Shown: positions 1-64,000 of the stretch, piece after piece | How positions within the stretch are numbered: the stretch's first letter is position 1 | Layout of the letters: each line of letters opens with the position of its first letter | NCBI GenBank assembly: GCA_950097015.1 | Contig: CATNEN010000033.1 | Coordinates: 3,100,001-3,164,000 of the forward strand | Origin: Macrostomum hystrix | Lineage: Eukaryota > Animalia > Platyhelminthes | DNA length: 64,000 bases | Direction of reading: 5' to 3' | Position numbers and translations under genes: made by a program | Notes under the pieces: model-generated | Databases searched by the model: none | What the model saw: only the letters and a program-made list of their open reading frames with translations | What the model was told of the DNA's origin: nothing

Positions 1-324
1 AAAATACCATCACCAACAATCATAAGCACAAACGTAAGCATTATTGTTTGTATTTTTTTTGTTTGTAAACGTTCATATTATTTTAATACTCAAAGCAATT
101 TCGCATAAATACAGCAGTTTGTATTTGTTTTAGAACATGTTCTTTCGGAAAAATATGTTCATCATCGTATCGTTAGTATTTTTGCAAAAAAACTGTCATT
201 ATTTTTCATTCACAGGTATTCAATACAATATATAGATAGTATATAGTCTTTTCGCGAAAAAATGCACTCATGACTCTTGGCAATTTGCAGAAATACTAAA
301 TACTAACTTAGTCTAATAATATGC

Positions 325-900
325 ATGTATTTTCGCGAAAATACCTTAAGATATAGCCACGCATATAACCTACTTTAATAACTTTTGCAAAAATACCGCC
401 AACTACCTTTGTTTAATAGCATAGCAGTATTTTCGCGAAAATACCTTAAGATATAGCCACGCACACAACTTCAAGAACTTTTGCAAAAATACCGCCAACT
501 ATCTTTGTTTAATAGCATAGCAGTATTTTCGCGAAAATACCTTAAGATATAGCCACGCATATAACCTACTTTAATAACTTTTGCAAAAATACAGCCAACT
601 ACCTTTGTTTAATAGCATAGCAGTATTTTCGCGAAAATACCTTAAGATGTAGCCATGCACACTACTTTAATAACTTTTGCAAAAATACCGCAAACTACCT
701 TTACTACCTGCGTTTAATAGGATAGCAGTATTTTCGCGAAAATACCATAATATGTAGCCATGCACACTACTTTAAGAACTTTTGCAAAAATACCGCCAAC
801 TACCTTTGTTTAATAGCATAGCAGTATTTTCGCGAAAATACCATAATATGTAGCCATTCACACTACTTTAAGAACTTTTGCAAAAATACCGCTATTTACT
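325..900. repeat. Tandem array (~6 copies) of a ~96-105 bp unit containing the perfect 18-bp palindrome GTATTTTCGCGAAAATAC and the palindrome TTTTGCAAAA
   Basis: TTTCGCGAAA recurs at ~331, 431, 527, 627, 732 and 828 with conserved intervening sequence. Confidence 0.9.
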
Positions 901-1275
901 TTCGGATAAAAGTCGTTATTTTATTTTCGCGATAACACCTATAAATGAATTTTATTAATTAATACTTTGACACTTTGCATATACCTTCGTTTGAATGCTT
1001 AATACTATATATAGTAATAAGAAATATGATTTTTTTGCAACAGAAGTAGCAATTACCTACTTCACAACAATAAAAGCTCAAAACTGAGCATATAAATTGA
1101 TTTTATTTGTATGACTAATTATAAAATTGCATACAAAAACAGTATGAAACAGTAAAAAATATAAAAAAACAGCTGAAAGACTGACTGAATGACCGAGTAA
1201 AAATATAGTCGATAAAATAGCAGCATGCAGGCAGTTTGGTGTAAAAAAAACCTGCTAGCAGCACCTGCTTGTCGC

Positions 1276-1893
1276 TCATACTCGCCGGTCCGGGTGATCG
1301 CCAAACACATTGCGTATTGGGTGGCATTGTCCATCGCATTGGTAGTCGGGCTTGAGAGAATGACCAACGAAGATGGAAACTACCGGACGCTTGTGCCCAT
1401 CAGGTGTCGGTTCTAATCGGCGCTGAAAGTCCTCCGAATACGCACTGACCGGAGCATGCCCAGCAAGCACTAATAGTCGATCGAGCCAAGAGACGTGTCG
1501 AATAGCCTTGTATTTGGCATTGACTTCAAAAGTGTCTCCATTGATCAATCGAAGTAGTGTGCACATGACTTCAGATGAGTCATCAAACAGATTCGGGCGT
1601 AGCTCGTCAATAAACATGGCAGTGTGTATAGTCTCGCAGAGCTTGTCAAACAGAAACGTGTTAGACCGCTTCTGCACCTGGACAGTCAGCACCTTCGTAG
1701 AACCGAGATGGCTTTGCACAGAGTGTGTCTTCCCAACGCCAGACGGGCCGTATAGATAGACGACACCAGTTGGCGATTGTAACGCTCTGCACACAGCCTT
1801 TACTGTTGGGCACACGTTAGTGGCGGCGATCAACCGGGGAACATGAGCGACGGCGGCATCAGGAAATTGGACAGCATCAGCAGCAGCAGGGAC
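1276..1893 (-). CDS. Gene A copy 1, exon 2: SF3 (AAA+) helicase domain, Rep/NS1-like
   Basis: Walker A YLYGPSGVGKT, Walker B MFIDE, B'-like LLRLINGDTFEVNAKYK, motif-C position LVLAGH and Arg-finger-like FQRRL. The frame is open up to the AG acceptor at 1894; 618 nt = 206 codons including the stop. Confidence 0.85.
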   Translation of the reverse strand, partial: VPAAADAVQFPDAAVAHVPRLIAATNVCPTVKAVCRALQSPTGVVYLYGPSGVGKTHSVQSHLGSTKVLTVQVQKRSNTFLFDKLCETIHTAMFIDELRPNLFDDSSEVMCTLLRLINGDTFEVNAKYKAIRHVSWLDRLLVLAGHAPVSAYSEDFQRRLEPTPDGHKRPVVSIFVGHSLKPDYQCDGQCHPIRNVFGDHPDRRV

Positions 1894-2038
1894 CTGTTGG
1901 ATGGTAGGTAGTTTTGCATATAATTAATTAATTGTCGATTGAGTTAATAATTTTTTGATTCAAAGGAACAGCAAAAATTCAATGATCAATACTTATAAGT
2001 GTGCTAAGTAATCTTATGGCTTATAATATTTTGCATAC
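1894..2038 (-). other. Predicted phase-0 GT-AG intron joining gene A exon 1 to the helicase exon (copy 1)
   Basis: Minus strand reads GAG|GTATGC...CCAACAG|GTC. The interior is AT-rich and splicing restores one reading frame. Confidence 0.75.
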
Positions 2039-4421
2039 CTCCAGCTGAGTAGGCAAGGTCGTCCTCGCATAGTCGGCTGTTGCAGCATCATCAGCAGCGG
2101 CGGCGGCGGCAGCGGCAGTAGGGCGACAGTTTTGGCAACCAGCTAGCACCTCTGTTGCTATTACGCGTTTCATCTGAGTCACCTTAAAGTAATCGCTGAG
2201 CTCTTGTCTGACACGAAAGTGTTCGAACATGAAGCCACTATCTAGCAAAGGCTCAGTTTTCGACGCCTCATGAGCAGCAACCCAGCAAAAGGCCTTGGCC
2301 AGCAAGCTGCACTCTTGAGTAGAAACGCGGAAAAGAGCTGGAAACTCGTCCGTACTGGTAACTAGCTTAATTGCACTTGACGCACTGCGTACACCAGACA
2401 CTGTCATTCTACACATTGTAGGATGCAGGTAGGCCGAAGCTTCCGCAGATTCCTCCATCAAAAGGGCATGCAGTCCGCAGTAAACAGTGTAACCATCTTC
2501 TGGTTGGCGCAGGTTCAGGAACATCAGCAAACCATTGGGATGATTCGGAGCTCCTAAACATTCACGGATTGACATGTTGTATTTCTGCTGACGACGCGCT
2601 CGGATTTCTTCGCTGGTCAGCATGTCAACCTGAATACATGATGTTGTGCCGATGGCAAACTGTGCACATGGAGCTACCAATTCATCTTCTAGAAACGCCT
2701 TGAATTTTTCCACATCGCTCGAGATGAATGCAATCTCTATAAGATGTAGCGTCCTTCTAGTCATAAGAACCGACCTGCCCTCTGCTGTTAAAGAGGCGTA
2801 GTCGGTAATTGGAGCTCGAGGACATAGAAGTGGTGATGTCGAACGACACAACGCATATTCATCGGCTATCGGAGCAAATGCCACGCCACCAACTTGCTGC
2901 TGCTGCTGTTGCCGCTGCTGCGGTTGTTGATCTCGCTGATGATGCTGCTGCTGCGATTGCTGCCGTCGTCCCGACTGTTGCGCTGTTGATTCAAAAGCGT
3001 CGACATACGCTGGAGAAAATACTGCGAGAGCTGGTTCATCATCATCGGATATTGTCCCATTCTCGATGACAGACATTGCCGGTGTAGAGCGAGGCGCATA
3101 ATCTGGCGAAGTCGGACAGGCACCAAGTGCGGCACTATTTTTAGGAATAGTCGACTCGCCATTTACGCGCAATAATTCTGCCACCTCTGTTTTGTACTTA
3201 TCATCGACTAGCTGCGATGATGAGGCTGAACTATTAGAGGCCGTCAAAACGGGGGCAGTATTTGACTCTACATTGTCTGTATTGCTGATGAAGTGGTGAT
3301 GTCGAACGACACAACGCATATTCATCGGCTATCGGAGCAAATGCCACGCCATCGTCTTGCTGCTGCTGCCGTTCACGCCCTTGTATCTGCTGCCGCAGCT
3401 GCTGCCGCCACTGCTGCTGCTGCGGCTGTTGCTGTGGTTGTTGCTCTCGCCGTTGATGCTGCTGCTGCTGCTGCTGCTGCGATTGCTGCAGTCGTCCCGA
3501 CTGTTGCGCTGTTGGTTGAGAAGCGTCGACATACACTGGAGAGAATACAGCGCGAACTGGTTCATCAGCATCGGATGTTGTCCCATTCTCGATGACAGAC
3601 ATTGCCGGTGTAGAGCGAGGCGCATAATCTGGCGAAGTCGGACAGGCACCAAGTGCGGCACTAGTTTTAGGAATAGTCGACTCGCCATTTGCGCGCAATA
3701 ATTCTGCCACCTCCGTTTTGTACCTATCATCGACTAGCTGCGATGATGAGGCTGAGCTATTAGAGGCCGTCAAAACGGGGGCAGTATTTGACTCTACATT
3801 GTCTGTATTGCTGATGAACTCGTCCATAATCTCCAGCTGTACGTCGTCTGCTAGCAAGTCGTCCGCTGATTCATCTTCAGATGATAGCACTTTAGGCGTG
3901 GACTCTATGCGATCAGCATGGTCGCCGGCGCCACAAATTGGTTGGGCAGCAATAACCAGAGGCTGTCGCATGGCTACTAGAGATCCAACGCCAGTGTCTT
4001 CAGCATCAGACGACGATGAATTGCTAGACGAAGCATCCAAATCGACAACTGTACGCGTCCGCTTGCGTAGAGTCGATCGGGCATATCGACGCTTCCGAAT
4101 TGCACTCGATAGGACAGTCTGCTTCGGCTGCTGCTGCTGCTGCTGCTGTTTCGACTGCTGCTGCTGCTGTTGCTGCTGTATTACTGCAAGGCGGGGAACA
4201 GTGAAGGCAGCCGATGCCCGACCAGCCGTTCCTGCCATTGCTGTAAATGATGCCGATGATGCTTGCACACTCGGTCTAGATGCTGCGCCAGTAGGACGAT
4301 CGGTTGACTGCTGAGATCTAAAGTAGTCCACGATCATAGTCTGGCGTAGACCATTAGCATCCGGTGTAGCAATGCTGGCATCCACACGAGCCTTCTTTCC
4401 ACGGCCACGAAATGCTGACAT
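2039..4421 (-). pseudogene. Gene A copy 1, exon 1, frameshifted by an internal ~460-bp tandem duplication
   Basis: ORFs 3234-4433 and 2021-3325 together match the single ORF 14538-16409. The segment ISNTDNVES...RSTSP occurs twice, with a junction at ~3292. Confidence 0.8.
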
Positions 4422-4902
4422 TTCAAAATTCAAGTCGAGGCGTAGGAATTAACTCGTAATTACTCGGTCGGTCAGTCAGTCGGTCACAAAGTAGATGTTA
4501 AGCGCGCTCAGTCTTACATAGCTCACTTTTGCGACTGTACTCAACTGTAGTTCTAGATTTGACTACAGACAAAACTTTTTTTCGCGAAAATTCACTCGTG
4601 TGTATTGCAATCCCCAATTCGCAAATACTAATAGATAAAATTTCTATGGCTATTTCGCGAAAAAACCATTACAAGTATATAGACTAGCCATGTTAATTCA
4701 ATTACTTTCGCAGTATACTTTACTACTTCAGGTGCAATCGGCACTACTATAAGTAATATTGCAGTAGTAAGTCAACATTAATAATAATGGGGATCCACAC
4801 AAAAAGTGTGGATTCCAATATAAAAAAAACTGATTCCTAGTAAAAATTTATTTTCATTTCTAGTATAATGTTGCCTATTTTTTTTAAATAAAAAAATGCG
4901 TT

Positions 4903-4974
4903 GGGGTGAATGGGATTCGAACCCGAGCCACTTGTACTAGCGACAATGCATTAGACCTGCATGCCAGTTCACTA
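4903..4974 (-). ncRNA. tRNA-like Pol III unit 1 (tRNA-derived; non-canonical anticodon arm)
   Basis: Minus strand: A-box-like TGGCATGCAGGT, D stem GCAT/ATGC, B box GGTTCGAATCCC, 5-bp GTGAA/TTCAC pairing, then a T7 tract about 8 nt downstream. Confidence 0.55.
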
Positions 4975-5576
4975 ACAATAAAAGTGTGTGTTGTCTGGCT
5001 ATTTATATTGCTTTTCTTTCGCATGTTGTATTCTTATGAACCTTTTGCAAAAATACTGCCCTTACCTTTGTTTTGGGAACATAGCAGTATTATCGCGAAA
5101 ATTCTGTGTCTTAGACAATAGAAATGTCTATGTCTATTTCGCGAAAATACCATCTAAACTATCACAAGTATATAGACTAGCCATGTTAATTCAGTTACGT
5201 TCGCAGTATACTTTACTACTTCAGGTGCAAGCAGCACTACTTCAAGTACTATTGCGCAACTATGCATTTAATATTGTTTGAATACACATTTGTACTTTCG
5301 CGAATATATACCGGCTGCTGTAGCCGCACAATCTCAGATTTATTTGCATAAGTACGGCAGTAAAAGACAAGACACTTCGTCTGAAAAAATTCGCAAAAAG
5401 ACATGTGTCCCAAATGAAAGTAAAGGCATTATCAAAAGGAATTAACTGGCGTATTCGAGCAAAAGTACGTTAATAATAATGGGGATCCACAAAAAGTGGG
5501 GATTCGAATATAAAAAAGACTAATTTTAATTTTCATTGATAGTAGAATGTTAGCTGCTTTTTTAATAAAAAAAAGT

Positions 5577-5650
5577 AGGGCTGACTGGGATTCGAACCCG
5601 AGCCACTGGTATTAGAGAGAAATGCCTTAGACCTGCACGCCAGATCACTA
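5577..5650 (-). ncRNA. tRNA-like Pol III unit 2
   Basis: Diverged paralog of unit 1: TGGCGTGCAGGTCTAAGGC...GGTTCGAATCCC followed by a T8 tract. Confidence 0.5.
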
Positions 5651-6047
5651 ACAATCAAATAGTGTGTTATCTGGCTATTTATATTTATTTTCTTTCGCAT
5701 GTTCGAGTTTTAATGACGTTTGTCTGCAAATGGTGAAATCTTGACCACTAATACAATTTTTTTTCTAACAGACTGATAATATTTATTCAGCGAATATAGA
5801 GAGTACTTCAGGAATGTTTTGCAAAAATACTACCCTTATCTTTGTTTTGGAAACATATCAGTATTTTTGCGAAAATACTTTAATTCATGAATATGCATAG
5901 ACAATAAATACACTTTTCGCGAAAATACCAGCATTTGAGTCTATTCGCAGCCAAGTCAGTTTTCGAATCGACATCCATCACATATATGTACGGATATGTG
6001 ATTCAGGCAGCCGATGCTGCTTGCCCACTCGGTCTATACGTATAAAC

Positions 6048-6652
6048 TAGAGTTTACGGACTTAGAGAATTTTATCATGTCAGTGATAAAATTTTCGACC
6101 GTCCCAAGAGCTTAGTTGGTGTGGCTGGTGGAGTAGTAAATGCTATACAGGCAGGTATATATATATACTCTTAAGAAAGGTGCGCGAGTTGTTTTTTCGC
6201 AACTTGACTTCGCTACTCGACGTCGTCGGCATATGGGGGCTAGTATATAGCCGGGCTGGCTGAACCCCGGGCGATTCGATTCTATTTTTAGCTTAAGGCG
6301 CACCTTTCTTAAGAGTATATACATACAAGCTGGCTCGTGTGTATTTAAATGGCAGCCTATTGAAGTCTATGGGGCACGCAAGCCAGTATATACTCTTAAG
6401 AAAGGTGCGCCTTAGGCTAAAAATAGAAACACCATGCATTTTCGGTCATCTAGTAATTACTAGTCGTCATCAAGCCCGATCTAGATATAATCTCCGTCAT
6501 ATTGCCTCCAGCGAAAGTGTACAGCGCGCACCTTTCTTTAGAGTATATACTAGCTGGCTCGCTCTATCCCGCCCCGATCTCACTACACTATTTAAGCCTT
6601 GGGACGGTCGAGAATTTACGTTTATAAATTCTCTAAGTCCATAAACTCTTAT
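6048..6652. repeat. ~600-bp nested imperfect palindrome H1 (copy 1), with a core hairpin at 6280-6428
   Basis: 43-bp arms 6280-6322 and 6386-6428 have one mismatch. The motif GCGCACCTTTCTTAAGAGTATATA lies in mirror positions at ~6160-6187 and ~6525-6552. An outer inverted pair lies at ~6050-6113 and ~6593-6650. Confidence 0.9.
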
Positions 6653-6667
6653 AATTGGAGTGCTGCA

Positions 6668-6720
6668 TGGTGTGGTGTGGTGTGGTGTGGTGTGTGGTGT
6701 GGTGTGGTGTGTGGTGTTGG
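6668..6720 (+). repeat. (GGTGT)n/(GT)-rich simple repeat next to H1
   Basis: Visible directly; a longer homologous tract is at ~17372-17452. Confidence 0.9.
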
Positions 6721-8060
6721 GTGGGTGGATGCAGAGTGCAGGTGCAGGTTGGGTAGGTGGTGCATGGTGTCTCACTCTCATATCCTCCCTTCACTCTGTC
6801 CTAGCTTCCTCCCCTACCTTCGCTTTCCTCCTCTTCCTTTCTTCGATCTACCCTGATCCTTTATTCACTCTCCCTCGCTATCAATTTCCTCCTGTACTAT
6901 CCTCCAAATATGTCTTCGCAAAAGAGTAACACATCAGTACAATGAATCAATAAATACAATGAATCAGTCGTACGAATTTGGGTGGGTGGATGCAGAGTGC
7001 AGGTGGTTGGGTAGGTGGTGGTGTCTGACTCTCTGCATATCCTCCCTTCACTCTGTCCTAGCTTCCTCCCCTATACCTTCGCTTTCCTGATCCCCTTCCT
7101 TTAATCTGATGATTCTGGATTCAGGATTCTGGATTCTGATTCAGGATCTGATGATCCTGATCCTCTCTTCACTCTCCCTCGCTTTTACTTTCCTCCTGTA
7201 TACTATCCTCCAAATATTTTTTCGCGAAAGTAACACATCAGTACAAATCTACAATCTGTGCAGTCAACCTACTTTTGCTTTCCTCCCCTTCCTTCGATTT
7301 GATCCTCTCTTCACTCTCCCTCGCTTTCACTATCCGCCAACTATGTTTTCGCGAAAGTTACACGTCAATAAATGGTACCAGAGTGCTTTTGTTGGAACGA
7401 TCAGTTGAGATCAGTTCGAAGAAACTGAAGCATCCAAAGCCAAAAACAAAAGCCGAAATCCAAATTTGCAGCTTCTTCTAGCTGCAACTCACTGACTAGC
7501 CAGTTTCTGCACTGCTATAGCTACTACTTACAGCAGGCGCATGCGTAGCTGAAAAGACATTTTTTATCTCCTTAGTGTATTTCTTGCACACGTCTATGGC
7601 TGTAAATAGTAGCACGCAAAAAGCCGAATGACCTTTTTTTTGATCTCCGTAGTGTATTTCTAAATATAGAACATTCTATATGGACTATCCCAATTAGGGT
7701 CGTCGTCTCTGGGGAAAACTCGCACCGATTTAGAATACACGTACAACAGAGGTCCGTTTTGGTCTTGCTGGGGCCTTGGCTGGGGCTTGGCTGGACCAGA
7801 CCCCCCCTTTCAACATTTTAGGAACATAATATCTCAGACTGATCGATTACGATTACGTCGGTCTTGTAATAAGTCTCAACGCCAATGTACACCGCATAAC
7901 CGCCAGTCAGTTTAGTACATATTATTTTAATGATAGAATAAACAAGATAAGAAGTTGTGTACTATTAACGATTATACAAATAACAAACACTAAATTATTT
8001 ATATTTATTAATTATTTATATTTTAAAACGGATGACCGGTGCAGAGCAATGCTGACTGCT

Positions 8061-8148
8061 CGCATTGCCGTCAGGCCGCACGTTAGCCAGCTGAAAGCAT
8101 TCAGAAAAAAGCTGAAATCTGACTAACGTGCGGCCTGACGGCAGTGCG
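8061..8148. repeat. Branched hairpin H2, copy 1
   Basis: Arms CGCATTGCCGTCAGGCCGCACGTTAG and CTAACGTGCGGCCTGACGGCAGTGCG, with inner stems CAGCT/AGCTG and CTGAA/TTCAG. Confidence 0.85.
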
Positions 8149-9260
8149 TGAGCAATAGCCAGCTGATATCATAGCAGCTTCCGTTGAAGGACGCGAAAAT
8201 ACATTCTACTGTTCAACCAGTATGTGACATGTCGCAGTATGTGAACCACGGAACCGTCCCACCGAATCACTATACACTACAATACCGTAGCAGTCCGGTG
8301 TGACGATACTGTCTTCCACAAGAGCCTTCTTACCTTTTTACCACTGCCACATTATACACAGATCTCAAGTAGTCAACTTGTTTTCGTTTTGACTTAATAC
8401 GTATGTACTTTCGCGAAAAAAAAGTTGGCAGTGCGCAAACACTAATTATAGATGAAATGTCTGGCTATATTCGCGAAAATACCATAGATATAGCCACGCT
8501 ACTTAAAGAACTTTTGCAAAAATACTGCATACAATATGAATTATATGCAGCCGTTTTTTGTGTCTACGGCCAAAAACGTCTGACTGTATTTTCGAAAGAA
8601 AAAATGTGGATACGAATAAAAAAATCGCGAAAAATCGAGCTGTACCAAGCAGACATGTCTTTGGTAAAATACGCAGAATTTAATGCACTACATACCTATA
8701 GTCTGCACGTTTTAATAGTGCATCTTGGAATATCTTATATCTAGCGATACGAAAGTGTATAATAATTAATTCGTCGTTTGTACTTTACTTTCTCAAACTT
8801 ATCTAACTTATCTAGCTAACTTATATGTATTTATAATGTACGATAATAGTTACATTACTGCACGCCTACAATTTCATATAATATACGAAATCCAAGCTAA
8901 GAAAAAACAGTAAGACGTATTAAGCATTTTAATCAATTAATACTTCAATCAATATTTATATTTTTATATCAATTTAATCAATTAATCAATCTGTCTATAT
9001 TGAGCATAGAAAAATTAAACTGAAATTTAAAGAATTATGGAGACCAGCAGCGTCTGATCAATTTTTATCGGCTTAACTCAAATTTACAACTATTATCTCT
9101 TAATCTGCTTATGGGATTTAAACACATCAAATTTAATCAATTTAATAAATCTGTAAATTGAGCATAGAAAAATTAAACATAAAATTCAGAATTGAAGAAT
9201 CAATTAGTTCAATCAGTTAATCAGTCAATCAGTCTTCAATTAACGCACCGCTCCCCTCGG

Positions 9261-9631
9261 TCATAGGACACCCGGCTGCGGGATAAAGGATGGGTTTTAG
9301 GTTTCATTTAGTTTGTTAGCTCAGATGTTATCAGATGTGTTATTAATAAATATTCAAATGCAAATAATAATCGAAATCTACTACTCACATAAGGATCCAG
9401 CCCCGCAGCTATGCGGCGAGCCCTGGCCATGCGAAGCATGGCCGCTTTGACCCGCCGCATAGCTGCGGTGAGATTCTGCTCCACCCGGCGCCGTTCCGGC
9501 GTCCAGGCCTCCACTGCCGCCACCTCAGTTGCCGCCTCAATCGCATTGTTTAATGCCTTCTCCAGTTCTTCGACAGCGGAAGCCAGGACGAACGCCCGAA
9601 ACGGCGCCGGGAACATAGGGAAATTTGCCAT
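9261..9631 (-). CDS. Gene B copy 1: ~85-aa Ala/Arg-rich helical protein; exons 9631-9389 and 9275-9261, intron 9276-9388
   Basis: TAT|GTGAGT donor, GCTAAC branch point and CCCGCAG acceptor. The terminal exon PGVL* is conserved in five copies. Confidence 0.75.
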
Positions 9632-9877
9632 TGTTAATTGTTGTTAATTGTTAATTGCTGCTGTTGCGGCTTTGGTTGTGGGCTGATTTCTTGGCCGATA
9701 AAATATCTCTTGTTCTTAATGCCCAGACTGGCCTGTATTTATTTGATTTGTCTGTGGACTGACTCACCTGTGTTTGATAAAATATACTCTATGGGGACTT
9801 TGATTAAAGTTTAGAAATTTTTAAAACTAAAAAATTTTTTTTGCTTTAGGCTCGCTTGATTTACTAACTGACTGAAC

Positions 9878-10258
9878 ATGTCGTTCATTGCCCATCAGAT
9901 GCAGTTAGTGCAAATGTATCTTCACCCGCACATATTTCAACTCTTTCTCAGCTGTCGCATAGATTGCATTGGCCGGTTTATAGCGCATCGAGGGTGCTTC
10001 GAGCAGCTACATAGTTTGCAGCGCGGTGTTCCAAATGCTGAGTATAGCGCTAATGAGTTATGCTTATTATTACGGCGCACTCAAGAATGGCTGCAACAGC
10101 ACCGGTCAGCAGAAGACTATAAGGCTGTCTTGTTCGTGACTGGTGTAAGAGACGATGATGCACAAGACAACATCGAAGTGCTAGAGCTTTTCGAGGAAGC
10201 CCAAGCTGAACTCCAGCTCATCATACATGGAGTTCGCTACTGGTACATCGAACAATGA
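9878..10258 (+). CDS. Gene C copy 1: 126-aa protein of unknown function
   Basis: ATG-initiated ORF conserved in four copies, divergent from gene B. Confidence 0.7.
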   Translation: MSFIAHQMQLVQMYLHPHIFQLFLSCRIDCIGRFIAHRGCFEQLHSLQRGVPNAEYSANELCLLLRRTQEWLQQHRSAEDYKAVLFVTGVRDDDAQDNIEVLELFEEAQAELQLIIHGVRYWYIEQ

Positions 10259-10763
10259 ATGCTGTAAAATACAGAATTTATATACAGAATTTTATGTATT
10301 AAAGTTTACACGTTTATTTTTGCTCTCGCGACTTTGCAAATCAGACTAATTGTAGAATAGCACGATTATTTGTTCAATCAATGAAATTCTATATATATTT
10401 ATACTCTATATATGTATTGGTGAAATTTAATTATTAATTACCGGTTGACTACCTGCACACATCTGTGTTCGCGTATTAATATTTTATTACTGACTGATCT
10501 CATCAGTCGTCTGATTATGATTAATGGTAAATGCGACAATATATTGTCAATAGTGACGGCAAACTCTTATGCTTTGAATATACCACGTGAAGGTGAACGA
10601 GAGCTAGTGTATGTAAAAGTAGTTTAAAACATTTGCAGGTATCATGAACTGTCGACTTTGAATACTTAGATGTGTTAATCAAATACCAACTTTTAATTAT
10701 ATTATTCAGTTAATTAATTTCATTATAACTAATGGCAACAGTGCTTAACAAAAGAATTGCTAC

Positions 10764-11245
10764 ATGTCATTCAAATCTGGGTTATTAGCAGCACGATTGG
10801 CATTGCCGCGCTCTCTTTCAGTGCCAGTGCCGCCATTGTTGATGCTGCTGCTACTACTTACAATTGGTGACTGTATATCGGTCACTTGCGCATGCTGCGG
10901 CAGTTGCAATTGTTCGGATCACGTTCTAAATCACGTGTTCAATTGTTCTAAATCACGTGTCGGATTGGTGTTCACAATAGAAAATCTCTGATAGTAAATG
11001 CGCACGACACCTGGACGATGCAATACGTACTGAACACGTTGACGTGAAGGCAGAATAGCAAAATCGGAGTCTGAACTACTATCCGAGCTGTGCCTTCGTC
11101 GACGTCGCTCAGTGCCAATCACGACATCCGTGCTGTTACTGACGGTAGGGCACGAGATCGGTTTGTCGTTGCCAGAGTTGTGATCCTCTCTGTCGATATC
11201 TCGATCTCGATCTCCGCCATTGTGCCGCCCACCCAGGGATGACAT
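10764..11245 (-). pseudogene. Gene D copy 1, frameshifted by a small duplication at ~10915-10960
   Basis: Matches intact ORF 46935-47390. GTTCTAAATCACGTG is duplicated and gives a premature stop. Confidence 0.6.
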
Positions 11246-11479
11246 GTTGTAGTTTTTTTATTTGAAACAATAATTAAGAATCTAAAATGTGTAAATAAGT
11301 TACGCCACTTACCTTAGTAAAGTAACCAACTAAAAACCCTATTTCTAGTCTATGGTAACAAGATTGCTGATAATCTTATGTGATTGGGAATATGTAATCA
11401 ATGCAGTTGAAACTTTGGACAATTAATGAAGTAAATAAAACAAGTTCAACATTTTAAATACTGCCCCCATTGTCTCGCC

Positions 11480-12046
11480 ATGCCTACATCAACATCATCA
11501 TCAGGGCCAACTCTAAACGATGCGGAACGAAACGAATCCAACTGTCACGACGATGACGTTAAGCTGAATGAAGAGCCAGGCTATGATGACTACGGGTATG
11601 ATGAAACATACAATTCAACATACAGTTTTGTATTCGGCCTGGCAGACGACCATTTGTTATACGCCGTAGCTGAAGAGGTCGAAGCGGCGATGGCAGCCAA
11701 TTGCTTTGACCCAGCTGATGACGAGCTTTTGTATGCAGCAGCTGAAGAGGGGGAGGCGTCAGCAGCAGCGGCAGCGACGGCAGCCAGTAGCTGTTTATTT
11801 GACCCAGCTGATGACGAGCTTTTGTATGCAGCAGCTGAAGAGGCGGAGGCGTCAGCAGCAGCGGCAGCGATGGCAGCCAGTAGCTGCTTGTTTGACCCAG
11901 CTGATGACGAGCTTTTGTATGTCGCAGCTGAAGAGGCGGAGGCGTCAGCAGCAGCGGCAGCGATGGCAGCCAGTAGCTGTTTATTTGACCCAGCTGACGA
12001 CTGCCTATTGTATGCCGGAGCTGAAGAGGCGGAGGCATACGTTTGA
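11480..12046 (+). CDS. Gene E copy 1: acidic protein with ~31-aa DPADDELLYAAAEEAEASAAAAAMAASSCLF repeats
   Basis: ATG ORF; four paralogs with in-frame repeat-number variation. Confidence 0.7.
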   Translation: MPTSTSSSGPTLNDAERNESNCHDDDVKLNEEPGYDDYGYDETYNSTYSFVFGLADDHLLYAVAEEVEAAMAANCFDPADDELLYAAAEEGEASAAAAATAASSCLFDPADDELLYAAAEEAEASAAAAAMAASSCLFDPADDELLYVAAEEAEASAAAAAMAASSCLFDPADDCLLYAGAEEAEAYV

Positions 12047-12529
12047 AATTATATTATAAAATAATGCAGAAACTATGATTCATTACAGTTATTTTATAAA
12101 TAAAGCCTCTGATTATCATAACGATTTGATATACATATTGGTGTTGTTTTGTTAGTGATTGAAAATACACTAATCTTTTCGTGAAAATACCATCACCAAC
12201 AATCATAAGCACAAACGTAAGCATTATTGTTTGTATTTTTTGTTTGTAAACGTTCATATTATTTTAATACTCAAAGCAATTTCGCATAAATACAGCAGTT
12301 TGTATTTGTTTTAGAACATGTTCTTTCGGAAAAATATGTTCATCTTCGTATCGTTAGTATTTTTGCAAAAAACTGTCATTATTTTTCATTCACAGGTATT
12401 CAATACAATATATAGATAGCATATAGTCTTTTCGCGAAAAAAATCCACTCATGACTCTTGGCAATTTGCAGAAATACTAAATGTGTCTATGGTTAAAAAT
12501 GTACAAGATACTTAGTCTAATAATATGCA

Positions 12530-13140
12530 TGTATTTTCGCGAAAATACCATAATATATAGCCATGCACACACCTACTTTAAGAACTTTTGCAAAAATACC
12601 GCCAACTACCTTTGTTTAATAGCATAGCAGTATTTTAGCGAAAATACCATAAGATGTAGCCATGCACACTACTTTAAGAACTTTTGCAAAAATACTGCCC
12701 TTACCTTTGTTTAGAGCATATCAGTATTTTCGCGAAAATACCATAAGATGTAGCCATGCACACTACTTTAAGAACTTTTGCAAAAATACCGCCAACTACA
12801 TCTGTTTAATAGGATATCAGTATTTTCGCTAAAATACCATAATATATAGCGATGCACACACCTACTTTAATAACTTTTGCAAAAATACCGTCAACTACCT
12901 TTGTTTAATAGCATAGCAGTAGTTTCGCGAAAATACCATAATATGTAGCCATGCACACCACTACCTACTTTAATAACTTTTGCAAAAATACCGCCAACTA
13001 CATCTGTTTAATAGCATAGCAGTATTTTCGCGAAAATACCATAATATGTAGCCATGCACACTACTTTAAGAACTTTTGCAAAAATACTGCTCTTACCTTC
13101 GTTTTGAGAACATATCAGTCTTTTCGCTAAAATTCCGTAT
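12530..13140. repeat. Second array of the ~96-bp palindrome-containing unit
   Basis: Same unit as 325-900; sequence from ~12184 onward repeats window position 1 onward. Confidence 0.9.
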
Positions 13141-13755
13141 TTACTTTCGGTTTAGAAGTCGTTATTTTTTTTTCGCGATAACACCTATAAATGAATTTTA
13201 TTAATCAATGCTTTGACACTTTGCATATACCTTCGTTTGAAGATAGTAATACTATATATAGAAAAATTGCACATAAGACCCAGTTGAGGACGAGCTTTTG
13301 TATGCCACAGCTGAAGGAAGCAGAGGCGTCATAACGTCAGAATGTAAAATAATACAATCACTATGATTCATTATGCAGTTATATTATAAATCTACTGATT
13401 ATCGTAACTATTGTTTGTATTTTTATGCATGCAAACGCTCAATACATTTATTGTATTCGTGTTGGGCTTCATTAATCAGTCAATTGACTACAATTAGCAA
13501 GAAATAAGATTTTTTTGCAACAGAAGTAGCAATTACCTACTTCACAACAATAAAAGCTCAAAACTGAGCATATAAATTGATTTTATTTGTATGACTAATT
13601 ATAAAATTGCATACAAAAACAGTATGAAACAGTAAAAAATATAAAAAAACAGCTGAAAGACTGACTGAATGACCGAGTAAAAATATAGTCGACAAAATAG
13701 CAGCATGCAGGCAGTTTAGTGTAAAAAAATCCTGCTAACAGCACCGTCTTGTCGC

Positions 13756-14397
13756 TCATACTCGCCGGTCCAGGTGATCGCCAAACACATTGCGTATTGG
13801 GTGGCATTGTCCATCGCATTGGTAGTCGGTACTGAGGGAATGACCAATGAAGATGGCAACTACCGGACGCTTGTGCCCATCAGGTGTCGGTTCTAATCGG
13901 CGCTGAAAGTCCATCGAATACGCACTGACCGGAGCATGCCCAGCAAGCACTAACAGTCGATTGAGCCAAGAGACGTGTCGAATAGCCTTGTATTTGGCAT
14001 TGACTTCAAAAGTGTCTCCATTGACCAAACGAAGTAGTGTGCACATGACTTCAGATGTGTCATCAAACAGTTGCGGGCGTAGCTCGTCAATAAACATGGC
14101 AGTGTGTATAGTCTCGCAGAGCTTGTCAAACATAAACGTGTTAGACCGCTTCTGCACCTGGATATTCAGCACTTTCGTAGAACCGAGATGGCTTTGCACA
14201 GAGTGGGTCTTCCCAACGCCAGACGGGCCGTATAGATAGACGACACCAGTTGGCAATTGCAACGCGCTGCACACAGCCTTTACAGTTGGGCACACGTTGG
14301 TGGCGGCGGCGATCAGCCGGGGAACATGAGCGACGGCGGCATCAAGTACTTGAACAGCAGTAGCAGCGGAAGCAGCAACATCAGCAGCAGCAGAGAC
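13756..14397 (-). CDS. Gene A copy 2, exon 2: SF3 helicase domain
   Basis: GPSGVGKT, FIDE, LLRLVNGDTFEVNAKYK and FQRRL are present; 642 nt = 214 codons including the stop, open up to the acceptor. Confidence 0.85.
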   Translation of the reverse strand, partial: VSAAADVAASAATAVQVLDAAVAHVPRLIAAATNVCPTVKAVCSALQLPTGVVYLYGPSGVGKTHSVQSHLGSTKVLNIQVQKRSNTFMFDKLCETIHTAMFIDELRPQLFDDTSEVMCTLLRLVNGDTFEVNAKYKAIRHVSWLNRLLVLAGHAPVSAYSMDFQRRLEPTPDGHKRPVVAIFIGHSLSTDYQCDGQCHPIRNVFGDHLDRRV

Positions 14398-14555
14398 CTG
14401 TTGGATGGTGTTGTGTTGTTAGGTAGGTTCGCATACAATTAATTAATTAATTGTCCAAAAGTAATAATTATTTGAATTAAAACAACAGCAAAAATTCAAT
14501 GATCAATACTCGTACGTGTGCTAAAAAATGTCATGTATTATAATATTTTGCATAC
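14398..14555 (-). other. Predicted phase-0 GT-AG intron (gene A copy 2)
   Basis: GAG|GTATGC donor, CCTAAC branch point, CCAACAG|GTC acceptor. Confidence 0.8.
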
Positions 14556-16409
14556 CTCCAGCTGAGTAGGCAAGGTCGTCCTCGCATAGTCGGCTGTTGC
14601 AGCATCATCAGCAGCGGCGGCGGCGGCAGCGGCAGTAGGGCGACAGTTTTGGCAACCAGCTAGCACCTCTGTTGCTATTACGCGTTTCATCTGAGTCACC
14701 TTAAAGTAATCGCTGAGCTCTTGTCTGACACGAAAGTGTTCGAACATGAAGCCACTATCTAGCAAAGGCTCAGTTTTCGACGCCTCATGAGCAGCAACCC
14801 AGCAAAAGGCCTTGGCCAGCAAGCTGCACTCTTGAGTAGAAACGCGGAAAAGAGCTGGAAACTCGTCCGTACTGGTAACTAGCTTAATTGCACTTGACGC
14901 ACTGCGTACACCAGACACTGTCATTCTACACATTGTAGGATGCAGGTAGGCCGAAGCTTCCGCAGATTCCTCCATCAAAAGGGCATGCAGTCCGCAGTAA
15001 ACAGTGTAACCATCTTCTGGTTGGCGCAGGTTCAGGAACATCAGCAAACCATTGGGATGATTCGGAGCTCCTAAACATTCACGGATTGACATGTTGTATT
15101 TCTGCTGACGACGCGCTCGGATTTCTTCGCTGGTCAGCATGTCAACCTGAATACATGATGTTGTGCCGATGGCAAACTGTGCACATGGAGCTACCAATTC
15201 ATCTTCTAGAAACGCCTTGAATTTTTCCACATCGCTCGAGATGAATGCAATCTCTATAAGATGTAGCGTCCTTCTAGTCATAAGAACCGACCTGCCCTCT
15301 GCTGTTAAAGAGGCGTAGTCGGTAATTGGAGCTCGAGGACATAGAAGTGGTGATGTCGAACGACACAACGCATATTCATCGGCTATCGGAGCAAATGCCA
15401 CGCCACCAACTTGCTGCTGCTGCTGTTGCCGCTGCTGCGGTTGTTGATCTCGCTGATGATGCTGCTGCTGCGATTGCTGCCGTCGTCCCGACTGTTGCGC
15501 TGTTGATTCAAAAGCGTCGACATACGCTGGAGAAAATACTGCGAGAGCTGGTTCATCATCATCGGATATTGTCCCATTCTCGATGACAGACATTGCCGGT
15601 GTAGAGCGAGGCGCATAATCTGGCGAAGTCGGACAGGCACCAAGTGCGGCACTATTTTTAGGAATAGTCGACTCGCCATTTACGCGCAATAATTCTGCCA
15701 CCTCTGTTTTGTACTTATCATCGACTAGCTGCGATGACAAGGCTGAACTATTAGAAGCCGTCAAAACAGGGGCAGTATTCGACTCTACATTGTCTGTAGT
15801 GCTCGTCCACTCGTCCACAATCTCCAGCTTTACGTCATCAGCTAGCAAATCGTCCGTGTCCTTAGCTGAGTTATCTTCAGGTGATAACACTATAGGCGTG
15901 GACTCTCTGCGATCAGTATGGTCGCCGGCGCCACCAATTGATTGGGCGGCAATAATCAGAGGCTGTCGCATGGCTACCAAAGATCCAACGCCAGTGTCTT
16001 CAGCATCAGACGACGATGTACTGCTAGACGAAGCATCCAAGTCGACAACTACACGCGTCCGCTTGCGTAGAGTCGATCGGACACGTCGACGCTTCTGAAC
16101 TGCGGTTGTAATAACAGTTCGCTGCTGCTGCTGCTGCTGCTGCTGCGCTTGCTGTTGCTGCTGTACTACTGCTGCACGGCGGGGAACATTGAAGGCAGCC
16201 GATGCCCGGCCAGCCGTTCCTGCCAGTGCTGCGAATGATGCCGATGCTGCTTGCCCACTCGGTCTAATTGAGTTGCCAGTAGGACGATCGGTTGACTGCT
16301 CAGATCTAAAGTAGTCCACGATCCTAGTCTGGCGTAGACCATTAGAATCCGATGTAGCAATGCTGGCATCCACACGAGCCTTCTTACCACGGCCACTAAA
16401 TGCTGACAT
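14556..16409 (-). CDS. Gene A copy 2, exon 1 (618 codons): basic/Gln-rich disordered N-terminus plus a ~230-aa globular domain; ~831 aa after splicing
   Basis: Uninterrupted ATG ORF 14538-16409, in frame with the helicase exon after splicing. Confidence 0.75.
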
Positions 16410-16756
16410 TTCAAACTTGAAGTCGAGGCGTAGGAATTAACTCGTAAATGTGGTTGATCGCTCGGTTAGTCAGTCAGTCAGTCGGTCACAAAGTATCTGT
16501 TAACCGCGCTCCGTCTTAGATAGCTCACTTTTGCGACTGTACTGGACTGTAGTTCTAACAAAAATACTGCCCGTACCTTTGTTATGCGAACATATCAGTA
16601 TTTTTGCGAAAATAAATACACTTTTCGCTAAAATACCAGCATTTAAGTATATTCACAGCCAAGTCAGTTTTTGAATCGACATCCATCACATATATTTACG
16701 GATATGTGATTCAGGCAGCCGATGCTGCTTGCCCACTCGGTCTATACGTATGAACT

Positions 16757-17355
16757 AGAGTTTACGGACTTAGAGAATTTTATCATGTCAGTGATAAAAT
16801 TTTCGACCGTCCCCAGAGCTTAGTTGGTGTGGCTGGTGGCTGGTAAATGCTATACATGCAGGTATATATATATACTCTTAAGAAAAGTGCGCGAGCTGTT
16901 TTTTCGCTACTCGACGTCGTCGGCATAGCTAGGGCCTAGTATAGCCGGGCTGGCTTGCTAGCTTGCCACTGAACGGGGAAACCCCGGGCGATTCTATTTT
17001 TAGCAAAGCTGCTACTCCACGGAAAAACCGCGCAGGCGCACCTTTCTTAAGAGTATATACTGACTTGCGTGTCCCATAGACTTACATGGCTGCCACTTGA
17101 ATACACACACGAGCCGCGTCTATACTCTTAAGAAAGGTGCGCCTGCGCGGTTTTTCCGTGGAGTAGCAGCTATCCTATATGCTGACGTCAACTAGCGAGG
17201 CCGCATATACACGGCGGGAATATATACGGCGCGCACCTTTCTTTAGAGTATATACTAGCTGGCTCGCTCTATCCCGCCCCGATCTCACTACACTATTTAA
17301 GCCTTGGGACGGTCGAGAATTTACGTTTATAAATTCTCTAAGTCCATAAACTCTT
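16757..17355. repeat. Nested palindrome H1 (copy 2), with a core hairpin at 17007-17171
   Basis: Perfect 51-bp arms at 17007-17057 and 17121-17171. The 63-nt loop is the reverse complement of the copy-1 loop. Confidence 0.9.
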
Positions 17356-18224
17356 ATAATTGGAGTGCTGCATGGTGTGGTGTGGTGTGGTGTGTGGTGT
17401 GGTGTGGTGTGTGGTGTGGTGTGGTGTGTGGTGTGGTGTGGTGTGTGGTGTTGGGTGGGTGGATGCAGAGTGCAGGTGCAGGTTGGGTAGGTGGTGCATG
17501 GTGTCTCACTCTCATATCCTCCCTTCACTCTGTCCTAGCTTCCTCTCCTACCTTCGCTTTCCTCCCCTCCCTTTCTTCCTATTCCTTCGATCTGATCCTC
17601 TCTTCACTCTCCCTCGCTATCAATTTCCTCCTGTACTATCCTCCAAATATGTTTTCGCAAAAGTAACACATCAGTACAATGAATCAATAAATACAATGAA
17701 TCAGTCGTACGAATTTGGGTGGGTGGATGCAGAGTGCAGGTGGTTGGGTAGGTGGTGGTGTCTCACTCTCATATCCTCCCTTCACTCTGTCCCAGCTTCC
17801 TCCCCTACCTTCGCTTTCCTCCCCTTCCTTTCTTCCTATTCCTTCGATCTGATCCTCTCTTCACTCTCCCTCGATTTCACTATCCTCCAATTATGTTTTC
17901 GCGAAAGTAACACGTCAATGAATGGTACCAGAGTGCTTTTGTTGGAACGATCAGTTGAGATCAGTTCGAAGAAACTGAAGCATCCAAAGCCAAAAACCAA
18001 AGCCGAAATCCAAATTTGCAGCTTCTTCTAGCTGCAACTCACTGACTAGCCAGTTTCTGCACTGCTATAGCTACTACTTACAGCAGGCGCATGCGTAGCT
18101 GAAAAGACATTTTTTATCTCCTTAGTGTATTTCTTGCACACGTCTATGGCTGTAAATAGTAGCGCGCAAAAAGCCGAATGACCTTTTTTTGATCTCCGTA
18201 GTGTATTTCTAGTGTATCTAGAAG

Positions 18225-19105
18225 ATAGCGCAGATGAATCAGGCATCATCTATGCAACAAGTTATGACGAGCCTGCTGAACATGTGAGCCAAGCGGACAG
18301 CGTGTCAATTGGATCAGTACGGCATCCAATTTGTACATCTACTCCGCTTAATCACAATGCGATTGAAGCAGCAGCAGAAACAATCCAATCGGATCACTCG
18401 CCAGTACCATCGCCATCAATGCCAATGTTGCAAATTGAGCCAATCGGATCACCAGCGATGCCTATGTTGCCGATTCCAACTGTCGAGGTGCCGTATTTCG
18501 TTCCGGTGCCGCTACCTGTTTTTATTCCTGTCTGTGCGCCAAGAGTAACAACAGCGACAGTTGGTGTCAGTGCACAAAACAGTGTGACCGATGTTTCAAT
18601 CGAAGCCAATGTCAGCACGCAGTCAGTGTGTATTGGTACATCATCCGGTCACGGTGATGACATTGAAATGGCGCAGATTCTGCTCGACTTGATGCAACCT
18701 GCCGCTATGCAAGTTCTGTCTACCAATACGGATTGTGTTGCTGCTGCTGCTGGATCGGATTTCGCTGCCCATTCCGAAGCAAGTCACATCGATGATATGT
18801 TTGATGTCGCAATGGAGATCATCATTGCTGATGTCAACAACGTTTCGGATGAACGGCTATCCGGTGTGACATTGCCGCAAGGAGATGCCGATGCCGCAGC
18901 AGAATTGATTCTGACCGCCGACCTTGACGACGATGTCGCAATGTCAATAAGTGATGTGCAGTCATCGCAATCTACCATACCTGCGACTGATGCCTTGCAT
19001 GCATCTAGACGCTCGTATTGTATATGCACACACAATATATTGACTACGACAGTGTCAAGACACGGCCGATTGATCAAGACGCGACAATGTCTGTGCGGCA
19101 ATTGA
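18225..19105 (+). pseudogene. Gene F, 5'-truncated copy
   Basis: Matches 41001-42134 from EDSADES onward; fused at ~18215 to unrelated upstream module sequence. Confidence 0.65.
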
Positions 19106-19560
19106 TTTCATTCAATTCAATTGGCTCGGCGTGCAACTCAGATTGGGCTGCTTTGTCTGTCTCCTGGCTGGCTGGCTGGCTGGCTGAATAATCGACTGAC
19201 TCACTTATAATAAATTCAGACTGAACTTGATTTAATCGATTGATTTAATATACGTTGATATAAGAATGAACTAAAAAAGTTAAACTTTTACGCGATTTGA
19301 TTCTAAGCGATTTGATTCCACTACCGTCTATTCTTATTACATCAATTTTAGTTTTAAGTCTACTTCATTATTCTCAGGTTTTGTGCAATATAAATACAAA
19401 CATAATATATCAGACTGATCGATTACGATTACGTCGGTTTTGTAATAAGTCTCAACGCCAATGTACACCGCATAACCGCCAGTCAGTTCAGTTCATATTA
19501 TTTTAATGATAGATTTATATTTTAAAACGGATGACCGGTGCAGAGCAATGCTGACTGCTC

Positions 19561-19647
19561 ACACTGCCGTTAGGCCGCACGTTAGCCAGCTGAAAGCATT
19601 CAGAAAAAAGCTGAAATCTGACTAACGTGCGGCCTGACGGCAGTGCG
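19561..19647. repeat. Branched hairpin H2, copy 2
   Basis: Homologous to 8061-8148. Confidence 0.85.
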
Positions 19648-20710
19648 TGAGCAATAGCCAGCTGATATCATAGCAGCTTCCGTTGAAGGACGCGAAAATA
19701 CATTCTACTGTTCAACCAGTATGTGACATGTCGCAGTATGTGAACCACGGAACCGTCACGCCGAGTCACTATATACACTACAATACCGTAGCAGTCCGGT
19801 GTGACGATACTGTCTTCCATAAGAGCCTTCTTACCTTCTTACCACTGCCACATTATGCACAGATCTCAAGTAGTCAACTTGTTTTCGTTTTGACTTAATA
19901 CGTATGTACTTTCGCGAAAAAAAAGTTGGCAGTGCGCAAATACTAATTATAGATGAAATGTCTGGCTATATTCGCGAAAATACCATAGATATAGCCACGC
20001 TACTTAAAGAACTTTTGCAAAAATACTGCATACAATATGAATTATATGCAGTCGTTTTTTGTGTCTATGGCCAAAAACATCTGACTGTATTTTCGAAAGA
20101 AAAATTTGGATGCAAAGAACATAAAAAATAGCGAAAAATCGAACTGTACCAAGCAGATATGTCTATGCTTAAATACGCACGATACATACCCAGTTTGCAC
20201 GTTTTAATTGTCCATCTTGGCATATCTAGCAAGACGTAAGCGTATAATAATTTATTAGTCGTTTGTACTTTACATTTTTAAACGAATCCGTTTTTATTTA
20301 TGTTTTTTTACATGAGAAACTTAAATTGTATAAATTTAACTTGAAATTATATATCAGACTGATCGATTACGATTACGTCGCTATTGTAGTAAGTCTCATC
20401 GCCAATGAACACCACATAACCAACAATCAGTTCATATTATTTTAATGATAAAATAAATAACGATTTTATGTATGTCTATGAAATGTCTTTAACAATGCAA
20501 GATAAGAAGTTATGTATTTTAACTATTTAAATATATTTAATTATTTTAATAACTAATTTGTGTGCATTAATATTATTAATAATAGTAGTTTTTTATTTAT
20601 TTACGAAAAATGTCAGTGAGTCTGCGTGATAGACATGTTGTCATCTTCGCTCGCCTCGGACCATTAAACGATGTCCATGTCCATGTCCATGTCCATAGTG
20701 ATTATAGCAA

Positions 20711-21089
20711 TTATAGCACACCAGGCTGCGGGTTGAAAGATGGGTTTTAGGTTTCATTTAGTTTGTTAGCTCGAGTTCAGATATGTTAATAAATATTCAA
20801 ATGAAAATAAAAGTCGAAATCTACTACTCACATAGGGGTCTAAGCCCACAGCTATGCGGCGGGCCCTGGCCATGCGTAGCATGCCCGCCTTGACCCGCCG
20901 CATAGCTGCGGCGAGATCCGCCTCCGCCCGGCGCCGTCCCGGCGTCCAAGCCTCCGCTGCCGCCACCTCAATTGCCGCCTCACTTGCTTCCTTCAGGGAA
21001 GCCTCCAACCCCGTGGCAGCGGATGCTAGAACGAACTGCCGGAACGACCCCGGGAATAATGGAAAGTTTCCGCTGTTGCTGCTTGCCAT
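20711..21089 (-). CDS. Gene B copy 2; exons 21089-20832 and 20725-20711
   Basis: MASSNSGNFPLFP...LDPY|PGVL*, with the same splice signals as copy 1. Confidence 0.75.
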
Positions 21090-21353
21090 TGTCGGACCTG
21101 TCGTTGTTGAAAATGTTGAAAGGGGGTGCTTTGCTGTGGAATGTCTGCTGTGGCTTTGGTTGTGGGCTGCTCTCTTGGCCGATAAGATATTTCTTGTTCT
21201 TAATACCCAGACTGGCCTGTATTCATTTGATTTGTCTGTGGACTGACTCACCTGTGTTCGATGAAAAATACTCTGTGGGGGCTTTGATTAAAGTTTAGAA
21301 TTTTTTTTAACAATACTTTTTTTTGCTTTACTTGATTTACTAACTGACTGAAC

Positions 21354-21788
21354 ATGTCGTTAATTGCCGATCAGATGCAGTTAGTACAAATGTATCTTCA
21401 GCCGCGCGTATTTCAACTCTTTCTCAGCTGTCGCATAGATTGCATTGGCCGGTTTATAGCGCATCGAGGGTGCTTCGAGCAGCTACATAGTTTGCAGCGC
21501 GGTGTTCCAACTGCAGAGTATAGCGCTAATGAGTTATGTTTATTATTACGGCGCACTCAAAAATGGCTGCAAAAGCACCGGTCAGCAGAAGACTATCAGG
21601 CTGTCTTGTCCGTGACTGGTGTAAGAGAGGATGAAGCACAAGACATCATCGAAGTGCTAGAGCTTTTAGAGGAAGCCCAAGCTGAACTCCAGCTCATCAT
21701 ACATGGAGTTCGCTACTGGATGACTATTCAACAAAGGGAACGTCTAAGAGCGAGGCTTCGGGAACGGCAAAATGTGATCGAACAATGA
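21354..21788 (+). CDS. Gene C copy 2 (long C-terminal variant, 144 aa)
   Basis: Intact ATG ORF homologous to 9878-10258. Confidence 0.7.
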   Translation: MSLIADQMQLVQMYLQPRVFQLFLSCRIDCIGRFIAHRGCFEQLHSLQRGVPTAEYSANELCLLLRRTQKWLQKHRSAEDYQAVLSVTGVREDEAQDIIEVLELLEEAQAELQLIIHGVRYWMTIQQRERLRARLRERQNVIEQ

Positions 21789-22194
21789 ATATTTCAAAAT
21801 ATAGAATTTATACAGAATGTTATGTATTATAGTTTACACCTTTATTTTTGCTCTTGCGACTTTACAATGCAGACTGTACCACTAATTGTACAATAAAATG
21901 ATTTAGATAATTTAATTAAATTTAAATAATAAATGGCGAAATTTAAATAATAACCGATTGACTACCTGCACACATCTGTGTTCACGTATTAATATTTTAT
22001 TACTGACTGATCTTATCAGTCATCTGATTATGGTTATTGGTGATAGTGACGGCAAACTGTCTTATACTTTGAATATACCACGTAAGTGAACGAGAGCTAG
22101 TGTATGTAAAAGTAGTTAAAAACTTTTCCAGGCATCATGCACTGTCGACTTTAAATACTCGGATGTATTAATCAAATACATGAAACTTCTAATT

Positions 22195-22544
22195 AGATCT
22201 GACTTCGCTGCCCAGTCGGAGGCTCACATCGATGATTGCTTGATGTCGCAATGGAGATCAACATTGGTGATTCCAACAACGATTTGGTTGAACAGCTATC
22301 TTATGTGACAGTGCCGCAAGGAGATGCCGATGCCGCAGCAGAATTGGTTCTGACCGCCGACCTTGACGACGAAGTCGCAATGTCAATAAATGATGTGCAG
22401 TCATCGCAGTCTACCATACCTGCGACTGATGCTTTGTATGCATCTAGACGCTCCTATTGTGTATGCACACACAATATATTGACTACGACAGTGTCAAGAC
22501 ACGGCCGATTGATCAAGGCGCGACGATGTCTGTGCTGCAATTGA
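22195..22544 (+). pseudogene. Gene F 3' fragment (diverged)
   Basis: Encodes PQGDADAAAEL...RRSYCVCTHNILTTTVSRHGRLIKARRCLCCN. Confidence 0.65.
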
Positions 22545-23557
22545 TTTAATTCAATTCAATTGGCTCGGCGTGCAACTCAGATTGGGCTGCATTGTCTGTC
22601 TGCCCATCTGTCTGACTGGCTGGCTGGCTGAATAATCGACTCACTATATTAAATGCTGACTGAATTTCATTCTCATTGATTTATTATATGTTGATATAAA
22701 AATAAAATATAAACTTTTACGCTTGTACATATTGATTCATAGCGATTCGATTCCGCTACTGTCTATTCTTATTACACCTATTTTAGTTAAAGTCCATTTC
22801 ATTATTCTCAGGTTTTGCGCAATATATATACAACATAATATATCAGACTGATCGATTACGATTACGTCGGTCTTGTATAAGACTCACCGCCAATGTACAC
22901 GACATAACCACCAGTCAGTTTATATTCTTTAAATGATAAAATAAATAACCAAGATAAGAAGTTATGTATTGTGAGAACTATAAAACCAATACAATCAAAC
23001 AGTAAAAGCTAAAAACAACGAGTATAACTTGCTTTTATTTTATAATTTCATAAAATTGGCATACAAAAACAGTATGAAACATTAAAAAAAACTAAAGATA
23101 GTCGAAAGACAGTGGGAGAATGAGGACATACCAGGAAACACTCATGAGGTTGAGACTTGCATAGGCAATGTCAAGTTCGACATTGTACGTCTATGCAAAA
23201 TACTGCTGTATTTTGCGTTGCGCAGACGTACAACGTCAAGTTGACACTGGCACGAGCAGCTATGCGATGTACAACGTCAAATTGACAATTGATATCAACC
23301 AGTTTGTGACATGTCGCAGTATGTGAACCACGGCACAGTAACGCCGACGCACTACACTACAAATGCTAGTGAAGTGTGTTGGAGTAACTATATAGCAGTC
23401 CGGTGTAACAATGCTGTCTTCCACAAGAGTAGTGTAGTGTATTGTAGTGTAGTGCGTCGGAGTGACGGTGCCGTGGTTCACATACTGCGACAATAATTAC
23501 AATTAACGTCAAATTGACAATTGATATCAACCAGTATGTGACATGTCGCAGTACGTG

Positions 23558-24711
23558 TGTAATAAAATGAATGTCGTAGCTGGAGCGAGAGGAATTTTAA
23601 AGCTAGCGACTATTCACTATTCACCGGGGTCGGTGTCCTACCAATCGTTTCAATAGCAGCAGGGAATCTGAAATTAAATAGCGTTAGAGTACTAGGGTAG
23701 CAAGCGAAGCGAAATAGGAAATGTCGTCCTCCGGCCCGGCGAAACTCCCAATGAAAAAGGAATAACACAGTGTGAACACAAGACTCGAATAATTTGATTA
23801 GAAGTGATTTGATCAGCTGTGACTAAGATTCCAGATACGAATAGGAATTACTTTGAATATCGTTTACTTGACTTAAAAGTTATACTGACAGAATAGATGT
23901 TCGCACAGAAATAAATTATAGCGCGCTCACAGTGAGAAGCAAGTCTGGCCTAACAATTTGGATATAACAATTTTACCTAACTGGCCTAATCCGCGCCCTA
24001 CTCTTCCCGAGAGGCTCCGGTTGTCTCTGCTTTCAGCGCTGCCCCGACAAATCCTATCGGTTGGCACTCCTTCTGCCGGACGGCGGAGTCTCCGAAGAGA
24101 GCACGTACTGACTTCGACAACCAGCGCCTATCTAGACCATCCTTGTCAGCGGCGCACTCTCAAGACGCGTAGCGCCGAAAGCTACCTAACTGAACAAGCG
24201 GAGCGTGGTCGGGCGGGGAAGGACAAAACAAGTGGACTTAATTTGCTGGCGCGTGCTTCTCACAGTGTGAGGCGAATTGCCGATAGCGATAATTTGCACG
24301 TGCTTCTCACAGTGTGAGGTGGATTGCAGAAAAAGATAATTTTGGACTACAAAAACACGCTTCGTTATATAGAGTCATTTCAACCCCAAACTAGGTCGAT
24401 CGGCGAGGTGGATGCCTGGCTGTAGCTTGAGCCAAGGTGACAAATCACAGTAGACTTGCGACCGCCGTTCTGAGCCCCGGGGTTGCTTCTTGCCGAGGGT
24501 AGACAGGTAGTGAGGCCAGGTCGCTCGCTGATTGGCCGGGACCGTAGCCCAGGGGTAGCGCTCGCGGGGTGGTGGGCGTCCGTTCCCCCAGCTGGTCCGG
24601 CCCGGCTTGGCGTGGGTGACTCTTAGCAAAAAACACACGCGTCTAAAAATAGATAATTAAGCACTGAAAAATAACACGGGGAGATAGAAGTACAAACAAG
24701 CTCACACTACA
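23558..24711. mobile_element. Probable solo LTR, 1154 bp
   Basis: TG...CA ends (TGTAAT...CTACA) and a 4-bp TSD CGTG at 23554-23557 and 24712-24715. It interrupts the conserved GCAGTAYGTGAACC module sequence; no credible ORF. Confidence 0.75.
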
Positions 24712-25616
24712 CGTGAACCAGCACCGTAGCAGTCCGGTGTAACAATGCTGTCTTCCACAAGAGCCTTCTTACCTTTTTACCACTACCACAATATACACAG
24801 ATCTCAAGTAGTCAACGATCATAGTCGTTTTGACTTAAGAATACGTATGTACTTTTGCGAAAAAAAATTTGGCAGTGCGCAAATACTAATTATAGATGAA
24901 ATGTCTGGCTATATTCGCGAAAATACCATAGATATAGCCACGCTACTTAAAGAACTTTTTCAAAAATACTGCATACAATATGAATTATATGCGGCCGTTT
25001 TTTGTGTCTATGGCCAAAAACGTCTGACAGTATTTTCGAAAGAAAAAATGTGGATACGAAGAAAAAAAATCGCGAAAAAATCGAGCTGTACCAAGCAGAT
25101 ATGTCTATGTTAAAATAAGCACGATTTTATGTACTACATACCCATACCCAGTTTGCATGTTTTAATTGTCCATCTTGGCATATCTAGCAAGACGTGAGCG
25201 TATAATAATTTATTAGTCGTTTGTACTTTACTTTTTCAAACTAATCCGTTTTTATTAATGTTTTTTACATGAACAACTTCGTATAAACTTAACTTTCTTT
25301 ATCTTGGCAGAAGCGTATAATAATTTATTTGTCATTTTTTATTTACTTTTTTCATTTCTCCGAGTTCTCCGTCATTATTCTTATTTTATTTTATTAACTT
25401 AAATTGATATTATATATCAGACTGATCGATTACTATTACGTCGGTCTTCTAGTAAGTCTCAACGCCAATGTACACCACATTACCAGCAGTCAGTTCATAT
25501 TATTATAATGATAAAATAAATAACCAAGATAAGAAGTTATGTATTATGAAAACTATAACGAACAAGATGTTTTTTTATTATTTTATTATTTTATTTTTTT
25601 AATGCTTGAGAGCACA

Positions 25617-25775
25617 AACACTGCTCATAGCACGCCCGGATCAAATGTCACTAGTTGCACAAAAACGGCTCATAGCACGCCCGGATCAAATGTCACTAGT
25701 TGCACAAAAACTGCTCATAGCACGCCCGGATCAAATGTCACTAGTTGCACAAAAACTGCTCATAGCACGCCCGGC
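25617..25775. repeat. 45-bp tandem repeat (~3.5 copies) containing the last exon of gene B
   Basis: The unit AAAACTGCTCATAGCACGCCCGGATCAAATGTCACTAGTTGCACA is repeated. Confidence 0.9.
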
Positions 25776-25968
25776 TGCGGGATGAAAGATGGGTTTTAGG
25801 TTTCATTTAGTTTGTTAGCTCAGATGTTACCAGATGTGTTATTAAATATTCGAATGAAAATAATAATCGAAATCTACTACTCACATAGGGGTCCAAGCCC
25901 GCAGCTATGCGGCGGGCCCTGGCCATGCGGAGCATGGCCGCTTTGACCCGCCGCATAGATGCAGCGAG
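25760..25968 (-). pseudogene. Gene B copy 3, 5'-truncated and fused to the gene E upstream region
   Basis: Only ...RRVKAAMLRMARARRIAAGLDPY, the intron and PGVL* remain; junction at ~25968. Confidence 0.7.
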
Positions 25969-26039
25969 AATTAATTTGGACAATTAATTAAGCAAATTAA
26001 ACAAGTTAAGCATTTTGAATACTACCCCATTGTCTCGCC

Positions 26040-26639
26040 ATGCCTGCATCACCATCATCATCAGCGCCAACTCTAAACGATGCGGAAACATCCAACTGTC
26101 TCGACGAGGACGTTGGGCTGAACGAAGAGCCAGGCTATGATGATTACGGGTATAATGAAACATACAATTCATCATATGGTTTTGTATTCGGCCTGGCAGA
26201 TGACCATATGTTATACGCCGTAGCTGAAGAGGTCGAAGCGGCGATGGCAGTCAATTGCTTAGACCCAGCTGACGACGAGCTTTTGTATGCCGCAGCTGAA
26301 GAGGCAGAGGCGTCAGCAGCAGCAGCAGCAGCAGCAGCGATGGCAGCCAGTAGCTGTTTATTTGACCCAGCTGACGACGACCTTTTGTATGCCGCAGTTG
26401 AAGAGGCAGAGGCGTCAGCAACAGCAGCAGCAGCGATGGCAGCCAGTAGCTGTTTATTTGACCCAGCTGACGACGACCTATTGTATGCCGCAGCTGAAGA
26501 GGTAGAGGCGTCAACAGCATTAGCAGCGATGGCAGCCAGTAGCTGCTTATTTGACCCAGCTGACGACTGTCTATTGTATGCCGCAGCTGAAGAGGCGGAG
26601 GCGTCAGCAGCAGTAGCGATTGCAATTGAGGAGGCATAA
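26040..26639 (+). CDS. Gene E copy 2 (199 aa)
   Basis: Homologous ATG ORF with four repeats. Confidence 0.7.
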   Translation: MPASPSSSAPTLNDAETSNCLDEDVGLNEEPGYDDYGYNETYNSSYGFVFGLADDHMLYAVAEEVEAAMAVNCLDPADDELLYAAAEEAEASAAAAAAAAMAASSCLFDPADDDLLYAAVEEAEASATAAAAMAASSCLFDPADDDLLYAAAEEVEASTALAAMAASSCLFDPADDCLLYAAAEEAEASAAVAIAIEEA

Positions 26640-27889
26640 GATTGAAATGATAGTATATAAATACATTCACTATGATTAATTACAGTTATTTTATAAAGCT
26701 TCTGATTATCAATACTATTTGATATGTACATATTGGTGCTGTGTTGTAAATGATTGAAAATACACTAATCTTTTCGCAAAAATACCATCACCAACAATCA
26801 TCAGCACTACGTTAAGCATTCTTGTTTGTATTTTAGTACTCGAAGTACTTTCACACAAATACAGCATTTTGTATTCGTTTTAGAACACGTTTTTTGCGCA
26901 AAAATATATTCGTCATCGTATCGTTAGTATTCTGGCTAAAACTGCCATTATTTTTCACTCATAAGTATTCAATATAGTACACAGTATATAGTATTTTCGA
27001 GAAAAAAATACATTCATGACTCTTGGCAATTTGCAGAAATACTATAAATGTGTCTATGGTAAAAAAGGTACTAGACACTTCGTCTAAGAATGCGCATGCA
27101 CTTTCGCGAAAATACCATAAGATGTGGCCACGTTACTTCAAGAACTTTTGCAAAAATACTGCCCTTTCTTTCGTTTAAGAACTTATCAGTCTTTTCGCGA
27201 AAATACTGTATATTTACTTTCCATTTAGAAGGCGTTATATTTTTAGCGTAAATACCTTCAATGAATATTATTCATCAATACTTTGACACGTTGGATATGC
27301 ATTCGATTGAATGCTTAATACTATATATAGAAGTTGCATAGACCCATGCAGTTGACGACGAGCTTCTGTATGCCGCAGCTAAAGAGACAGGCGTCACGTC
27401 AGAACGTAAAATACAGATTATATATGTAAAATAATACAATCACTATATGATTCATTATGCAGTTATTTTATAAAGCTACTGATTATCATAACTATTTGAT
27501 ATACATATTTGTGTTGTGTTGTAAATGATTGAAAATACAGTAATGTTTTCGCGAAAATCAATCATCAATAATAATCAACGTACTATGTTAAAGCATTCTT
27601 GTTTGTATTTTTATGTCTGCAAACGCTCAATACATTTTATTGTATATCAAGTGACTCAAATTATTAGCAAGAAAGTCAGTTTTTTTTAAAGAGAAGTAGC
27701 TTACCTACTTCACAACAGTAATCAAGCTAAAACCAGTCAGTTCATATTGTTTTAATGATAAAATAAATAACGAAGATAAGAAGTTGTGTACTATTACCGA
27801 TTAAACAAATAACAAACACTAAATTGTTTTTATATTTTATTTATTTATATTTTAAAACGGATGACCGGTGCAGAGCAATGCTGACTGCT

Positions 27890-27977
27890 CACATTGCCCT
27901 CAGGCCGCACGTTAGCCAGCTGAAAGCTTTCAGAAAAAAGCTGAAATCTGACTAACGTGCGGCCTAACGGCAATGTG
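27890..27977. repeat. Branched hairpin H2, copy 3
   Basis: Homologous to 8061-8148; the inner CTGAAAGCTTTCAG is a perfect palindrome. Confidence 0.85.
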
Positions 27978-29677
27978 AGCATTAGCCAGCTGATATCTTA
28001 GCAGCTTCCGTTGAAGGACGCGAAAATACATTCTACTGTTCAACCAGTATGTGACATGTCGCAGTATGTGAACCACGGAACCGTCACACCGAATCACTAT
28101 ACACTACAATACCGTAGCAGTCCGGTGTGACGATGCTGTCTTCCATAAGAGCCTTCTTACCTTTTTACCACTGCCACATTATGCACAGATCTCAAGTAGT
28201 CAACGATCATAGTCGTTTTCACTTAAGAATACCTAACTTTCGCGAAAAAAAATTTGGCACAGCGCAAATAATAATAGATGAAATGTCTGGCTATTTCGCA
28301 AAAATACTATTTCGCAAACATACTTTCTTAAAAAGTATGTTTCATTGAAACATCAAGTTATCAGCGCCGCTATAGTCTATGGTAACCAGCTTGTCTTATA
28401 TTTTTATGTCTGTATGCAATTCATTCATGACTTTCGCAATTAGCAGAATTTTACTAAATGTGTCTATTTTAAAAAAAGTACTGAAGCACTTAGTCTGAGA
28501 TTACGTATAGGCATTCGCGAAAATACCATAGATATAGCCACGCTACTTAAAGAACTTTTGCAAAAATACTGCCTACAATATGAATTATTTCCAGTCTTTT
28601 TTGTGTCTATGGCCAAAAACTAATAATAATTTATTAGTCGTTTGTACTTCAAGAAGTTTTGAAAAAATACTGCCATTACCTTCGTTTAAGAACATATCAA
28701 TCTTTTCGCAGAAATATGAAATTTACTTTCCATTTAGAATACGTTATATTTTTTTTGCGAAAATACCTTCATGAATATTATTCATCAATACTTTGACACT
28801 TTGGATATACATTCGATTGAATGCGTAATACTATATATAGAAATTGCATAGACCCATGCAGTTGACGACGAGCTTCTGTATGCCGCAGCTGAAGAGACAG
28901 AGGCGTCATAACGTCAGAATTTAAAATACAGATTATATATGTAAAATAATACAATCACTATATGATTCATTATGCAGTTATTTTATAAAGCTACTGATTA
29001 TCATAACTATTTGATATACATATTTGTGTTGTGTTGTAAATGATTGAAAATACAGTCGTCTTTTCGCGAAAATACAATCATCGACAATAATCAACGACGT
29101 ACTATGTTAAAGCATTCTTGTTTGTATTTTTATGTCTGAAAACGTTCAATACATTTTATTGTATATCAAGCGACTCAAATTAGCAAGAAAGCCAGATTTT
29201 TTTAAAAGAGAAGTAGCTTACCTACTTCACAACAGTAATCAAGCTAAAAGCTAAAAAACTCGCTTATATTTTTAAATTTCTTAAAATTTTCATACATAAT
29301 GGATTACTAAGAAAAGAGGTCAGATGAGAAATAGGATCTGATGAGAACTGGAATCATTAAGAAAAAGAAAGGAGATTAGAAATTGATCCATTGATCAATT
29401 AGCCATTGATATTAGCTATCAATTATGAACTTTCAAAATGGGATCAAATTTGAAATAGACTTTTATGTAAAATGTAATATGTAAGATTCAAAATAAGATT
29501 TGACAATGTGAATGAGGCAAATAAGAAAAGAGAAGTCTGCTGAGGAGTGTGACTAGAAAAGAGAGGGGGTCGGGGAATTTAGTATGATAATATATATCAT
29601 ATATCATAGCTATATATAGCCAGTTTTAGCTTTATTAAAAGCGTCAAACCAACGGTCGAAGGATGTAGCTCCACGAT

Positions 29678-30089
29678 TGGCATCGCCGCGCTCTCTTTCA
29701 GTGCCAGTGCCGCCCTTGTCATTGCTATTACTACTGCTTATAATTGGTGACTGTATATCGGTCACTTGCGCATGCTGCGGCAGTTGCAATTGGCCGGCTA
29801 AATCACGTGTCGGATTGGCGTTCACAATAGAAAATCTCTGATTGTAAATGCGCACGACACCTGGACGATGCCATACGTACTGAACACGTTGACGTGAAGG
29901 CAGAATAGCAAAATCGGAGTCTGAACTACTATCCGAGCTGTGCCTTCGTCGACGTCGCTCAGTGCCAATCACGACATCCGTGCTGCTACTGACGGTAGGG
30001 CACGAGATCGGTTTGTCGTTGCCAGAGTTATGATCCTCTCTGTCGATATCTCGATCTCCGCCATTGTGCCGCCCACCCTGGGATGACAT
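29678..30089 (-). pseudogene. Gene D copy 2, with its 3' end replaced by unrelated sequence
   Basis: Homology to 46935-47390 stops at ...DANR (~29678). Confidence 0.6.
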
Positions 30090-30324
30090 GTTGTAGTTTT
30101 TTTATTGGAAACAATAATTTATCATCTAAAATGTGTAAATAAGTTACGCAACTTAACTGAGTAAAGAAAATAACTAAAAAACCCGACTGCTAGTCTATGG
30201 TAACCAGCTTGCTGATAATCTTATGTTATTAAGAATATGCAATCAATGCAGTTTAAACTTTGGACAATTAATTTAGTAAATTAAACAAGTTAAGCATTTT
30301 AAATACTACCCACATTGTCTCGCC

Positions 30325-30825
30325 ATGCCTGCATCACCATTATCATCAGCGCCAACTCTAAACGATGCGGAAACATCCAACTGTCACGACGAGGACGTTG
30401 GGCTGAACGAAGAGCCAGGCTATGATGACTACGGGTATGATGAAACATACCATTCATCATATAGTTTTGTATTCGGCTTGGCAGATGACCATATGTTATA
30501 CGCCGTAGCTGAAGAGGTCGAAGCGGCGATGGCAGTCAATTGCTTAGACCCAGCTGACGACGAGCTTTTGTATGCCGCAGCTGAACAGGTGGAGGCGTCA
30601 GCAGCAGCAGAAGCGATGGCAGCCAGTAGCTGTTTATTTGACCCAGCTGACGACTGCCTATTGTATGCCGCAGCTGAAGAGGCGGAGGCGTCAGCAGCAG
30701 CAGCAGCGATGGCAGCCAGTAGCTGCTTATTTGACCCAGCTGACGACTGCCTATTGTATGCCGCAGCTGAAGAGGCGGAGGCGTCAGCAGCAGCAGCGAT
30801 GGCAGTTGAGGAGGCAAAAGTTTGA
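30325..30825 (+). CDS. Gene E copy 3 (166 aa)
   Basis: Homologous ATG ORF with three repeats. Confidence 0.7.
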   Translation: MPASPLSSAPTLNDAETSNCHDEDVGLNEEPGYDDYGYDETYHSSYSFVFGLADDHMLYAVAEEVEAAMAVNCLDPADDELLYAAAEQVEASAAAEAMAASSCLFDPADDCLLYAAAEEAEASAAAAAMAASSCLFDPADDCLLYAAAEEAEASAAAAMAVEEAKV

Positions 30826-31269
30826 AATGATATTATAAAATAATACATTCACTATGATTCATAACATTTATTTTATAAAGCCTGTGATTATCGTAACTAT
30901 TTGATATACATATTGGTGTTGTTTTTTTGTAAGTGATTGAAAATACACTAATATTTTCGCGAAAATACCATCACCAACAATCATCAGCACTACGTTAAGC
31001 ATTCTTGTTTGTATTTTAGTACTCAAAGCACTTTCGCACAAATACAGCAGTTTGTATTTGTTTAAGAACACGTTTTTTCGCAAAAATATATTCACCATCG
31101 TATCGTTAGTATTTTTGCAAAAACTGCCATTATTTTTCATTCACAAGTATTCAATACAATAGACAGTATTTAGTCTTTTCGCGAAAAAATCCACTCATGA
31201 CTCTTGGCAATTTGCAGAAATACTAAATGTGTCTATGGTTATAAAGGTACAAGATACTTCGTCTAATAA

Positions 31270-31495
31270 TATGCATGTATTTTCGCGAAAATACAGCATA
31301 ATTGATGTAGCCATGCACACTACTTCAAGAACTTTTGCAAAAATACCGCCAACTACCTTTGTTTAATAGCATATCAGTATTTTCGCGAAAATACCATAAG
31401 ATGTAGCCATGCACACTACTTTAAGAAGTTTTGCAAAAATACTGCCCTTACCTTTGTTTAGAGCATATCAGTATTTTCGCGAAAATACTATATAT
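31270..31495. repeat. Short array of the ~96-bp palindromic unit
   Basis: GTATTTTCGCGAAAATAC occurs three times with the unit sequence. Confidence 0.85.
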
Positions 31496-31686
31496 GGAAA
31501 TAGCTTAGACCCAGTTGACGATGTCTGTCTATGTCTATGTGTCTGACTGCTGCTCTGTACAGGATATGAGCAGTGCTTGGTAAATATATGCGCGCGCGCA
31601 CGCAAATCGATAATTAAAAGTCAGCCACAACGATCACTCTGTCGATTATTCAGCAAGCTAGCCAGCGATCTACAATACAAGCTGCA

Positions 31687-33121
31687 ATGGAAAACGATAA
31701 CGGACTCCGCTTCTGCCATTTCTGCGGCCAGCAAATCAGCGCCAATATGATGCGAAGACATTTTATAGAGGCGCATAAAGCTGTCCATGCCGAGTTTGAC
31801 TGGACAGTCCTACCTGTTGGTCAAAAGGCCATCGCTATTCGCGTCTGTTAAGGAGCGTGGAAGTGCCGTCTGGAAGATGCTGCAACTACAGCGGGCTGGT
31901 GTAGATGTCGCTGCCGGTGGACGTGTGCTAGCGTGTCCGCATTGCAACAAAATAACATCTAACATGTTGCATCATTAATATAGATGTAAGCGGAATCCGC
32001 AGCGTCGCGTCGGTGGCCAACCAGCTCAGCCAGTGGCAGTGGCGGGAGCAGCGGCAATGGGCGAAGTGGTCCAGCTTGAACAACTGGATCCACTACCAGC
32101 TGTGGTCGGCGAGATTGTCGACTACATGCACGAGCGCTACATTGCCCGTCGACTGCCAGCAGCAGAGCAGCCAGTAGCAGAGCAGCCAGCAGCAGAGCAG
32201 TCAGCAGCAGAGCAGCCAGCAGAAACTATCATCATAGAAGATAGCGCAGATGAATCAGGCATCATCTATGCAACAAGTTATGACGAGCCTGCTGAACATG
32301 TGAGCCAAGCGGACAGCGTGTCAATTGGATCAGTACGGCATCCAATTTGTTCATCTACTCCGCTTAATCACAATGCGATTGAAGCAGCAGCAGAAACAAT
32401 CCAATCGGATCACTCGCCAGTACCATCGCCATCAATGCAAATGTAGCAAATTGAGCCAATCGGATCACCAGCGATGCCTATGTTGCCGATTCCAACTGTC
32501 GAGGTGCCGTATTTCGTTCCGGTGCCGCTACCTGTTTTTATTCCTGTCTGTGCGCCAAGAGTAACAACAGCGACAGTTGGTGTCAGTGCACAAAACAGTG
32601 TGACCGATGTTTCAATCGAAGCCAATGTCAGCACGCAGTCAGTGTGTATTGGTACATCATCCGGTCACGGTGATGACATTGAAATGGCGCAGATTCTGCT
32701 CGACTTGATGCAACCTGCCGCTATGCAAGTTCTGTCTACCAATACGGATTGTGTTGCTGCTGCTGCTCGATCAGATTTCGCTGCCAATTCCGAAGCAAGT
32801 CACATCGATGATATGTTTGATGTCGCAATGGAGATCATCATTGCTGATGTCAACAACGTTTCGGATGAACGGCTATCCGGTGTGACATTGCCGCAAGGAG
32901 ATGCCGATGCCGCAGCAGAATTGATTCTGACCGCCGACCTTGACGACGATGTCGCAATGTCAATAAGTGATGTGCAGTCATTGCAATCTACTATACCTGC
33001 GACTGATGCTTTGCATGCATCTAGACGCTCGTATTGTATATGCACACACAATATATTGACTACGACAGTGTCAAGACACGGCCGATTGATCAAGGCGCGA
33101 CAATGTCTGTGCGGCAATTGA
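31687..33121 (+). pseudogene. Gene F, longest copy: N-terminal C2H2-like Zn fingers, acidic/Pro-rich middle and C-terminal CxC...CxC; frameshift and premature stops
   Basis: The ATG at 31687 gives CHFCGQQISANMMRRHFIEAH; the next frame gives CPHCNKITSNMLHH*YRC. It is collinear with ORFs 32033-32446 and 32474-33121; the TAG at ~32444 is TTG in other copies. Confidence 0.65.
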
Positions 33122-33624
33122 TTTCGTTCAATTCAATTGGCTCGGCGTGCAACTCAGATTGGGCTGCTTTGTCTGTCTACTGGCTGGCTGGCTGGCTGGC
33201 TGGCTGAATAATCGACTGACTCACTTATAATAAATTCAGACTGAACTTGATTTAATCGATTGATTTAATATACGTTGATATAAGAATAAACTAAAAAATA
33301 TAAACTTTTACGTGATTTGATTCTAAGCGATACGATTCCGCTACTGTCTATTCTTATTACATCAATTTTAGTTTTAAGTCCACTTCAATATTATCAGGTT
33401 TTGCGCAATATAAATACAAACATAATATCTCAGACTGATCGATTACGATTACGTCGGTCTTGTAATAAGTCTCAACGCCAATGTGCACCGCATAACCGCC
33501 AGTCAGTTCAGTTCATATTATTTTAATGATAGAATAAACAAGATAAGAAGTTGTGTACTGTTAACGAATAAACAAATAACAAACACTAAATTATTTATTT
33601 TTTTATTTTTTTATTATTTTAAAA

Positions 33625-33720
33625 CGGATGACCGGGTGCAGATCGCGGCGGTCTTCAAAGGAAGCTGCTTCGATTTCAGCTGGCTAACGTGCGGCCTGAG
33701 GGCAATGTGTGCATTAGCCA
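33625..33720. repeat. Rearranged (partly inverted, deleted) H2 site
   Basis: TCGCG..CTTCAAAGGAAGCTGCT..GATTTCAGCTGGCTA approximates the reverse complement of the sequence normally downstream of H2. Confidence 0.65.
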
Positions 33721-34505
33721 ACTTGAACTACTTTCAAATAAGTAATAATAATTTTAGTAATGCTCAAAATTACTCCACAGCCACTTAGTCTGAGAACACG
33801 TATCTGCATTCGCGAAAATACCACATAAGATATAGCCACGCTATTTAAAGAACTTTTGCAAAAATACTGCATACAATATGAATTATATGCAGTCGTTTTT
33901 TTGTCTATGGCCAAAAACATCTGACTGTATTTTCGAAAGAAAAATTTGGATGCGAAGAACATAAAAAATAGCGAGAAATCGAACTGTACCAAGCAGATAT
34001 GTCTTTGGTAAAATACGCACAATTTAATGCACTACATACCTATAGTCTGCACGTTTTAATAGTGCATCTTGTAATATCTTATAGCGATACGAAAGTGTAT
34101 AATAATTTATTTGTCGTTTTTACTTTACTTTTTCAAACTTATCTAACTAACTTATATGGCTGAATAATGTACGATAATAGTTATATTATCGCACGCCTAC
34201 AATTTCATATAATAAACGAAATCCAAGCTAAGAAAAAACTATACATTTAACAGTAACTTATTTAATTATATTTAATTATTTATATTTAATCAATAGGGTT
34301 CTTGTTCGCTTTCTCTTAGGAATAATTCTTTATGGCGAGGGAAACACTAACGCAGACAGATAATGACATAGATTTTATAATTCGGAATAATGAGCGGTTT
34401 TTTTGTTTTTGTTATTGTTTTGTCTTTAACCAAACAGTTTGAATTCGGAGCTTCATTTTTTCTGATCCTCGGTCCACAGCGAATCGGTCTATTGGTATGT
34501 GCTGA

Positions 34506-34880
34506 TCATAGTACACCGGGCTGCGGGATGAAAGATGGGTTTTAGGTTTCATTTAGTTGTTAGCTCGGGTTCAGATATGTCAATAAAGATTCAAATGAAA
34601 ATAAAAGTCAAAAGTTACTACTGACATAAGGGTCTAGGCCAGCAGCTATGCGGCGGGCCCTGGCCATGCGAAGCATGGCCGCCTTAACCCGCCGTATAGC
34701 TGCGGCCATGGACGCATCCGCCTTACGTCCTCCTCGCGTCCATGACTCCGACGCCGCCACTGCTGTCGCTGCCTCACTGGCTTCGTCTAGGGCCTCTTCC
34801 AGCTCATTGGCGGCGGAGGCCATTACGAATGCCCTAAATGAAGCAGGAAAAAGATGAAATCCGTTGCTGCTGCTTGACAT
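34506..34880 (-). CDS. Gene B copy 4; exons 34880-34626 and 34520-34506
   Basis: MSSSSNGFHLFP...LDPY|PGVL*, donor GTCAGT. Confidence 0.7.
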
Positions 34881-35176
34881 TTAGAATTTTGACTGCTGTT
34901 GCTGTTGCTGCTGTGGCGTTGGTTGTGGGCAGATTTCTTGGCCGATAAGATATTTCTTGTTCTTATTTCCCAGACCGGCCTGTATTCATTTGACTTGTCT
35001 GTGGACTGACTCACCTGTGTTTGCTAAAGTATACTCTATGGGGACTTTGATTAAAGTTGAAAATATTTTTAAATTAACTATTTTTTTAGCTTTATGCTGG
35101 CTTGATTTACTAATGCTGGCTTGATTTACTAACTGACTGAACATGTCGTTCATTGCCCATCAGATGCAGTTAGTGC

Positions 35177-35394
35177 TGTAAGAGCCGGCGAAATTTAGAT
35201 TGTCAGAAAGTACGCACGAGTTTATTTGGCATAACGATTCAATATATACGAGCAGGGCAGTGATGAGCACGATGAATAATAAAATAGGCTAAAGCCAGCC
35301 CCACCCCCAAGCGGGTGAAAGGCCGACGCCATGTACATTTAGACCAATCAGACAAGACGAGCCAACGCACAACACACCATGCAGGAACCCCACA
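35177..35394 (-). repeat. 3' LTR of the Gypsy element
   Basis: Direct repeat of 40053-40263, adjacent to the PPT. Confidence 0.95.
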
Positions 35395-35524
35395 TTACTC
35401 TCCCCCAAGAAAAGCGCAAGGGGAAGCAACAAAAAAAGGCAATAAAACACAACGAAAAAAATTCAAAATGCATAACAAAAATAGTCCAAAAACTACAGTC
35501 CCTGTCACACAGTACCTAACTTGG

Positions 35525-38500
35525 CTACCAAGACGCTCTGAAATAGTCAGGAGGTCGCCGCTGCCTTCCTGAGCGACGGGGCCCTCCCTGACACTCGCTA
35601 GCCGCGGGCTCGCGCAGCAACTCCCAGGTGCCAGGGCCGTCCAGCTCCGGGTCGTGGCTCGCGTCAGCGGCTGCTGGAAGGGCCGCCGGCTGGCTCGCCG
35701 GCTGGGTCGCCGGCTGCGCCGCCGGCTGGGTCGCTGCGTTGTCAGTTCGGCTGACGAACGGCTTCATTCGATCATGGTGCACCAATAATTTACGCCTGCC
35801 GTTCTCGGAGCGCACTCGGTAGTTCACGGGGCCGACCTTCTTGATGATGGTGTACGGGCCGGACCACCTGTTCGATAGTGACTTACACTGGCCGCGCTTC
35901 ATCGCCTGGTTCGTCAGCATCACCAGGTCCCCGACCTTAAACTCGACAGTCTCGGCGCCTCGGTTGTAAAACGCGTGCTGAGAGCTTTGAGCTGATTGCA
36001 GATTCGCTCGGACCACCTGAAAGCCGCGTCGGATTCTTGCCTGGATGTCCTCGCAGCTCCTCGGCAGGTCCTGTTGCCCTTGGACACCGAGCAGCAGGTC
36101 TGCGGGCTGTCGCGGCTCCATGCCCCGCAGAACCTTGAAGGGCGACTCGCCCGTAGAGCTGTGCGCCGAGCTGTTGTAAGCCCACACAACGTAGGGTAGC
36201 AGAATGTCCCAGCTGGTCTGGTTCGCTGCGCAGAAAGCTGACAGCATGTTGCCTAACGTTCGGTTGAACCTCTCGACGTTGCCGTTGCCACTGGGATGAA
36301 ACGGTGATGTCCTCGACTTCTCTGTGCCCAGCAGTGCGCAAGTCTCCTTGAACAGCTCGGCCTCGAACTGCCGACCCTGGTCCGAGTGCACGACTTCCAG
36401 AACACCGTGTCGCAGTACCACGGCAGTCACCAGGGCCTCAGCCACCGTCTTGGCGTCGATCTGGCTAAGGGCTGCCGTTTCAACCCATTTTGAGAAGGTG
36501 TCAACAAAGCACAGAATGTAGCGCTTACCAGACGCGGTGGCCGGCAAGGGTCCCTTAATGTCAAGCTGCACGATTGACCACGGTCGGGCAGGCAACGGCT
36601 GCCGCACGAGCTCGGCACGGGCTCTCTTCGGCGCTCCCTTCCGGCGCTGGCAGACCGTACAGCTGCGCACCCAGTCTCGTACGTCTTCGCGCATTTCCGG
36701 CCACCAGGCGCGAGCTTGCAGCGCTCGCAGAACTCGACGTTGTCCTAGATGCCCGGCGCTAGGCAGGTCATGCGCCTGTTGCAGCAGCTCCTCACGCATG
36801 TGCTGAGGAATCACTGGCAGCCCGTTGTGAAGCAGCGCGCCGGCCGGTGACATCGACAGGCCAGGCATCAGTCTGTGAACCGCCGAACTCACAGCAGCAG
36901 GGACCTGGAAGTCGGGCTGTAGCATCGCCTGACGGGCCGCGTGTAGAATCTGGTCCAGGTCTTGCTCTTCCGGCAGGTTGGCGGTCTTAAATTGCACCGC
37001 GGCTGCTCGGCTAAGAGCGTCCGGCACGATGTTCTCCTTGCCAGGCCGGTAAAGGATCTCCAGCGGAAACTCCTGGATGAGCTGCAGCCAGCGCGCCAAC
37101 CGTCCCGCAGGCTCCTTGGTGTTCAGCAGTCCGATGATCGGCTTGTGGTCGGTGAACAACTGGATACGGCTGCTATTACTCAGGTACATTCGAAACTGCT
37201 TGAGACTCCATACCACGGCCAGGAGCTCTCGGTCCGTGGTGCTGTAGTTGCGCTCGGCCTTGCTCAGCGTTCTGGAGGCATAGGCCACCGGCAGATCCTC
37301 GCCGTCTCGCTCCTGGCTGAGCACCGCACCCAAAGCGACGGCACTGCTGTCACAGCTGATGGTAACGGGTCGATTGAAGTCTGGCAGCTGGAGCACGGGA
37401 GCCTGGGTAAGAGCATCCTTCAGCTTGGCTAGTGCTGCCGCATGCTCGTCTGTCCATGCGAAACCCCCAGCGCTTTTCTGTGCCAGATGGTGCAGCGGCT
37501 TGGCGATGTCGGAGAAGTTGGGCACAAACCGGCGGTAGAAGCTCAGCATGCCGAGGATGCGCCGGACGTCCTGGTCCGACCGCGGGTCTGGCATCTGTCT
37601 GATCGCCTCGACCTTCTCTGCCGACGGTGCGATGCCGCTCTCGGAAACCTCGTGGCCCAGGTAGGTGACCTTCCGATAGGCGAAGAAGCTCTTGCCAGGG
37701 TTCAGCTTCAGTTTGGCGGACCGCAGACGCTGAAGAACATTGGACAACGACTGGAGATGACTCCCGAAGTCCTTGTTGAAGATGATGAGATCGTCGATAT
37801 AGGCGATGACCTCCTCCCAGCTGAGCCCTGTCATAATGAGTTCCATCATGCGCTGATAGGTTGCTGGCGCATTGCACATGCCAAATCCCATTTTCCTGAA
37901 CTGCATCAAGCCGCTCGGAGTGTAGAAAGCAGTTAACGGCCGGTCCTCCTCCCTGACTTCCACCTGGAGGAAGCCTTGTCGCATGTCGATGGTAGAAAAC
38001 CAGGTGCAGCCAGCCAGAGAGTCGAGTGCCTGGTGCAAGTGCGGCAGCGGGTGAGCATCCTTGACAGTGAGGCTGTTTAGCGCTCGCCAGTCTACGCAGA
38101 CTCGGATGTCATTGTTCTTCTTCCTGACGATCATGAGATTGCTGGCCCATGGGCTTGAAGACGGCTCGATGACGCCATGTTTTTGCATTTGAGCAAGCTT
38201 CTCGTCCACTTGCTTCCTGAAGGCGTGCGGCACACGACGGGGTCGCTGACGAATCGGATGTGCGCAGTCTTCCAGCTCGATCTTGTGTTGTGCAGCGCCA
38301 CTCGTCCCTACGTCGAATTCGTGTGCCGAGACCACATCGGCGAACTGTGCCAGCAGAGCCTTTAGTCGGTCGCCGTCGACTGCTGGCAGATCCGGGTTGA
38401 TGTTGAATTGGTCCGCAGGGCCTCGCCAGTCGTGCAAGTCCTCGTCCTCCTCGACGATATCGGCGCTCTCGAAGGTTCCGATGTTCTGGTTGGAGTACAG

Positions 38501-39205
38501 CGTGACTGGAGTGCATCCCAGATTGCACACCCGCACTGGGATTCTTCCATCGTTCGAAGACACTGCGAACACTCGGCAGGGCAGCACTCCAGTTTTGTCA
38601 ACGAACTCCTGGGAAGGTTCGAAAATGCCCTGGGCCTGCTTTGTTTCGATTGCCACCTTGACAACCTTCGTCGCTCTCGGCGGCACGACTACAGCGTCTT
38701 GAACTCGGGCGATGAGCACCGTGGGAACCATGCAGCAGGACGACGACGCTCCTCGTTCAGACTCGGTGCTGCTGAACGGGACGGAAGCCTTGTCAAAGGT
38801 AACCGTCTGGGCCTTCTGGTCGATGCTAAATTGCGATGAAGCCATCCTGCTGATGAAGTCCATTCCAAGGATGAAGTCAGGCCGAATTCCTTTCACCACC
38901 AGCACTTCGAGATGGCTGGTCAGCTGCTTGCCCAGTCGCACCGACAGGCTTATACTGCCCAGCAGCTCGAGGGTGGTGCCATCCACCGATACCGGTTTAA
39001 CCTCTGCTGGTTTCAGGTCGTTGCTGACCCCAAGCGATCTCACGGCGATGTCGCTGATAAGAGATGTCTGCGCTCCGGTGTCCAGCAGCCACCGGCACGG
39101 CATGCCATTCGCTAGGCCAGGAATAAAAATAGCATGCAGAACGGGATTGCTCCTGTGGGTTGGTGTGGGTCCCGCACCCGTCGCACCAACCCTTAGAAGT
39201 TTCCC
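35525..39205 (-). CDS. pol: Pol polyprotein (protease, RT, RNase H, integrase), probably expressed by a -1 frameshift
   Basis: LLDTGA protease, YIDD RT, RNase H (CDSS...DRELLAVVW...DALSR), integrase HHCC and QLDIKGP; integrase follows RNase H (Gypsy order). Confidence 0.95.
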   Translation of the reverse strand, partial: GKLLRVGATGAGPTPTHRSNPVLHAIFIPGLANGMPCRWLLDTGAQTSLISDIAVRSLGVSNDLKPAEVKPVSVDGTTLELLGSISLSVRLGKQLTSHLEVLVVKGIRPDFILGMDFISRMASSQFSIDQKAQTVTFDKASVPFSSTESERGASSSCCMVPTVLIARVQDAVVVPPRATKVVKVAIETKQAQGIFEPSQEFVDKTGVLPCRVFAVSSNDGRIPVRVCNLGCTPVTLYSNQNIGTFESADIVEEDEDLHDWRGPADQFNINPDLPAVDGDRLKALLAQFADVVSAHEFDVGTSGAAQHKIELEDCAHPIRQRPRRVPHAFRKQVDEKLAQMQKHGVIEPSSSPWASNLMIVRKKNNDIRVCVDWRALNSLTVKDAHPLPHLHQALDSLAGCTWFSTIDMRQGFLQVEVREEDRPLTAFYTPSGLMQFRKMGFGMCNAPATYQRMMELIMTGLSWEEVIAYIDDLIIFNKDFGSHLQSLSNVLQRLRSAKLKLNPGKSFFAYRKVTYLGHEVSESGIAPSAEKVEAIRQMPDPRSDQDVRRILGMLSFYRRFVPNFSDIAKPLHHLAQKSAGGFAWTDEHAAALAKLKDALTQAPVLQLPDFNRPVTISCDSSAVALGAVLSQERDGEDLPVAYASRTLSKAERNYSTTDRELLAVVWSLKQFRMYLSNSSRIQLFTDHKPIIGLLNTKEPAGRLARWLQLIQEFPLEILYRPGKENIVPDALSRAAAVQFKTANLPEEQDLDQILHAARQAMLQPDFQVPAAVSSAVHRLMPGLSMSPAGALLHNGLPVIPQHMREELLQQAHDLPSAGHLGQRRVLRALQARAWWPEMREDVRDWVRSCTVCQRRKGAPKRARAELVRQPLPARPWSIVQLDIKGPLPATASGKRYILCFVDTFSKWVETAALSQIDAKTVAEALVTAVVLRHGVLEVVHSDQGRQFEAELFKETCALLGTEKSRTSPFHPSGNGNVERFNRTLGNMLSAFCAANQTSWDILLPYVVWAYNSSAHSSTGESPFKVLRGMEPRQPADLLLGVQGQQDLPRSCEDIQARIRRGFQVVRANLQSAQSSQHAFYNRGAETVEFKVGDLVMLTNQAMKRGQCKSLSNRWSGPYTIIKKVGPVNYRVRSENGRRKLLVHHDRMKPFVSRTDNAATQPAAQPATQPASQPAALPAAADASHDPELDGPGTWELLREPAASECQGGPRRSGRQRRPPDYFRASW

Positions 39206-40019
39206 TGGGCCTTGGATGGGCAGACGGAGGCTTTGTGCCCCTTCCCTGAGCATTTGTGACAGATGATTGGGCCCAGCTTCTTCTCGCGCTGGCGACAATG
39301 AGCTGCCAGGTGCCCGGGCTGACCGCAGCTGAAGCAGGCGCCTGCTCGTTGGTGCCGGCGTCGCCGAGGATCGCTGCCTGGCTGCACGCTGACCCTGGCG
39401 ATGAGCTCCTCCATGCACCGCTCCAGCCGATCGAGGCGGTCAGATGTCGCATGAATTTCCGTAGTAGTGGCGCCAACAGCCTTGACTGCTGTAACTGATG
39501 GTCGCCCTACCAGACCTTCCAGTCGGGCTGCTCGCTGCAGCATAGACTCCAGGCTGCAAGTCTCCGCGTCCTCTGCCTTTAAAAGGCTGTCGCGGATGTC
39601 AGGATTGAGCAGGTGCAGAAGCTTGAAACGCACGTCCCGATCTCGCTGCTGTGTTGAATCGTTCGGCCTGGCCTTCTGATGAAGCAGCCTCAGGTTAAAG
39701 CACAGCTCGCGTAGCGTCTCGTTCTCTCCGCGCTTCCTTGCGTGGAATGTGTTCATGGCCTTGAAGCTGTCAGACTCGCCACCATAAAATTTTGTAAGCG
39801 CGGTTTCAATTTCCTTGTAGCTCTTCTGCTTCGTCGGCTCGAGATCCCAGACGATCAGTTGCGCCTCTCCAGTGAGCAACAGTTTGACTTTTGACGCCGA
39901 TGTTTCGTCGTCCCACTTTGCATCCTGGCTGAATTCCTCAAACATACGCAGCCATCTTCGCACGTCAGTGTCGTCTGTGCCACTAAACTTTGGCGGCATA
40001 AGTGCATTTGAGTAGGCCA
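39193..40019 (-). CDS. gag: Gag with two CCHC zinc knuckles (probable start MAYSNALM; the listed ORF extends into the LTR)
   Basis: CFSCGQPGHLAAHC and CHKCSGKGHKASVC; PPKFSG motif. Confidence 0.9.
39199..39205 (-). promoter_or_regulatory. -1 ribosomal frameshift slippery heptamer G GGA AAC
   Basis: X XXY YYZ pattern in the gag frame just before its stop; a -1 slip enters the pol frame (GKLLRV). Confidence 0.8.
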
Positions 40020-40052
40020 TTAGAGCTCTGGGTTCTAGCTCGCTGCCACCAA

Positions 40053-40263
40053 TGTAAGAGCCGGCGAAATTTAGATTGTCAGAAAGTACGCACGAGTTTA
40101 TTTGGCATAACGATATACGAGCAGGGCAGTGATGAGTACGATGAATAATAAAATAGGCTAAAGCCAGCCCCACCCCCAAGCGGGTGAAAGGCCGACGCCA
40201 TGTACATTTAGACCAATCAGACAAGACGAGCCAACGCACAACACACCATGCAGGAACCCCACA
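40053..40263 (-). repeat. 5' LTR of the Gypsy element
   Basis: Direct repeat of 35177-35394, followed on the minus strand by the PBS. Confidence 0.95.
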
Positions 40264-40909
40264 GTGCAAATGTATCTTCACCCGCACATATTTTAACTCT
40301 TTCTCAGCTGTCGCATAGATTGCATTGGCCGGTTCATAGCGCATCGAGGGTGCTTCTAGCAGCTACCTAGTTTGCAGCGCGGTGTTCCAAATGCTGAGTA
40401 TAGCGCTAATGAGTTATGCTTATTATTACGGCGCACTCAAGAATGGCTGCAACAGCACCGGTCAGCAGAAGACTATAAGGCTGTCTTGTTCGTGACTGGT
40501 ATAAGAGAGGATGAAGCACAAGACATCATCGAAGTGCTAGAGCTTTTTGAGACCGCCCAAGCTGAACTCCAGCTCATCATACATGGAGTTCGCTACTGGT
40601 ACATCGAACAATGAATGCTGTAAAATACAGAATTTATACAGAATTTTATGTATTATAGTTTACACGTTTATTTTTGCTCTCGCGACTTTGCAAATCAGAC
40701 TAATTGTAGAATAGCACGATTATTTGTTCAATCAATGAAATTTTACATATATTTATACTTTATATATATGTATTGGTGAAATTTAATAATAGCCGTATTA
40801 ATAATAACCGATTGACTAGCTGCACACATCTGTGTTCGCGTATTAATATTTTATTACTGACTGATCTCATCAGTCAACTGATTATGGTTAAATAATGGTA
40901 AACGCGACT

Positions 40910-42134
40910 ACAAAATAACATCTAACATGTTGCATCATCAGCCCGCTGTAGATGTAAGCGGAATCCGCAGCGTCGCGTCGGTGGCCAACCAGCTCAGCCA
41001 GTGGCAGTGGCGGGAGCAGCGGCAATGGGCGAAGTGGTCCAGCTTGAACAACTGGATCCACTACCAGCTGTGGTCGGCGAGATTGTCGACTATATGCACG
41101 AGCGCTACATTGCCCGTCGACTGCCAGCAGCAGAGCAGCCAGCAGCAGAGCAGCCAGTAGCAGAGCAGCCAGTAGCAGAGCAGCCAGCAGCAGAGCAGCC
41201 AGCAGCAGAGCAGCCAGCAGCAGAGCAGCCAGCAGAAACTATCATCATAGAAGATAGCGCAGATGAATCAGGCATCATCTATGCAACAAGTTATAACGAG
41301 CCTGCTGAACATGTGAGCCAAGCGGACAGCTTGTCAATTGGATCAGTACGGCATCCAATTTGTACATCTACTCCGCTTAATCACAATGCGATTGAAGCAG
41401 CAGCAGAAACAATCCAATCGGATCACTCGCCAGTACCATCGCCATCAATGCCAATGTTGCAAATTGAGCCAATCGGATCACCAGCGATGCCTATGTTGCC
41501 GATTCCAACTGTCGAGGTGCCGTATTTCGTTCCGGTGCCGCTACCTGTTTTTATTCCTGTCTGTGCGCCAAGAGTAACAACAGCGACAGTTGGTGTCAGT
41601 GCACAAAACAGTGTGACCGATGTTTCAATCGAAGCCAATGTCAGCACGCAGTCAGTGTGTATTGGTACATCATCCGGTCACGGTGATGACATTGAAATGG
41701 CGCAGATTCTGCTCGACTTGATGCAACCTGCCGCTATGCAAGTTCTGTCTACCAATACGGATTGTGTTGCTGCTGCTGCTCGATCAGATTTCGCTGCCAA
41801 TTCCGAAGCAAGTCACATCGATGATATGTTTGATGTCGCAATGGAGATCATCATTGCTGATGTCAACAACGTTTTGGATGAACGGCTATCCGGTGTGACA
41901 TTGCCGCAAGGAGATGCCGATGCCGCAGCAGAATTGATTCTGACCGCCGACCTTGACGACGATGTCGCAATGTCAATAAGTGATGTGCAGTCATTGCAAT
42001 CTACTATACCTGCGACTGATGCTTTGCATGCATCTAGACGCTCGTATTGTATATGCACACACAATATATTGACTACGACAGTGTCAAGACACGGCCGATT
42101 GATCAAGGCGCGACAATGTCTGTGCGGCAATTGA
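40910..42134 (+). pseudogene. Gene F copy lacking its N-terminus (377-aa open frame 41001-42134)
   Basis: Joins module sequence at ~40908 within the second Zn-finger-like region; AEQP repeat expanded. Confidence 0.6.
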
Positions 42135-42689
42135 TTTCGTTCAATTCAATTGGCTCGGCGTGCAACTCAGATTGGGCTGCTTTGTCTGTCTACTGGCTGA
42201 TTGGCTGGCTGGCTGGCTGGCTGGATGGCTGGCTAACTGAATAATCGACTCACTTGTAAATAAATTCAGACTGAGCTTGATTTAATCGATTGATTTAATA
42301 TATGTTGATATAAGAATAAACTAAAAAATATAAACTTTTACGCGATTTGATTCTAAGCGATTTGATTCCACTACTATCTATTCTTATTACATCAATTTTA
42401 GTTTTAAGTCTACTTCATTATTCTCAGGTTTTGCGCAATATAAATACAAACATAATATATCAGACTGATCGATTATGATTACGTCGGTTTTGTATAAGTA
42501 AGTCTCAACGCCAATGTCCACGACATAACCACCAGTCAGTTCATATTCTTTAAATGATAAAATAAATAACCAAGATAAGAAGTTGCGTACTATTACCGAT
42601 TAAACAAATAACAAACACTAAATTATTTTTATATTTTATTTATTTATATTTTAAAACGGATGACCGGGTGCAGAGCAATGCTGACTGCT

Positions 42690-42777
42690 CACATTGCCCT
42701 CAGGCCGCACTTTAGCCAGCTGAAAGTCTTCAGAAAAAAACTGAAATCTGGCTAACGTGCGGCCAGAGGGCAGTGTG
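42690..42777. repeat. Branched hairpin H2, copy 4
   Basis: Homologous to 8061-8148. Confidence 0.85.
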
Positions 42778-43076
42778 TTGAGCATTAGCCAGCAGATATC
42801 TTAGCAGCTTCCGTTGAAGGACGCGAAAATACATTCTACTGTTCAACCAGTATGTGACATGTCGCAGTATGTGAACCACGGAACCGTCACACCGAGTCAC
42901 TATACACTACAATACCGTAGCAGTCCGGTGTGACGATACTGTCTTCCATAAGAGCCTTCTTACCTTTTTACCACTGCCACAATATGCACAGATCTCAAGT
43001 AGTCAACGATCATAGTTGTTTTGACTTAAGAATACGTATGTACTTTCGCGAAAAAAAATTTGGCAGTGCGCAAATA

Positions 43077-43910
43077 TAGCTTTTTGCAAATGAATTCAGC
43101 CTATCTGCAAAAGCTTTCAGCCAGCCAGGGCCAGCCCATTGAGTGGAAGCCAGAATTCCCCATAGACAATTGGCTCATCCCGCAGAACAATTCAGCCAAT
43201 CTGCAATATAATTCGTCCAATGCCAATTTTTAACTGCATGCAAACCAATACAAAATAACTCTGTAACTCTGTAACTATGTAACATGGGCTCCAACATTGA
43301 AAAATATAAAAACAATTGGTAAGTTCTTGAGTTCATGAATTATAGCAAAATTAGAAAAGAATGTCTTCGCGGTTCAAGCACCGTCCGTAGTAGCGAGTGG
43401 TGTGATGGCTCCACTGCATGCATTTCTCCCTGGTAATCACCGGCAGTGCAGCCTCCACCTCCCGTTTGAGAATGAGCATTCGCCAAGCATGCAGAGTCAG
43501 ATTTGCCGCAGCTGGCCCATTTGCAATCTCCTGCTGCATATTGGGAGCCGACAGAGTTCGCTTGACTGCAGCCTTGACGCATGAACCGGCGCACTCAGCA
43601 GGGTTGAGAAATGGAGAGTAAGGTTGAGTAATGAAAGGTTTTGCGGCTTTGTGGGTAGCAGAAGCAAGTTGTCTATGGCAGAAAGCACCCTACGTAACTT
43701 TTCTCACTGGAGTTCTATGGGGGACTGCCACTGCGACAAACAACGTTAAGTTGACTGGCTGAAAGGTTTTGCGGATAGGCTGAATTGATTTGCAAAAAGT
43801 TCTGCGGGATGAGCCAGTTGTCTATGGGGAATTCTGGCTTCCACTCAATGGGCTGGCCCTGGCTGGCTGAAATGTTTTGCAGATAGGCTGAATTCATTAG
43901 CAAAAAGCTA
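43077..43910. mobile_element. Non-autonomous TIR DNA transposon (MITE-like), 834 bp
   Basis: ~112-bp TIRs at 43077-43188 and 43799-43910 (TAGCTTTTTGC...). TA duplication relative to the empty site GCGCAAATACTAATT seen at ~19935. Confidence 0.9.
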
Positions 43911-44712
43911 TACTAATTATAGATGAAATGTCTGGCTATATTCGCGAAAATAACATAGATATAGCCACGCTACTTAAAGAACTTTTGCAAAAATACTGCA
44001 TAAAATATGAATTATATGCAGCCGTTTTTTGTGTCTATGGCCGTTTTTTCGAAAGAAAAATTTGGATGCGAAGAACATAAAAAATCGCGAAAAATCGAGC
44101 TGTACCAAGCAGATATGTCTTTGGTAAAATACGCACAATTTAATGCACTACATACCTATAGTCTGCACGTTTTAATAGTGCGTCTTGTAATATCTTATAT
44201 CTAGCGATACGAAAATGTGTAATAATTTATTCGTCGTTTGTACTTTACTTTCTCAAACTTATCCAACTAACTTATATCGCTGTATAATGTACGATAACAG
44301 TTGTATTATTGCACGCCTACAATTTCATATAATAAACGAATTCTAAGCTAAGAAACAAAATAAATGTAACAAAAAATTACTATATTAGTCTTCGTATTTT
44401 TGTGGCATGTTTATTGGTCTGGGATAATCCAAGCATTTAGGGCATTTTAAAAGTAAATTGAGCATTAAATAGTGAATTAGTGAATAGTGAATAGTGAATT
44501 AAATAGAGAATTTTCCTTAACAAAAAATTCGTTTCTTTTTGTTTGTCAGATAATCAGATTAATTGATCAGTATAATCAGTATATCAGCACTAATCAGTAT
44601 AATTGATAGTCAGATAATCAAATCAATAGGTTTCTTGTTCATATTGAGCGCATTATATTGTTTGTCTTTAATCAGTTTGCTTCATTTTAATACAGCAGCA
44701 GACGATGCTCGA

Positions 44713-45114
44713 TCATAGGACACCCGGCTGCGGGATGAAAGATGGGTTTTAGGTTTCATTTAGTTTGTTAGCTCAGATGTTACCATGCAGATGTGTAGCA
44801 GCAGCAGTCGACAGTGCATGCAGATGTGTTCATAATTATTCAAATGAAAAGAATCGAAATCTACTACTCACATAGGGGTCCAGGCCCGCAGCTATGCGGC
44901 GGGCCCTGGCCATGCGTAAAAAGGCCGCCCTGACCCGCCGCATAGCTGCGGTAAGATGTTCTTCCGCCCGGCGCCGTCCCGGCGTCCAGGCCTCCGCCGC
45001 CGCCACCTCCATGGCCGCCTCCATCGCCTCCGTCATCGCCTTCTTTAATGCGGCGGCGGCGGAAGCCAATACATGTTGCCGGAACGCAGGTGGGAAGACT
45101 GGGAAGGTTGACAT
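44713..45114 (-). CDS. Gene B copy 5; exons 45114-44872 and 44727-44713
   Basis: MSTFPVFP...LDPY|PGVL*. Confidence 0.75.
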
Positions 45115-45343
45115 GGTCTGCGAAGTATGATTTTTTTTCCAATTGTGAAGTTTGGTTGTGGTCTGATTTCTTGGCCGATAAAGATTTCTAGTTCTTAATA
45201 CCCAGACTGGCCTGTATTCATTTGATTTGTCTGTGGACTGACTCACCTGTGTTTGATAAATATACTCTATGGGGACTTTAATTAAAGTTTAGAAATTAAA
45301 AAAAAACTATTTTTGCTTTACTTGATTTACTTACTGACCGAAC

Positions 45344-46467
45344 ATGTCGTTAATTGCCGATCAGATGCAGTTAGCACAAATATATCTTCAGCCGCACGTA
45401 TTTCAACTCTTTCTCAGCTGTCGCATAGATTGCATTGGCCGGTTCATAGCGCATCGAGGGTGCTTCGAGCAGCTACATAGTTTGCAGCGCGGTGTTCCAA
45501 CTGCAGAGTATAGCGCTAATGAGTTATGTTTATTATTACGGCGCACTCAACAATGGCTGCAAAAGCACCGGTCAGCAGAAGACTATCAGGCTGTCTTGTC
45601 CGTGACTGGTGTAAGAGAGGATGAAGCACAAGACATTGTGACGTTGTCACTTGTTGAAGGCGCCCCTGCGATATTACTCTATGCGTTGCTTACATGCTTA
45701 ATTTCCTAATTATGTACTAGCTTGGGCCGTTTTAACTCATCGTATAATATCATCCAATTCTGTTAATTTATTTTATTAAGTCAAATTATTAGCGCGCTAC
45801 TGTCAGTAACCATAAACGCATATCGCGCCATTCTAGCTATTTCTTACGCGTATCTTAATGTATTTCCCCCCCGGCCAATGAGCGTGCGAGCTCTGGTTGG
45901 CCGGAAGTATCGATCGCTATGTTTTTCAGTTAGCCTAGTTTACTTAATCAAGGGCTTCAGGCCCGCTCGCGTCTCACTTTCCTTCCCGCTCGCGCTTCAC
46001 TTTCTTAGTTCAGTCGTTCGCACTTCAGTCAGTCATTCCTAGTTCTGTCGTCATTCATTCTTTTCTCACATTCTTTCTACCTGTCTACGTTTCGTGCTGT
46101 GCCATCCTCTCACTACACTCCTACATTCGGTTCTATTCGTGTCCAACCATCACCATTAACGAGCTCCTACGCCTTACATAACGCCCTGCTTGTCGACGTC
46201 CCAGTGCACCCAGAATAAAAGTGCTACCGCTACATCACAGACATTACTGACTTTGAATTGCCAAACTTACAATTGCCGCCGCATTGACTTCGACTTCGTC
46301 CTTTGTGTTTTAATCGTCACAACATCATCGAAGTGCTAGAGCTTTTAGAGGAAGCCCAAGCTGAACTCCAGCTCATCATACATGGAGTTCGCTACTGGAT
46401 GACTATTCAACAAAGGGAACGTCTAAGAGCGAGGCTTCGGGAACGGCAAAATGTGATCGAACAATGA
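45344..46467 (+). pseudogene. Gene C copy 4 (long variant), interrupted by a solo LTR
   Basis: The reading frame resumes (IIEVLELLEE...VIEQ*) after 46325. Confidence 0.8.
45637..46321. mobile_element. Probable solo LTR, 685 bp
   Basis: TGTGACG...CGTCACA ends, 4-bp TSD ACAT and AATAAA at ~46214. Confidence 0.8.
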
Positions 46468-46934
46468 ATATTTCAAAATATAGAATTTATACAGAATGTT
46501 ATGTATTATAGTTTACACCTTTATTTTTGCTCTTGCGACTTTACAATGCAGACTGTACCACTAATTGTACAATAAAATGATTTAGATAATTTAATTAAAT
46601 TTAAATAATAAATGGCGAAATTTAAATAATAACCGATTGACTACCTGCACACATCTGTGTTCACGTATTAATATTTTATTACTGACTGATCTTATCAGTC
46701 ATCTGATTATGGTTATTGGTGATAGTGACGGCAAACTGTCTTATACTTTGAATATACCACGTAAGTGAACGAGAGCTAGTGTATGTAAAAGTAGTTTAAA
46801 ACTTTTCCAGGCATCATGCACTGTCGAGTTGAAATACTCTGATGTATTAATCAAATACATGAAACTTCTAATTATATTAATCAGTTAATTAATTTCATTA
46901 TAAGCAATGACAACAGTGCTTAACAAAAGAATTG

Positions 46935-47390
46935 CTACATGTCATTCAAATCTGGGTTATTTGCAGCACGATTGGCATCGCCGCGCTCTCTTTCAGTGCC
47001 AGTGCCGCCATTGTTGATGCTGCTGCTACTGCTTACAATTGGTGACTGTATATCGGTCACTTGCGCATGCTGCGGCAGTTGCAATTGGCCGGCTAAATCA
47101 CGTGTCGGATTGGCATTCACAATTCCAAATCTCTGATTGTAAATGCGCACGACACCTGGACGATGCCATACGTACTGAACACGTTGACGTGAAGGCAGAA
47201 TAGCAAAATCCGAGTCTGAACTACTATCCGAGCTGTGCCTTCGTCGACGTCGCTCAGTGCCAATCACGACATCTGTGCTGCTACTGACGGTAGGGCACGA
47301 GATCGGTTTGTCGTTGCCAGAGTTGTGATCCTCTCTGTCGATATCTCGATCTCGATCTCCGCCATTGTGCCGCCCACCCAGGGATGACAT
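46935..47390 (-). CDS. Gene D intact copy: 151-aa Ser-rich protein with an RRRRRHSSDSSSDSD patch
   Basis: ATG ORF with three homologous copies, divergent from gene E. Confidence 0.55.
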   Translation of the reverse strand: MSSLGGRHNGGDRDRDIDREDHNSGNDKPISCPTVSSSTDVVIGTERRRRRHSSDSSSDSDFAILPSRQRVQYVWHRPGVVRIYNQRFGIVNANPTRDLAGQLQLPQHAQVTDIQSPIVSSSSSINNGGTGTERERGDANRAANNPDLNDM

Positions 47391-47625
47391 GTTGTAGTTT
47401 TTTTTATTTGAAACAATAATTAAGAATCTAAAATGTGTAAATAAGTTACGCCACTTACCTTAGTAAAGTAACCAACTAAAAACCCTATTGCTAGTCTATG
47501 GTAACAAGCTTGCTGATAATCTTATGTGATTGGGAATATGTAATCAATGCAGTTGAAACTTTGGACAATTAATGAAGTAAATAAAACAAGTTCAACATTT
47601 TACATACTGCCCCCATTGTCTCGCC

Positions 47626-48000
47626 ATGCCTACATCAACATCATCATCACGGCCAACTCTAAACGATGCGGAAAAATCCAACTGTCACGACGATGACGTT
47701 GAGCTGAATGAAGAGCCAGGCTATGATGACTACGGGTATGATGAAACATACAATTCAACATACAGTTTTGTATTCGGCCTGGCAGACGACCATTTGTTAT
47801 ACGCCGTAGCTGAAGAGGTCGAAGCGGCGATGGCAGCCAATTGCTTAGACTCAGCTGACGACGAGCTTTTGTATGCCGCAGCTGAAGAGGCGGAGGCGTC
47901 AGCAGTAGCGGCAGCGATGGCAGCCAGTAGCTGTTTATTTGACCCAGCTGACGACTGCCTATTGTATGCCGCAGCTGAAGAGGCGGAGGCATACGTTTGA
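47626..48000 (+). CDS. Gene E copy 4 (124 aa)
   Basis: Homologous ATG ORF with two repeats. Confidence 0.7.
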   Translation: MPTSTSSSRPTLNDAEKSNCHDDDVELNEEPGYDDYGYDETYNSTYSFVFGLADDHLLYAVAEEVEAAMAANCLDSADDELLYAAAEEAEASAVAAAMAASSCLFDPADDCLLYAAAEEAEAYV

Positions 48001-48479
48001 AATTATATTATAAAATAATGCAGAAACTATGATTCATTACAGTAATTTTATAAATGAAGCCTCTGATTATCATAACGATTTGATATACATATTGGTGTTG
48101 TTTTGTTAGTGATTGAAAATACACTAATCTTTTCGTGAAAATACCATCACCAACAATCATCAGCACTACGTAAGCATTATTGTTTGTATTTTTTTGTTTG
48201 TAAACGTTCATATTATTTTAATACTCAAAGCAATTTCGCATAAATACAGCAGTTTGTATTTGTTTTAGAACATGTTCTTTCGCAAAAATATGTTCATCAT
48301 CGTATCGTTAGTATTTTTGCAAAAAAAACTGTCATTATTTTTCATTCACAGGTATTCAATACAATAGATAGTATATAGTCTTTTCGCGAAAAAAAGTCCA
48401 CTCATGACTCTTGGCAATTTGCAGAAATACTAAATGTGTCTATGGTTAAAAATGTACAAGATTCTTAGTCTAATAATAT

Positions 48480-48950
48480 GCATGTATTTTCGCGAAAATA
48501 CCATAAGATGTAGCCATGCACACTACTTCAAGAACTTTTGCAAAAATACGCCAACTACCTTTGTTTAATAGCATAGCAGTATTTTCGCGAAAATACCATA
48601 ATATGTAGTCATGCACACTACTTTAAGAATTTTTACAAAAATACCGCCAACTACCTTTGTTTAATAGTATATCAGTATTTTCGCAAAAATACCATAATAT
48701 GTAGCCATGCACACTACTTCAATAACTTTTGCAAAAATACGCCAACTACCTTTGTTTAATAGCATAGCAGTATTTTCGCGAAAATACCATAATATGTAGT
48801 CATGCACACTACTTTAAGAACTTTTTACAAAAATACCGCCAACTACCTTTGTTTAATAGTATATCAGTATTTTCGCAAAAATACCATAATATGTAGCCAT
48901 GCACACTATTTCAATAACTTTTGCAAAAAATACTGCCAACTACCTTTGTT
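48480..48950. repeat. Array of the ~96-bp palindromic unit, truncated by TE sequence at ~48950
   Basis: Same unit as 325-900. Confidence 0.9.
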
Positions 48951-48954
48951 TGTA

Positions 48955-49900
48955 CCTTTGTTGCACTTGTGGAACCTCTTCTTGATACTCGCCCATCTTT
49001 GTGCTGCCCGCGTGATCCGCTATTCCACATCATATTTATGGTCGAGCCACGATCCGAGCATCCTGATTTTACCACCCTGGGCTGTCCCAAGGGGCATCAG
49101 TTCGAGTTTGTCGTCGTTCACACGTTCCTCGAAACTTCCTAGCCCCTCTTTAGTATGCGTGAGCCCGTCCGCTAGTTTTGGAGTGCTGTGGCGAGCTGAA
49201 CCTGCATTTCGTCTGCCGTGTGACCACTCCGCATATAGTTCTGGTGCTGTCCCCCAGGTTCCAGCCTGTGCTGAGTTTGATGGCAGTGAGAACAGTCCGG
49301 TGGTGTCCCAGCATGACCTTACGATCCACATTCGGACTCCATCTAGCTCTTAAAGCAATCAAAGCATACCAGCAGCATCCGCCACCAGAGGGGCGAGCCG
49401 GCATAGTAAGCTTCAGGCATTCGTTTCGCTCGTTCCAGCACTCCCTGCTGATGCTCTGTACTGATTTGACCGAGTTGTATCGGGACGGGTCGGCTAGCTC
49501 GTGGGTCACATCCGGGCAAGACTCAGCCCAGTTGGACATCGTGTCCTTTACATCAAAGTGCCCACTTATCCAGGCCTGGCCCCAATCATCAGAAGGTGCC
49601 AGACTGAGCCTGCCCTTCAGGCATTCTTCTAGGTCTCAGCTAGGTCTTCTTCCTGCTGGTACGAGCGTATGATGACACTCGCTTCTCACGCGCAGTGGTC
49701 ACGGCGAGGTGCATCATCTGGGTGAAGCGCCAGAATCAGGCCACGGTGGGCGCATGGTTAGGTGTATCTTTTGACATATTCTCATTGTCTTGTGGGAACA
49801 TCAAGGCTGGAACCTATATCCAGAGCCGGGATACAATGGAACAGGTACGCTATGTCCAGTTTCGCTCTGTCAGAAATGTCTAGCGCTTTAACTACCTCGT
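48955..49900 (-). pseudogene. Decayed non-LTR retrotransposon (RTE-like) RT fragment
   Basis: KLELM...KIRMLGSWLDHKYDVE*RITRAAQRWARIKKRF resembles the end of LINE RT domains; the upstream part is heavily disrupted. Confidence 0.5.
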
Positions 49901-50624
49901 ACCAGTCGAGGCGGATCGCTCCTGCTGCCTCCTGACCAGGAAGGAGCCTGTGCCGTTCGTCTTCTCAAACATCCAGAACTTCGGCGCTAGCTAAGATCTC
50001 GTTCTGCAAGATCGCCAGCAGCTTTTTCATTATCATTGCATAAAACCTAGACTGGCATTAGATGTACACTGGCTGACTGAGGACGCTACACATAACAAAG
50101 GGTCGGTCCGCAGGCACTCCAAGTCCATCAATAGTACGAGCATAGATGGATGCTCTGAGCCGTCGGCTGGTGACTAGGAGTAAACAGTAATCTTTAGGAA
50201 GTACGTAAATTGTTTACAACGGACGCTCTCTTGACCCTGGGTTGGGCTCTCTGTATTTACTGCATCCCTAAGAATCCCCAATACAAAAGGCATTTCTCTT
50301 GCTCACTGATTTATTTTACGAGAATACCTCACATAGAGTCCCTATCTTCGGTTATGAACCTTTAGGGCGGGCATAAAGTACATTTCTTTGTTTAAGCTGA
50401 AGCGCTATTTCGTGGCTCAGTCAGTTGTGCGGTCCAATAGGTTGCCAGTGGCAGCCCAACCGCTAAGCTGGTGAGTCTGGCTGCTATCCCGGTTGCTACG
50501 GCCCCGTCCACGTCCATAGCTTGTCCTCCCTCTTTTGCTGGTCGAGTAGAAGAGTAGAGAAGAAAAGTAGAGAAGTTGAATAGCTGAGTAGAGAAGATTG
50601 AGTGAACGCCTTGACTGGCAGCAG

Positions 50625-51075
50625 CTACCTTTTCACTTGAATCTGCTTGGCGAAGTGATTAAGCTTGCCTCGCTTAATGCAAGATTTACCACAGGCTGGG
50701 CATTTCTCCTTGCTAGGCTCGTGCTCGCGTCCACAGAACTTGCAGCTCTGACCCGGCGGCTTCGTCCGTTTCTGATAGGCAGGCCCTCCCGCCTGCTGAT
50801 TCTCTGCAACACCGTTCTTCTTGAACTTTCGATAACTCGATATTCGCCGAGTCGCAGATATTCGGGACGCCTCGCCCTTCATTATCGCACCGTTTTTCTT
50901 GGAACTCTCCGTCGATTCGCAGATCGTCTTCGCCCGCTCCAGCGTCAAGCCGCTTCCCTCCTCTAGCAGCTTCTCCACCGTGTTGTTGTCTCGCAATCCC
51001 ATAACGATTCTGTCTCGTATCTGGAGCTCTGAACAATTTTCACAAGAATGTTTGAAATTACATCGATCGGCTATC
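50625..51075 (-). pseudogene. gag: Gypsy-type gag fragment
   Basis: RDRIVMGLRD...KLL...LTLERAKTIC and CKFCGREH...CPACGKSC..RGKLNHFAK knuckle-like region. Confidence 0.75.
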
Positions 51076-51189
51076 TCTTTTAAAACAACGACTCACTATC
51101 TCCATGCTGAGACAGTGACGTAGAGCGAATAGCGGAATTTCTCGGCCTCTGCCTCGATGCTGTTGCGGCCAGAAAGTTCCTCGAAAGCT

Positions 51190-52125
51190 TCCCCGAGCTG
51201 ATTTTAATGAGGGAAGAGTTCTTTCTGCGACTTGTGTGGCGCATTCCTGACGCCCTCGCGTGTCTGGCGGAGTTGGACGTGCTGTACCACTTGCCGCATT
51301 GTTGGCAATGCGTTTTGCCGTCGACTTTCTTGCCTCCGCGGCACCACTTTTGGTGATTCTTGCGCGTTGCCTCGGTTCTGAAGGTCTGTTGGCATTTTGC
51401 ACACGGTAGTTGGACGGTAATGAGCTCTCTATGGTGTATGGCTAATCCGCCCCTGGATGCGCAGACTTTGTTGCATCCGTAGTACCTGCATCGGTAGCCT
51501 GTCAGCTCGTTCTCCTCCGGACTGGCGATTGACTTCTCCACTTCCGTCGTTCTGCGGTTCCTCTTGGATCATTCTGCCTCTTCCATACACATCGCGTTCA
51601 CTCTACGCTACGTCTCCCTGCAACTCTCTGTCTCGGACGATGCGTTCGATGTCGATGGTGTCGACGCCTGCCTTCCTGACCATTACATTAAGTTCCAGTG
51701 GTTGGTAATCGTGCGCTGTCTCCTTTTGGCTTTCCTCATGTTTTCTAGCTTCTTGTCCCATCCCAGCACGCACTTCTTGGTGAGGCTAGTGTCGGGCAGT
51801 CGGAGGACGTGGCCTAGGCGTCTCCAGTGGAGGATTTCAATCTTCGTCACGATGCTGTCGACACCGAGCTCAGATCTAACGTTCTACATGTTCACGCCTT
51901 TTTCTTGCATCTCGACCAGAGGCGGTTTGGTCTTTTTGCTCCAGATGAAACGGTAGCGCTTGTCCATTGCTTGTTGCATCTTCTTGATGGCAATCTTGTA
52001 GAAGGGGCGAGCTCCGGCATTGAAGGCCATGGTACTTTCCACGCATGCCTCCACAATTTTGGTTTGGGTCCGTTTCGTGAAGCGTGTTCTGCGTAGCACG
52101 TTCTTAACAGCTGCTTTGCTCATGC
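51190..52125 (-). pseudogene. 3' part of an RTE-like LINE ORF2 (RT thumb plus C-terminal C2H2 fingers), frameshifted
   Basis: TKIVEACVESTMAF, RYRFIWS, HWRRLGHVLRLPD, CRYYGCNKVCASRGGLAIH, CAKCQQTF and CQQCGKWY. Confidence 0.7.
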
Positions 52126-52502
52126 CTGTAGTCAGCTAATTCGAGAGATGCGAATAATTTCATTCGTCTGAGGGGAGCACTCAGCAGAACTTGCTCGATT
52201 GAAATGAAATAATCCCCATCGTTCATTTGGCGGTAAACACCAAACTCAGCTTCAATTAGATCGCTGTGGAAATCGGCCAGCAAAGTATAGCTGATTCGTG
52301 TGTCGGATAGTAGAAAGTGGCACATGTCACAGGCACCACGAAATGAATTAACCAAAGCAACTTTAGTTTTCGGAGTGAGTAATGTCGTAGCGGCGACCCT
52401 TTGAACTAACCAAAAAGAGCCTGAGCTGTTCGATAAAAAATCGCATCCATGCGTCCGTCGAAGATTATACATCAAACTGTTTGCAACCGCAATGTTCTGC
52501 AA
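52110..52502 (-). pseudogene. P-element/THAP9-like transposase fragment
   Basis: LLADFHSDLIEAEFGVYRQMNDGDYFISIEQV resembles the [QS]D-x-[LI]E-xx-F-xxx-RQ-xx-G motif of P-superfamily transposases (recognised from memory). Confidence 0.6.
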
Positions 52503-52715
52503 TTGCTTTGTATCTTAACTACAGGCGCATGATTTTGGCAGCTCATTAAAACAACTATAGAAGCCCCTTAACAGTCGACTAGAACGAAGGCTCGTATCAC
52601 AAAATAAGAAACATTAAATTTTGCACAGCCAAAGACCCCAACTGTTTTCGCCATTATTTGGCTTGGCTAGCGTCCCGGTTGTTTTAGTTGTTCCTGCTTC
52701 AATCCCTTTCTGCTT

Positions 52716-55700
52716 TCTTCACTCTCCATCTTCTCATTCCACTCCCCATCTTCTTACTTCACTCCCCATCTTCTTACTTCACTCCCCATCTTCTTACTTC
52801 ACTCCCCATCTTCTTACTTCACTCCCCATCTTCTTACTTCACTCCCCATCTTTGTACTTCACTCCCCATCTTCTTACTCCACTCCCCATCTTTTTACTTC
52901 ACTCCCCATCTTCTTACTTCACTCCCCATCTTCTTTCTTCACTCCCCATCTTCTTACTTCACTCCCCATCTTCTTTCTTCACTCCCCATCTTCTTTCTTC
53001 ACTCTCCATCTTCTCATTCCACTCCCCATCTTCTTTCTTCACTCCCCATCTTCTTACTTCACTCCCCATCTTTTTACTTCACTCCCCATCTTCTTACTTC
53101 ACTCCCCATCTTCTTTCTTCACTCTCCATCTTCTTACTTCACTCCCCATCTTTTTACTTCACTCCCCATCTTCTTACTTCACTCCCCATCTTCTTACTTC
53201 ACTCCCCATCTTCTTACTTCACTCCCCATCTTCTTACTTCACTCCCCATCTTCTTTCTTCACTCTCCATCTTCTCATTCCACTCCCCATCTTCTTACTTC
53301 ACTCCCCATCTTCTTACTTCACTCCCCATCTTCTTACTTCACTCCCCATCTTTTACTTCACTCCCCATCTTCTTACTTCACTCCCCATCTTCTTACTTCA
53401 CTCCCCATCTTCTTACTTCACTCCCCATCTTCTTACTTCACTCCCCATCTTCTTACTTCACTCCCCATCTTTTTACTTCACTCCCCATCTTCTTACTTCA
53501 CTCCCCATCTTCTTACTTCACTCCCCATCTTCTTACTTCACTCCCCATCTTCTTACTTCACTCCCCATCTTCTTACTTCACTCCCCATCTTCTCATTCCA
53601 CTCCCCATCTTCTTACTTCACTCCCCATCTTCTTACTTCACTCCCCATCTTCTTACTTCACTCCCCATCTTATCTCTAGACTCCGCATCTTCTCACTTCA
53701 CTCCCCATCTTCTTACTTCACTCCCCATCTTCTTACTTCACTCCCCATCTTCTTACTTCACTCCCCATCTTCTTACTTCACTCCCCATCTTCTTACTTCA
53801 CTCCCCATCTTATCTCTAGACTCCGCATCTTCTTACTTCACTCCCTATCTTCTTACTTCACTCCCCATCTTCTCATTCCACTCCCCATCTTCTTACTTCA
53901 CTCCCCATCTTCTTACTTCACTCCCCATCTTCTTACTTCACTCCCCATCTTCTTACTTCACTCCCCATCTTCTTACTTCACTCCCCATCTTCTTACTTCA
54001 CTCCCCATCTTATCTCTAGACTCCGCATCTTCTCACTTCACTCCCCATCTTCTTACTTCACTCCCCATCTTCTTACTTCACTCCCCATCTTCTTACTTCA
54101 CTCCCCATCTTCTTACTTCACTCCCCATCTTCTTACTTCACTCCCCATCTTCTTACTTCACTCCCCATCTTCTTACTTCACTCCCCATCTTCTTACTTCA
54201 CTCCCCATCTTCTTACTTCACTCCCCATCTTCTTACTTCACTCCCCATCTTCTTACTTCACTCCCCATCTTCTTACTTCACTCCCCATCTTTTTACTTCA
54301 CTCCCCATCTTCTTACTTCACTCCCCATCTTCTTACTTCACTCCCCATCTTCTTACTTCACTCCCCATCTTCTTACTTCACTCCCCATCTTCTTACTTCA
54401 CTCCCCATCTTCTTACTTCACTCCCCATCTTCTTACTTCACTCCCCATCTTATCTCTAGACTCCGCATCTTCTCACTTCACTCCCCATCTTCTTACTTCA
54501 CTCCCCATCTTCTTACTTCACTCCCCATCTTCTTACTTCACTCCGCAATCTTCTTACTTCACTCCCCATCTTCTTACTTCACTCCCCATCTTCTTACTTC
54601 ACTCCCCATCTTCTCACTCCACTCCCCATCTTCTTACTTCACTCCCCATCTTCTCATTCCACTCCCCATCTTCTCATTCCACTCCCCATCTTCTTACTTC
54701 ACTCCCCATCTTCTTACTTCACTCCCCATCTTATCTCTAGACTCCGCATCTTCTCACTTCACTCCCCATCTTCTTACTTCACTCCCCATCTTCTTTCTTC
54801 ACTCTCCATCTTCTTACTTCACTCCCCATCTTTTTACTTCACTCCCCATCTTCTTACTTCACTCCCCATCTTCTTACTTCACTCCCCATCTTCTTACTTC
54901 ACTCCCCATCTTCTTACTTCACTCCCCATCTTCTTACTTCACTCCCCATCTTCTTACTTCACTCCCCATCTTCTTACTTCACTCCCCATCTTCTTACTTC
55001 ACTCCCCATCTTCTTACTTCACTCCCCATCTTTTTACTTCACTCCCCATCTTTTTACTTCACTCCCCATCTTCTTACTTCACTCCCCATCTTCTTACTTC
55101 ACTCCCCATCTTCTTACTTCACTCCCCATCTTCTTACTTCACTCCCCATCTTCTTACTTCACTCCCCATCTTCTTACTTCACTCCCCATCTTCTTACTTC
55201 ACTCCCCATCTTATCTTTAGACTCAGCATCTTCTCACTCCACTCCCCATCTTCTTACTTCACTCCCCATCTTCTTACTTCACTCCCCATCTTCTCATTCC
55301 ACTCCCCATCTTCTTACTTCACTCCCCATCTTCTCTCTCAACTCCCCATATTCTCTCTAAACTCCCCATCTTCTCACTCCACTCCCCATCTTCTTACTTC
55401 ACTCCCCATCTTCTCACTTCACTCCCCATCTTCTCTCTCCACTCCCCATCTTCTCATTCCACTCCCCATCTTCTCATTCCACTCCCCATCTTCTCATTCC
55501 ACTCCCCATCTTCTTACTTCACTCCCCATCTTCTCTCTCAACTCCCCATCTTCTCACTCCACTCCCCATCTTCTTTCTCCACTCCCCATCTTCTCTCTCC
55601 ACTCCCCATCTTCTCACTTCACTCCCCATCTTCTCACTCCACTCCCCATCTTCTCACTTCACTCCCCATCTTCTCACTCCACTCCCCATCTTCTCACTCC

Positions 55701-58700
55701 ACTCCCCATCTTCTCATTCCACTCCCCATCTTCTCATTCCACTCCCCATCTTCTCATTCCACTCCCCATCTTCTCATTCCACTCCCCATCTTCTCATTCC
55801 ACTCCCCATCTTCTCATTCCACTCCCCATCTTCTCACTCCACTCCCCATCTTCTCACTTCACTCCCCATCTTCTCACTCCACTCCCCATCTTCTCACTTC
55901 ACTCCCCATCTTCTCACTCCACTCCCCATCTTCTCACTCCACTCCCCATCTTCTCATTCCACTCCCCATCTTCTCATTCCACTCCCCATCTTCTCATTCC
56001 ACTCCCCATCTTCTCATTCCACTCCCCATCTTCTCATTCCACTCCCCATCTTCTCACTCCACTCCCCATCTTCTCACTCCACTCCCCATCTTCTTACTCC
56101 ACTCCCCATCTTCTTACTTCACTCCCTATCTTCTCACTCCACTCCCCATCTTCTTACTCCACTCCCCATCTTCTTACTCCACTCCCCATCTTCTTACTCC
56201 ACTCCCCATCTTCTCACTCCACTCCCCATCTTCTCACTCAACTCCCCATCTTCTTACTCCACTCCCCATCTTCTCTCTCCACTCCTCATCTTCTTACTCA
56301 ACTCCCCATCTTCTTACTCCACTCCCCATCTTCTTTCTCCACTCCCCATCTTCTCACTTCACTCCCCATCTTCTCACTTCACTCCCCATCTTCTTACTTC
56401 GCTCCCCATCTTCTCATTCCACTCCCCATCTTCTTACTTCACTCCCCATCTTCTCTCTCAACTCCCCATATTCTCTCTCAACTCCCCATCTTCTCACTCC
56501 ACTCCCCATCTTCTTACTTCACTCCCCATCTTCTCACTTCACTCCCCATCTTCTCTCTCCACTCCCCATCTTCTCATTCCACTCCCCATCTTCTCATTCC
56601 ACTCCCCATCTTCTCATTCCACTCCCCATCTTCTTACTTCACTCCCCATCTTCTCACTCCACTCCCCATCTTCTTACTCCACTCCCCATCTTCTCTCTCC
56701 ACTCCCCATCTTCTCACTTCACTCCCCATCTTCTCACTCCACTCCCCATCTTCTCACTTCACTCCCCATCTTCTCACTCCACTCCCCATCTTCTCACTCC
56801 ACTCCCCATCTTCTCATTCCACTCCCCATCTTCTCATTCCACTCCCCATCTTCTCATTCCACTCCCCATCTTCTCATTCCACTCCCCATCTTCTCATTCC
56901 ACTCCCCATCTTCTCATTCCACTCCCCATCTTCTCACTCCACTCCCCATCTTCTCACTTCACTCCCCATCTTCTCACTCCACTCCCCATCTTCTCACTTC
57001 ACTCCCCATCTTCTCTCTCCACTCCCCATCTTCTCACTTCACTCCCCATCTTCTCTCTCCACTCCCCATCTTCTCACTTCACTCCCCATCTTCTCTCTCA
57101 ACTCCCCATATTCTCTCTCAACTCCCCATCTTCTCACTCCACTCCCCATCTTCTTACTCCACTCCCCATCTTCTTACTTCACTCCCCATCTTCTCACTCC
57201 ACTCCCCATCTTCTTACTCCACTCCCCATCTTCTTACTCCACTCCCCATCTTCTTACTCCACTCCCCATCTTCTCACTCCACTCCCCATCTTCTCACTCA
57301 ACTCCCCATCTTCTTACTCCACTCCCCATCTTCTCTCTCCACTCCCCATCTTCTTACTCAACTCCCCATCTTCTTACTCCACTCCCCATCTTCTCTCTCC
57401 ACTCCCCATCTTCTCACTTCACTCCCCATCTTCTCACTTCACTCCCCATCTTCTCTCTCCACTCCCCATCTTCTCACTTCACTCCCCATCTTCTCTCTCC
57501 ACTCCCCATCTTCTCACTTCACTCCCCATCTTCTCACTCCACTCCCCATCTTCTCACTCCACTCCCCATCTTCTCACTTCACTCCCCATCTTCTCACTCC
57601 ACTCCCCATCTTCTCACTCCACTCCCCATCTTCTTACTTCACTCCCCATCTTCTTACTTCACTCCCCATCTTCTTACTTCACTCCCCATCTTCTTACTTC
57701 ACTCCCCATCTTCTTACTTCACTCCCCATCTTCTTACTTCACTCCCCATCTTCTTACTTCACTCCCCATCTTCTTACTTCACTCCCCATCTTCTTACTTC
57801 ACTCCCCATCTTCTTACTTCACTCCCCATCTTCTTACTTCACTCCCCATCTTCTTACTTCACTCCCCATCTTCTTACTTCACTCCCCATCTTCTTACTTC
57901 ACTCCCCATCTTCTTACTTCACTCCCCATCTTCTTACTTCACTCCCCATCTTTTTTACTTCACTCCCCATCTCTTTACTTCACTCCCCATCTTCTTACTT
58001 CACTCCCCATCTTCTTACTTCACTCCCCATCTTTTTACTTCACTCCCCATCTTCTTACTTCACTCCCCATCTTCTTACTTCACTCCCCATCTTCTTACTT
58101 CACTCCCCATCTTCTTACTTCACTCCCCATCTTCTTACTTCACTCCCCATCTTCTTACTTCACTCCCCATCTTCTTACTTCACTCCCCATCTTCTTACTT
58201 CACTCCCCATCTTCTTACTTCACTCCCCATCTTCTTACTTCACTCCCCATCTTCTTACTTCACTCCCCATCTTCTTACTTCACTCTCCATCTTCTTACTT
58301 CACTCCGCAATCTTCTTACTTCACTCCCCATCTTCTTACTTCACTCCCCATCTTCTTACTTCACTCCCCATCTTCTCACTCCACTCCCCATCTTCTTACT
58401 TCACTCCCCATCTTCTCATTCCACTCCCCATCTTCTCATTCCACTCCCATCTTCTTACTTCACTCCCCATCTTCTTACTTCACTCCCCATCTTATCTCTA
58501 GACTCCGCATCTTCTCACTTCACTCCCCATCTTCTTACTTCACTCCCCATCTTCTTTCTTCACTCTCCATCTTCTTACTTCACTCCCCATCTTTTTACTT
58601 CACTCCCCATCTTCTTACTTCACTCCCCATCTTCTTACTTCACTCCCCATCTTCTTACTTCACTCCCCATCTTCTTACTTCACTCCCCATCTTCTTACTT

Positions 58701-61700
58701 CACTCCCCATCTTCTTACTTCACTCCCCATCTTCTTACTTCACTCCCCATCTTCTTACTTCACTCCCCATCTTCTTACTTCACTCCCCATCTTCTTACTT
58801 CACTCCCCATCTTTTTACTTCACTCCCCATCTTTTTACTTCACTCCCCATCTTCTTACTTCACTCCCCATCTTCTTACTTCACTCCCCATCTTCTTACTT
58901 CACTCCCCATCTTCTTACTTCACTCCCCATCTTCTTACTTCACTCCCCATCTTCTTACTTCACTCCGCATCTTCTTACTTCACTCCCCATCTTCTTACTT
59001 CACTCCGCAATCTTCTTACTTCACTCCCCATCTTCTTACTTCACTCCCCATCTTCTCATTCCACTCCCCATCTTCTTACTTCACTCCCCATCTTCTCTCT
59101 CAACTCCCCATATTCTCTCTAAACTCCCCATCTTCTCACTCCACTCCCCATCTTCTTACTTCACTCCCCATCTTCTCACTTCACTCCCCATCTTCTCTCT
59201 CCACTCCCCATCTTCTCATTCCACTCCCCATCTTCTCATTCCACTCCCCATCTTCTCATTCCACTCCCCATCTTCTTACTTCACTCCCCATCTTCTCTCT
59301 CAACTCCCCATCTTCTCACTCCACTCCCCATCTTCTTTCTCCACTCCCCATCTTCTCTCTCCACTCCCCATCTTCTCACTTCACTCCCCATCTTCTCACT
59401 CCACTCCCCATCTTCTCACTTCACTCCCCATCTTCTCACTCCACTCCCCATCTTCTCACTCCACTCCCCATCTTCTCATTCCACTCCCCATCTTCTCATT
59501 CCACTCCCCATCTTCTCTCTCCACTCCCCATCTTCTCACTTCACTCCCCATCTTCTCACTTCACTCCCCATCTTCTCTCTCCACTCCCCATCTTCTCACT
59601 TCACTCCCCATCTTCTCTCTCCACTCCCCATCTTCTCACTTCACTCCCCATCTTCTCACTCCACTCCCCATCTTCTCACTCCACTCCCCATCTTCTCACT
59701 TCACTCCCCATCTTCTCACTCCACTCCCCATCTTCTCACTCCACTCCCCATCTTCTTACTTCACTCCCCATCTTCTTACTTCACTCCCCATCTTCTTACT
59801 TCACTCCCCATCTTCTTACTTCACTCCCCATCTTCTTACTTCACTCCCCATCTTCTTACTTCACTCCCCATCTTCTTACTTCACTCCCCATCTTCTTACT
59901 TCACTCCCCATCTTCTTACTTCACTCCCCATCTTCTTACTTCACTCCCCATCTTCTTACTTCACTCCCCATCTTCTTACTTCACTCCCCATCTTCTTACT
60001 TCACTCCCCATCTTCTTACTTCACTCCCCATCTTCTTACTTCACTCCCCATCTTCTTACTTCACTCCCCATCTTTTTACTTCACTCCCCATCTTTTTACT
60101 TCACTCCCCATCTTCTTACTTCACTCCCCATCTTCTTACTTCACTCCCCATCTTTTTACTTCACTCCCCATCTTCTTACTTCACTCCCCATCTTCTTACT
60201 TCACTCCCCATCTTCTTACTTCACTCCCCATCTTCTTACTTCACTCCCCATCTTCTTACTTCACTCCCCATCTTCTTACTTCACTCCCCATCTTCTTACT
60301 TCACTCCCCATCTTCTTACTTCACTCCCCATCTTCTTACTTCACTCCCCATCTTCTTACTTCACTCCCCATCTTCTTACTTCACTCCCCATCTTCTTACT
60401 TCACTCCCCATCTTCTTACTTCACTCCGCAATCTTCTTACTTCACTCCCCATCTTCTTACTTCACTCCCCATCTTCTTACTTCACTCCCCATCTTCTCAC
60501 TCCACTCCCCATCTTCTTACTTCACTCCCCATCTTCTCATTCCACTCCCCATCTTCTCATTCCACTCCCCATCTTCTTACTTCACTCCCCATCTTCTTAC
60601 TTCACTCCCCATCTTATCTCTAGACTCCGCATCTTCTCACTTCACTCCCCATCTTCTTACTTCACTCCCCATCTTCTTTCTTCACTCTCCATCTTCTTAC
60701 TTCACTCCCCATCTTTTTACTTCACTCCCCATCTTCTTACTTCACTCCCCATCTTCTTACTTCACTCCCCATCTTCTTACTTCACTCCCCATCTTCTTAC
60801 TTCACTCCCCATCTTCTTACTTCACTCCCCATCTTCTTACTTCACTCCCCATCTTCTTACTTCACTCCCCATCTTCTTACTTCACTCCCCATCTTCTTAC
60901 TTCACTCCCCATCTTCTTACTTCACTCCCCATCTTTTTACTTCACTCCCCATCTTTTTACTTCACTCCCCATCTTCTTACTTCACTCCCATCTTCTTACT
61001 TCACTCCCCATCTTCTTACTTCACTCCCCATCTTCTTACTTCACTCCCCATCTTCTTACTTCACTCCCCATCTTCTTACTTCACTCCGCATCTTCTTACT
61101 TCACTCCCCATCTTCTTACTTCACTCCGCAATCTTCTTACTTCACTCCCCATCTTCTTACTTCACTCCCATCTTCTCATTCCACTCCCCATCTTCTTACT
61201 TCACTCCCCATCTTCTCTCTCAACTCCCCATATTCTCTCTAAACTCCCCATCTTCTCACTCCACTCCCCATCTTCTTACTTCACTCCCCATCTTCTCACT
61301 TCACTCCCCATCTTCTCTCTCCACTCCCCATCTTCTCACTTCACTCCCCATCTTCTCACTCCACTCCCCATCTTCTCACTCCACTCCCCATCTTCTCATT
61401 CCACTCCCCATCTTCTCATTCCACTCCCCATCTTCTCTCTCCACTCCCCATCTTCTCACTTCACTCCCCATCTTCTCACTTCACTCCCCATCTTCTCTCT
61501 CCACTCCCCATCTTCTCACTTCACTCCCCATCTTCTCTCTCCACTCCCCATCTTCTCACTTCACTCCCCATCTTCTCACTCCACTCCCCATCTTCTCACT
61601 CCACTCCCCATCTTCTCACTTCACTCCCCATCTTCTCACTCCACTCCCCATCTTCTCACTCCACTCCCCATCTTCTTACTTCACTCCCCATCTTCTTACT

Positions 61701-64000
61701 TCACTCCCCATCTTCTTACTTCACTCCCCATCTTCTTACTTCACTCCCCATCTTCTTACTTCACTCCCCATCTTCTTACTTCACTCCCCATCTTCTTACT
61801 TCACTCCCCATCTTCTTACTTCACTCCCCATCTTCTTACTTCACTCCCATCTTCTTACTTCACTCCCCATCTTCTTACTTCACTCCCCATCTTCTTACTT
61901 CACTCCCCATCTTCTTACTTCACTCCCCATCTTCTTACTTCACTCCCCATCTTCTTACTTCACTCCCCATCTTCTTACTTCACTCCCATCTTTTTACTTC
62001 ACTCCCCATCTTTTTACTTCACTCCCCATCTTCTTACTTCACTCCCCATCTTCTTACTTCACTCCCCATCTTTTTACTTCACTCCCCATCTTCTTACTTC
62101 ACTCCCCATCTTCTTACTTCACTCCCCATCTTCTTACTTCACTCCCCATCTTCTTACTTCACTCCCCATCTTCTTACTTCACTCCCCATCTTCTTACTTC
62201 ACTCCCCATCTTCTTACTTCACTCCCCATCTTCTTACTTCACTCCCCATCTTCTTACTTCACTCCCCATCTTCTTACTTCACTCCCCATCTTCTTACTTC
62301 ACTCCCCATCTTCTTACTTCACTCCCCATCTTCTTACTTCACTCCGCAATCTTCTTACTTCACTCCCCATCTTCTTACTTCACTCCCCATCTTCTTACTT
62401 CACTCCCCATCTTCTCACTCCACTCCCCATCTTCTTACTTCACTCCCCATCTTCTCATTCCACTCCCCATCTTCTCATTCCACTCCCCATCTTCTTACTT
62501 CACTCCCCATCTTCTTACTTCACTCCCCATCTTATCTCTAGACTCCGCATCTTCTCACTTCACTCCCCATCTTCTTACTTCACTCCCCATCTTCTTTCTT
62601 CACTCTCCATCTTCTCACTTCACTCCCCATCTTCTCACTTCACTCCCCATCTTCTCTCTCCACTCCCCATCTTCTCACTTCACTCCCCATCTTCTCTCTC
62701 CACTCCCCATCTTCTCACTTCACTCCCCATCTTCTCACTCCACTCCCCATCTTCTCACTCCACTCCCCATCTTCTCACTTCACTCCCCATCTTCTCACTC
62801 CACTCCCCATCTTCTCACTCCACTCCCCATCTTCTTACTTCACTCCCCATCTTCTTACTTCACTCCCCATCTTCTTACTTCACTCCCCATCTTCTTACTT
62901 CACTCCCCATCTTCTTACTTCACTCCCCATCTTCTTACTTCACTCCCCATCTTCTTACTTCACTCCCCATCTTCTTACTTCACTCCCCATCTTCTTACTT
63001 CACTCCCCATCTTCTTACTTCACTCCCCATCTTCTTACTTCACTCCCCATCTTCTTACTTCACTCCCCATCTTCTTACTTCACTCCCCATCTTCTTACTT
63101 CACTCCCCATCTTCTTACTTCACTCCCCATCTTCTTACTTCACTCCCCATCTTTTTACTTCACTCCCCATCTTTTTACTTCACTCCCCATCTTCTTACTT
63201 CACTCCCCATCTTCTTACTTCACTCCCCATCTTTTTACTTCACTCCCCATCTTCTTACTTCACTCCCCATCTTCTTACTTCACTCCCCATCTTCTTACTT
63301 CACTCCCCATCTTCTTACTTCACTCCCCATCTTCTTACTTCACTCCCCATCTTCTTACTTCACTCCCCATCTTCTTACTTCACTCCCCATCTTCTTACTT
63401 CACTCCCCATCTTCTTACTTCACTCCCCATCTTCTTACTTCACTCCCCATCTTCTTACTTCACTCCCCATCTTCTTACTTCACTCCCCATCTTCTTACTT
63501 CACTCCGCAATCTTCTTACTTCACTCCCCATCTTCTTACTTCACTCCCCATCTTCTTACTTCACTCCCCATCTTCTCACTCCACTCCCCATCTTCTTACT
63601 TCACTCCCCATCTTCTCATTCCACTCCCCATCTTCTCATTCCACTCCCCATCTTCTTACTTCACTCCCCATCTTCTTACTTCACTCCCCATCTTATCTCT
63701 AGACTCCGCATCTTCTCACTTCACTCCCCATCTTCTTACTTCACTCCCCATCTTCTTTCTTCACTCTCCATCTTCTTACTTCACTCCCCATCTTTTTACT
63801 TCACTCCCCATCTTCTTACTTCACTCCCCCATCTTCTTACTTCACTCCCCATCTTCTTACTTCACTCCCCATCTTCTTACTTCACTCCCCATCTTCTTAC
63901 TTCACTCCCCATCTTCTTACTTCACTCCCCATCTTCTTACTTCACTCCCCATCTTCTTACTTCACTCCCCATCTTCTTACTTCACTCCCCATCTTCTTAC
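52716..64000 (+). repeat. Satellite array, 20-bp monomer CACTCCCCATCTTCTTACTT (about 560 copies; runs off the window end)
   Basis: Visible directly; variant monomers form higher-order blocks. Confidence 0.99.

Follow-up and report, generated by a model that had tools for sequence, protein, structure and literature searches.

The window, a 64,000-nucleotide stretch of Macrostomum hystrix DNA, contains an array of ~49 kb in which a ~12-kb unit of six genes is repeated head-to-tail in shuffled form. With a probability of roughly one half, the region is a virus-derived replicon, integrated and capsid-less, that likely operates, by analogy, in the manner of papillomavirus E1 or polyomavirus large T. 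The gene A helicase would unwind a palindrome, H1, for host polymerases without nicking it, and H1 would be the replication origin.

Organization of the array

In a self-BLAST of positions 1-48,951, 37,114 of the 41,181 bases outside transposable elements (TEs) recur at a distance of more than 1 kb. Beyond 48,951, examined to 52,700, distant copies cover 0 bases. The gene copies are all in direct orientation, and the long-range inverted matches all lie inside hairpins, so there are no head-to-head units. The parts follow a single circular order, A-H1-F-H2-B/C-D/E-array, at ~12 kb per unit, and positions 7823-19399 make one full turn. The mapping of letters A-F to coordinates was inferred by matching copy counts. 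Self-BLAST and part mapping give two copies of A (one broken by an internal duplication), five of B (four full, one fragment), four of C (two TE-split), three of D, four of E, four of F (each partial or broken), two of H1, four of H2 plus one partial, and four 96-bp arrays. Paralog identity is 73-78% for B, 94-98% for C, 96-97% for D, 92-99% for the 5' part of E, and 92-99.7% for the 3' part of F. The original prediction, that the same parts recur across 1-48.9 kb as diverged paralogs amplified in tandem, is borne out by the duplicated bases, the copy counts and the repeat order.

Readable unit junctions have few shared or extra bases, i.e., they are non-homologous, and they fall at no fixed site. 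The right edge of the array is sharp at 48,951, and the amplified part contains no host flank; the left end lies outside the window. The surroundings include TE debris and an 11-kb minisatellite.

The 96-bp arrays (327..892, 12531-13087, 31277-31492, and 48484-48951) contain a 12-bp palindrome, with 57 copies against 0.23 expected. Array units fold no better than shuffles. The palindrome may serve in these arrays as a protein-binding site for expression or maintenance; for an E2F reading of it, a literature search found no support. A seventh recurring block, block X, lies beside and 3' of H2 (8380..8745, plus strand; copies near 19881, 24825, 33808, and 43018) and shares the 96-bp-array motif. 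Only 3 of its 12 indels are in frame, and it is probably now non-coding. A PIF1-like gene was considered for this block and ruled out by frameshifts and the lack of a Pfam match. On the minus strand, 4775..5703 contains two tRNA-like elements, each with a Pol III B-box (4913-4923 and 5588-5598). ARAGORN called 0 tRNA genes, the tRNA-like pieces fold no better than shuffles, and the five Rfam matches are all under the gathering score.

Four insertions interrupt the array. A gypsy LTR retrotransposon (35177..40262, minus strand) and a solo LTR (TG..CA; 45637..46321) each lie inside a copy of gene C with a 4-bp target duplication. A non-autonomous, presumably Tc1/mariner-like element (43075..43912) is bounded by terminal inverted repeats of 114 bp and by a duplicated TA. 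The fourth is an unclassified single-copy insertion with approximate boundaries (23561..24722). TE insertions with target-site duplications establish that the array resides in a chromosome.

In public DNA run X1, depth is ~840 on gene A vs 44 on window-unique spacer, and in X2 it is ~10 across H1 (23-Mb contig set). These depths, which are not copy numbers, suggest many copies. Array parts turned up in 9 runs from 3 studies, and 4 of these runs contain at least 0.35 of the words. Contigs from public runs bridge B-C and D-E, and several junction variants are deep in X1.

Gene A and its helicase

Gene A copy 2 (13756..16409, minus strand) encodes 831 amino acids. Exon 1 (16409-14556; 618 codons) contains a basic/poly-Q N-terminus, a middle domain, and a CxxC; the last exon, exon 2 (14397-13756), encodes a CRESS-type SF3 helicase. 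Copy 1 (1276..4421, minus strand) is chimeric, with an internal duplication and a frame break near 3286-3290. The closest atlas clusters to the helicase are CRESS Reps (score 0.96). Its best viral contig is a 2.1-kb CRESS genome with Rep and capsid, and the two have in common Walker A, DELR, LLRL, the motif-B Lys, HAP, and an RR finger. The expected SF3 helicase of small-virus type is therefore present on the strength of these clusters and common motifs. Pfam scores, including PF00910, are under cut-off. Apart from the CRESS contig, viral scans with gene A gave nothing or weak P-loop matches, and metagenome scans and phage tblastn were empty. The sole named relative is a Macrostomum lignano protein (45%).

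The two exons encode one protein, since P0001 and P0003 each combine the helicase with the final part of exon 1 (z 9 and 11; 0/200 shuffles). In run X3, contigs stop at 14399 and resume at 14554, 2 nt inside the two ends of the intron (14398-14555). These are the points at which spliced and unspliced forms of gene A would part, as splicing predicts. Run X3 is labelled 'DNA?' and is read as RNA-like from its break points. Together with a GT-AG intron in gene B, this agrees with the earlier claim of acquired introns. The gene A intron precedes the helicase and the unspliced form is without it, a likeness to mastrevirus RepA/Rep, whose unspliced form also lacks the helicase.

Gene A has a dN/dS of 0.7 (few differences). 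The sensor-1 Asn is absent, as it is in 6 of the 7 CRESS Reps compared. In PCV2, mutation of this Asn (N256A) is inactivating (PMC8406172).

No HUH or YxxK motif was found in gene A, and HUH motifs I-III had no counterpart. A narrow HUH profile of 10 sequences scored -1.3 bits, with 88 of 300 shuffles as high; forced alignment gave z 0.4 and 1.2, and hhalign a probability of 0.3%. Two predicted folds of the middle region have low confidence (pLDDT 32 and 36). A fold search with the pLDDT-36 model found nothing at E<=0.001, and the model is too poor to weigh. Owing to the narrow profile and the failed folds, "no nickase" signifies absence of detection only. DUF3626 was proposed for the middle domain (atlas match 0.90, recognition 1719) and not accepted.

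Genes B-F

Gene B is encoded on the minus strand. Copy 1 (9389..9631) has a main exon of 81 aa followed by the GT-AG intron; the others are copy 2 (20832..21089), copy 3 (34626..34880), copy 4 (44872..45114), and a fragment (25839..25969). dN/dS is 0.20-0.39 in 6/6 pairs, and no homologs were found at 44-151 aa. Gene C is oriented divergently to B, on the plus strand. Copies 1 (9878..10258; 126 aa) and 2 (21354..21788; 144 aa) are uninterrupted, copy 3 (35143..40614) is split by the gypsy element, and copy 4 (45344..46467) by the solo LTR. Gene C was rejected as a paralog of the gene A middle domain (BLAST E 0.5, hhalign 0.1%). Gene D (minus strand) is found at 10931..11245, a copy cut short by a stop within a 30-nt insertion, and at 29610-30089 and 46935-47390.

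Gene E (plus strand; 11480..12046, 26040-26639, 30325-30825, and 47626-48000) encodes an acidic protein, and copy 1 has five DDx[LM]LYx[AVG] repeats. Exact DDxLLYxA occurs 12 times across the 4 copies. The repeats match D606, D607, L609, L610, Y611, and A613 of ETAA1 (PMC10479964). This presumed RPA-binding motif is short, was noticed post hoc, and also resembles acidic activation motifs. Gene E may recruit or titrate host RPA via these tandem ETAA1-like motifs. The longest copy of gene F (31687..33121, plus strand) has a Cys/His-rich N-terminus followed by acidic low-complexity sequence and is broken near 31848, 31976, and 32444. The others are a 5'-truncated copy (18219..19105), a tail (22196-22544), and 40910-42134.

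Indels between copies of A, D, E, and F keep the frame in 17 of 18 cases (p 1e-7). With the dN/dS of gene B, this supports coding constraint on the accessory genes that had been anticipated. Genes C and F have a dN/dS of about 1 (few differences).

Pfam and PHROGs searches assigned no family to C, D, E, or F, nor did a PDB search for E. None of the 108 module ORFs has a Pfam match at 1e-3, in line with the predicted absence of capsid, DDE transposase, polB, and Helitron helicase from the module. The best of 11 candidate capsid ORFs reached E 0.46. No integrase that would account for chromosomal entry was detected in the module.

Hairpins

H1 is a candidate origin located between genes, internal to the unit. 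Copy 1 (6049..6649) is a nested palindrome of 600 bp that contains four 24-bp repeats (+ - + -). In copy 2 (16757..17354), the central loop is inverted and the arms are copy-specific but self-complementary. Both copies fold better than shuffles (z -18 and -14; 0/20 shuffles for each). The outer arms are nearly identical between copies, yet in each copy the arms are extended by sequence duplicated from that copy's flank, and the loop is flipped. Judged from the sequence of the two copies, this combination is a mark of fold-back synthesis. Flip/flop isomers had been anticipated, and the loop has 49 identities to the reverse complement vs 36 on the same strand, in two copies only. A GT-rich tract lies next to H1 (6668..6724 and 17373-17451, plus strand). 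The H1 core is without cover in runs X3 and X4, which was given no evidential weight. The H1 repeat had no match in viral contigs.

H2 (8061..8148, 19562-19645, 27886-27981, and 42686-42777; partial near 33674-33723) also folds better than shuffles (z -6 to -8; 0/200). H3 (23312..23492) is a copy-specific fold-back duplication of sequence 3' of H2.

Comparison with known replicons

CRESS-DNA virus Reps and endogenous CRESS elements (such as GRD in Nicotiana and EGV1 in yam) share with the array a CRESS-type SF3 helicase and chromosomal direct tandem repeats (PMC5014472). They differ in that the array is without detected HUH motifs, nonanucleotide stem-loop, or capsid, and its ~12-kb unit includes five unrelated genes and an 831-aa Rep.

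The planarian PEVE/PIVE elements are likewise virus-like and from flatworms, with SF3 helicases, inverted repeats, and an integrated relative (PMC3198968). As described there, their helicases fall with the domains of parvovirus NS1 and papillomavirus E1, whereas gene A is CRESS-like; no PEVE or PIVE protein appeared among its matches. In the array, the palindrome is internal and terminal inverted repeats are lacking. Tapeworm densovirus integrations are also head-to-tail concatemers in a flatworm, with long hairpins and partial transcription, but encode NS1 and VP and carry ITRs (PMC6880638). Pfam found no Parvo_NS1 or VP domain in the 108 ORFs.

Helitrons and Replitrons are also capsid-less eukaryotic elements related to Rep replicons (PMC10288648). 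They are defined there by an HUH nuclease, accompanied in Helitrons by an SF1 helicase and in Replitrons by none, whereas only an SF3 helicase is detectable in the array. Neither a Helitron RepHel (HUH Y2 plus PIF1-like SF1 helicase) nor a Replitron-type HUH Y1 transposase was found in the array, nor were Polinton/DDE features (polB, integrase/transposase, terminal inverted repeats). With these defining genes not found and the hairpins internal, the array fits none of Helitron, Polinton, or a standard parvoviral EVE, as the original prediction had held.

In polyoma- and papillomaviruses, the Rep is an SF3 helicase whose HUH domain has been inactivated (PMC6668415). E1 and large T resemble gene A in an SF3 helicase without nicking motifs and a Cys cluster before the helicase (same source), and their replicons resemble the array in a palindromic site with repeated elements and in rearranged tandem integrants (PMC6668415 and PMC2666264). 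They belong to another helicase clade and have capsid genes, and the likeness to the array is functional analogy only. An integrated HPV origin undergoes onion-skin re-replication and rearrangement (PMC2666264). No description of the element was found in the literature covered, with subscription journals and Repbase outside that coverage.

Origin of the array

In the replicon reading, the unit would exist, or once have existed, as a circle. Integrated copies would fire from their origins, re-replicating in onion-skin fashion or through rolling circles, and end joining would then leave partial, shuffled tandem copies. Several observations speak against it. In the window, every copy of F and one of the two A copies are broken and TEs have built up, much as a passively decaying array would look. 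The sensor-1 Asn is missing, constraint on A, C, and F is weak, and no integrase was detected.

Two other explanations are unlikely, to the same degree. In one, the array is a rolling-circle or rolling-hairpin element with a highly diverged yet active nickase in gene A or in trans; H1 would be the nicked hairpin, and flip/flop would come from hairpin transfer. The flipped loop and self-corrected arms of H1 and the CRESS-type helicase favor this, and the head-to-tail order is compatible with rolling circles. By eye, CIQ (residue 419) and YCGL (471) of gene A have plausible motif II/III spacing, and the YCGL Tyr aligns with a Tyr in P0002. The HUH profile, alignment, and motif searches above argue against a nickase, and sequences like the NANTATTAC-type nonanucleotide of CRESS stem-loops gave 13 matches vs 8.1 expected, near chance, with none in H1. 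There are also no inverted units, and junctions fall at no fixed site. No strand-change joint at H1 was found among 15 of 16 joints, in contigs that cannot show hairpin ends. The "hairpin-ended" rolling-hairpin replicon of the original prediction is thus not supported: H1 is internal, no units are inverted, no HUH nickase was detected, and the helicase is CRESS-like, not parvovirus NS1-like.

In the other, the array is a gene cluster that was endogenised or domesticated long ago and has stopped replicating itself. Unequal exchange and repair by the host, acting in repeat-rich surroundings, would have amplified it passively. Broken copies, nested TEs, the chimeric A copy 1, spliceosomal introns, and the nearby TE debris and minisatellite all agree with this, as do mosaic identities (B 73-78% beside C 94-98%) and weak constraint on C and F. 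It is opposed by the sharp stop at 48,951 with no host flank amplified, by the junction variants deep in X1, and by H1, where arm correction and inversion differ between copies amid near-identical outer arms, implying recent synthesis at the palindrome.

It is very unlikely that the array is the integrated part of a larger or segmented DNA virus with capsid genes elsewhere or unrecognisable. Compact divergent gene pairs, Pol III-type elements, a pre-miRNA-sized hairpin, and five genes without an assigned family are virus-like, but the gene order comes full circle within ~12 kb, no ORF is capsid-like, and the H1 repeat is unmatched in viral contigs. An assembly artefact is the least credible explanation: a few blocks are 99.5-99.7% identical and no public-run contig spans the region, but most copies differ by 4-27%, TE insertions have target duplications, parts recur in the 9 runs of 3 studies, and contigs bridge B-C and D-E.

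Significance

To our knowledge, eukaryotic Rep-derived mobile DNA is defined by an HUH nickase. An intron-bearing, seemingly expressed, multi-gene unit with only a CRESS-type helicase and a palindromic origin-like site is outside every family compared. As a tentative extension of the replicon reading, the element may represent a new class of animal selfish DNA: ~12 kb, plasmid-like, and CRESS-descended. It would have lost capsid and nickase, acquired introns and genes for manipulating the host (a tandem RPA-binding protein and a hypervariable B cassette), and used a papillomavirus-like palindromic origin, and it would exist as episomes and chromosomal arrays. If true, the nickase-to-unwinding transition behind polyoma- and papillomaviruses would have happened once more, independently. 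Even if passive today, the array represents a high-copy repeat family that lacks annotation, five of whose genes belong to no known family. The element may be a plasmid-like resident of an animal's nucleus, a rarity, and would offer a model, open to testing, of the path from a small virus to capsid-less selfish DNA and of the shift in replication from nicking to unwinding.

Organization of the array

The module is a chromosomal array of six genes (A to F), the hairpins H1 and H2, arrays of 96-bp repeats, and block X, which recurs beside H2. Of the 41,181 bases of 1-48,951 outside transposable elements (TEs), 37,114 are duplicated at a distance within the window; past 48,951, a self-BLAST of bases 1-52,700 found 0 such bases. 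This comparison and the mapping of reference parts recovered the predicted counts of A-F, H1, H2 and the arrays, where we infer which mapped part bears which original letter. Long-range inverted matches are confined to hairpin arms, so the gene copies are all direct repeats. The parts are arranged as a single cycle, A - H1 - F - H2 - X - B/C - D/E - array - A. The turn at 7823-19399 (11.6 kb) carries a 5'-truncated F, and the full unit is thus about 12 kb. The remaining stretches omit or repeat parts relative to this order. Tandem amplification with shuffling, as originally predicted, is borne out by the direct copies, the one circular order, and these irregular stretches. In the 12 junctions examined, those with both donors in register share or add just a few bases and do not fall at a common site. 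A local 45-bp tandem repeat (25612-25774, 3.6 copies) is located at the junction ahead of a B fragment.

Two C copies hold insertions with 4-bp duplications, in one case a gypsy element and in the other a solo LTR; a TA-flanked element is inserted in a copy of block X. These insertions indicate an ageing array that resides in the chromosome. In the gypsy element (35177-40262), the frames of gag (389 aa) and pol (1304 aa) are open and the LTRs are 96% identical. The flank at 48952-52690 is TE-like debris, with zinc-finger, gag-like, and transposase-like pieces recognized by eye. It is followed by a C/T-rich minisatellite with a 20-bp unit (52697-64000, 565 copies) that spans >11 kb, has extreme strand skew, continues past the window end, and is possibly subtelomeric or centromeric.

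Gene A

In gene A copy 2 (13756..16409, minus strand), a phase-0 GT-AG intron of 158 nt (14398-14555) separates a first exon of 618 codons from a second of 213. Contigs from the public sequencing run X3 (organism B, labelled 'DNA?') stop at 14399 and restart at 14554, exactly 2 nt inside either intron end, where spliced and unspliced forms diverge. Because two genomic intron variants have longer common ends, these breaks point to splicing, in line with the prediction of acquired introns. Unspliced A would run five codons into the intron to a stop (14538-14555), yielding a product without the helicase; mastrevirus RepA is likewise helicase-less. Two database relatives, P0001 (Macrostomum lignano, 45%) and P0003 (JGI), both hold the CxxC end of exon 1 plus the helicase. 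Copy 1 (1276..4421, minus strand) is chimeric, carrying an internal duplication and a frame break. A ~40-bp piece of the A 5' coding region is duplicated directly left of both H1 copies (5996-6040, 16704-16745).

The last exon is an SF3 helicase of the small-virus kind, as had been proposed. Its Pfam match, RNA_helicase (E 0.006), is under the cut-off, and its top matches in the protein atlas are CRESS Reps (0.94-0.96). The best viral contig is a 2.1-kb CRESS genome that has Walker A, Walker B, motif B, and the Arg finger in common with A (motifs as defined in PMC8406172). The sensor-1 Asn is absent from A and from 6 of the 7 CRESS Reps compared. The viral contig L001 (1-2128) is a complete-looking CRESS genome whose Rep lacks this Asn, as do most of its compared relatives. 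The middle domain of A has one relative, P0002 (E 2e-4), among 1.84 billion representatives, and neither of two structure predictions gave a usable fold.

Genes B to F and block X

Indels among copies of A, D, E, and F are multiples of three in 17/18 cases, versus 3/12 in block X. The dN/dS of B is 0.20-0.39 in 6/6 pairs, and B is under purifying selection. The in-frame indels and the B ratios uphold the predicted accessory genes. Pooled dN/dS is 0.44 for D and E and 0.7 for A; C and F (few differences) and the non-repeat part of E are near 1. The copies have diverged as paralogs, as expected: those of B (9389-9631, 20832-21089, 34626-34880, 44872-45114) are 73-78% identical, versus 94-98% for their C partners. 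Variation in B is concentrated in the 5' half. B is a swappable, hypervariable cassette whose variants are conceivably specificity or incompatibility alleles.

Gene E (11480-12046 and other copies) contains 3-5 tandem DDx[LM]LYx[AVG] repeats per copy, 12/17 being exact DDxLLYxA, and their number shifts via in-frame indels. They match the RPA70N-binding residues of ETAA1 (PMC10479964), a lead that E may bind RPA. The 96-bp array unit and block X (8380-8745) have ~65 bp in common and are therefore of common origin.

Hairpins and DNA motifs

H1 (6049..6649, 16757..17354) is a ~600-bp nested palindrome with folding z of -18 and -14 in its two copies. Each holds four 24-bp repeats that alternate in strand as + - + - (8 matches versus 0 expected). 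The copies carry the central loop in opposite orientations, and the arm extensions are copy-specific, being duplicates of the left flank in copy 1 and of the right flank in copy 2. H3 is a further copy-specific fold-back. Such features point towards fold-back synthesis at palindromic sites. Host template switching can produce them too, and they are therefore not proof of hairpin ends. Module DNA contains all 57 occurrences of a 12-bp palindrome (versus 0.23 expected); the 11,509 bases that make up TEs and flank contain 0.

H2 (8061-8148 and other copies) has pre-miRNA dimensions, compensated arm variants, and a weak mir-708 match below the gathering score. Between A and H1, a tRNA-like sequence is present in duplicate (4775-5030, 5467-5703) and carries a perfect B-box for Pol III; it may be a SINE or a small RNA that the element encodes.

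Amplification

Origin unwinding accounts better than hairpin transfer for the head-to-tail order, the internal palindrome, the ragged junctions, and the lack of a detectable nickase. Of the predicted hairpin-ended Rep replicon, the H1 palindrome with its inverted loop stands; the internal position of the palindrome, the head-to-tail order, and the undetected nickase speak against hairpin ends. By analogy with polyoma- and papillomaviruses, origin unwinding would be the working mode, with a probability of about 0.5. The A helicase would unwind an origin at the internal palindrome without nicking; past the anatomy and splicing, each further step of this scheme is an inference. Re-replication from the integrated origin, onion-skin fashion, would then yield circles and rearrangements, as described for integrated HPV (PMC2666264). 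In polyoma- and papillomaviruses, the Rep is an SF3 helicase whose HUH domain has been inactivated (PMC6668415; replication modes after PMC3187698). Contig mapping covered runs X1-X5 and X9 (X9 cover small). Depths of ~840 on A versus 44 on window-unique spacer and 453 for the array-to-A junction type in X1, and ~10 across H1 in X2, suggest many copies, solely as a hint, since depths are not copy numbers and X1 is maybe the source sample.

A nickase that is hidden, or supplied in trans, is unlikely: the HUH profile scored -1.3 bits on A, with 88/300 shuffles equally high, and HUH alignment gave z 0.4-1.2, no HUH signal. Passive amplification is given a similarly low probability. That the region is part of a larger virus is very improbable; at 1e-3, Pfam matched 0/108 module ORFs of at least 60 aa (a subset of 185, redundant copies omitted), consistent with the predicted lack of a recognised capsid, DDE transposase, polB, or Helitron helicase. 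Module sequence is present in 9 runs from 3 studies under 3 organism labels; the repeat module is real, and an artefact is scarcely credible.

Relationship to known elements

Comparable systems include tandem endogenous Rep arrays of plants (PMC5014472), densovirus concatemers of tapeworms (PMC6880638), PEVE/PIVE of planarians (PMC3198968), and the Rep-related Replitrons and Helitrons (PMC10288648). The module lacks a defining feature of each, for PEVE/PIVE as they are described in PMC3198968, and belongs to none of the families tested, as had been anticipated for Helitrons, Polintons and standard parvoviral EVEs. In main texts and abstracts, a literature search found no description of the element. 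A new plasmid-like class is a tentative possibility. The module is related to endogenous Rep-type elements, as a variant of them, and is probably virus-derived.

What the first reader, a model, noticed from the sequence alone, without database searches (positions are those of the whole stretch)
6280..17171. Flip/flop isomers of the H1 hairpin loop between two same-orientation units
Seen: the flanks of H1 have the same orientation in both units. Yet the copy-2 loop (TGACTTGCGTGTCCCATAGACTTACATGGCTGCCACTTGAATACACACACGAGCCGC, ~17061-17117) aligns to the reverse complement of the copy-1 loop (6323-6385, reverse complement TGGCTTGCGTGCCCCATAGACTTCAATAGGCTGCCATTTAAATACACACGAGCCAGC). Established: flip/flop loops arise from hairpin transfer in parvoviruses and other hairpin-ended replicons, or from recombination between inverted arms. 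Finding this next to an SF3 Rep-like gene suggests that H1 is the origin or terminus.
Basis: partly seen in the sequence, partly recalled or inferred. Interest (0 to 1): 0.85.

Follow-up and report, generated by a model that had tools for sequence, protein, structure and literature searches.

The report
Flipped hairpin loop in duplicated units
Two copies of a ~150-180 bp DNA hairpin in a duplicated stretch of a flatworm (Macrostomum) chromosome carry their central loop in opposite orientations; the flip is real, but it is most simply an ordinary inversion between the hairpin's own arms and not proof of a virus-like hairpin replication origin.

Summary
Loop 1 (6323-6385) matches loop 2 (17061-17117) only as its reverse complement (50/57 identical, z about 27, BLAST E 2e-19), while both flanks run the same way.

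H1 is the centre of a ~600-bp imperfect palindrome. This module carries four copies of a sharply bounded 24-nt motif in alternating orientation. It lies about 0.6 kb upstream of a two-exon gene, inside a ~10.7-kb tandem duplication in a repeat-rich Macrostomum region.

The gene's C-terminal P-loop domain is only weakly SF3-like. No nuclease, Rep, NS1 or capsid domain was detected. The gene has a spliceosomal-type intron. Its M. lignano relative has no such hairpin nearby.

The H1 arms co-evolve within each unit, including a symmetric ~31-nt indel. Only the loop is flipped; spacer A is not.

Best reading (about 0.6): one inversion by arm-to-arm recombination or replication template switching in a chromosomal palindrome. 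That mechanism also keeps the arms matched.

A relic of a hairpin-ended replicon (about 0.12) or a motif-directed inversion switch (about 0.08) is not excluded.

Only two copies could be examined. No reads or further genomic copies were reachable.

The parts
6049..6649 (.). Palindromic module, unit 1: outer arm, motif, spacer A, H1, spacer B, motif, outer arm
   Evidence: Arm-against-arm alignment. Outer arms 6049-6185 / 6526-6649 pair in blocks of 20/21, 19/20 and 23/25. The DNA fold puts H1 inside the outer stem, z = -13.3.
16757..17354 (.). Palindromic module, unit 2
   Evidence: Same layout as unit 1. Outer arms are 96-100% identical to those of unit 1, in the same orientation.
6278..6430 (.). 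H1 copy 1 (arms 6280-6322 and 6386-6428)
   Evidence: 43-nt arms, 98% complementary.
6323..6385 (+). Loop of H1 copy 1
   Evidence: Matches loop 2 only as its reverse complement.
17001..17177 (.). H1 copy 2 (arms 17001-17060 and 17118-17177)
   Evidence: 60-nt arms, 95% complementary; 100% over 51 nt.
17061..17117 (-). Loop of H1 copy 2, inverted relative to copy 1
6162..6185 (-). 24-nt motif M, outer left, unit 1
   Evidence: Pattern search: 8 matches in the window, 0 expected.
6298..6321 (+). Motif M, inner left (left arm of H1), unit 1
6387..6410 (-). Motif M, inner right (right arm of H1), unit 1
6526..6549 (+). Motif M, outer right, unit 1 (1 mismatch)
16869..16892 (-). Motif M, outer left, unit 2 (1 mismatch)
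17036..17059 (+). Motif M, inner left, unit 2
17119..17142 (-). Motif M, inner right, unit 2 (1 mismatch)
17231..17254 (+). Motif M, outer right, unit 2 (1 mismatch)
6186..6277 (+). Spacer A, unit 1
   Evidence: Homologous to spacer A of unit 2 in the same orientation, with indels.
16893..17000 (+). Spacer A, unit 2
6431..6525 (.). Spacer B, unit 1
   Evidence: No similarity to spacer B of unit 2 in either orientation.
17178..17230 (.). Spacer B, unit 2
6668..6765 (+). G/T-rich tract just right of the module, unit 1
17373..17451 (+). G/T-rich tract just right of the module, unit 2
13756..16409 (-). Gene copy 2, open. Exon 1 is 16409..14553, the putative intron 14552..14398, exon 2 14397..13756. 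The N-terminal half is low-complexity, followed by an orphan central domain and a P-loop ATPase domain in exon 2.
   Evidence: ORFs. GT..AG stretch shared by both copies, with indels not divisible by three inside it and divisible by three outside it. Pfam. Relatives.
1276..4433 (-). Gene copy 1, broken in the exon-1 part
   Evidence: tblastn of the two exons taken separately and the ORF list.

Best explanation
H1 is a chromosomal imperfect palindrome at the centre of a ~600-bp inverted-repeat module. The module lies upstream of an orphan gene, and the whole block was duplicated in tandem (period about 10.7 kb) in a Macrostomum genome. After the duplication the short unpaired segment between the arms was inverted in one copy. 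The cause was exchange between the two arms of the same palindrome: intramolecular recombination with crossover, or a replication template switch across the hairpin.

The same arm-to-arm copying, without crossover, keeps the two arms of each copy nearly identical and carries indels from one arm to the other. This explains why the outer stems differ between the units yet stay self-complementary within each.

Shown: the inversion, the co-evolution of the arms, the tandem duplication, the chromosomal context and the weak protein signal. Inferred: the mechanism, and that a single event suffices.
For: (1) Only the segment bounded by the perfectly paired arms is reversed. Spacer A outside H1 keeps its orientation, z = 27.8 forward.

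(2) The arms match within a unit at 98% (43 nt) and at 100% over 51 nt. Between units they differ by a ~31-nt indel present symmetrically on both arms. In unit 1 the right arm carries the complement of left-flank sequence that unit 2 has only on its left. This is the footprint of one arm serving as template for the other.

(3) The two units are paralogues in a chromosomal duplication, collinear over 1-22179. Divergence is mosaic: dS is 0.014 in one 417-codon stretch and 0.07-0.15 elsewhere. The loops differ at 12% of sites, like the older layer, so there was ample time for one event.

(4) The mechanism is well documented. Template switching produces loop inversions and multi-base compensatory stem changes (PMC8794818; PMC5453318). 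Hairpin-bounded small inversions flip recurrently in plastomes (PMC6824564). Arm-to-arm conversion with rare spacer inversion is known in large palindromes (PMC3723533).

(5) Nothing viral was detected apart from a weak SF3-like P-loop.
Against: The strict retention of the 24-nt motif in all eight places (189 of 192 nt) is not explained by a purely mutational account. The motif has sharp edges, alternates in orientation, and has break points of homology lying at those edges. This hints at a protein-recognised site.

Two other hairpin families in the same duplicated units have not flipped.

A 57-65-nt loop is larger than most documented template-switch or plastome loop inversions.

With two copies and no reads, a locus that still flips cannot be told from a fixed one.
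Confidence: 0.6

Rival explanations
1. Relic of a hairpin-ended, self-replicating element. The palindromic module would be its terminal repeat, joined head-to-tail in an integrated concatemer. The two loop orientations would be flip and flop isomers made by hairpin transfer before or during integration, and the neighbouring ATPase would be the initiator helicase.
For: The two loop states are reverse complements of each other. One arm acts as template for the other. Nested inverted motif copies allow either an extended hairpin or a branched fold. The adjacent P-loop domain has the compact layout of SF3 helicases. Its best matches among viral protein models are Rep and NS1 helicase domains, probability up to 0.99 but E of 2e-3 or worse. 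PF00910 and DUF5906 are sub-threshold. The gene family is patchily distributed and tiny, as for mobile or virus-derived genes.
Against: No HUH or Rep nuclease domain, no NS1 family hit and no capsid or other viral hallmark in the unit. The gene has an intron and long low-complexity tracts. H1 is internal to a chromosomal duplication, and the remaining ~7 kb of that duplication recurs elsewhere without gene or H1. Spacers A and B are not mirror images of each other and are not swapped between units. The M. lignano relative has no such palindrome. No relatives exist in 2.9 million viral contigs. The structural model is of low confidence, and PDB matches are generic AAA+ proteins.
Confidence: 0.12
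2. Programmed, motif-directed inversion. The 24-nt motif would be the target of a site-specific recombinase. Segments bounded by oppositely oriented copies (spacer A, loop, spacer B) would be invertible or exchangeable cassettes, and the loop could act as a direction-dependent regulatory element.
For: There are eight copies with at most one mismatch, sharp edges and strictly alternating orientation. The inverted segment is bounded by two of them. Spacer B is replaced outright, with homology resuming within a few bases of the outer-right motif. The motif has an 8-bp internal palindrome.
Against: No recombinase domain appears in any ORF tested, though not all small ORFs were scanned. Only one of three bounded segments is seen inverted. 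The H1 arms pair well beyond the motif, so plain homology suffices. No precedent for such a switch in an animal genome was found here.
Confidence: 0.08
3. Independent insertions, or excision and re-insertion, of a small foldback or TIR element (motif, loop, motif) in opposite orientations at the same site of the two units.
For: The motif behaves like a terminal inverted repeat. A 10-nt stretch just inside the motif is shared by the loop ends and the outer-right arm. Other TIR elements are present in the window, for example 43075-43912.
Against: No target-site duplication flanks H1 under either choice of ends. In unit 1 the palindrome includes flank sequence. No other copy of the motif or loop occurs in 64 kb, nor in the metagenome or viral collections. 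No transposase was found.
Confidence: 0.07
4. Assembly or haplotype artefact. The two 'units' would be alleles or collapsed paralogues stitched in tandem, or the loop orientation at one locus would be a consensus choice among mixed reads.
For: Macrostomum genomes are repeat-rich, and the region is a mosaic of repeats.
Against: The units differ by many indels, by kilobase insertions and by 1-15% substitutions. A 60-nt loop with 43-60-nt arms is spanned by any read. Even if the copies were alleles, the inversion between two homologous copies would still be real.
Confidence: 0.05

Closest known systems
Hairpin-bounded small inversions and template-switch mutations (plastome 'flip-flop' small inversions; loop inversions in rRNA hairpins)
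   Same: A non-palindromic loop between well-paired arms is replaced by its reverse complement while stems and flanks stay unchanged. Stems acquire multi-base compensatory or symmetric changes (PMC6824564, PMC8794818, PMC5453318).
   Different: The loop (57-65 nt) and arms (43-60 nt) are larger than typical cases (loops of 4 to some tens of nt). The locus is nuclear, in an animal. The hairpin sits within a larger module of repeated 24-nt motifs.
Large genomic palindromes with arm-to-arm gene conversion and occasional spacer inversion (human Y palindrome P6, primate X palindromes)
   Same: The arms are kept nearly identical by intrachromosomal conversion, and the spacer can invert by crossover between the arms (PMC3723533, PMC8327919).
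   Different: The scale is about 150 bp here against tens of kb to Mb there. At this size a replication-based switch is more likely than meiotic or mitotic crossover.
Flip/flop terminal hairpins of parvoviruses (AAV ITR) and poxvirus telomeres
   Same: There are two reverse-complement isomers of the unpaired part of a hairpin, one arm is copied from the other, and an SF3-type ATPase gene may lie nearby (PMC5948225, PMC8956199).
   Different: H1 is not at the end of a discrete genome. There is one known state per locus. No nuclease domain of an initiator and no capsid were found. The gene contains an intron, the unit is about 10.7 kb of largely host-like repeats, and no viral relatives were found.
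Site-specific invertible DNA segments (Hin/Gin-type switches, shufflons, the FLP system of the yeast 2-micron plasmid)
   Same: Short, sharply bounded motifs in alternating orientation flank segments, and one of those segments is inverted.
   Different: No recombinase was detected. The homology of the arms extends beyond the motif. Only two copies were examined.
TIR, foldback or MITE transposons
   Same: Terminal-inverted-repeat look; the module lies at the boundary of repeated units.
   Different: There are no target-site duplications, no transposase and no dispersed copies within 64 kb or in the collections searched.

Membership tests
Rolling-hairpin replicon (parvovirus-like) terminal hairpin | The palindrome lies at the termini of a discrete unit-length genome | tested here: not met
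   H1 occurs once per ~10.7-kb tandem unit, at the centre of a larger palindromic module and inside a duplicated chromosomal block. The rest of the unit recurs 3 or more times without gene or H1.
Rolling-hairpin replicon (parvovirus-like) terminal hairpin | The initiator protein has an HUH nuclease domain fused to an SF3 helicase | tested here: not met
   No Pfam, NCBIfam, PHROG or PDB sequence match for the central domain. Its single-sequence model was unusable, pLDDT 33. The helicase part is only sub-threshold. A very divergent nuclease fold cannot be excluded.
Rolling-hairpin replicon (parvovirus-like) terminal hairpin | Both flip and flop are present among molecules at the same terminus | not testable with these tools
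   This needs raw reads. The assembly gives one state per locus.
Rolling-hairpin replicon (parvovirus-like) terminal hairpin | A capsid gene lies in the same unit | tested here: not met
   No Pfam family for any ORF of 90 aa or more in 6.6-13.5 kb, or for the other ORFs tested.
SF3 helicase superfamily | A significant match to an SF3 profile or structure, with a compact Walker A, Walker B, B', C and arginine layout | tested here: inconclusive
   PF00910 has E = 0.006 and 17.5 bits, below the 21.5 cut-off, covering 85 of 105 profile positions. DUF5906 has E = 0.025. Top BFVD fold matches are Rep/NS1 helicase domains, but with E of 2e-3 or worse, TM about 0.4 and model pLDDT 54. PDB fold and sequence searches give only generic P-loop or AAA+ proteins. 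The conserved columns in the 7-sequence alignment fit a compact P-loop core.
CRESS-type Rep with a stem-loop origin | Rep nuclease domain; short stem with a conserved nick motif in the loop; small circular unit | tested here: not met
   There is no Rep-domain hit. The unit is 10.7 kb.
Hairpin-bounded small inversion / template-switch mutation | The inverted segment coincides with the loop of an inverted repeat; stems and flanks are unchanged; length is roughly preserved | tested here: met
   loops of 63-65 nt and 57-59 nt, arms conserved, flanks co-oriented.
Hairpin-bounded small inversion / template-switch mutation | Stem changes are copied from one arm to the other | tested here: met
   A symmetric ~31-nt indel on both arms, and flank sequence copied into the right arm of unit 1.
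Site-specific inversion system | A recombinase gene plus short target sites in inverted orientation | tested here: inconclusive
   Target-like motifs are present. No recombinase domain appears in the ORFs tested, but not every small ORF was scanned.
TIR / foldback transposon | Target-site duplication, dispersed copies, a transposase | tested here: not met
   Direct reading of the flanks shows no duplication. There are no other copies and no transposase.

The most novel reading that the evidence does not exclude
The four-motif palindromic module and the orphan two-domain ATPase gene together form the cis and trans parts of an undescribed family of flatworm (and other eukaryotic) integrated elements. 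These elements would handle their DNA through hairpin intermediates or motif-directed inversion. The flipped loop, the self-templated arms and the cassette-like replacement of spacer B at the motif edges would be footprints of that activity.
Probability: 0.1. Interest if true: 0.8.

Novelty: new member of a known kind. Interest (0 to 1): 0.35.

Why it matters
If it is an ordinary arm-to-arm inversion, the locus is a clear nuclear, animal example of a hairpin whose loop flips while its arms are kept matched by self-templating. That is useful as a caution for alignment and for reading 'flip/flop' as a viral signature.

If the motif module proves to be protein-recognised, it would point to a new class of eukaryotic mobile or virus-derived element with an orphan, weakly SF3-like ATPase. 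That would also give a function to a gene family that at present has six known relatives and no annotation.

Tried and rejected
**Own genome.** Exact-protein look-ups for five window ORFs to find the window's own genome or other copies: none on record.

**Motif searches.** The motif has 0 matches in metagenome contigs and in viral contigs.

**Protein relatives.**
- Word-indexed searches with exon 1, whole and with residues 385-619: no hits.
- The exhaustive search with exon 2: only 5 true relatives.
- Relatives in viral contigs: none.
- Metagenome scans by alignment or by P0003: an error and then nothing.

**Structure.**
- The exon-2 model has low confidence (pLDDT 54), so its fold matches are only hints.
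- The single-sequence model of the central domain has pLDDT 33, and I did not search with it.
- I did not send translations of L001 or L002 to the structure tool, because it accepts only window or search-returned proteins.

**Other searches.**
- tblastn against phages: one hit at E = 0.2, ignored.
- Rfam: nothing for the module.

**Ideas dropped.**
- A shared regulatory word between the loop and the upstream region of the M. lignano relative is not significant: 80 and 237 of 2000 shuffles reached the observed count.
- H1 as a miniature copy of the whole unit rests on a 10-nt match only.
- The G/T-rich tracts as telomere repeats, and the window as a yeast subtelomere: the retrotransposon places the host in Macrostomum.
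- The nucleotide alignment of the two exon-1 copies across the rearranged part gave unstable indel counts, and I do not use it.

The two exons were never joined. Each was searched by reference on its own, so no search or fold of the spliced product was made.

- I also noted where ORFs of the broken gene copy overlap, before I had recognised it as broken.
- The script printed the sizes (not the places) of the indels between the two exon-1 copies, which goes beyond a score, counts and outer bounds.

Full report
**1. The observation**

H1 copy 1 has arms 6280-6322 and 6386-6428 (43 nt, 98% complementary) and a 63-nt loop. Copy 2 has arms 17001-17060 and 17118-17177 (60 nt, 95%; 100% over 51 nt) and a 57-nt loop.
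- Loop 1 does not align to loop 2 in the forward sense.
- Its reverse complement aligns with 50 of 57 columns identical, far above shuffles (z = 27.4).
- BLAST aligns 6337-6412 to 17108-17034 on the minus strand with E = 1.7e-19.
- The flanks are co-oriented on both sides.
- The loops are not self-complementary.

**2. Anatomy of the module**

H1 is the centre of a larger imperfect palindrome, 6049-6649 in unit 1 and 16757-17354 in unit 2.

A 24-nt motif (reference copy window:6298-6321:+) occurs eight times in the window, against none expected. There are four copies per unit, strictly alternating in orientation (-, +, -, +), each with at most one mismatch. The two inner copies form the core of the H1 arms. 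The two outer copies form the core of an outer stem that continues for about 110 nt at roughly 75% complementarity. Beyond the motif, the eight copies share little.

Single-strand folds place H1 inside the outer stem, with z-scores near -13. Other pairings among the four motif copies are also possible.

**3. What differs between the units**

- Outer arms: 96-100% identical, same orientation.
- Spacer A (between outer-left and inner-left motif): homologous in the same orientation, with indels.
- Loop: inverted.
- Outer parts of the H1 stems: a ~31-nt stretch next to the motif is present on both arms of unit 2 and absent from both arms of unit 1. The right arm of unit 1 carries the complement of left-flank sequence that unit 2 has only on the left.
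- Spacer B: no detectable similarity in either orientation. Homology resumes within a few bases of the outer-right motif and is then 99-100%.

The arms of each H1 therefore evolve together, the motif is kept everywhere, and what lies between the motifs is unstable.

**4. Context**

The window is eukaryotic.
- A Ty3/gypsy pol ORF (35525-39418, minus strand) is 87% identical to a Macrostomum lignano protein. The host is a Macrostomum flatworm or a close relative.
- The two units are a tandem duplication with a period of about 10.7 kb, collinear from position 1 to about 22.2 kb.
- The part of the unit to the right of the module recurs at least three more times in the window, without gene or H1.
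- A fragment of the 96-nt satellite that precedes the gene also lies on its other side.
- Divergence between the units is mosaic. dS is 0.014 over 417 codons of exon 1, 0.07 in exon 2 and 0.15 in the N-terminal part. This indicates exchange between the units after the duplication.
- Two other hairpin families present in the paralogous units have kept their orientation.

**5. The gene**

The gene lies on the minus strand, with its start codon about 0.6 kb from H1.
- Copy 2 is open. Exon 1 is 16409..14553. A GT..AG, AT-rich stretch follows at 14552..14398, shared by both copies. Its indels are not divisible by three, while those in the flanking coding parts are. Exon 2 is 14397..13756.
- Exon 1 is low-complexity in its first half. 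Its last ~235 residues have no match in Pfam, PHROGs, NCBIfam, PDB sequences or the word-indexed protein search, and could not be modelled.
- Exon 2 is a P-loop ATPase. Its best family hints are sub-threshold: PF00910 (E = 0.006, 17.5 bits against a cut-off of 21.5) and DUF5906. PDB sequence and fold searches give generic P-loop or AAA+ proteins.
- Against predicted viral structures, the top matches are almost all helicase domains of CRESS-type Rep and parvoviral NS1. These have E of 2e-3 or worse and TM about 0.4, and the model itself has pLDDT 54. 'SF3-like' is thus a weak, consistent hint, and 'Rep-like' is not shown.
- Copy 1 (1276-4433) is broken. The exon-1 reading frame is interrupted once, by an internal tandem duplication of about half a kilobase whose length is not a multiple of three, leaving two overlapping ORFs of 399 and 434 codons. 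Exon 2 is open, with two in-frame indels.

**6. Relatives of the gene**

An exhaustive profile-free search of 1.8 billion representatives found five true relatives of exon 2. Two are from M. lignano and three from metagenomes.
- The two-domain order is conserved in the M. lignano locus L001. There it is read as three ORFs in three frames, that is, two frame changes.
- It is also conserved in an environmental contig, L002, as two ORFs.
- L001 has no H1-like palindrome within several kb of the gene and no DNA similarity to the window.
- L002 and L003 have none either, but they are short.
- No relatives exist in the viral contig collection.

**7. Mechanism**

The segment that is reversed is exactly the part that lies between two well-paired arms, and the arms carry symmetric changes. 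Both are what exchange between the arms of one palindrome produces.
- A crossover, or a double template switch during replication, inverts the loop.
- A one-way copy makes the arms alike and can extend the stem into the flank.

These processes are documented. Loop inversions and multi-base compensatory changes arise by template switching (PMC8794818; PMC5453318). Hairpin-bounded small inversions recur in plastomes (PMC6824564). Arm-to-arm conversion with rare spacer inversion occurs in large palindromes (PMC3723533).

One event after the duplication suffices. I put this reading at about 0.6.

**8. The viral reading**

Flip/flop by hairpin transfer (PMC5948225, PMC8956199) would give the same two loop states and the same self-templated arms, so the sequence of two copies cannot exclude it.

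Several findings lower it to about 0.12:
- the lack of any nuclease or capsid signal;
- the intron;
- the internal position of H1 in a chromosomal duplication made largely of host-type repeats;
- the unswapped, non-mirror spacers;
- the absence of the hairpin next to the M. lignano relative.

**9. What stays unexplained**

The 24-nt motif has sharp edges and is retained in all eight places, and spacer B is replaced exactly between two motif copies. These look like a protein-recognised site, which could be an origin-like or recombination-like element. I rate a motif-directed inversion system at about 0.08. No recombinase was seen.

**10. Limits**

- Only two copies exist in the window.
- The window's genome is not in the look-up collection.
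- The motif is absent from the searchable DNA collections.
- No reads are available.

**11. Verdict**

The finding is best filed as a new example of a known kind of event, a loop inversion in a self-templating genomic palindrome. It lies next to an uncharacterised gene family and an unusual four-motif module that deserve a genome-wide census.

Noticed in passing
52700-64000: More than 11 kb of a 20-nt satellite whose plus strand is almost free of G (GC skew about -0.99). It runs to the end of the window.
   Followed up: partly
35525-40344 (minus strand): Ty3/gypsy retrotransposon with an open 1297-codon pol (protease, RT, RNase H, integrase) and a gag-like ORF with a zinc knuckle. It is 87% identical to a Macrostomum lignano copy and is inserted inside one of the partial repeat units.
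   Followed up: partly
327-892, 12531-13087, 31277-31492, 48484-48951; fragments at 16559-16614, 5034-5107, 5804-5882: A 96-nt tandem repeat lies at the 3' side of the gene. A lone fragment of the same repeat lies on the 5' side, as if the gene sat within the array.
   Followed up: partly
11705-12036, 26262-26617, 30547-30797: A 93-nt tandem repeat that reads as an open, acidic, alanine-rich peptide repeat (ORF 11480-12046). No family match.
   Followed up: partly
8061-8148, 19562-19645, 27886-27981; 20846-20911, 44886-44951; 23312-23492: Other hairpins. A ~90-nt near-perfect palindrome occurs in three paralogous copies and a 66-nt hairpin in two, all with unchanged orientation. There is also a single palindrome with 51-nt arms and a 79-nt spacer.
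   Followed up: yes
43075-43912: An 838-bp element with 114-nt terminal inverted repeats (96% complementary), inserted in the third partial unit between blocks that are adjacent in unit 1.
   Followed up: no
6668-6765 and 17373-17451: A G/T-rich (TGTGG-like) tract directly to the right of the palindromic module in both units.
   Followed up: no
18216-19513, 32231-33533, 41244-42543: A ~1.3-kb repeat, 96-98% identical in three copies, with an ORF of 215-377 codons and no family match. It is absent from unit 1.
   Followed up: no
exon 1 of the gene, both copies (2036-3295 versus 14553-15812): A 417-codon stretch with only six differences (dS 0.014) lies between stretches with dS of 0.07-0.15. 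This suggests recent gene conversion between the two units.
   Followed up: partly
6010-6036 = 16718-16744, also 16240-16266 and 4252-4278: A 27-nt sequence upstream of the gene is repeated inside the 5' part of its coding region in both units.
   Followed up: no
51080-51541 (minus strand): An ORF with weak, sub-threshold C2H2 zinc-finger matches, in the unique stretch before the satellite.
   Followed up: no

What the first reader, a model, noticed from the sequence alone, without database searches (positions are those of the whole stretch)
13756..16409. Hidden intron fuses a 618-codon orphan ORF to an SF3 helicase, giving an ~831-aa Rep/NS1-like protein
Seen: the ORF track shows two separate ORFs, but both copies carry GAG|GTATGC and CCAACAG|GTC at equivalent positions (introns 14398-14555 and 1894-2038). 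Splicing is in frame in both, although the intron interiors and the exon-2 start differ in length by multiples of 3. Exon-2 substitutions between copies are mostly conservative and spare Walker A, Walker B, B' and the Arg finger. Established: Rep/NS1 proteins have an origin-binding/nuclease domain N-terminal to the SF3 helicase. Inference: this is an expressed, selected initiator-helicase.
Basis: partly seen in the sequence, partly recalled or inferred. Interest (0 to 1): 0.85.

Follow-up and report, generated by a model that had tools for sequence, protein, structure and literature searches.

The report
Spliced orphan gene with SF3-like helicase
Two neighbouring reading frames on the minus strand are almost certainly one two-exon gene for an 831-residue protein that ends in a small viral-type (SF3-like) helicase domain, but nothing shows the nuclease half of a true Rep/NS1 initiator, and expression and selection remain unproven.

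Summary
On the minus strand, a 618-codon ORF (16409..14556) and a 213-codon ORF (14397..13756) are separated by a 158-nt AT-rich GT..AG segment. A second copy carries a 145-nt equivalent (2038..1894).

Evidence for the intron:
- Stops in all three frames, and GC 0.28 against 0.51 in the exons.
- No ATG upstream of Walker A in exon 2.
- One relative has a phase-0 GTATGC intron at nearly the same place.
- A Macrostomum lignano (flatworm) relative has both parts contiguous.

Exon 2 folds as an SF3-like AAA+ core. Its best structural matches are papillomavirus E1, AAV Rep, and CRESS Rep/parvoviral NS1 helicase domains. It stays below Pfam thresholds and lacks a conserved sensor-1 Asn.

Exon 1 is an orphan. 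About 350 residues look disordered, followed by a family-specific domain with no HUH or catalytic-Tyr motif.

Copy 2 is intact and copy 1 has one break. dN/dS between copies is about 0.66 and not significant, but exon-2 indels are all in frame.

Only five relatives turned up among 1.84 billion proteins. Verdict: the splice model is well supported, "SF3-like helicase" is supported by fold, and "Rep/NS1 initiator, expressed and selected" is not shown.

The parts
13756..16409 (-). Copy 2 of the gene, intact: exon 1, intron and exon 2, for a predicted 831-residue product
14556..16409 (-). Copy 2 exon 1, 618 codons from ATG. There is no database family and no homologue at full length.
15360..16409 (-). 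Exon 1 residues 1-350. Disorder-prone, with poly-Gln runs and basic patches that look like nuclear localisation signals (inference).
14592..15038 (-). Exon 1 residues 458-606. This is the only part of exon 1 conserved in relatives: a family-specific domain directly upstream of the helicase, fold unknown.
   Evidence: model failed
14398..14555 (-). Copy 2 intron, 158 nt, GT..AG, phase 0, GC 0.28, stops in all three frames
13756..14397 (-). Copy 2 exon 2, 213 codons plus stop: SF3-like AAA+ helicase core. No ATG lies upstream of Walker A.
14269..14292 (-). Conserved Cys-x6-Cys pair upstream of Walker A (exon 2 residues 36-43), present in most family members
14206..14229 (-). Walker A P-loop (exon 2 residues 57-64)
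14083..14097 (-). Walker B (exon 2 residues 101-105; F102 and D104 invariant)
13993..13995 (-). Invariant Lys135 at the tip of the predicted beta-hairpin (B'-like)
13897..13899 (-). Invariant Arg167, candidate arginine finger
13804..13842 (-). Invariant His186, Cys194 and Cys198 cluster at the C-terminus. Possibly metal-binding (inference).
13582..13587 (-). AATAAA 169 nt after the stop, at the same distance in copy 1 (1102-1107). Candidate poly(A) signal; weak evidence in AT-rich DNA.
1276..4421 (-). Copy 1 of the gene, broken once: one internal tandem duplication in exon 1 that changes the frame, with no in-frame stops. The start codon, intron signals and exon 2 are intact.
1894..2038 (-). 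Copy 1 intron, 145 nt, same donor and acceptor motifs, phase 0
12531..13087 (.). Neighbour: 96-99-nt tandem array (5.7 units), each unit holding an 18-nt perfect palindrome, about 670 nt downstream of the gene. The same array follows copy 1 (327-892). It also occurs at 31277-31492 and 48484-48951 without the gene.

Best explanation
This is a two-exon, nuclear-type gene present in two tandemly duplicated copies.

Shown:
- A canonical phase-0 GT..AG intron joins a 618-codon exon to a 213-codon exon.
- Copy 2 is intact. Copy 1 has one break.
- Exon 2 carries Walker A, Walker B, an invariant hairpin Lys and an invariant Arg. Its predicted fold is closest to SF3 helicases.
- The family is tiny: two Macrostomum lignano loci and three environmental contigs.

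Inferred:
- The product has about 350 disordered residues with NLS-like basic patches. A family-specific folded domain (about 351-606) follows, then a flexible Ala-rich linker that holds the intron site, then the helicase core.
- The core most likely works like Rep/E1-type SF3 motors: a ring-forming ATPase whose hairpins pull DNA through a central channel.
- It most likely descends from a Rep-type helicase of an unknown small DNA virus, plasmid or mobile element that became resident in flatworm-like genomes.
- It carries no recognisable HUH nuclease, so it is a helicase without the nicking half of an initiator.
For: Intron:
- Searches show the motifs.
- One search shows the GC drop, stops in all frames and only 2-3 possible in-frame pairs.
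- One search shows the intron is the most diverged segment (86.7% identity). All 4 of its gaps are non-3n, while both exon-2 gaps are 3n.
- The first Met of exon 2 lies after Walker A.

One protein:
- In M. lignano locus L001, stretches matching exon 1 residues 458-517 and 520-570 lie collinear with the helicase, and the second is contiguous with it (tblastx E 1.9e-6).
- In contig L002, an upstream frame matches exon 1 residues 511-606 (E 3e-5). A CAG|GTATGC...CAG phase-0 intron follows, 40 residues before the conserved Cys pair, against 35 in the window.

Helicase:
- The AF2 model has pLDDT 72.7, with the core at 84-92.
- Foldseek against PDB puts papillomavirus E1, vientovirus Rep, AAV Rep40/68 and the SaPI5 primase-helicase on top.
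- In BFVD, every named hit among the top 50 is a Rep, NS1 or SF3-helicase protein of a small DNA virus, with one giant-virus Rep-like protein. About 20 of the 50 carry no name.
- Pfam RNA_helicase and DUF5906 align over Walker A to B'.
- Invariant columns are listed.

Frame constraint:
- There are 2 gaps in 618 nt of exon 2, against 11 gaps in 437 nt of intron plus 3' flank. By my arithmetic, Poisson p is about 2e-5.
Against: - There is no transcript evidence.
- dN/dS between copies is 0.66-0.69 and not significant.
- Copy 1 and all three inspected relatives are damaged or truncated, as in decaying insertions.
- SF3 membership fails at the sequence level. Pfam hits are below cut-off, and PDB sequence and profile searches return only generic P-loop hits.
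- TM-scores are moderate (0.42-0.53), and RuvB, MCM and ClpX score close behind.
- The sensor-1 Asn is not conserved.
- The M. lignano relative has no intron, and the intron site lies in an unalignable linker, so positional homology with L002 is approximate.
- AT-rich flanks may be more indel-prone than coding-like DNA.
Confidence: 0.6

Rival explanations
1. Decaying endogenous insertion. Both copies would be non-functional remnants of an integrated virus-like or mobile-element gene. The AT-rich 145-158-nt segment would be a neutral insertion that only happens to look like an intron.
For: - Copy 1 is broken.
- dN/dS does not differ from 1.
- The M. lignano loci are truncated or frame-shifted, and L002 has an in-frame stop.
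- The gene sits in a highly repetitive block next to an 11-kb satellite.
Against: - Copy 2 keeps 831 codons open.
- GT..AG removal restores the frame in both copies despite the 13-nt length difference.
- Exon-2 indels are rare and all 3n, while the intron and the 3' flank have 11 non-3n gaps.
- An analogous phase-0 intron with the same extended donor is present in L002.
Confidence: 0.2
2. Replication gene of a larger resident element. The 12-17-kb repeated unit would itself be an integrated replicon or giant transposon. The helicase would act on the palindrome-bearing 96-nt arrays as its origin.
For: - The gene is followed in both copies by a tandem array whose units hold an 18-nt perfect palindrome.
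- The units are arranged head to tail.
Against: - Two further arrays (31277-31492 and 48484-48951) have no helicase gene.
- No other virus-like or transposase gene was found in the unit.
- In M. lignano only the gene is shared, and it lies between cellular genes.
- No nuclease motif is present.
Confidence: 0.12
3. Full Rep/NS1-type initiator: an HUH nuclease and origin-binding domain in exon 1 fused to the SF3 helicase.
For: - A folded-looking domain sits directly N-terminal to the helicase.
- The nearest folds of exon 2 are Rep/NS1 helicases.
Against: - There is no HUH, HUQ, YxxK or YxxxY motif anywhere in exon 1.
- There are no Pfam or PDB hits.
- A His-x-His seen at one aligned site in L002 is not kept in the window protein or in P0002.
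Confidence: 0.08

Closest known systems
SF3 helicase domains of Rep (Cressdnaviricota, vientovirus) and NS1/Rep (Parvoviridae, including AAV Rep40/68)
   Same: - Small AAA+ core without a lid.
- Walker A and B, a hairpin with a basic residue, and a trans-acting Arg candidate.
- These are the best Foldseek matches (E 4e-7 to 1e-5, TM 0.42-0.53).
- The domain sits at the C-terminus, after another domain and a linker.
   Different: - No significant sequence match to any of them.
- No HUH nuclease motifs upstream.
- Sensor-1 Asn is not conserved.
- Extra conserved Cys-x6-Cys and His/Cys/Cys clusters.
- A 350-residue disordered N-terminus.
- The gene is interrupted by a spliceosomal-type intron and sits in a cellular-type genome.
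Papillomavirus E1 and SaPI5/D5-type primase-helicases (Pfam DUF5906, RNA_helicase)
   Same: These are top PDB fold hits (7apd, 1tue, 2v9p, 7ola). The sub-threshold Pfam alignments span Walker A to B'.
   Different: Those proteins are much larger and carry their own origin-binding or primase domains. Nothing equivalent was detected here.
Endogenous viral elements derived from Rep/NS1 genes in animal genomes (from my own knowledge of the literature, not tested here)
   Same: A lone replication-protein gene in a host genome. The M. lignano relative lies between COG7 and EME1/MUS81-type genes. Copies are in various states of decay.
   Different: Known elements of this kind are recognised by clear sequence similarity to exogenous viruses, and this family has none. 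Copy 2 is intact and has an intron.

Membership tests
SF3 helicase (AAA+) | Walker A P-loop | tested here: met
   Exon 2 residues 57-64. Conserved in every member that covers the site.
SF3 helicase (AAA+) | Walker B acidic motif after a hydrophobic strand | tested here: met
   F102 and D104 are invariant. The strand is E100-106 in the model.
SF3 helicase (AAA+) | B' beta-hairpin with a basic residue between Walker B and motif C | tested here: met
   Predicted hairpin E130-134/E137-142 with invariant K135. This rests on the model only.
SF3 helicase (AAA+) | Motif C with sensor-1 Asn at the end of the next strand | tested here: not met
   After strand E148-153 the members show Ala-Gly-His, Ala-Asn-Val or Ala-Ala-Val. 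No Asn is conserved.
SF3 helicase (AAA+) | Arginine finger after motif C | tested here: met
   R167 is invariant, in helix 162-168.
SF3 helicase (AAA+) | No C-terminal AAA+ lid domain | tested here: met
   The protein ends about 30 residues after the last strand.
SF3 helicase (AAA+) | Passes a curated SF3 family model (Pfam RNA_helicase, DUF5906, Parvo_NS1 and the like) | tested here: not met
   Scores are 17.5 against 21.5 bits and 15.7 against 27.6 bits. No other SF3 model was reported. The PDB profile search gave P-loop hits only.
SF3 helicase (AAA+) | Fold closest to solved SF3 helicases | tested here: met
   E1, vientovirus Rep and AAV Rep are the top PDB hits. The named BFVD top-50 hits are almost all Rep/NS1. 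TM-scores are only 0.42-0.53, and other AAA+ proteins follow closely.
Rep/NS1 initiator (HUH endonuclease plus SF3 helicase) | HUH (or HUQ) metal-binding motif | tested here: not met
   No match in the 618 residues of exon 1.
Rep/NS1 initiator (HUH endonuclease plus SF3 helicase) | Catalytic Tyr motif (YxxK or YxxxY) | tested here: not met
   No match.
Rep/NS1 initiator (HUH endonuclease plus SF3 helicase) | Nuclease or origin-binding fold N-terminal to the helicase | tested here: inconclusive
   The model of residues 344-618 failed at pLDDT 34. There were no Pfam or PDB hits.
Rep/NS1 initiator (HUH endonuclease plus SF3 helicase) | Partner capsid gene and an origin hairpin in the same unit | tested here: inconclusive
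   No capsid-like ORF was found. Palindrome-bearing arrays lie nearby but also occur without the gene.
Spliceosomal GT-AG intron | GT..AG bounds that restore one frame, in both copies | tested here: met
Spliceosomal GT-AG intron | Non-coding character: composition shift, stops in all frames, non-3n indels | tested here: met
Spliceosomal GT-AG intron | Shared with relatives | tested here: inconclusive
   Present at a near-equivalent place and phase in L002. Absent in M. lignano P0002.
Spliceosomal GT-AG intron | Junction reads in transcripts | not testable with these tools
   No expression data are available.
Endogenous viral element | Sequence homology to a protein of an exogenous virus | tested here: not met
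   The only relatives are cellular or environmental contigs. The likeness to viruses is structural only.

The most novel reading that the evidence does not exclude
This would be a previously undescribed, flatworm-associated family of host-resident, intron-bearing helicase genes. They would descend from the SF3 motor of an unknown small DNA virus or plasmid lineage. The HUH nuclease would have been replaced by a new N-terminal domain and a long disordered region, and the intact copy would be kept for a cellular or element-maintenance role.
Probability: 0.3. Interest if true: 0.6.

Novelty: new variant of a known kind. Interest (0 to 1): 0.45.

Why it matters
If the gene is expressed, it would be a rare case of a viral-type SF3 motor living as a spliced cellular-style gene without its nuclease partner. 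Its family is so diverged that only structure reveals the kinship. It would add a lineage to the map of Rep-type helicases and a data point on how captured genes acquire introns. If it is only a decaying insertion, it is an ordinary genomic fossil of an unknown donor.

Tried and rejected
- **Exon 1 homologue searches:** the full-length search and the search on residues 345-618 both found nothing, and poly-Gln words may have swamped the first.
- **Family libraries:** Pfam, PHROGs and NCBIfam on both exons gave only generic P-loop or sub-threshold hits.
- **Solved structures by sequence:** PDB sequence and profile searches named no SF3 protein. The profile of the exon-1 domain found nothing.
- **Model of exon 1 residues 344-618:** it came out at pLDDT 34 and is unusable, so no fold search was run on it.
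- **Exact look-up of the window's 623-residue ORF:** it is not on record.
- **RNA genes:** Rfam and tRNA scans found none.
- **Divergent partner (capsid-like) gene upstream:** the ORFs at 17175-18031 are translated microsatellite. The ORF at 18212-19105 has no family. Rejected.
- **Shared synteny with M. lignano:** tblastx shows only the gene itself is shared.
- **P0003 and P0004:** the P0003 contig had no DNA available. The P0004 contig (L003) was too short to inform on an intron.
- **Literature:** the searches found nothing on this family.
- **P0006:** rejected as a spurious low-complexity hit.
Full report
**Observation**

The feature lies on the minus strand.
- In copy 2, a 618-codon ORF starts at the ATG at 16409 and reaches a GAG|GTATGC site at 14556/14555. 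Its frame stops 15 nt later.
- A CCAACAG|GTC site lies at 14398/14397. A 213-codon frame runs from there to the stop at 13756.
- Copy 1 has the same two motifs, with the intron at 2038..1894. Its exon 2 at 1893..1276 is open for 205 codons.
- The start of exon 2 differs by 24 nt, in gaps of 3 and 21.
- The two exons sit in different genomic frames in each copy, and in different ways. Removing GT..AG restores one frame in both copies.

**Is it an intron?**

- The segment has GC 0.28 against 0.51-0.52 in the flanking exons.
- It carries 3-4 stops in every frame.
- Only 2-3 in-frame GT..AG pairs are possible in the region at all.
- It is the most diverged piece between the copies, at 86.7% identity. 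All four of its gaps are non-3n. Exon 2 is 94.8% identical and has two gaps, both 3n. The 3' flank is 94.2% identical and has seven gaps, none 3n.
- From those numbers, 11 gaps in 437 non-coding nt would predict about 16 gaps in the 618 nt of exon 2. Two were seen, which gives a Poisson p of about 2e-5 by my arithmetic. The caveat is that AT-rich DNA is more indel-prone.
- Exon 2 has no Met before Walker A, so it cannot be a gene on its own.
- AATAAA follows the stop at 169 nt in both copies. This is weak evidence.

**Relatives**

An exhaustive HMMER search of exon 2 against 1.84 billion representative proteins found five true relatives.
- P0001 and P0002 come from the flatworm Macrostomum lignano.
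- P0003 and P0004 come from JGI metagenomes.
- P0005 comes from an ENA assembly.
- A sixth hit is a spurious repeat protein.
- The word-index search added nothing new.

In M. lignano locus L001, the gene lies between cellular genes with COG7 and EME1/MUS81 domains.
- Stretches matching exon 1 residues 458-517 and 520-570 lie collinear, just upstream of the helicase.
- The second stretch is contiguous with the helicase in one frame, without an intron.
- There is one change of frame further upstream (tblastx E 1.9e-6).

In contig L002, the frame upstream of P0005 matches exon 1 residues 511-606 (E 3e-5).
- That frame continues, with one in-frame stop, to a CAG|GTATGC donor.
- A (TG)n run and a pyrimidine-rich CAG acceptor follow, and then the helicase exon in phase 0.
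- That intron lies 40 residues before a conserved Cys-x6-Cys pair. In the window the distance is 35 residues, also in phase 0.

So relatives show both that the two parts belong to one protein and that an intron in this linker is not unique to the window. Because the linker cannot be aligned, positional identity is approximate.

**The helicase domain**

By sequence it is only a P-loop protein.
- Pfam RNA_helicase scores 17.5 bits against a cut-off of 21.5, and DUF5906 scores 15.7 against 27.6. Both alignments span Walker A to B'.
- PDB sequence and profile searches, PHROGs and NCBIfam give generic ATPases.

The seven-sequence alignment has these invariant columns: H70, L93, H98, F102, D104, L121, L122, L124, K135, R167, H186, C194 and C198.

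The AlphaFold model has mean pLDDT 72.7, with the core at 84-92.
- It shows a five-strand core with a hairpin carrying K135 and a helix carrying R167.
- It has no lid domain.

Fold comparison:
- Foldseek against PDB puts papillomavirus E1, vientovirus Rep, AAV Rep40/68 and the SaPI5 primase-helicase on top, at E 7e-6 to 9e-5 and TM 0.42-0.46.
- RuvB, MCM and ClpX follow closely.
- Against BFVD, every named hit in the top 50 is a Rep, NS1 or SF3-helicase protein of a small DNA virus, with one giant-virus Rep-like protein. E-values run from 4e-7 to 6e-6.
- BFVD is rich in such proteins, so this ranking is suggestive and not decisive.

The sensor-1 Asn of motif C is not conserved. The family also has its own Cys-x6-Cys and His/Cys/Cys clusters. 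I therefore file the domain as "works like an SF3 helicase", not as a member of any curated SF3 family.

**Exon 1**

- There is no Pfam family and no homologue at full length.
- Residues 1-350 are 72-84% polar or small residues, with poly-Gln runs and basic patches.
- Residues 351-600 are more hydrophobic.
- Only residues 458-606 are conserved in relatives.
- No HUH, HUQ, YxxK or YxxxY motif occurs.
- A His-x-His in L002 at one aligned site is not kept in the window protein or in P0002.
- The structure model failed at pLDDT 34.
- The nuclease and origin-binding half of a Rep/NS1 initiator is therefore not shown, and its defining motifs were tested and not met.

**State of the copies and selection**

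- Only two copies exist in the window.
- Copy 2 is intact.
- Copy 1 (1276..4421; start codon kept) is broken once. An internal tandem duplication in exon 1, re-using about 153 codons, changes the frame. There are no in-frame stops.
- Divergence between the copies is mosaic. The 3' 1.2 kb of exon 1 is 99.5-99.8% identical, while the 5' part, the intron, exon 2 and the flanks are 87-95% identical. This points to a recent gene-conversion tract ending just inside the intron.
- dN/dS is 0.66 in exon 2 (p = 0.21). It is 0.69 in the 5' piece of exon 1 (p = 0.06). It is 0.15 in the converted piece, on only six changes.
The in-frame indel pattern and the deep conservation of motifs do suggest constraint on exon 2.

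**Context**

- The window is a mosaic of head-to-tail repeated segments in units of about 12-17 kb.
- Both gene copies are followed by 96-99-nt tandem arrays. These arrays also occur twice without the gene.
- A young Ty3/gypsy element interrupts one unit.
- The last 11 kb is a G-free 20-nt satellite.
- No other virus-like gene was found near the helicase.
- No RNA genes were found.
- The source organism is not identified. No contig looked human.

- Exons were handled apart and by reference.
- **Collection scans:** scans of the viral and metagenome contig collections were left out, because I could not tell whether they would fetch viruses of animals.
- **Phylogeny:** the phylogeny against named parvoviral, CRESS or bidnaviral proteins was left out for the same reason.

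2. So do the outputs, made in part before I knew these loci were broken. The report gives counts only.
I afterwards ran the local PDB-profile and Pfam scans on the same translations, and both found nothing. Those tools state no such limit, but I flag it.

Noticed in passing
window 52697-64000: An 11.3-kb array of 565 units of a 20-nt repeat with virtually no G on the + strand (GC skew about -0.99). It runs to the end of the window.
   Followed up: partly
window 327-892, 12531-13087, 31277-31492, 48484-48951: Tandem arrays with a 96-99-nt period. Each unit holds an 18-nt perfect palindrome and a second shorter palindrome. Two arrays follow the helicase gene and two stand without it.
   Followed up: partly
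window 11705-12036, 26262-26617, 30547-30797: Tandem repeats with a 93-96-nt period (a multiple of 3) inside ORFs that are open on both strands, Ala/Glu/Asp-rich. There is no Pfam family for the ORFs tested.
   Followed up: partly
window 35244-40263: Young Ty3/gypsy LTR retrotransposon. It has 151-nt LTRs that are 99% identical, an open 383-residue gag-like ORF with a zinc knuckle, and an open 1297-residue pol (protease, RT, RNase H, integrase). It is inserted into one of the repeated units.
   Followed up: partly
window 1-52600: The whole region is a mosaic of head-to-tail repeated segments in units of roughly 12-17 kb, at 70-99% identity. The helicase gene is present in only two of them.
   Followed up: partly
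window 14556-15800 against 2039-3290: The 3' part of exon 1 is 99.5-99.8% identical between copies, while everything around it is 84-95% identical. This looks like a recent gene-conversion tract that ends about 20 nt inside the intron.
   Followed up: partly
window 4556-5821: About 1.27 kb upstream of copy 1 has no counterpart upstream of copy 2. It is probably an insertion.
   Followed up: no
P0001 (M. lignano, UniRef A0A1I8FT91): This gene model fuses a shortened helicase-like piece to a rhodopsin-type receptor segment. The helicase piece lacks the stretch between Walker A and B and has an altered Walker B. The model is probably an annotation chimera over a decayed copy.
   Followed up: no
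window 17175-18031: ORFs of 117-223 codons on both strands that are only translated GT-rich microsatellite. They are not genes.
   Followed up: yes
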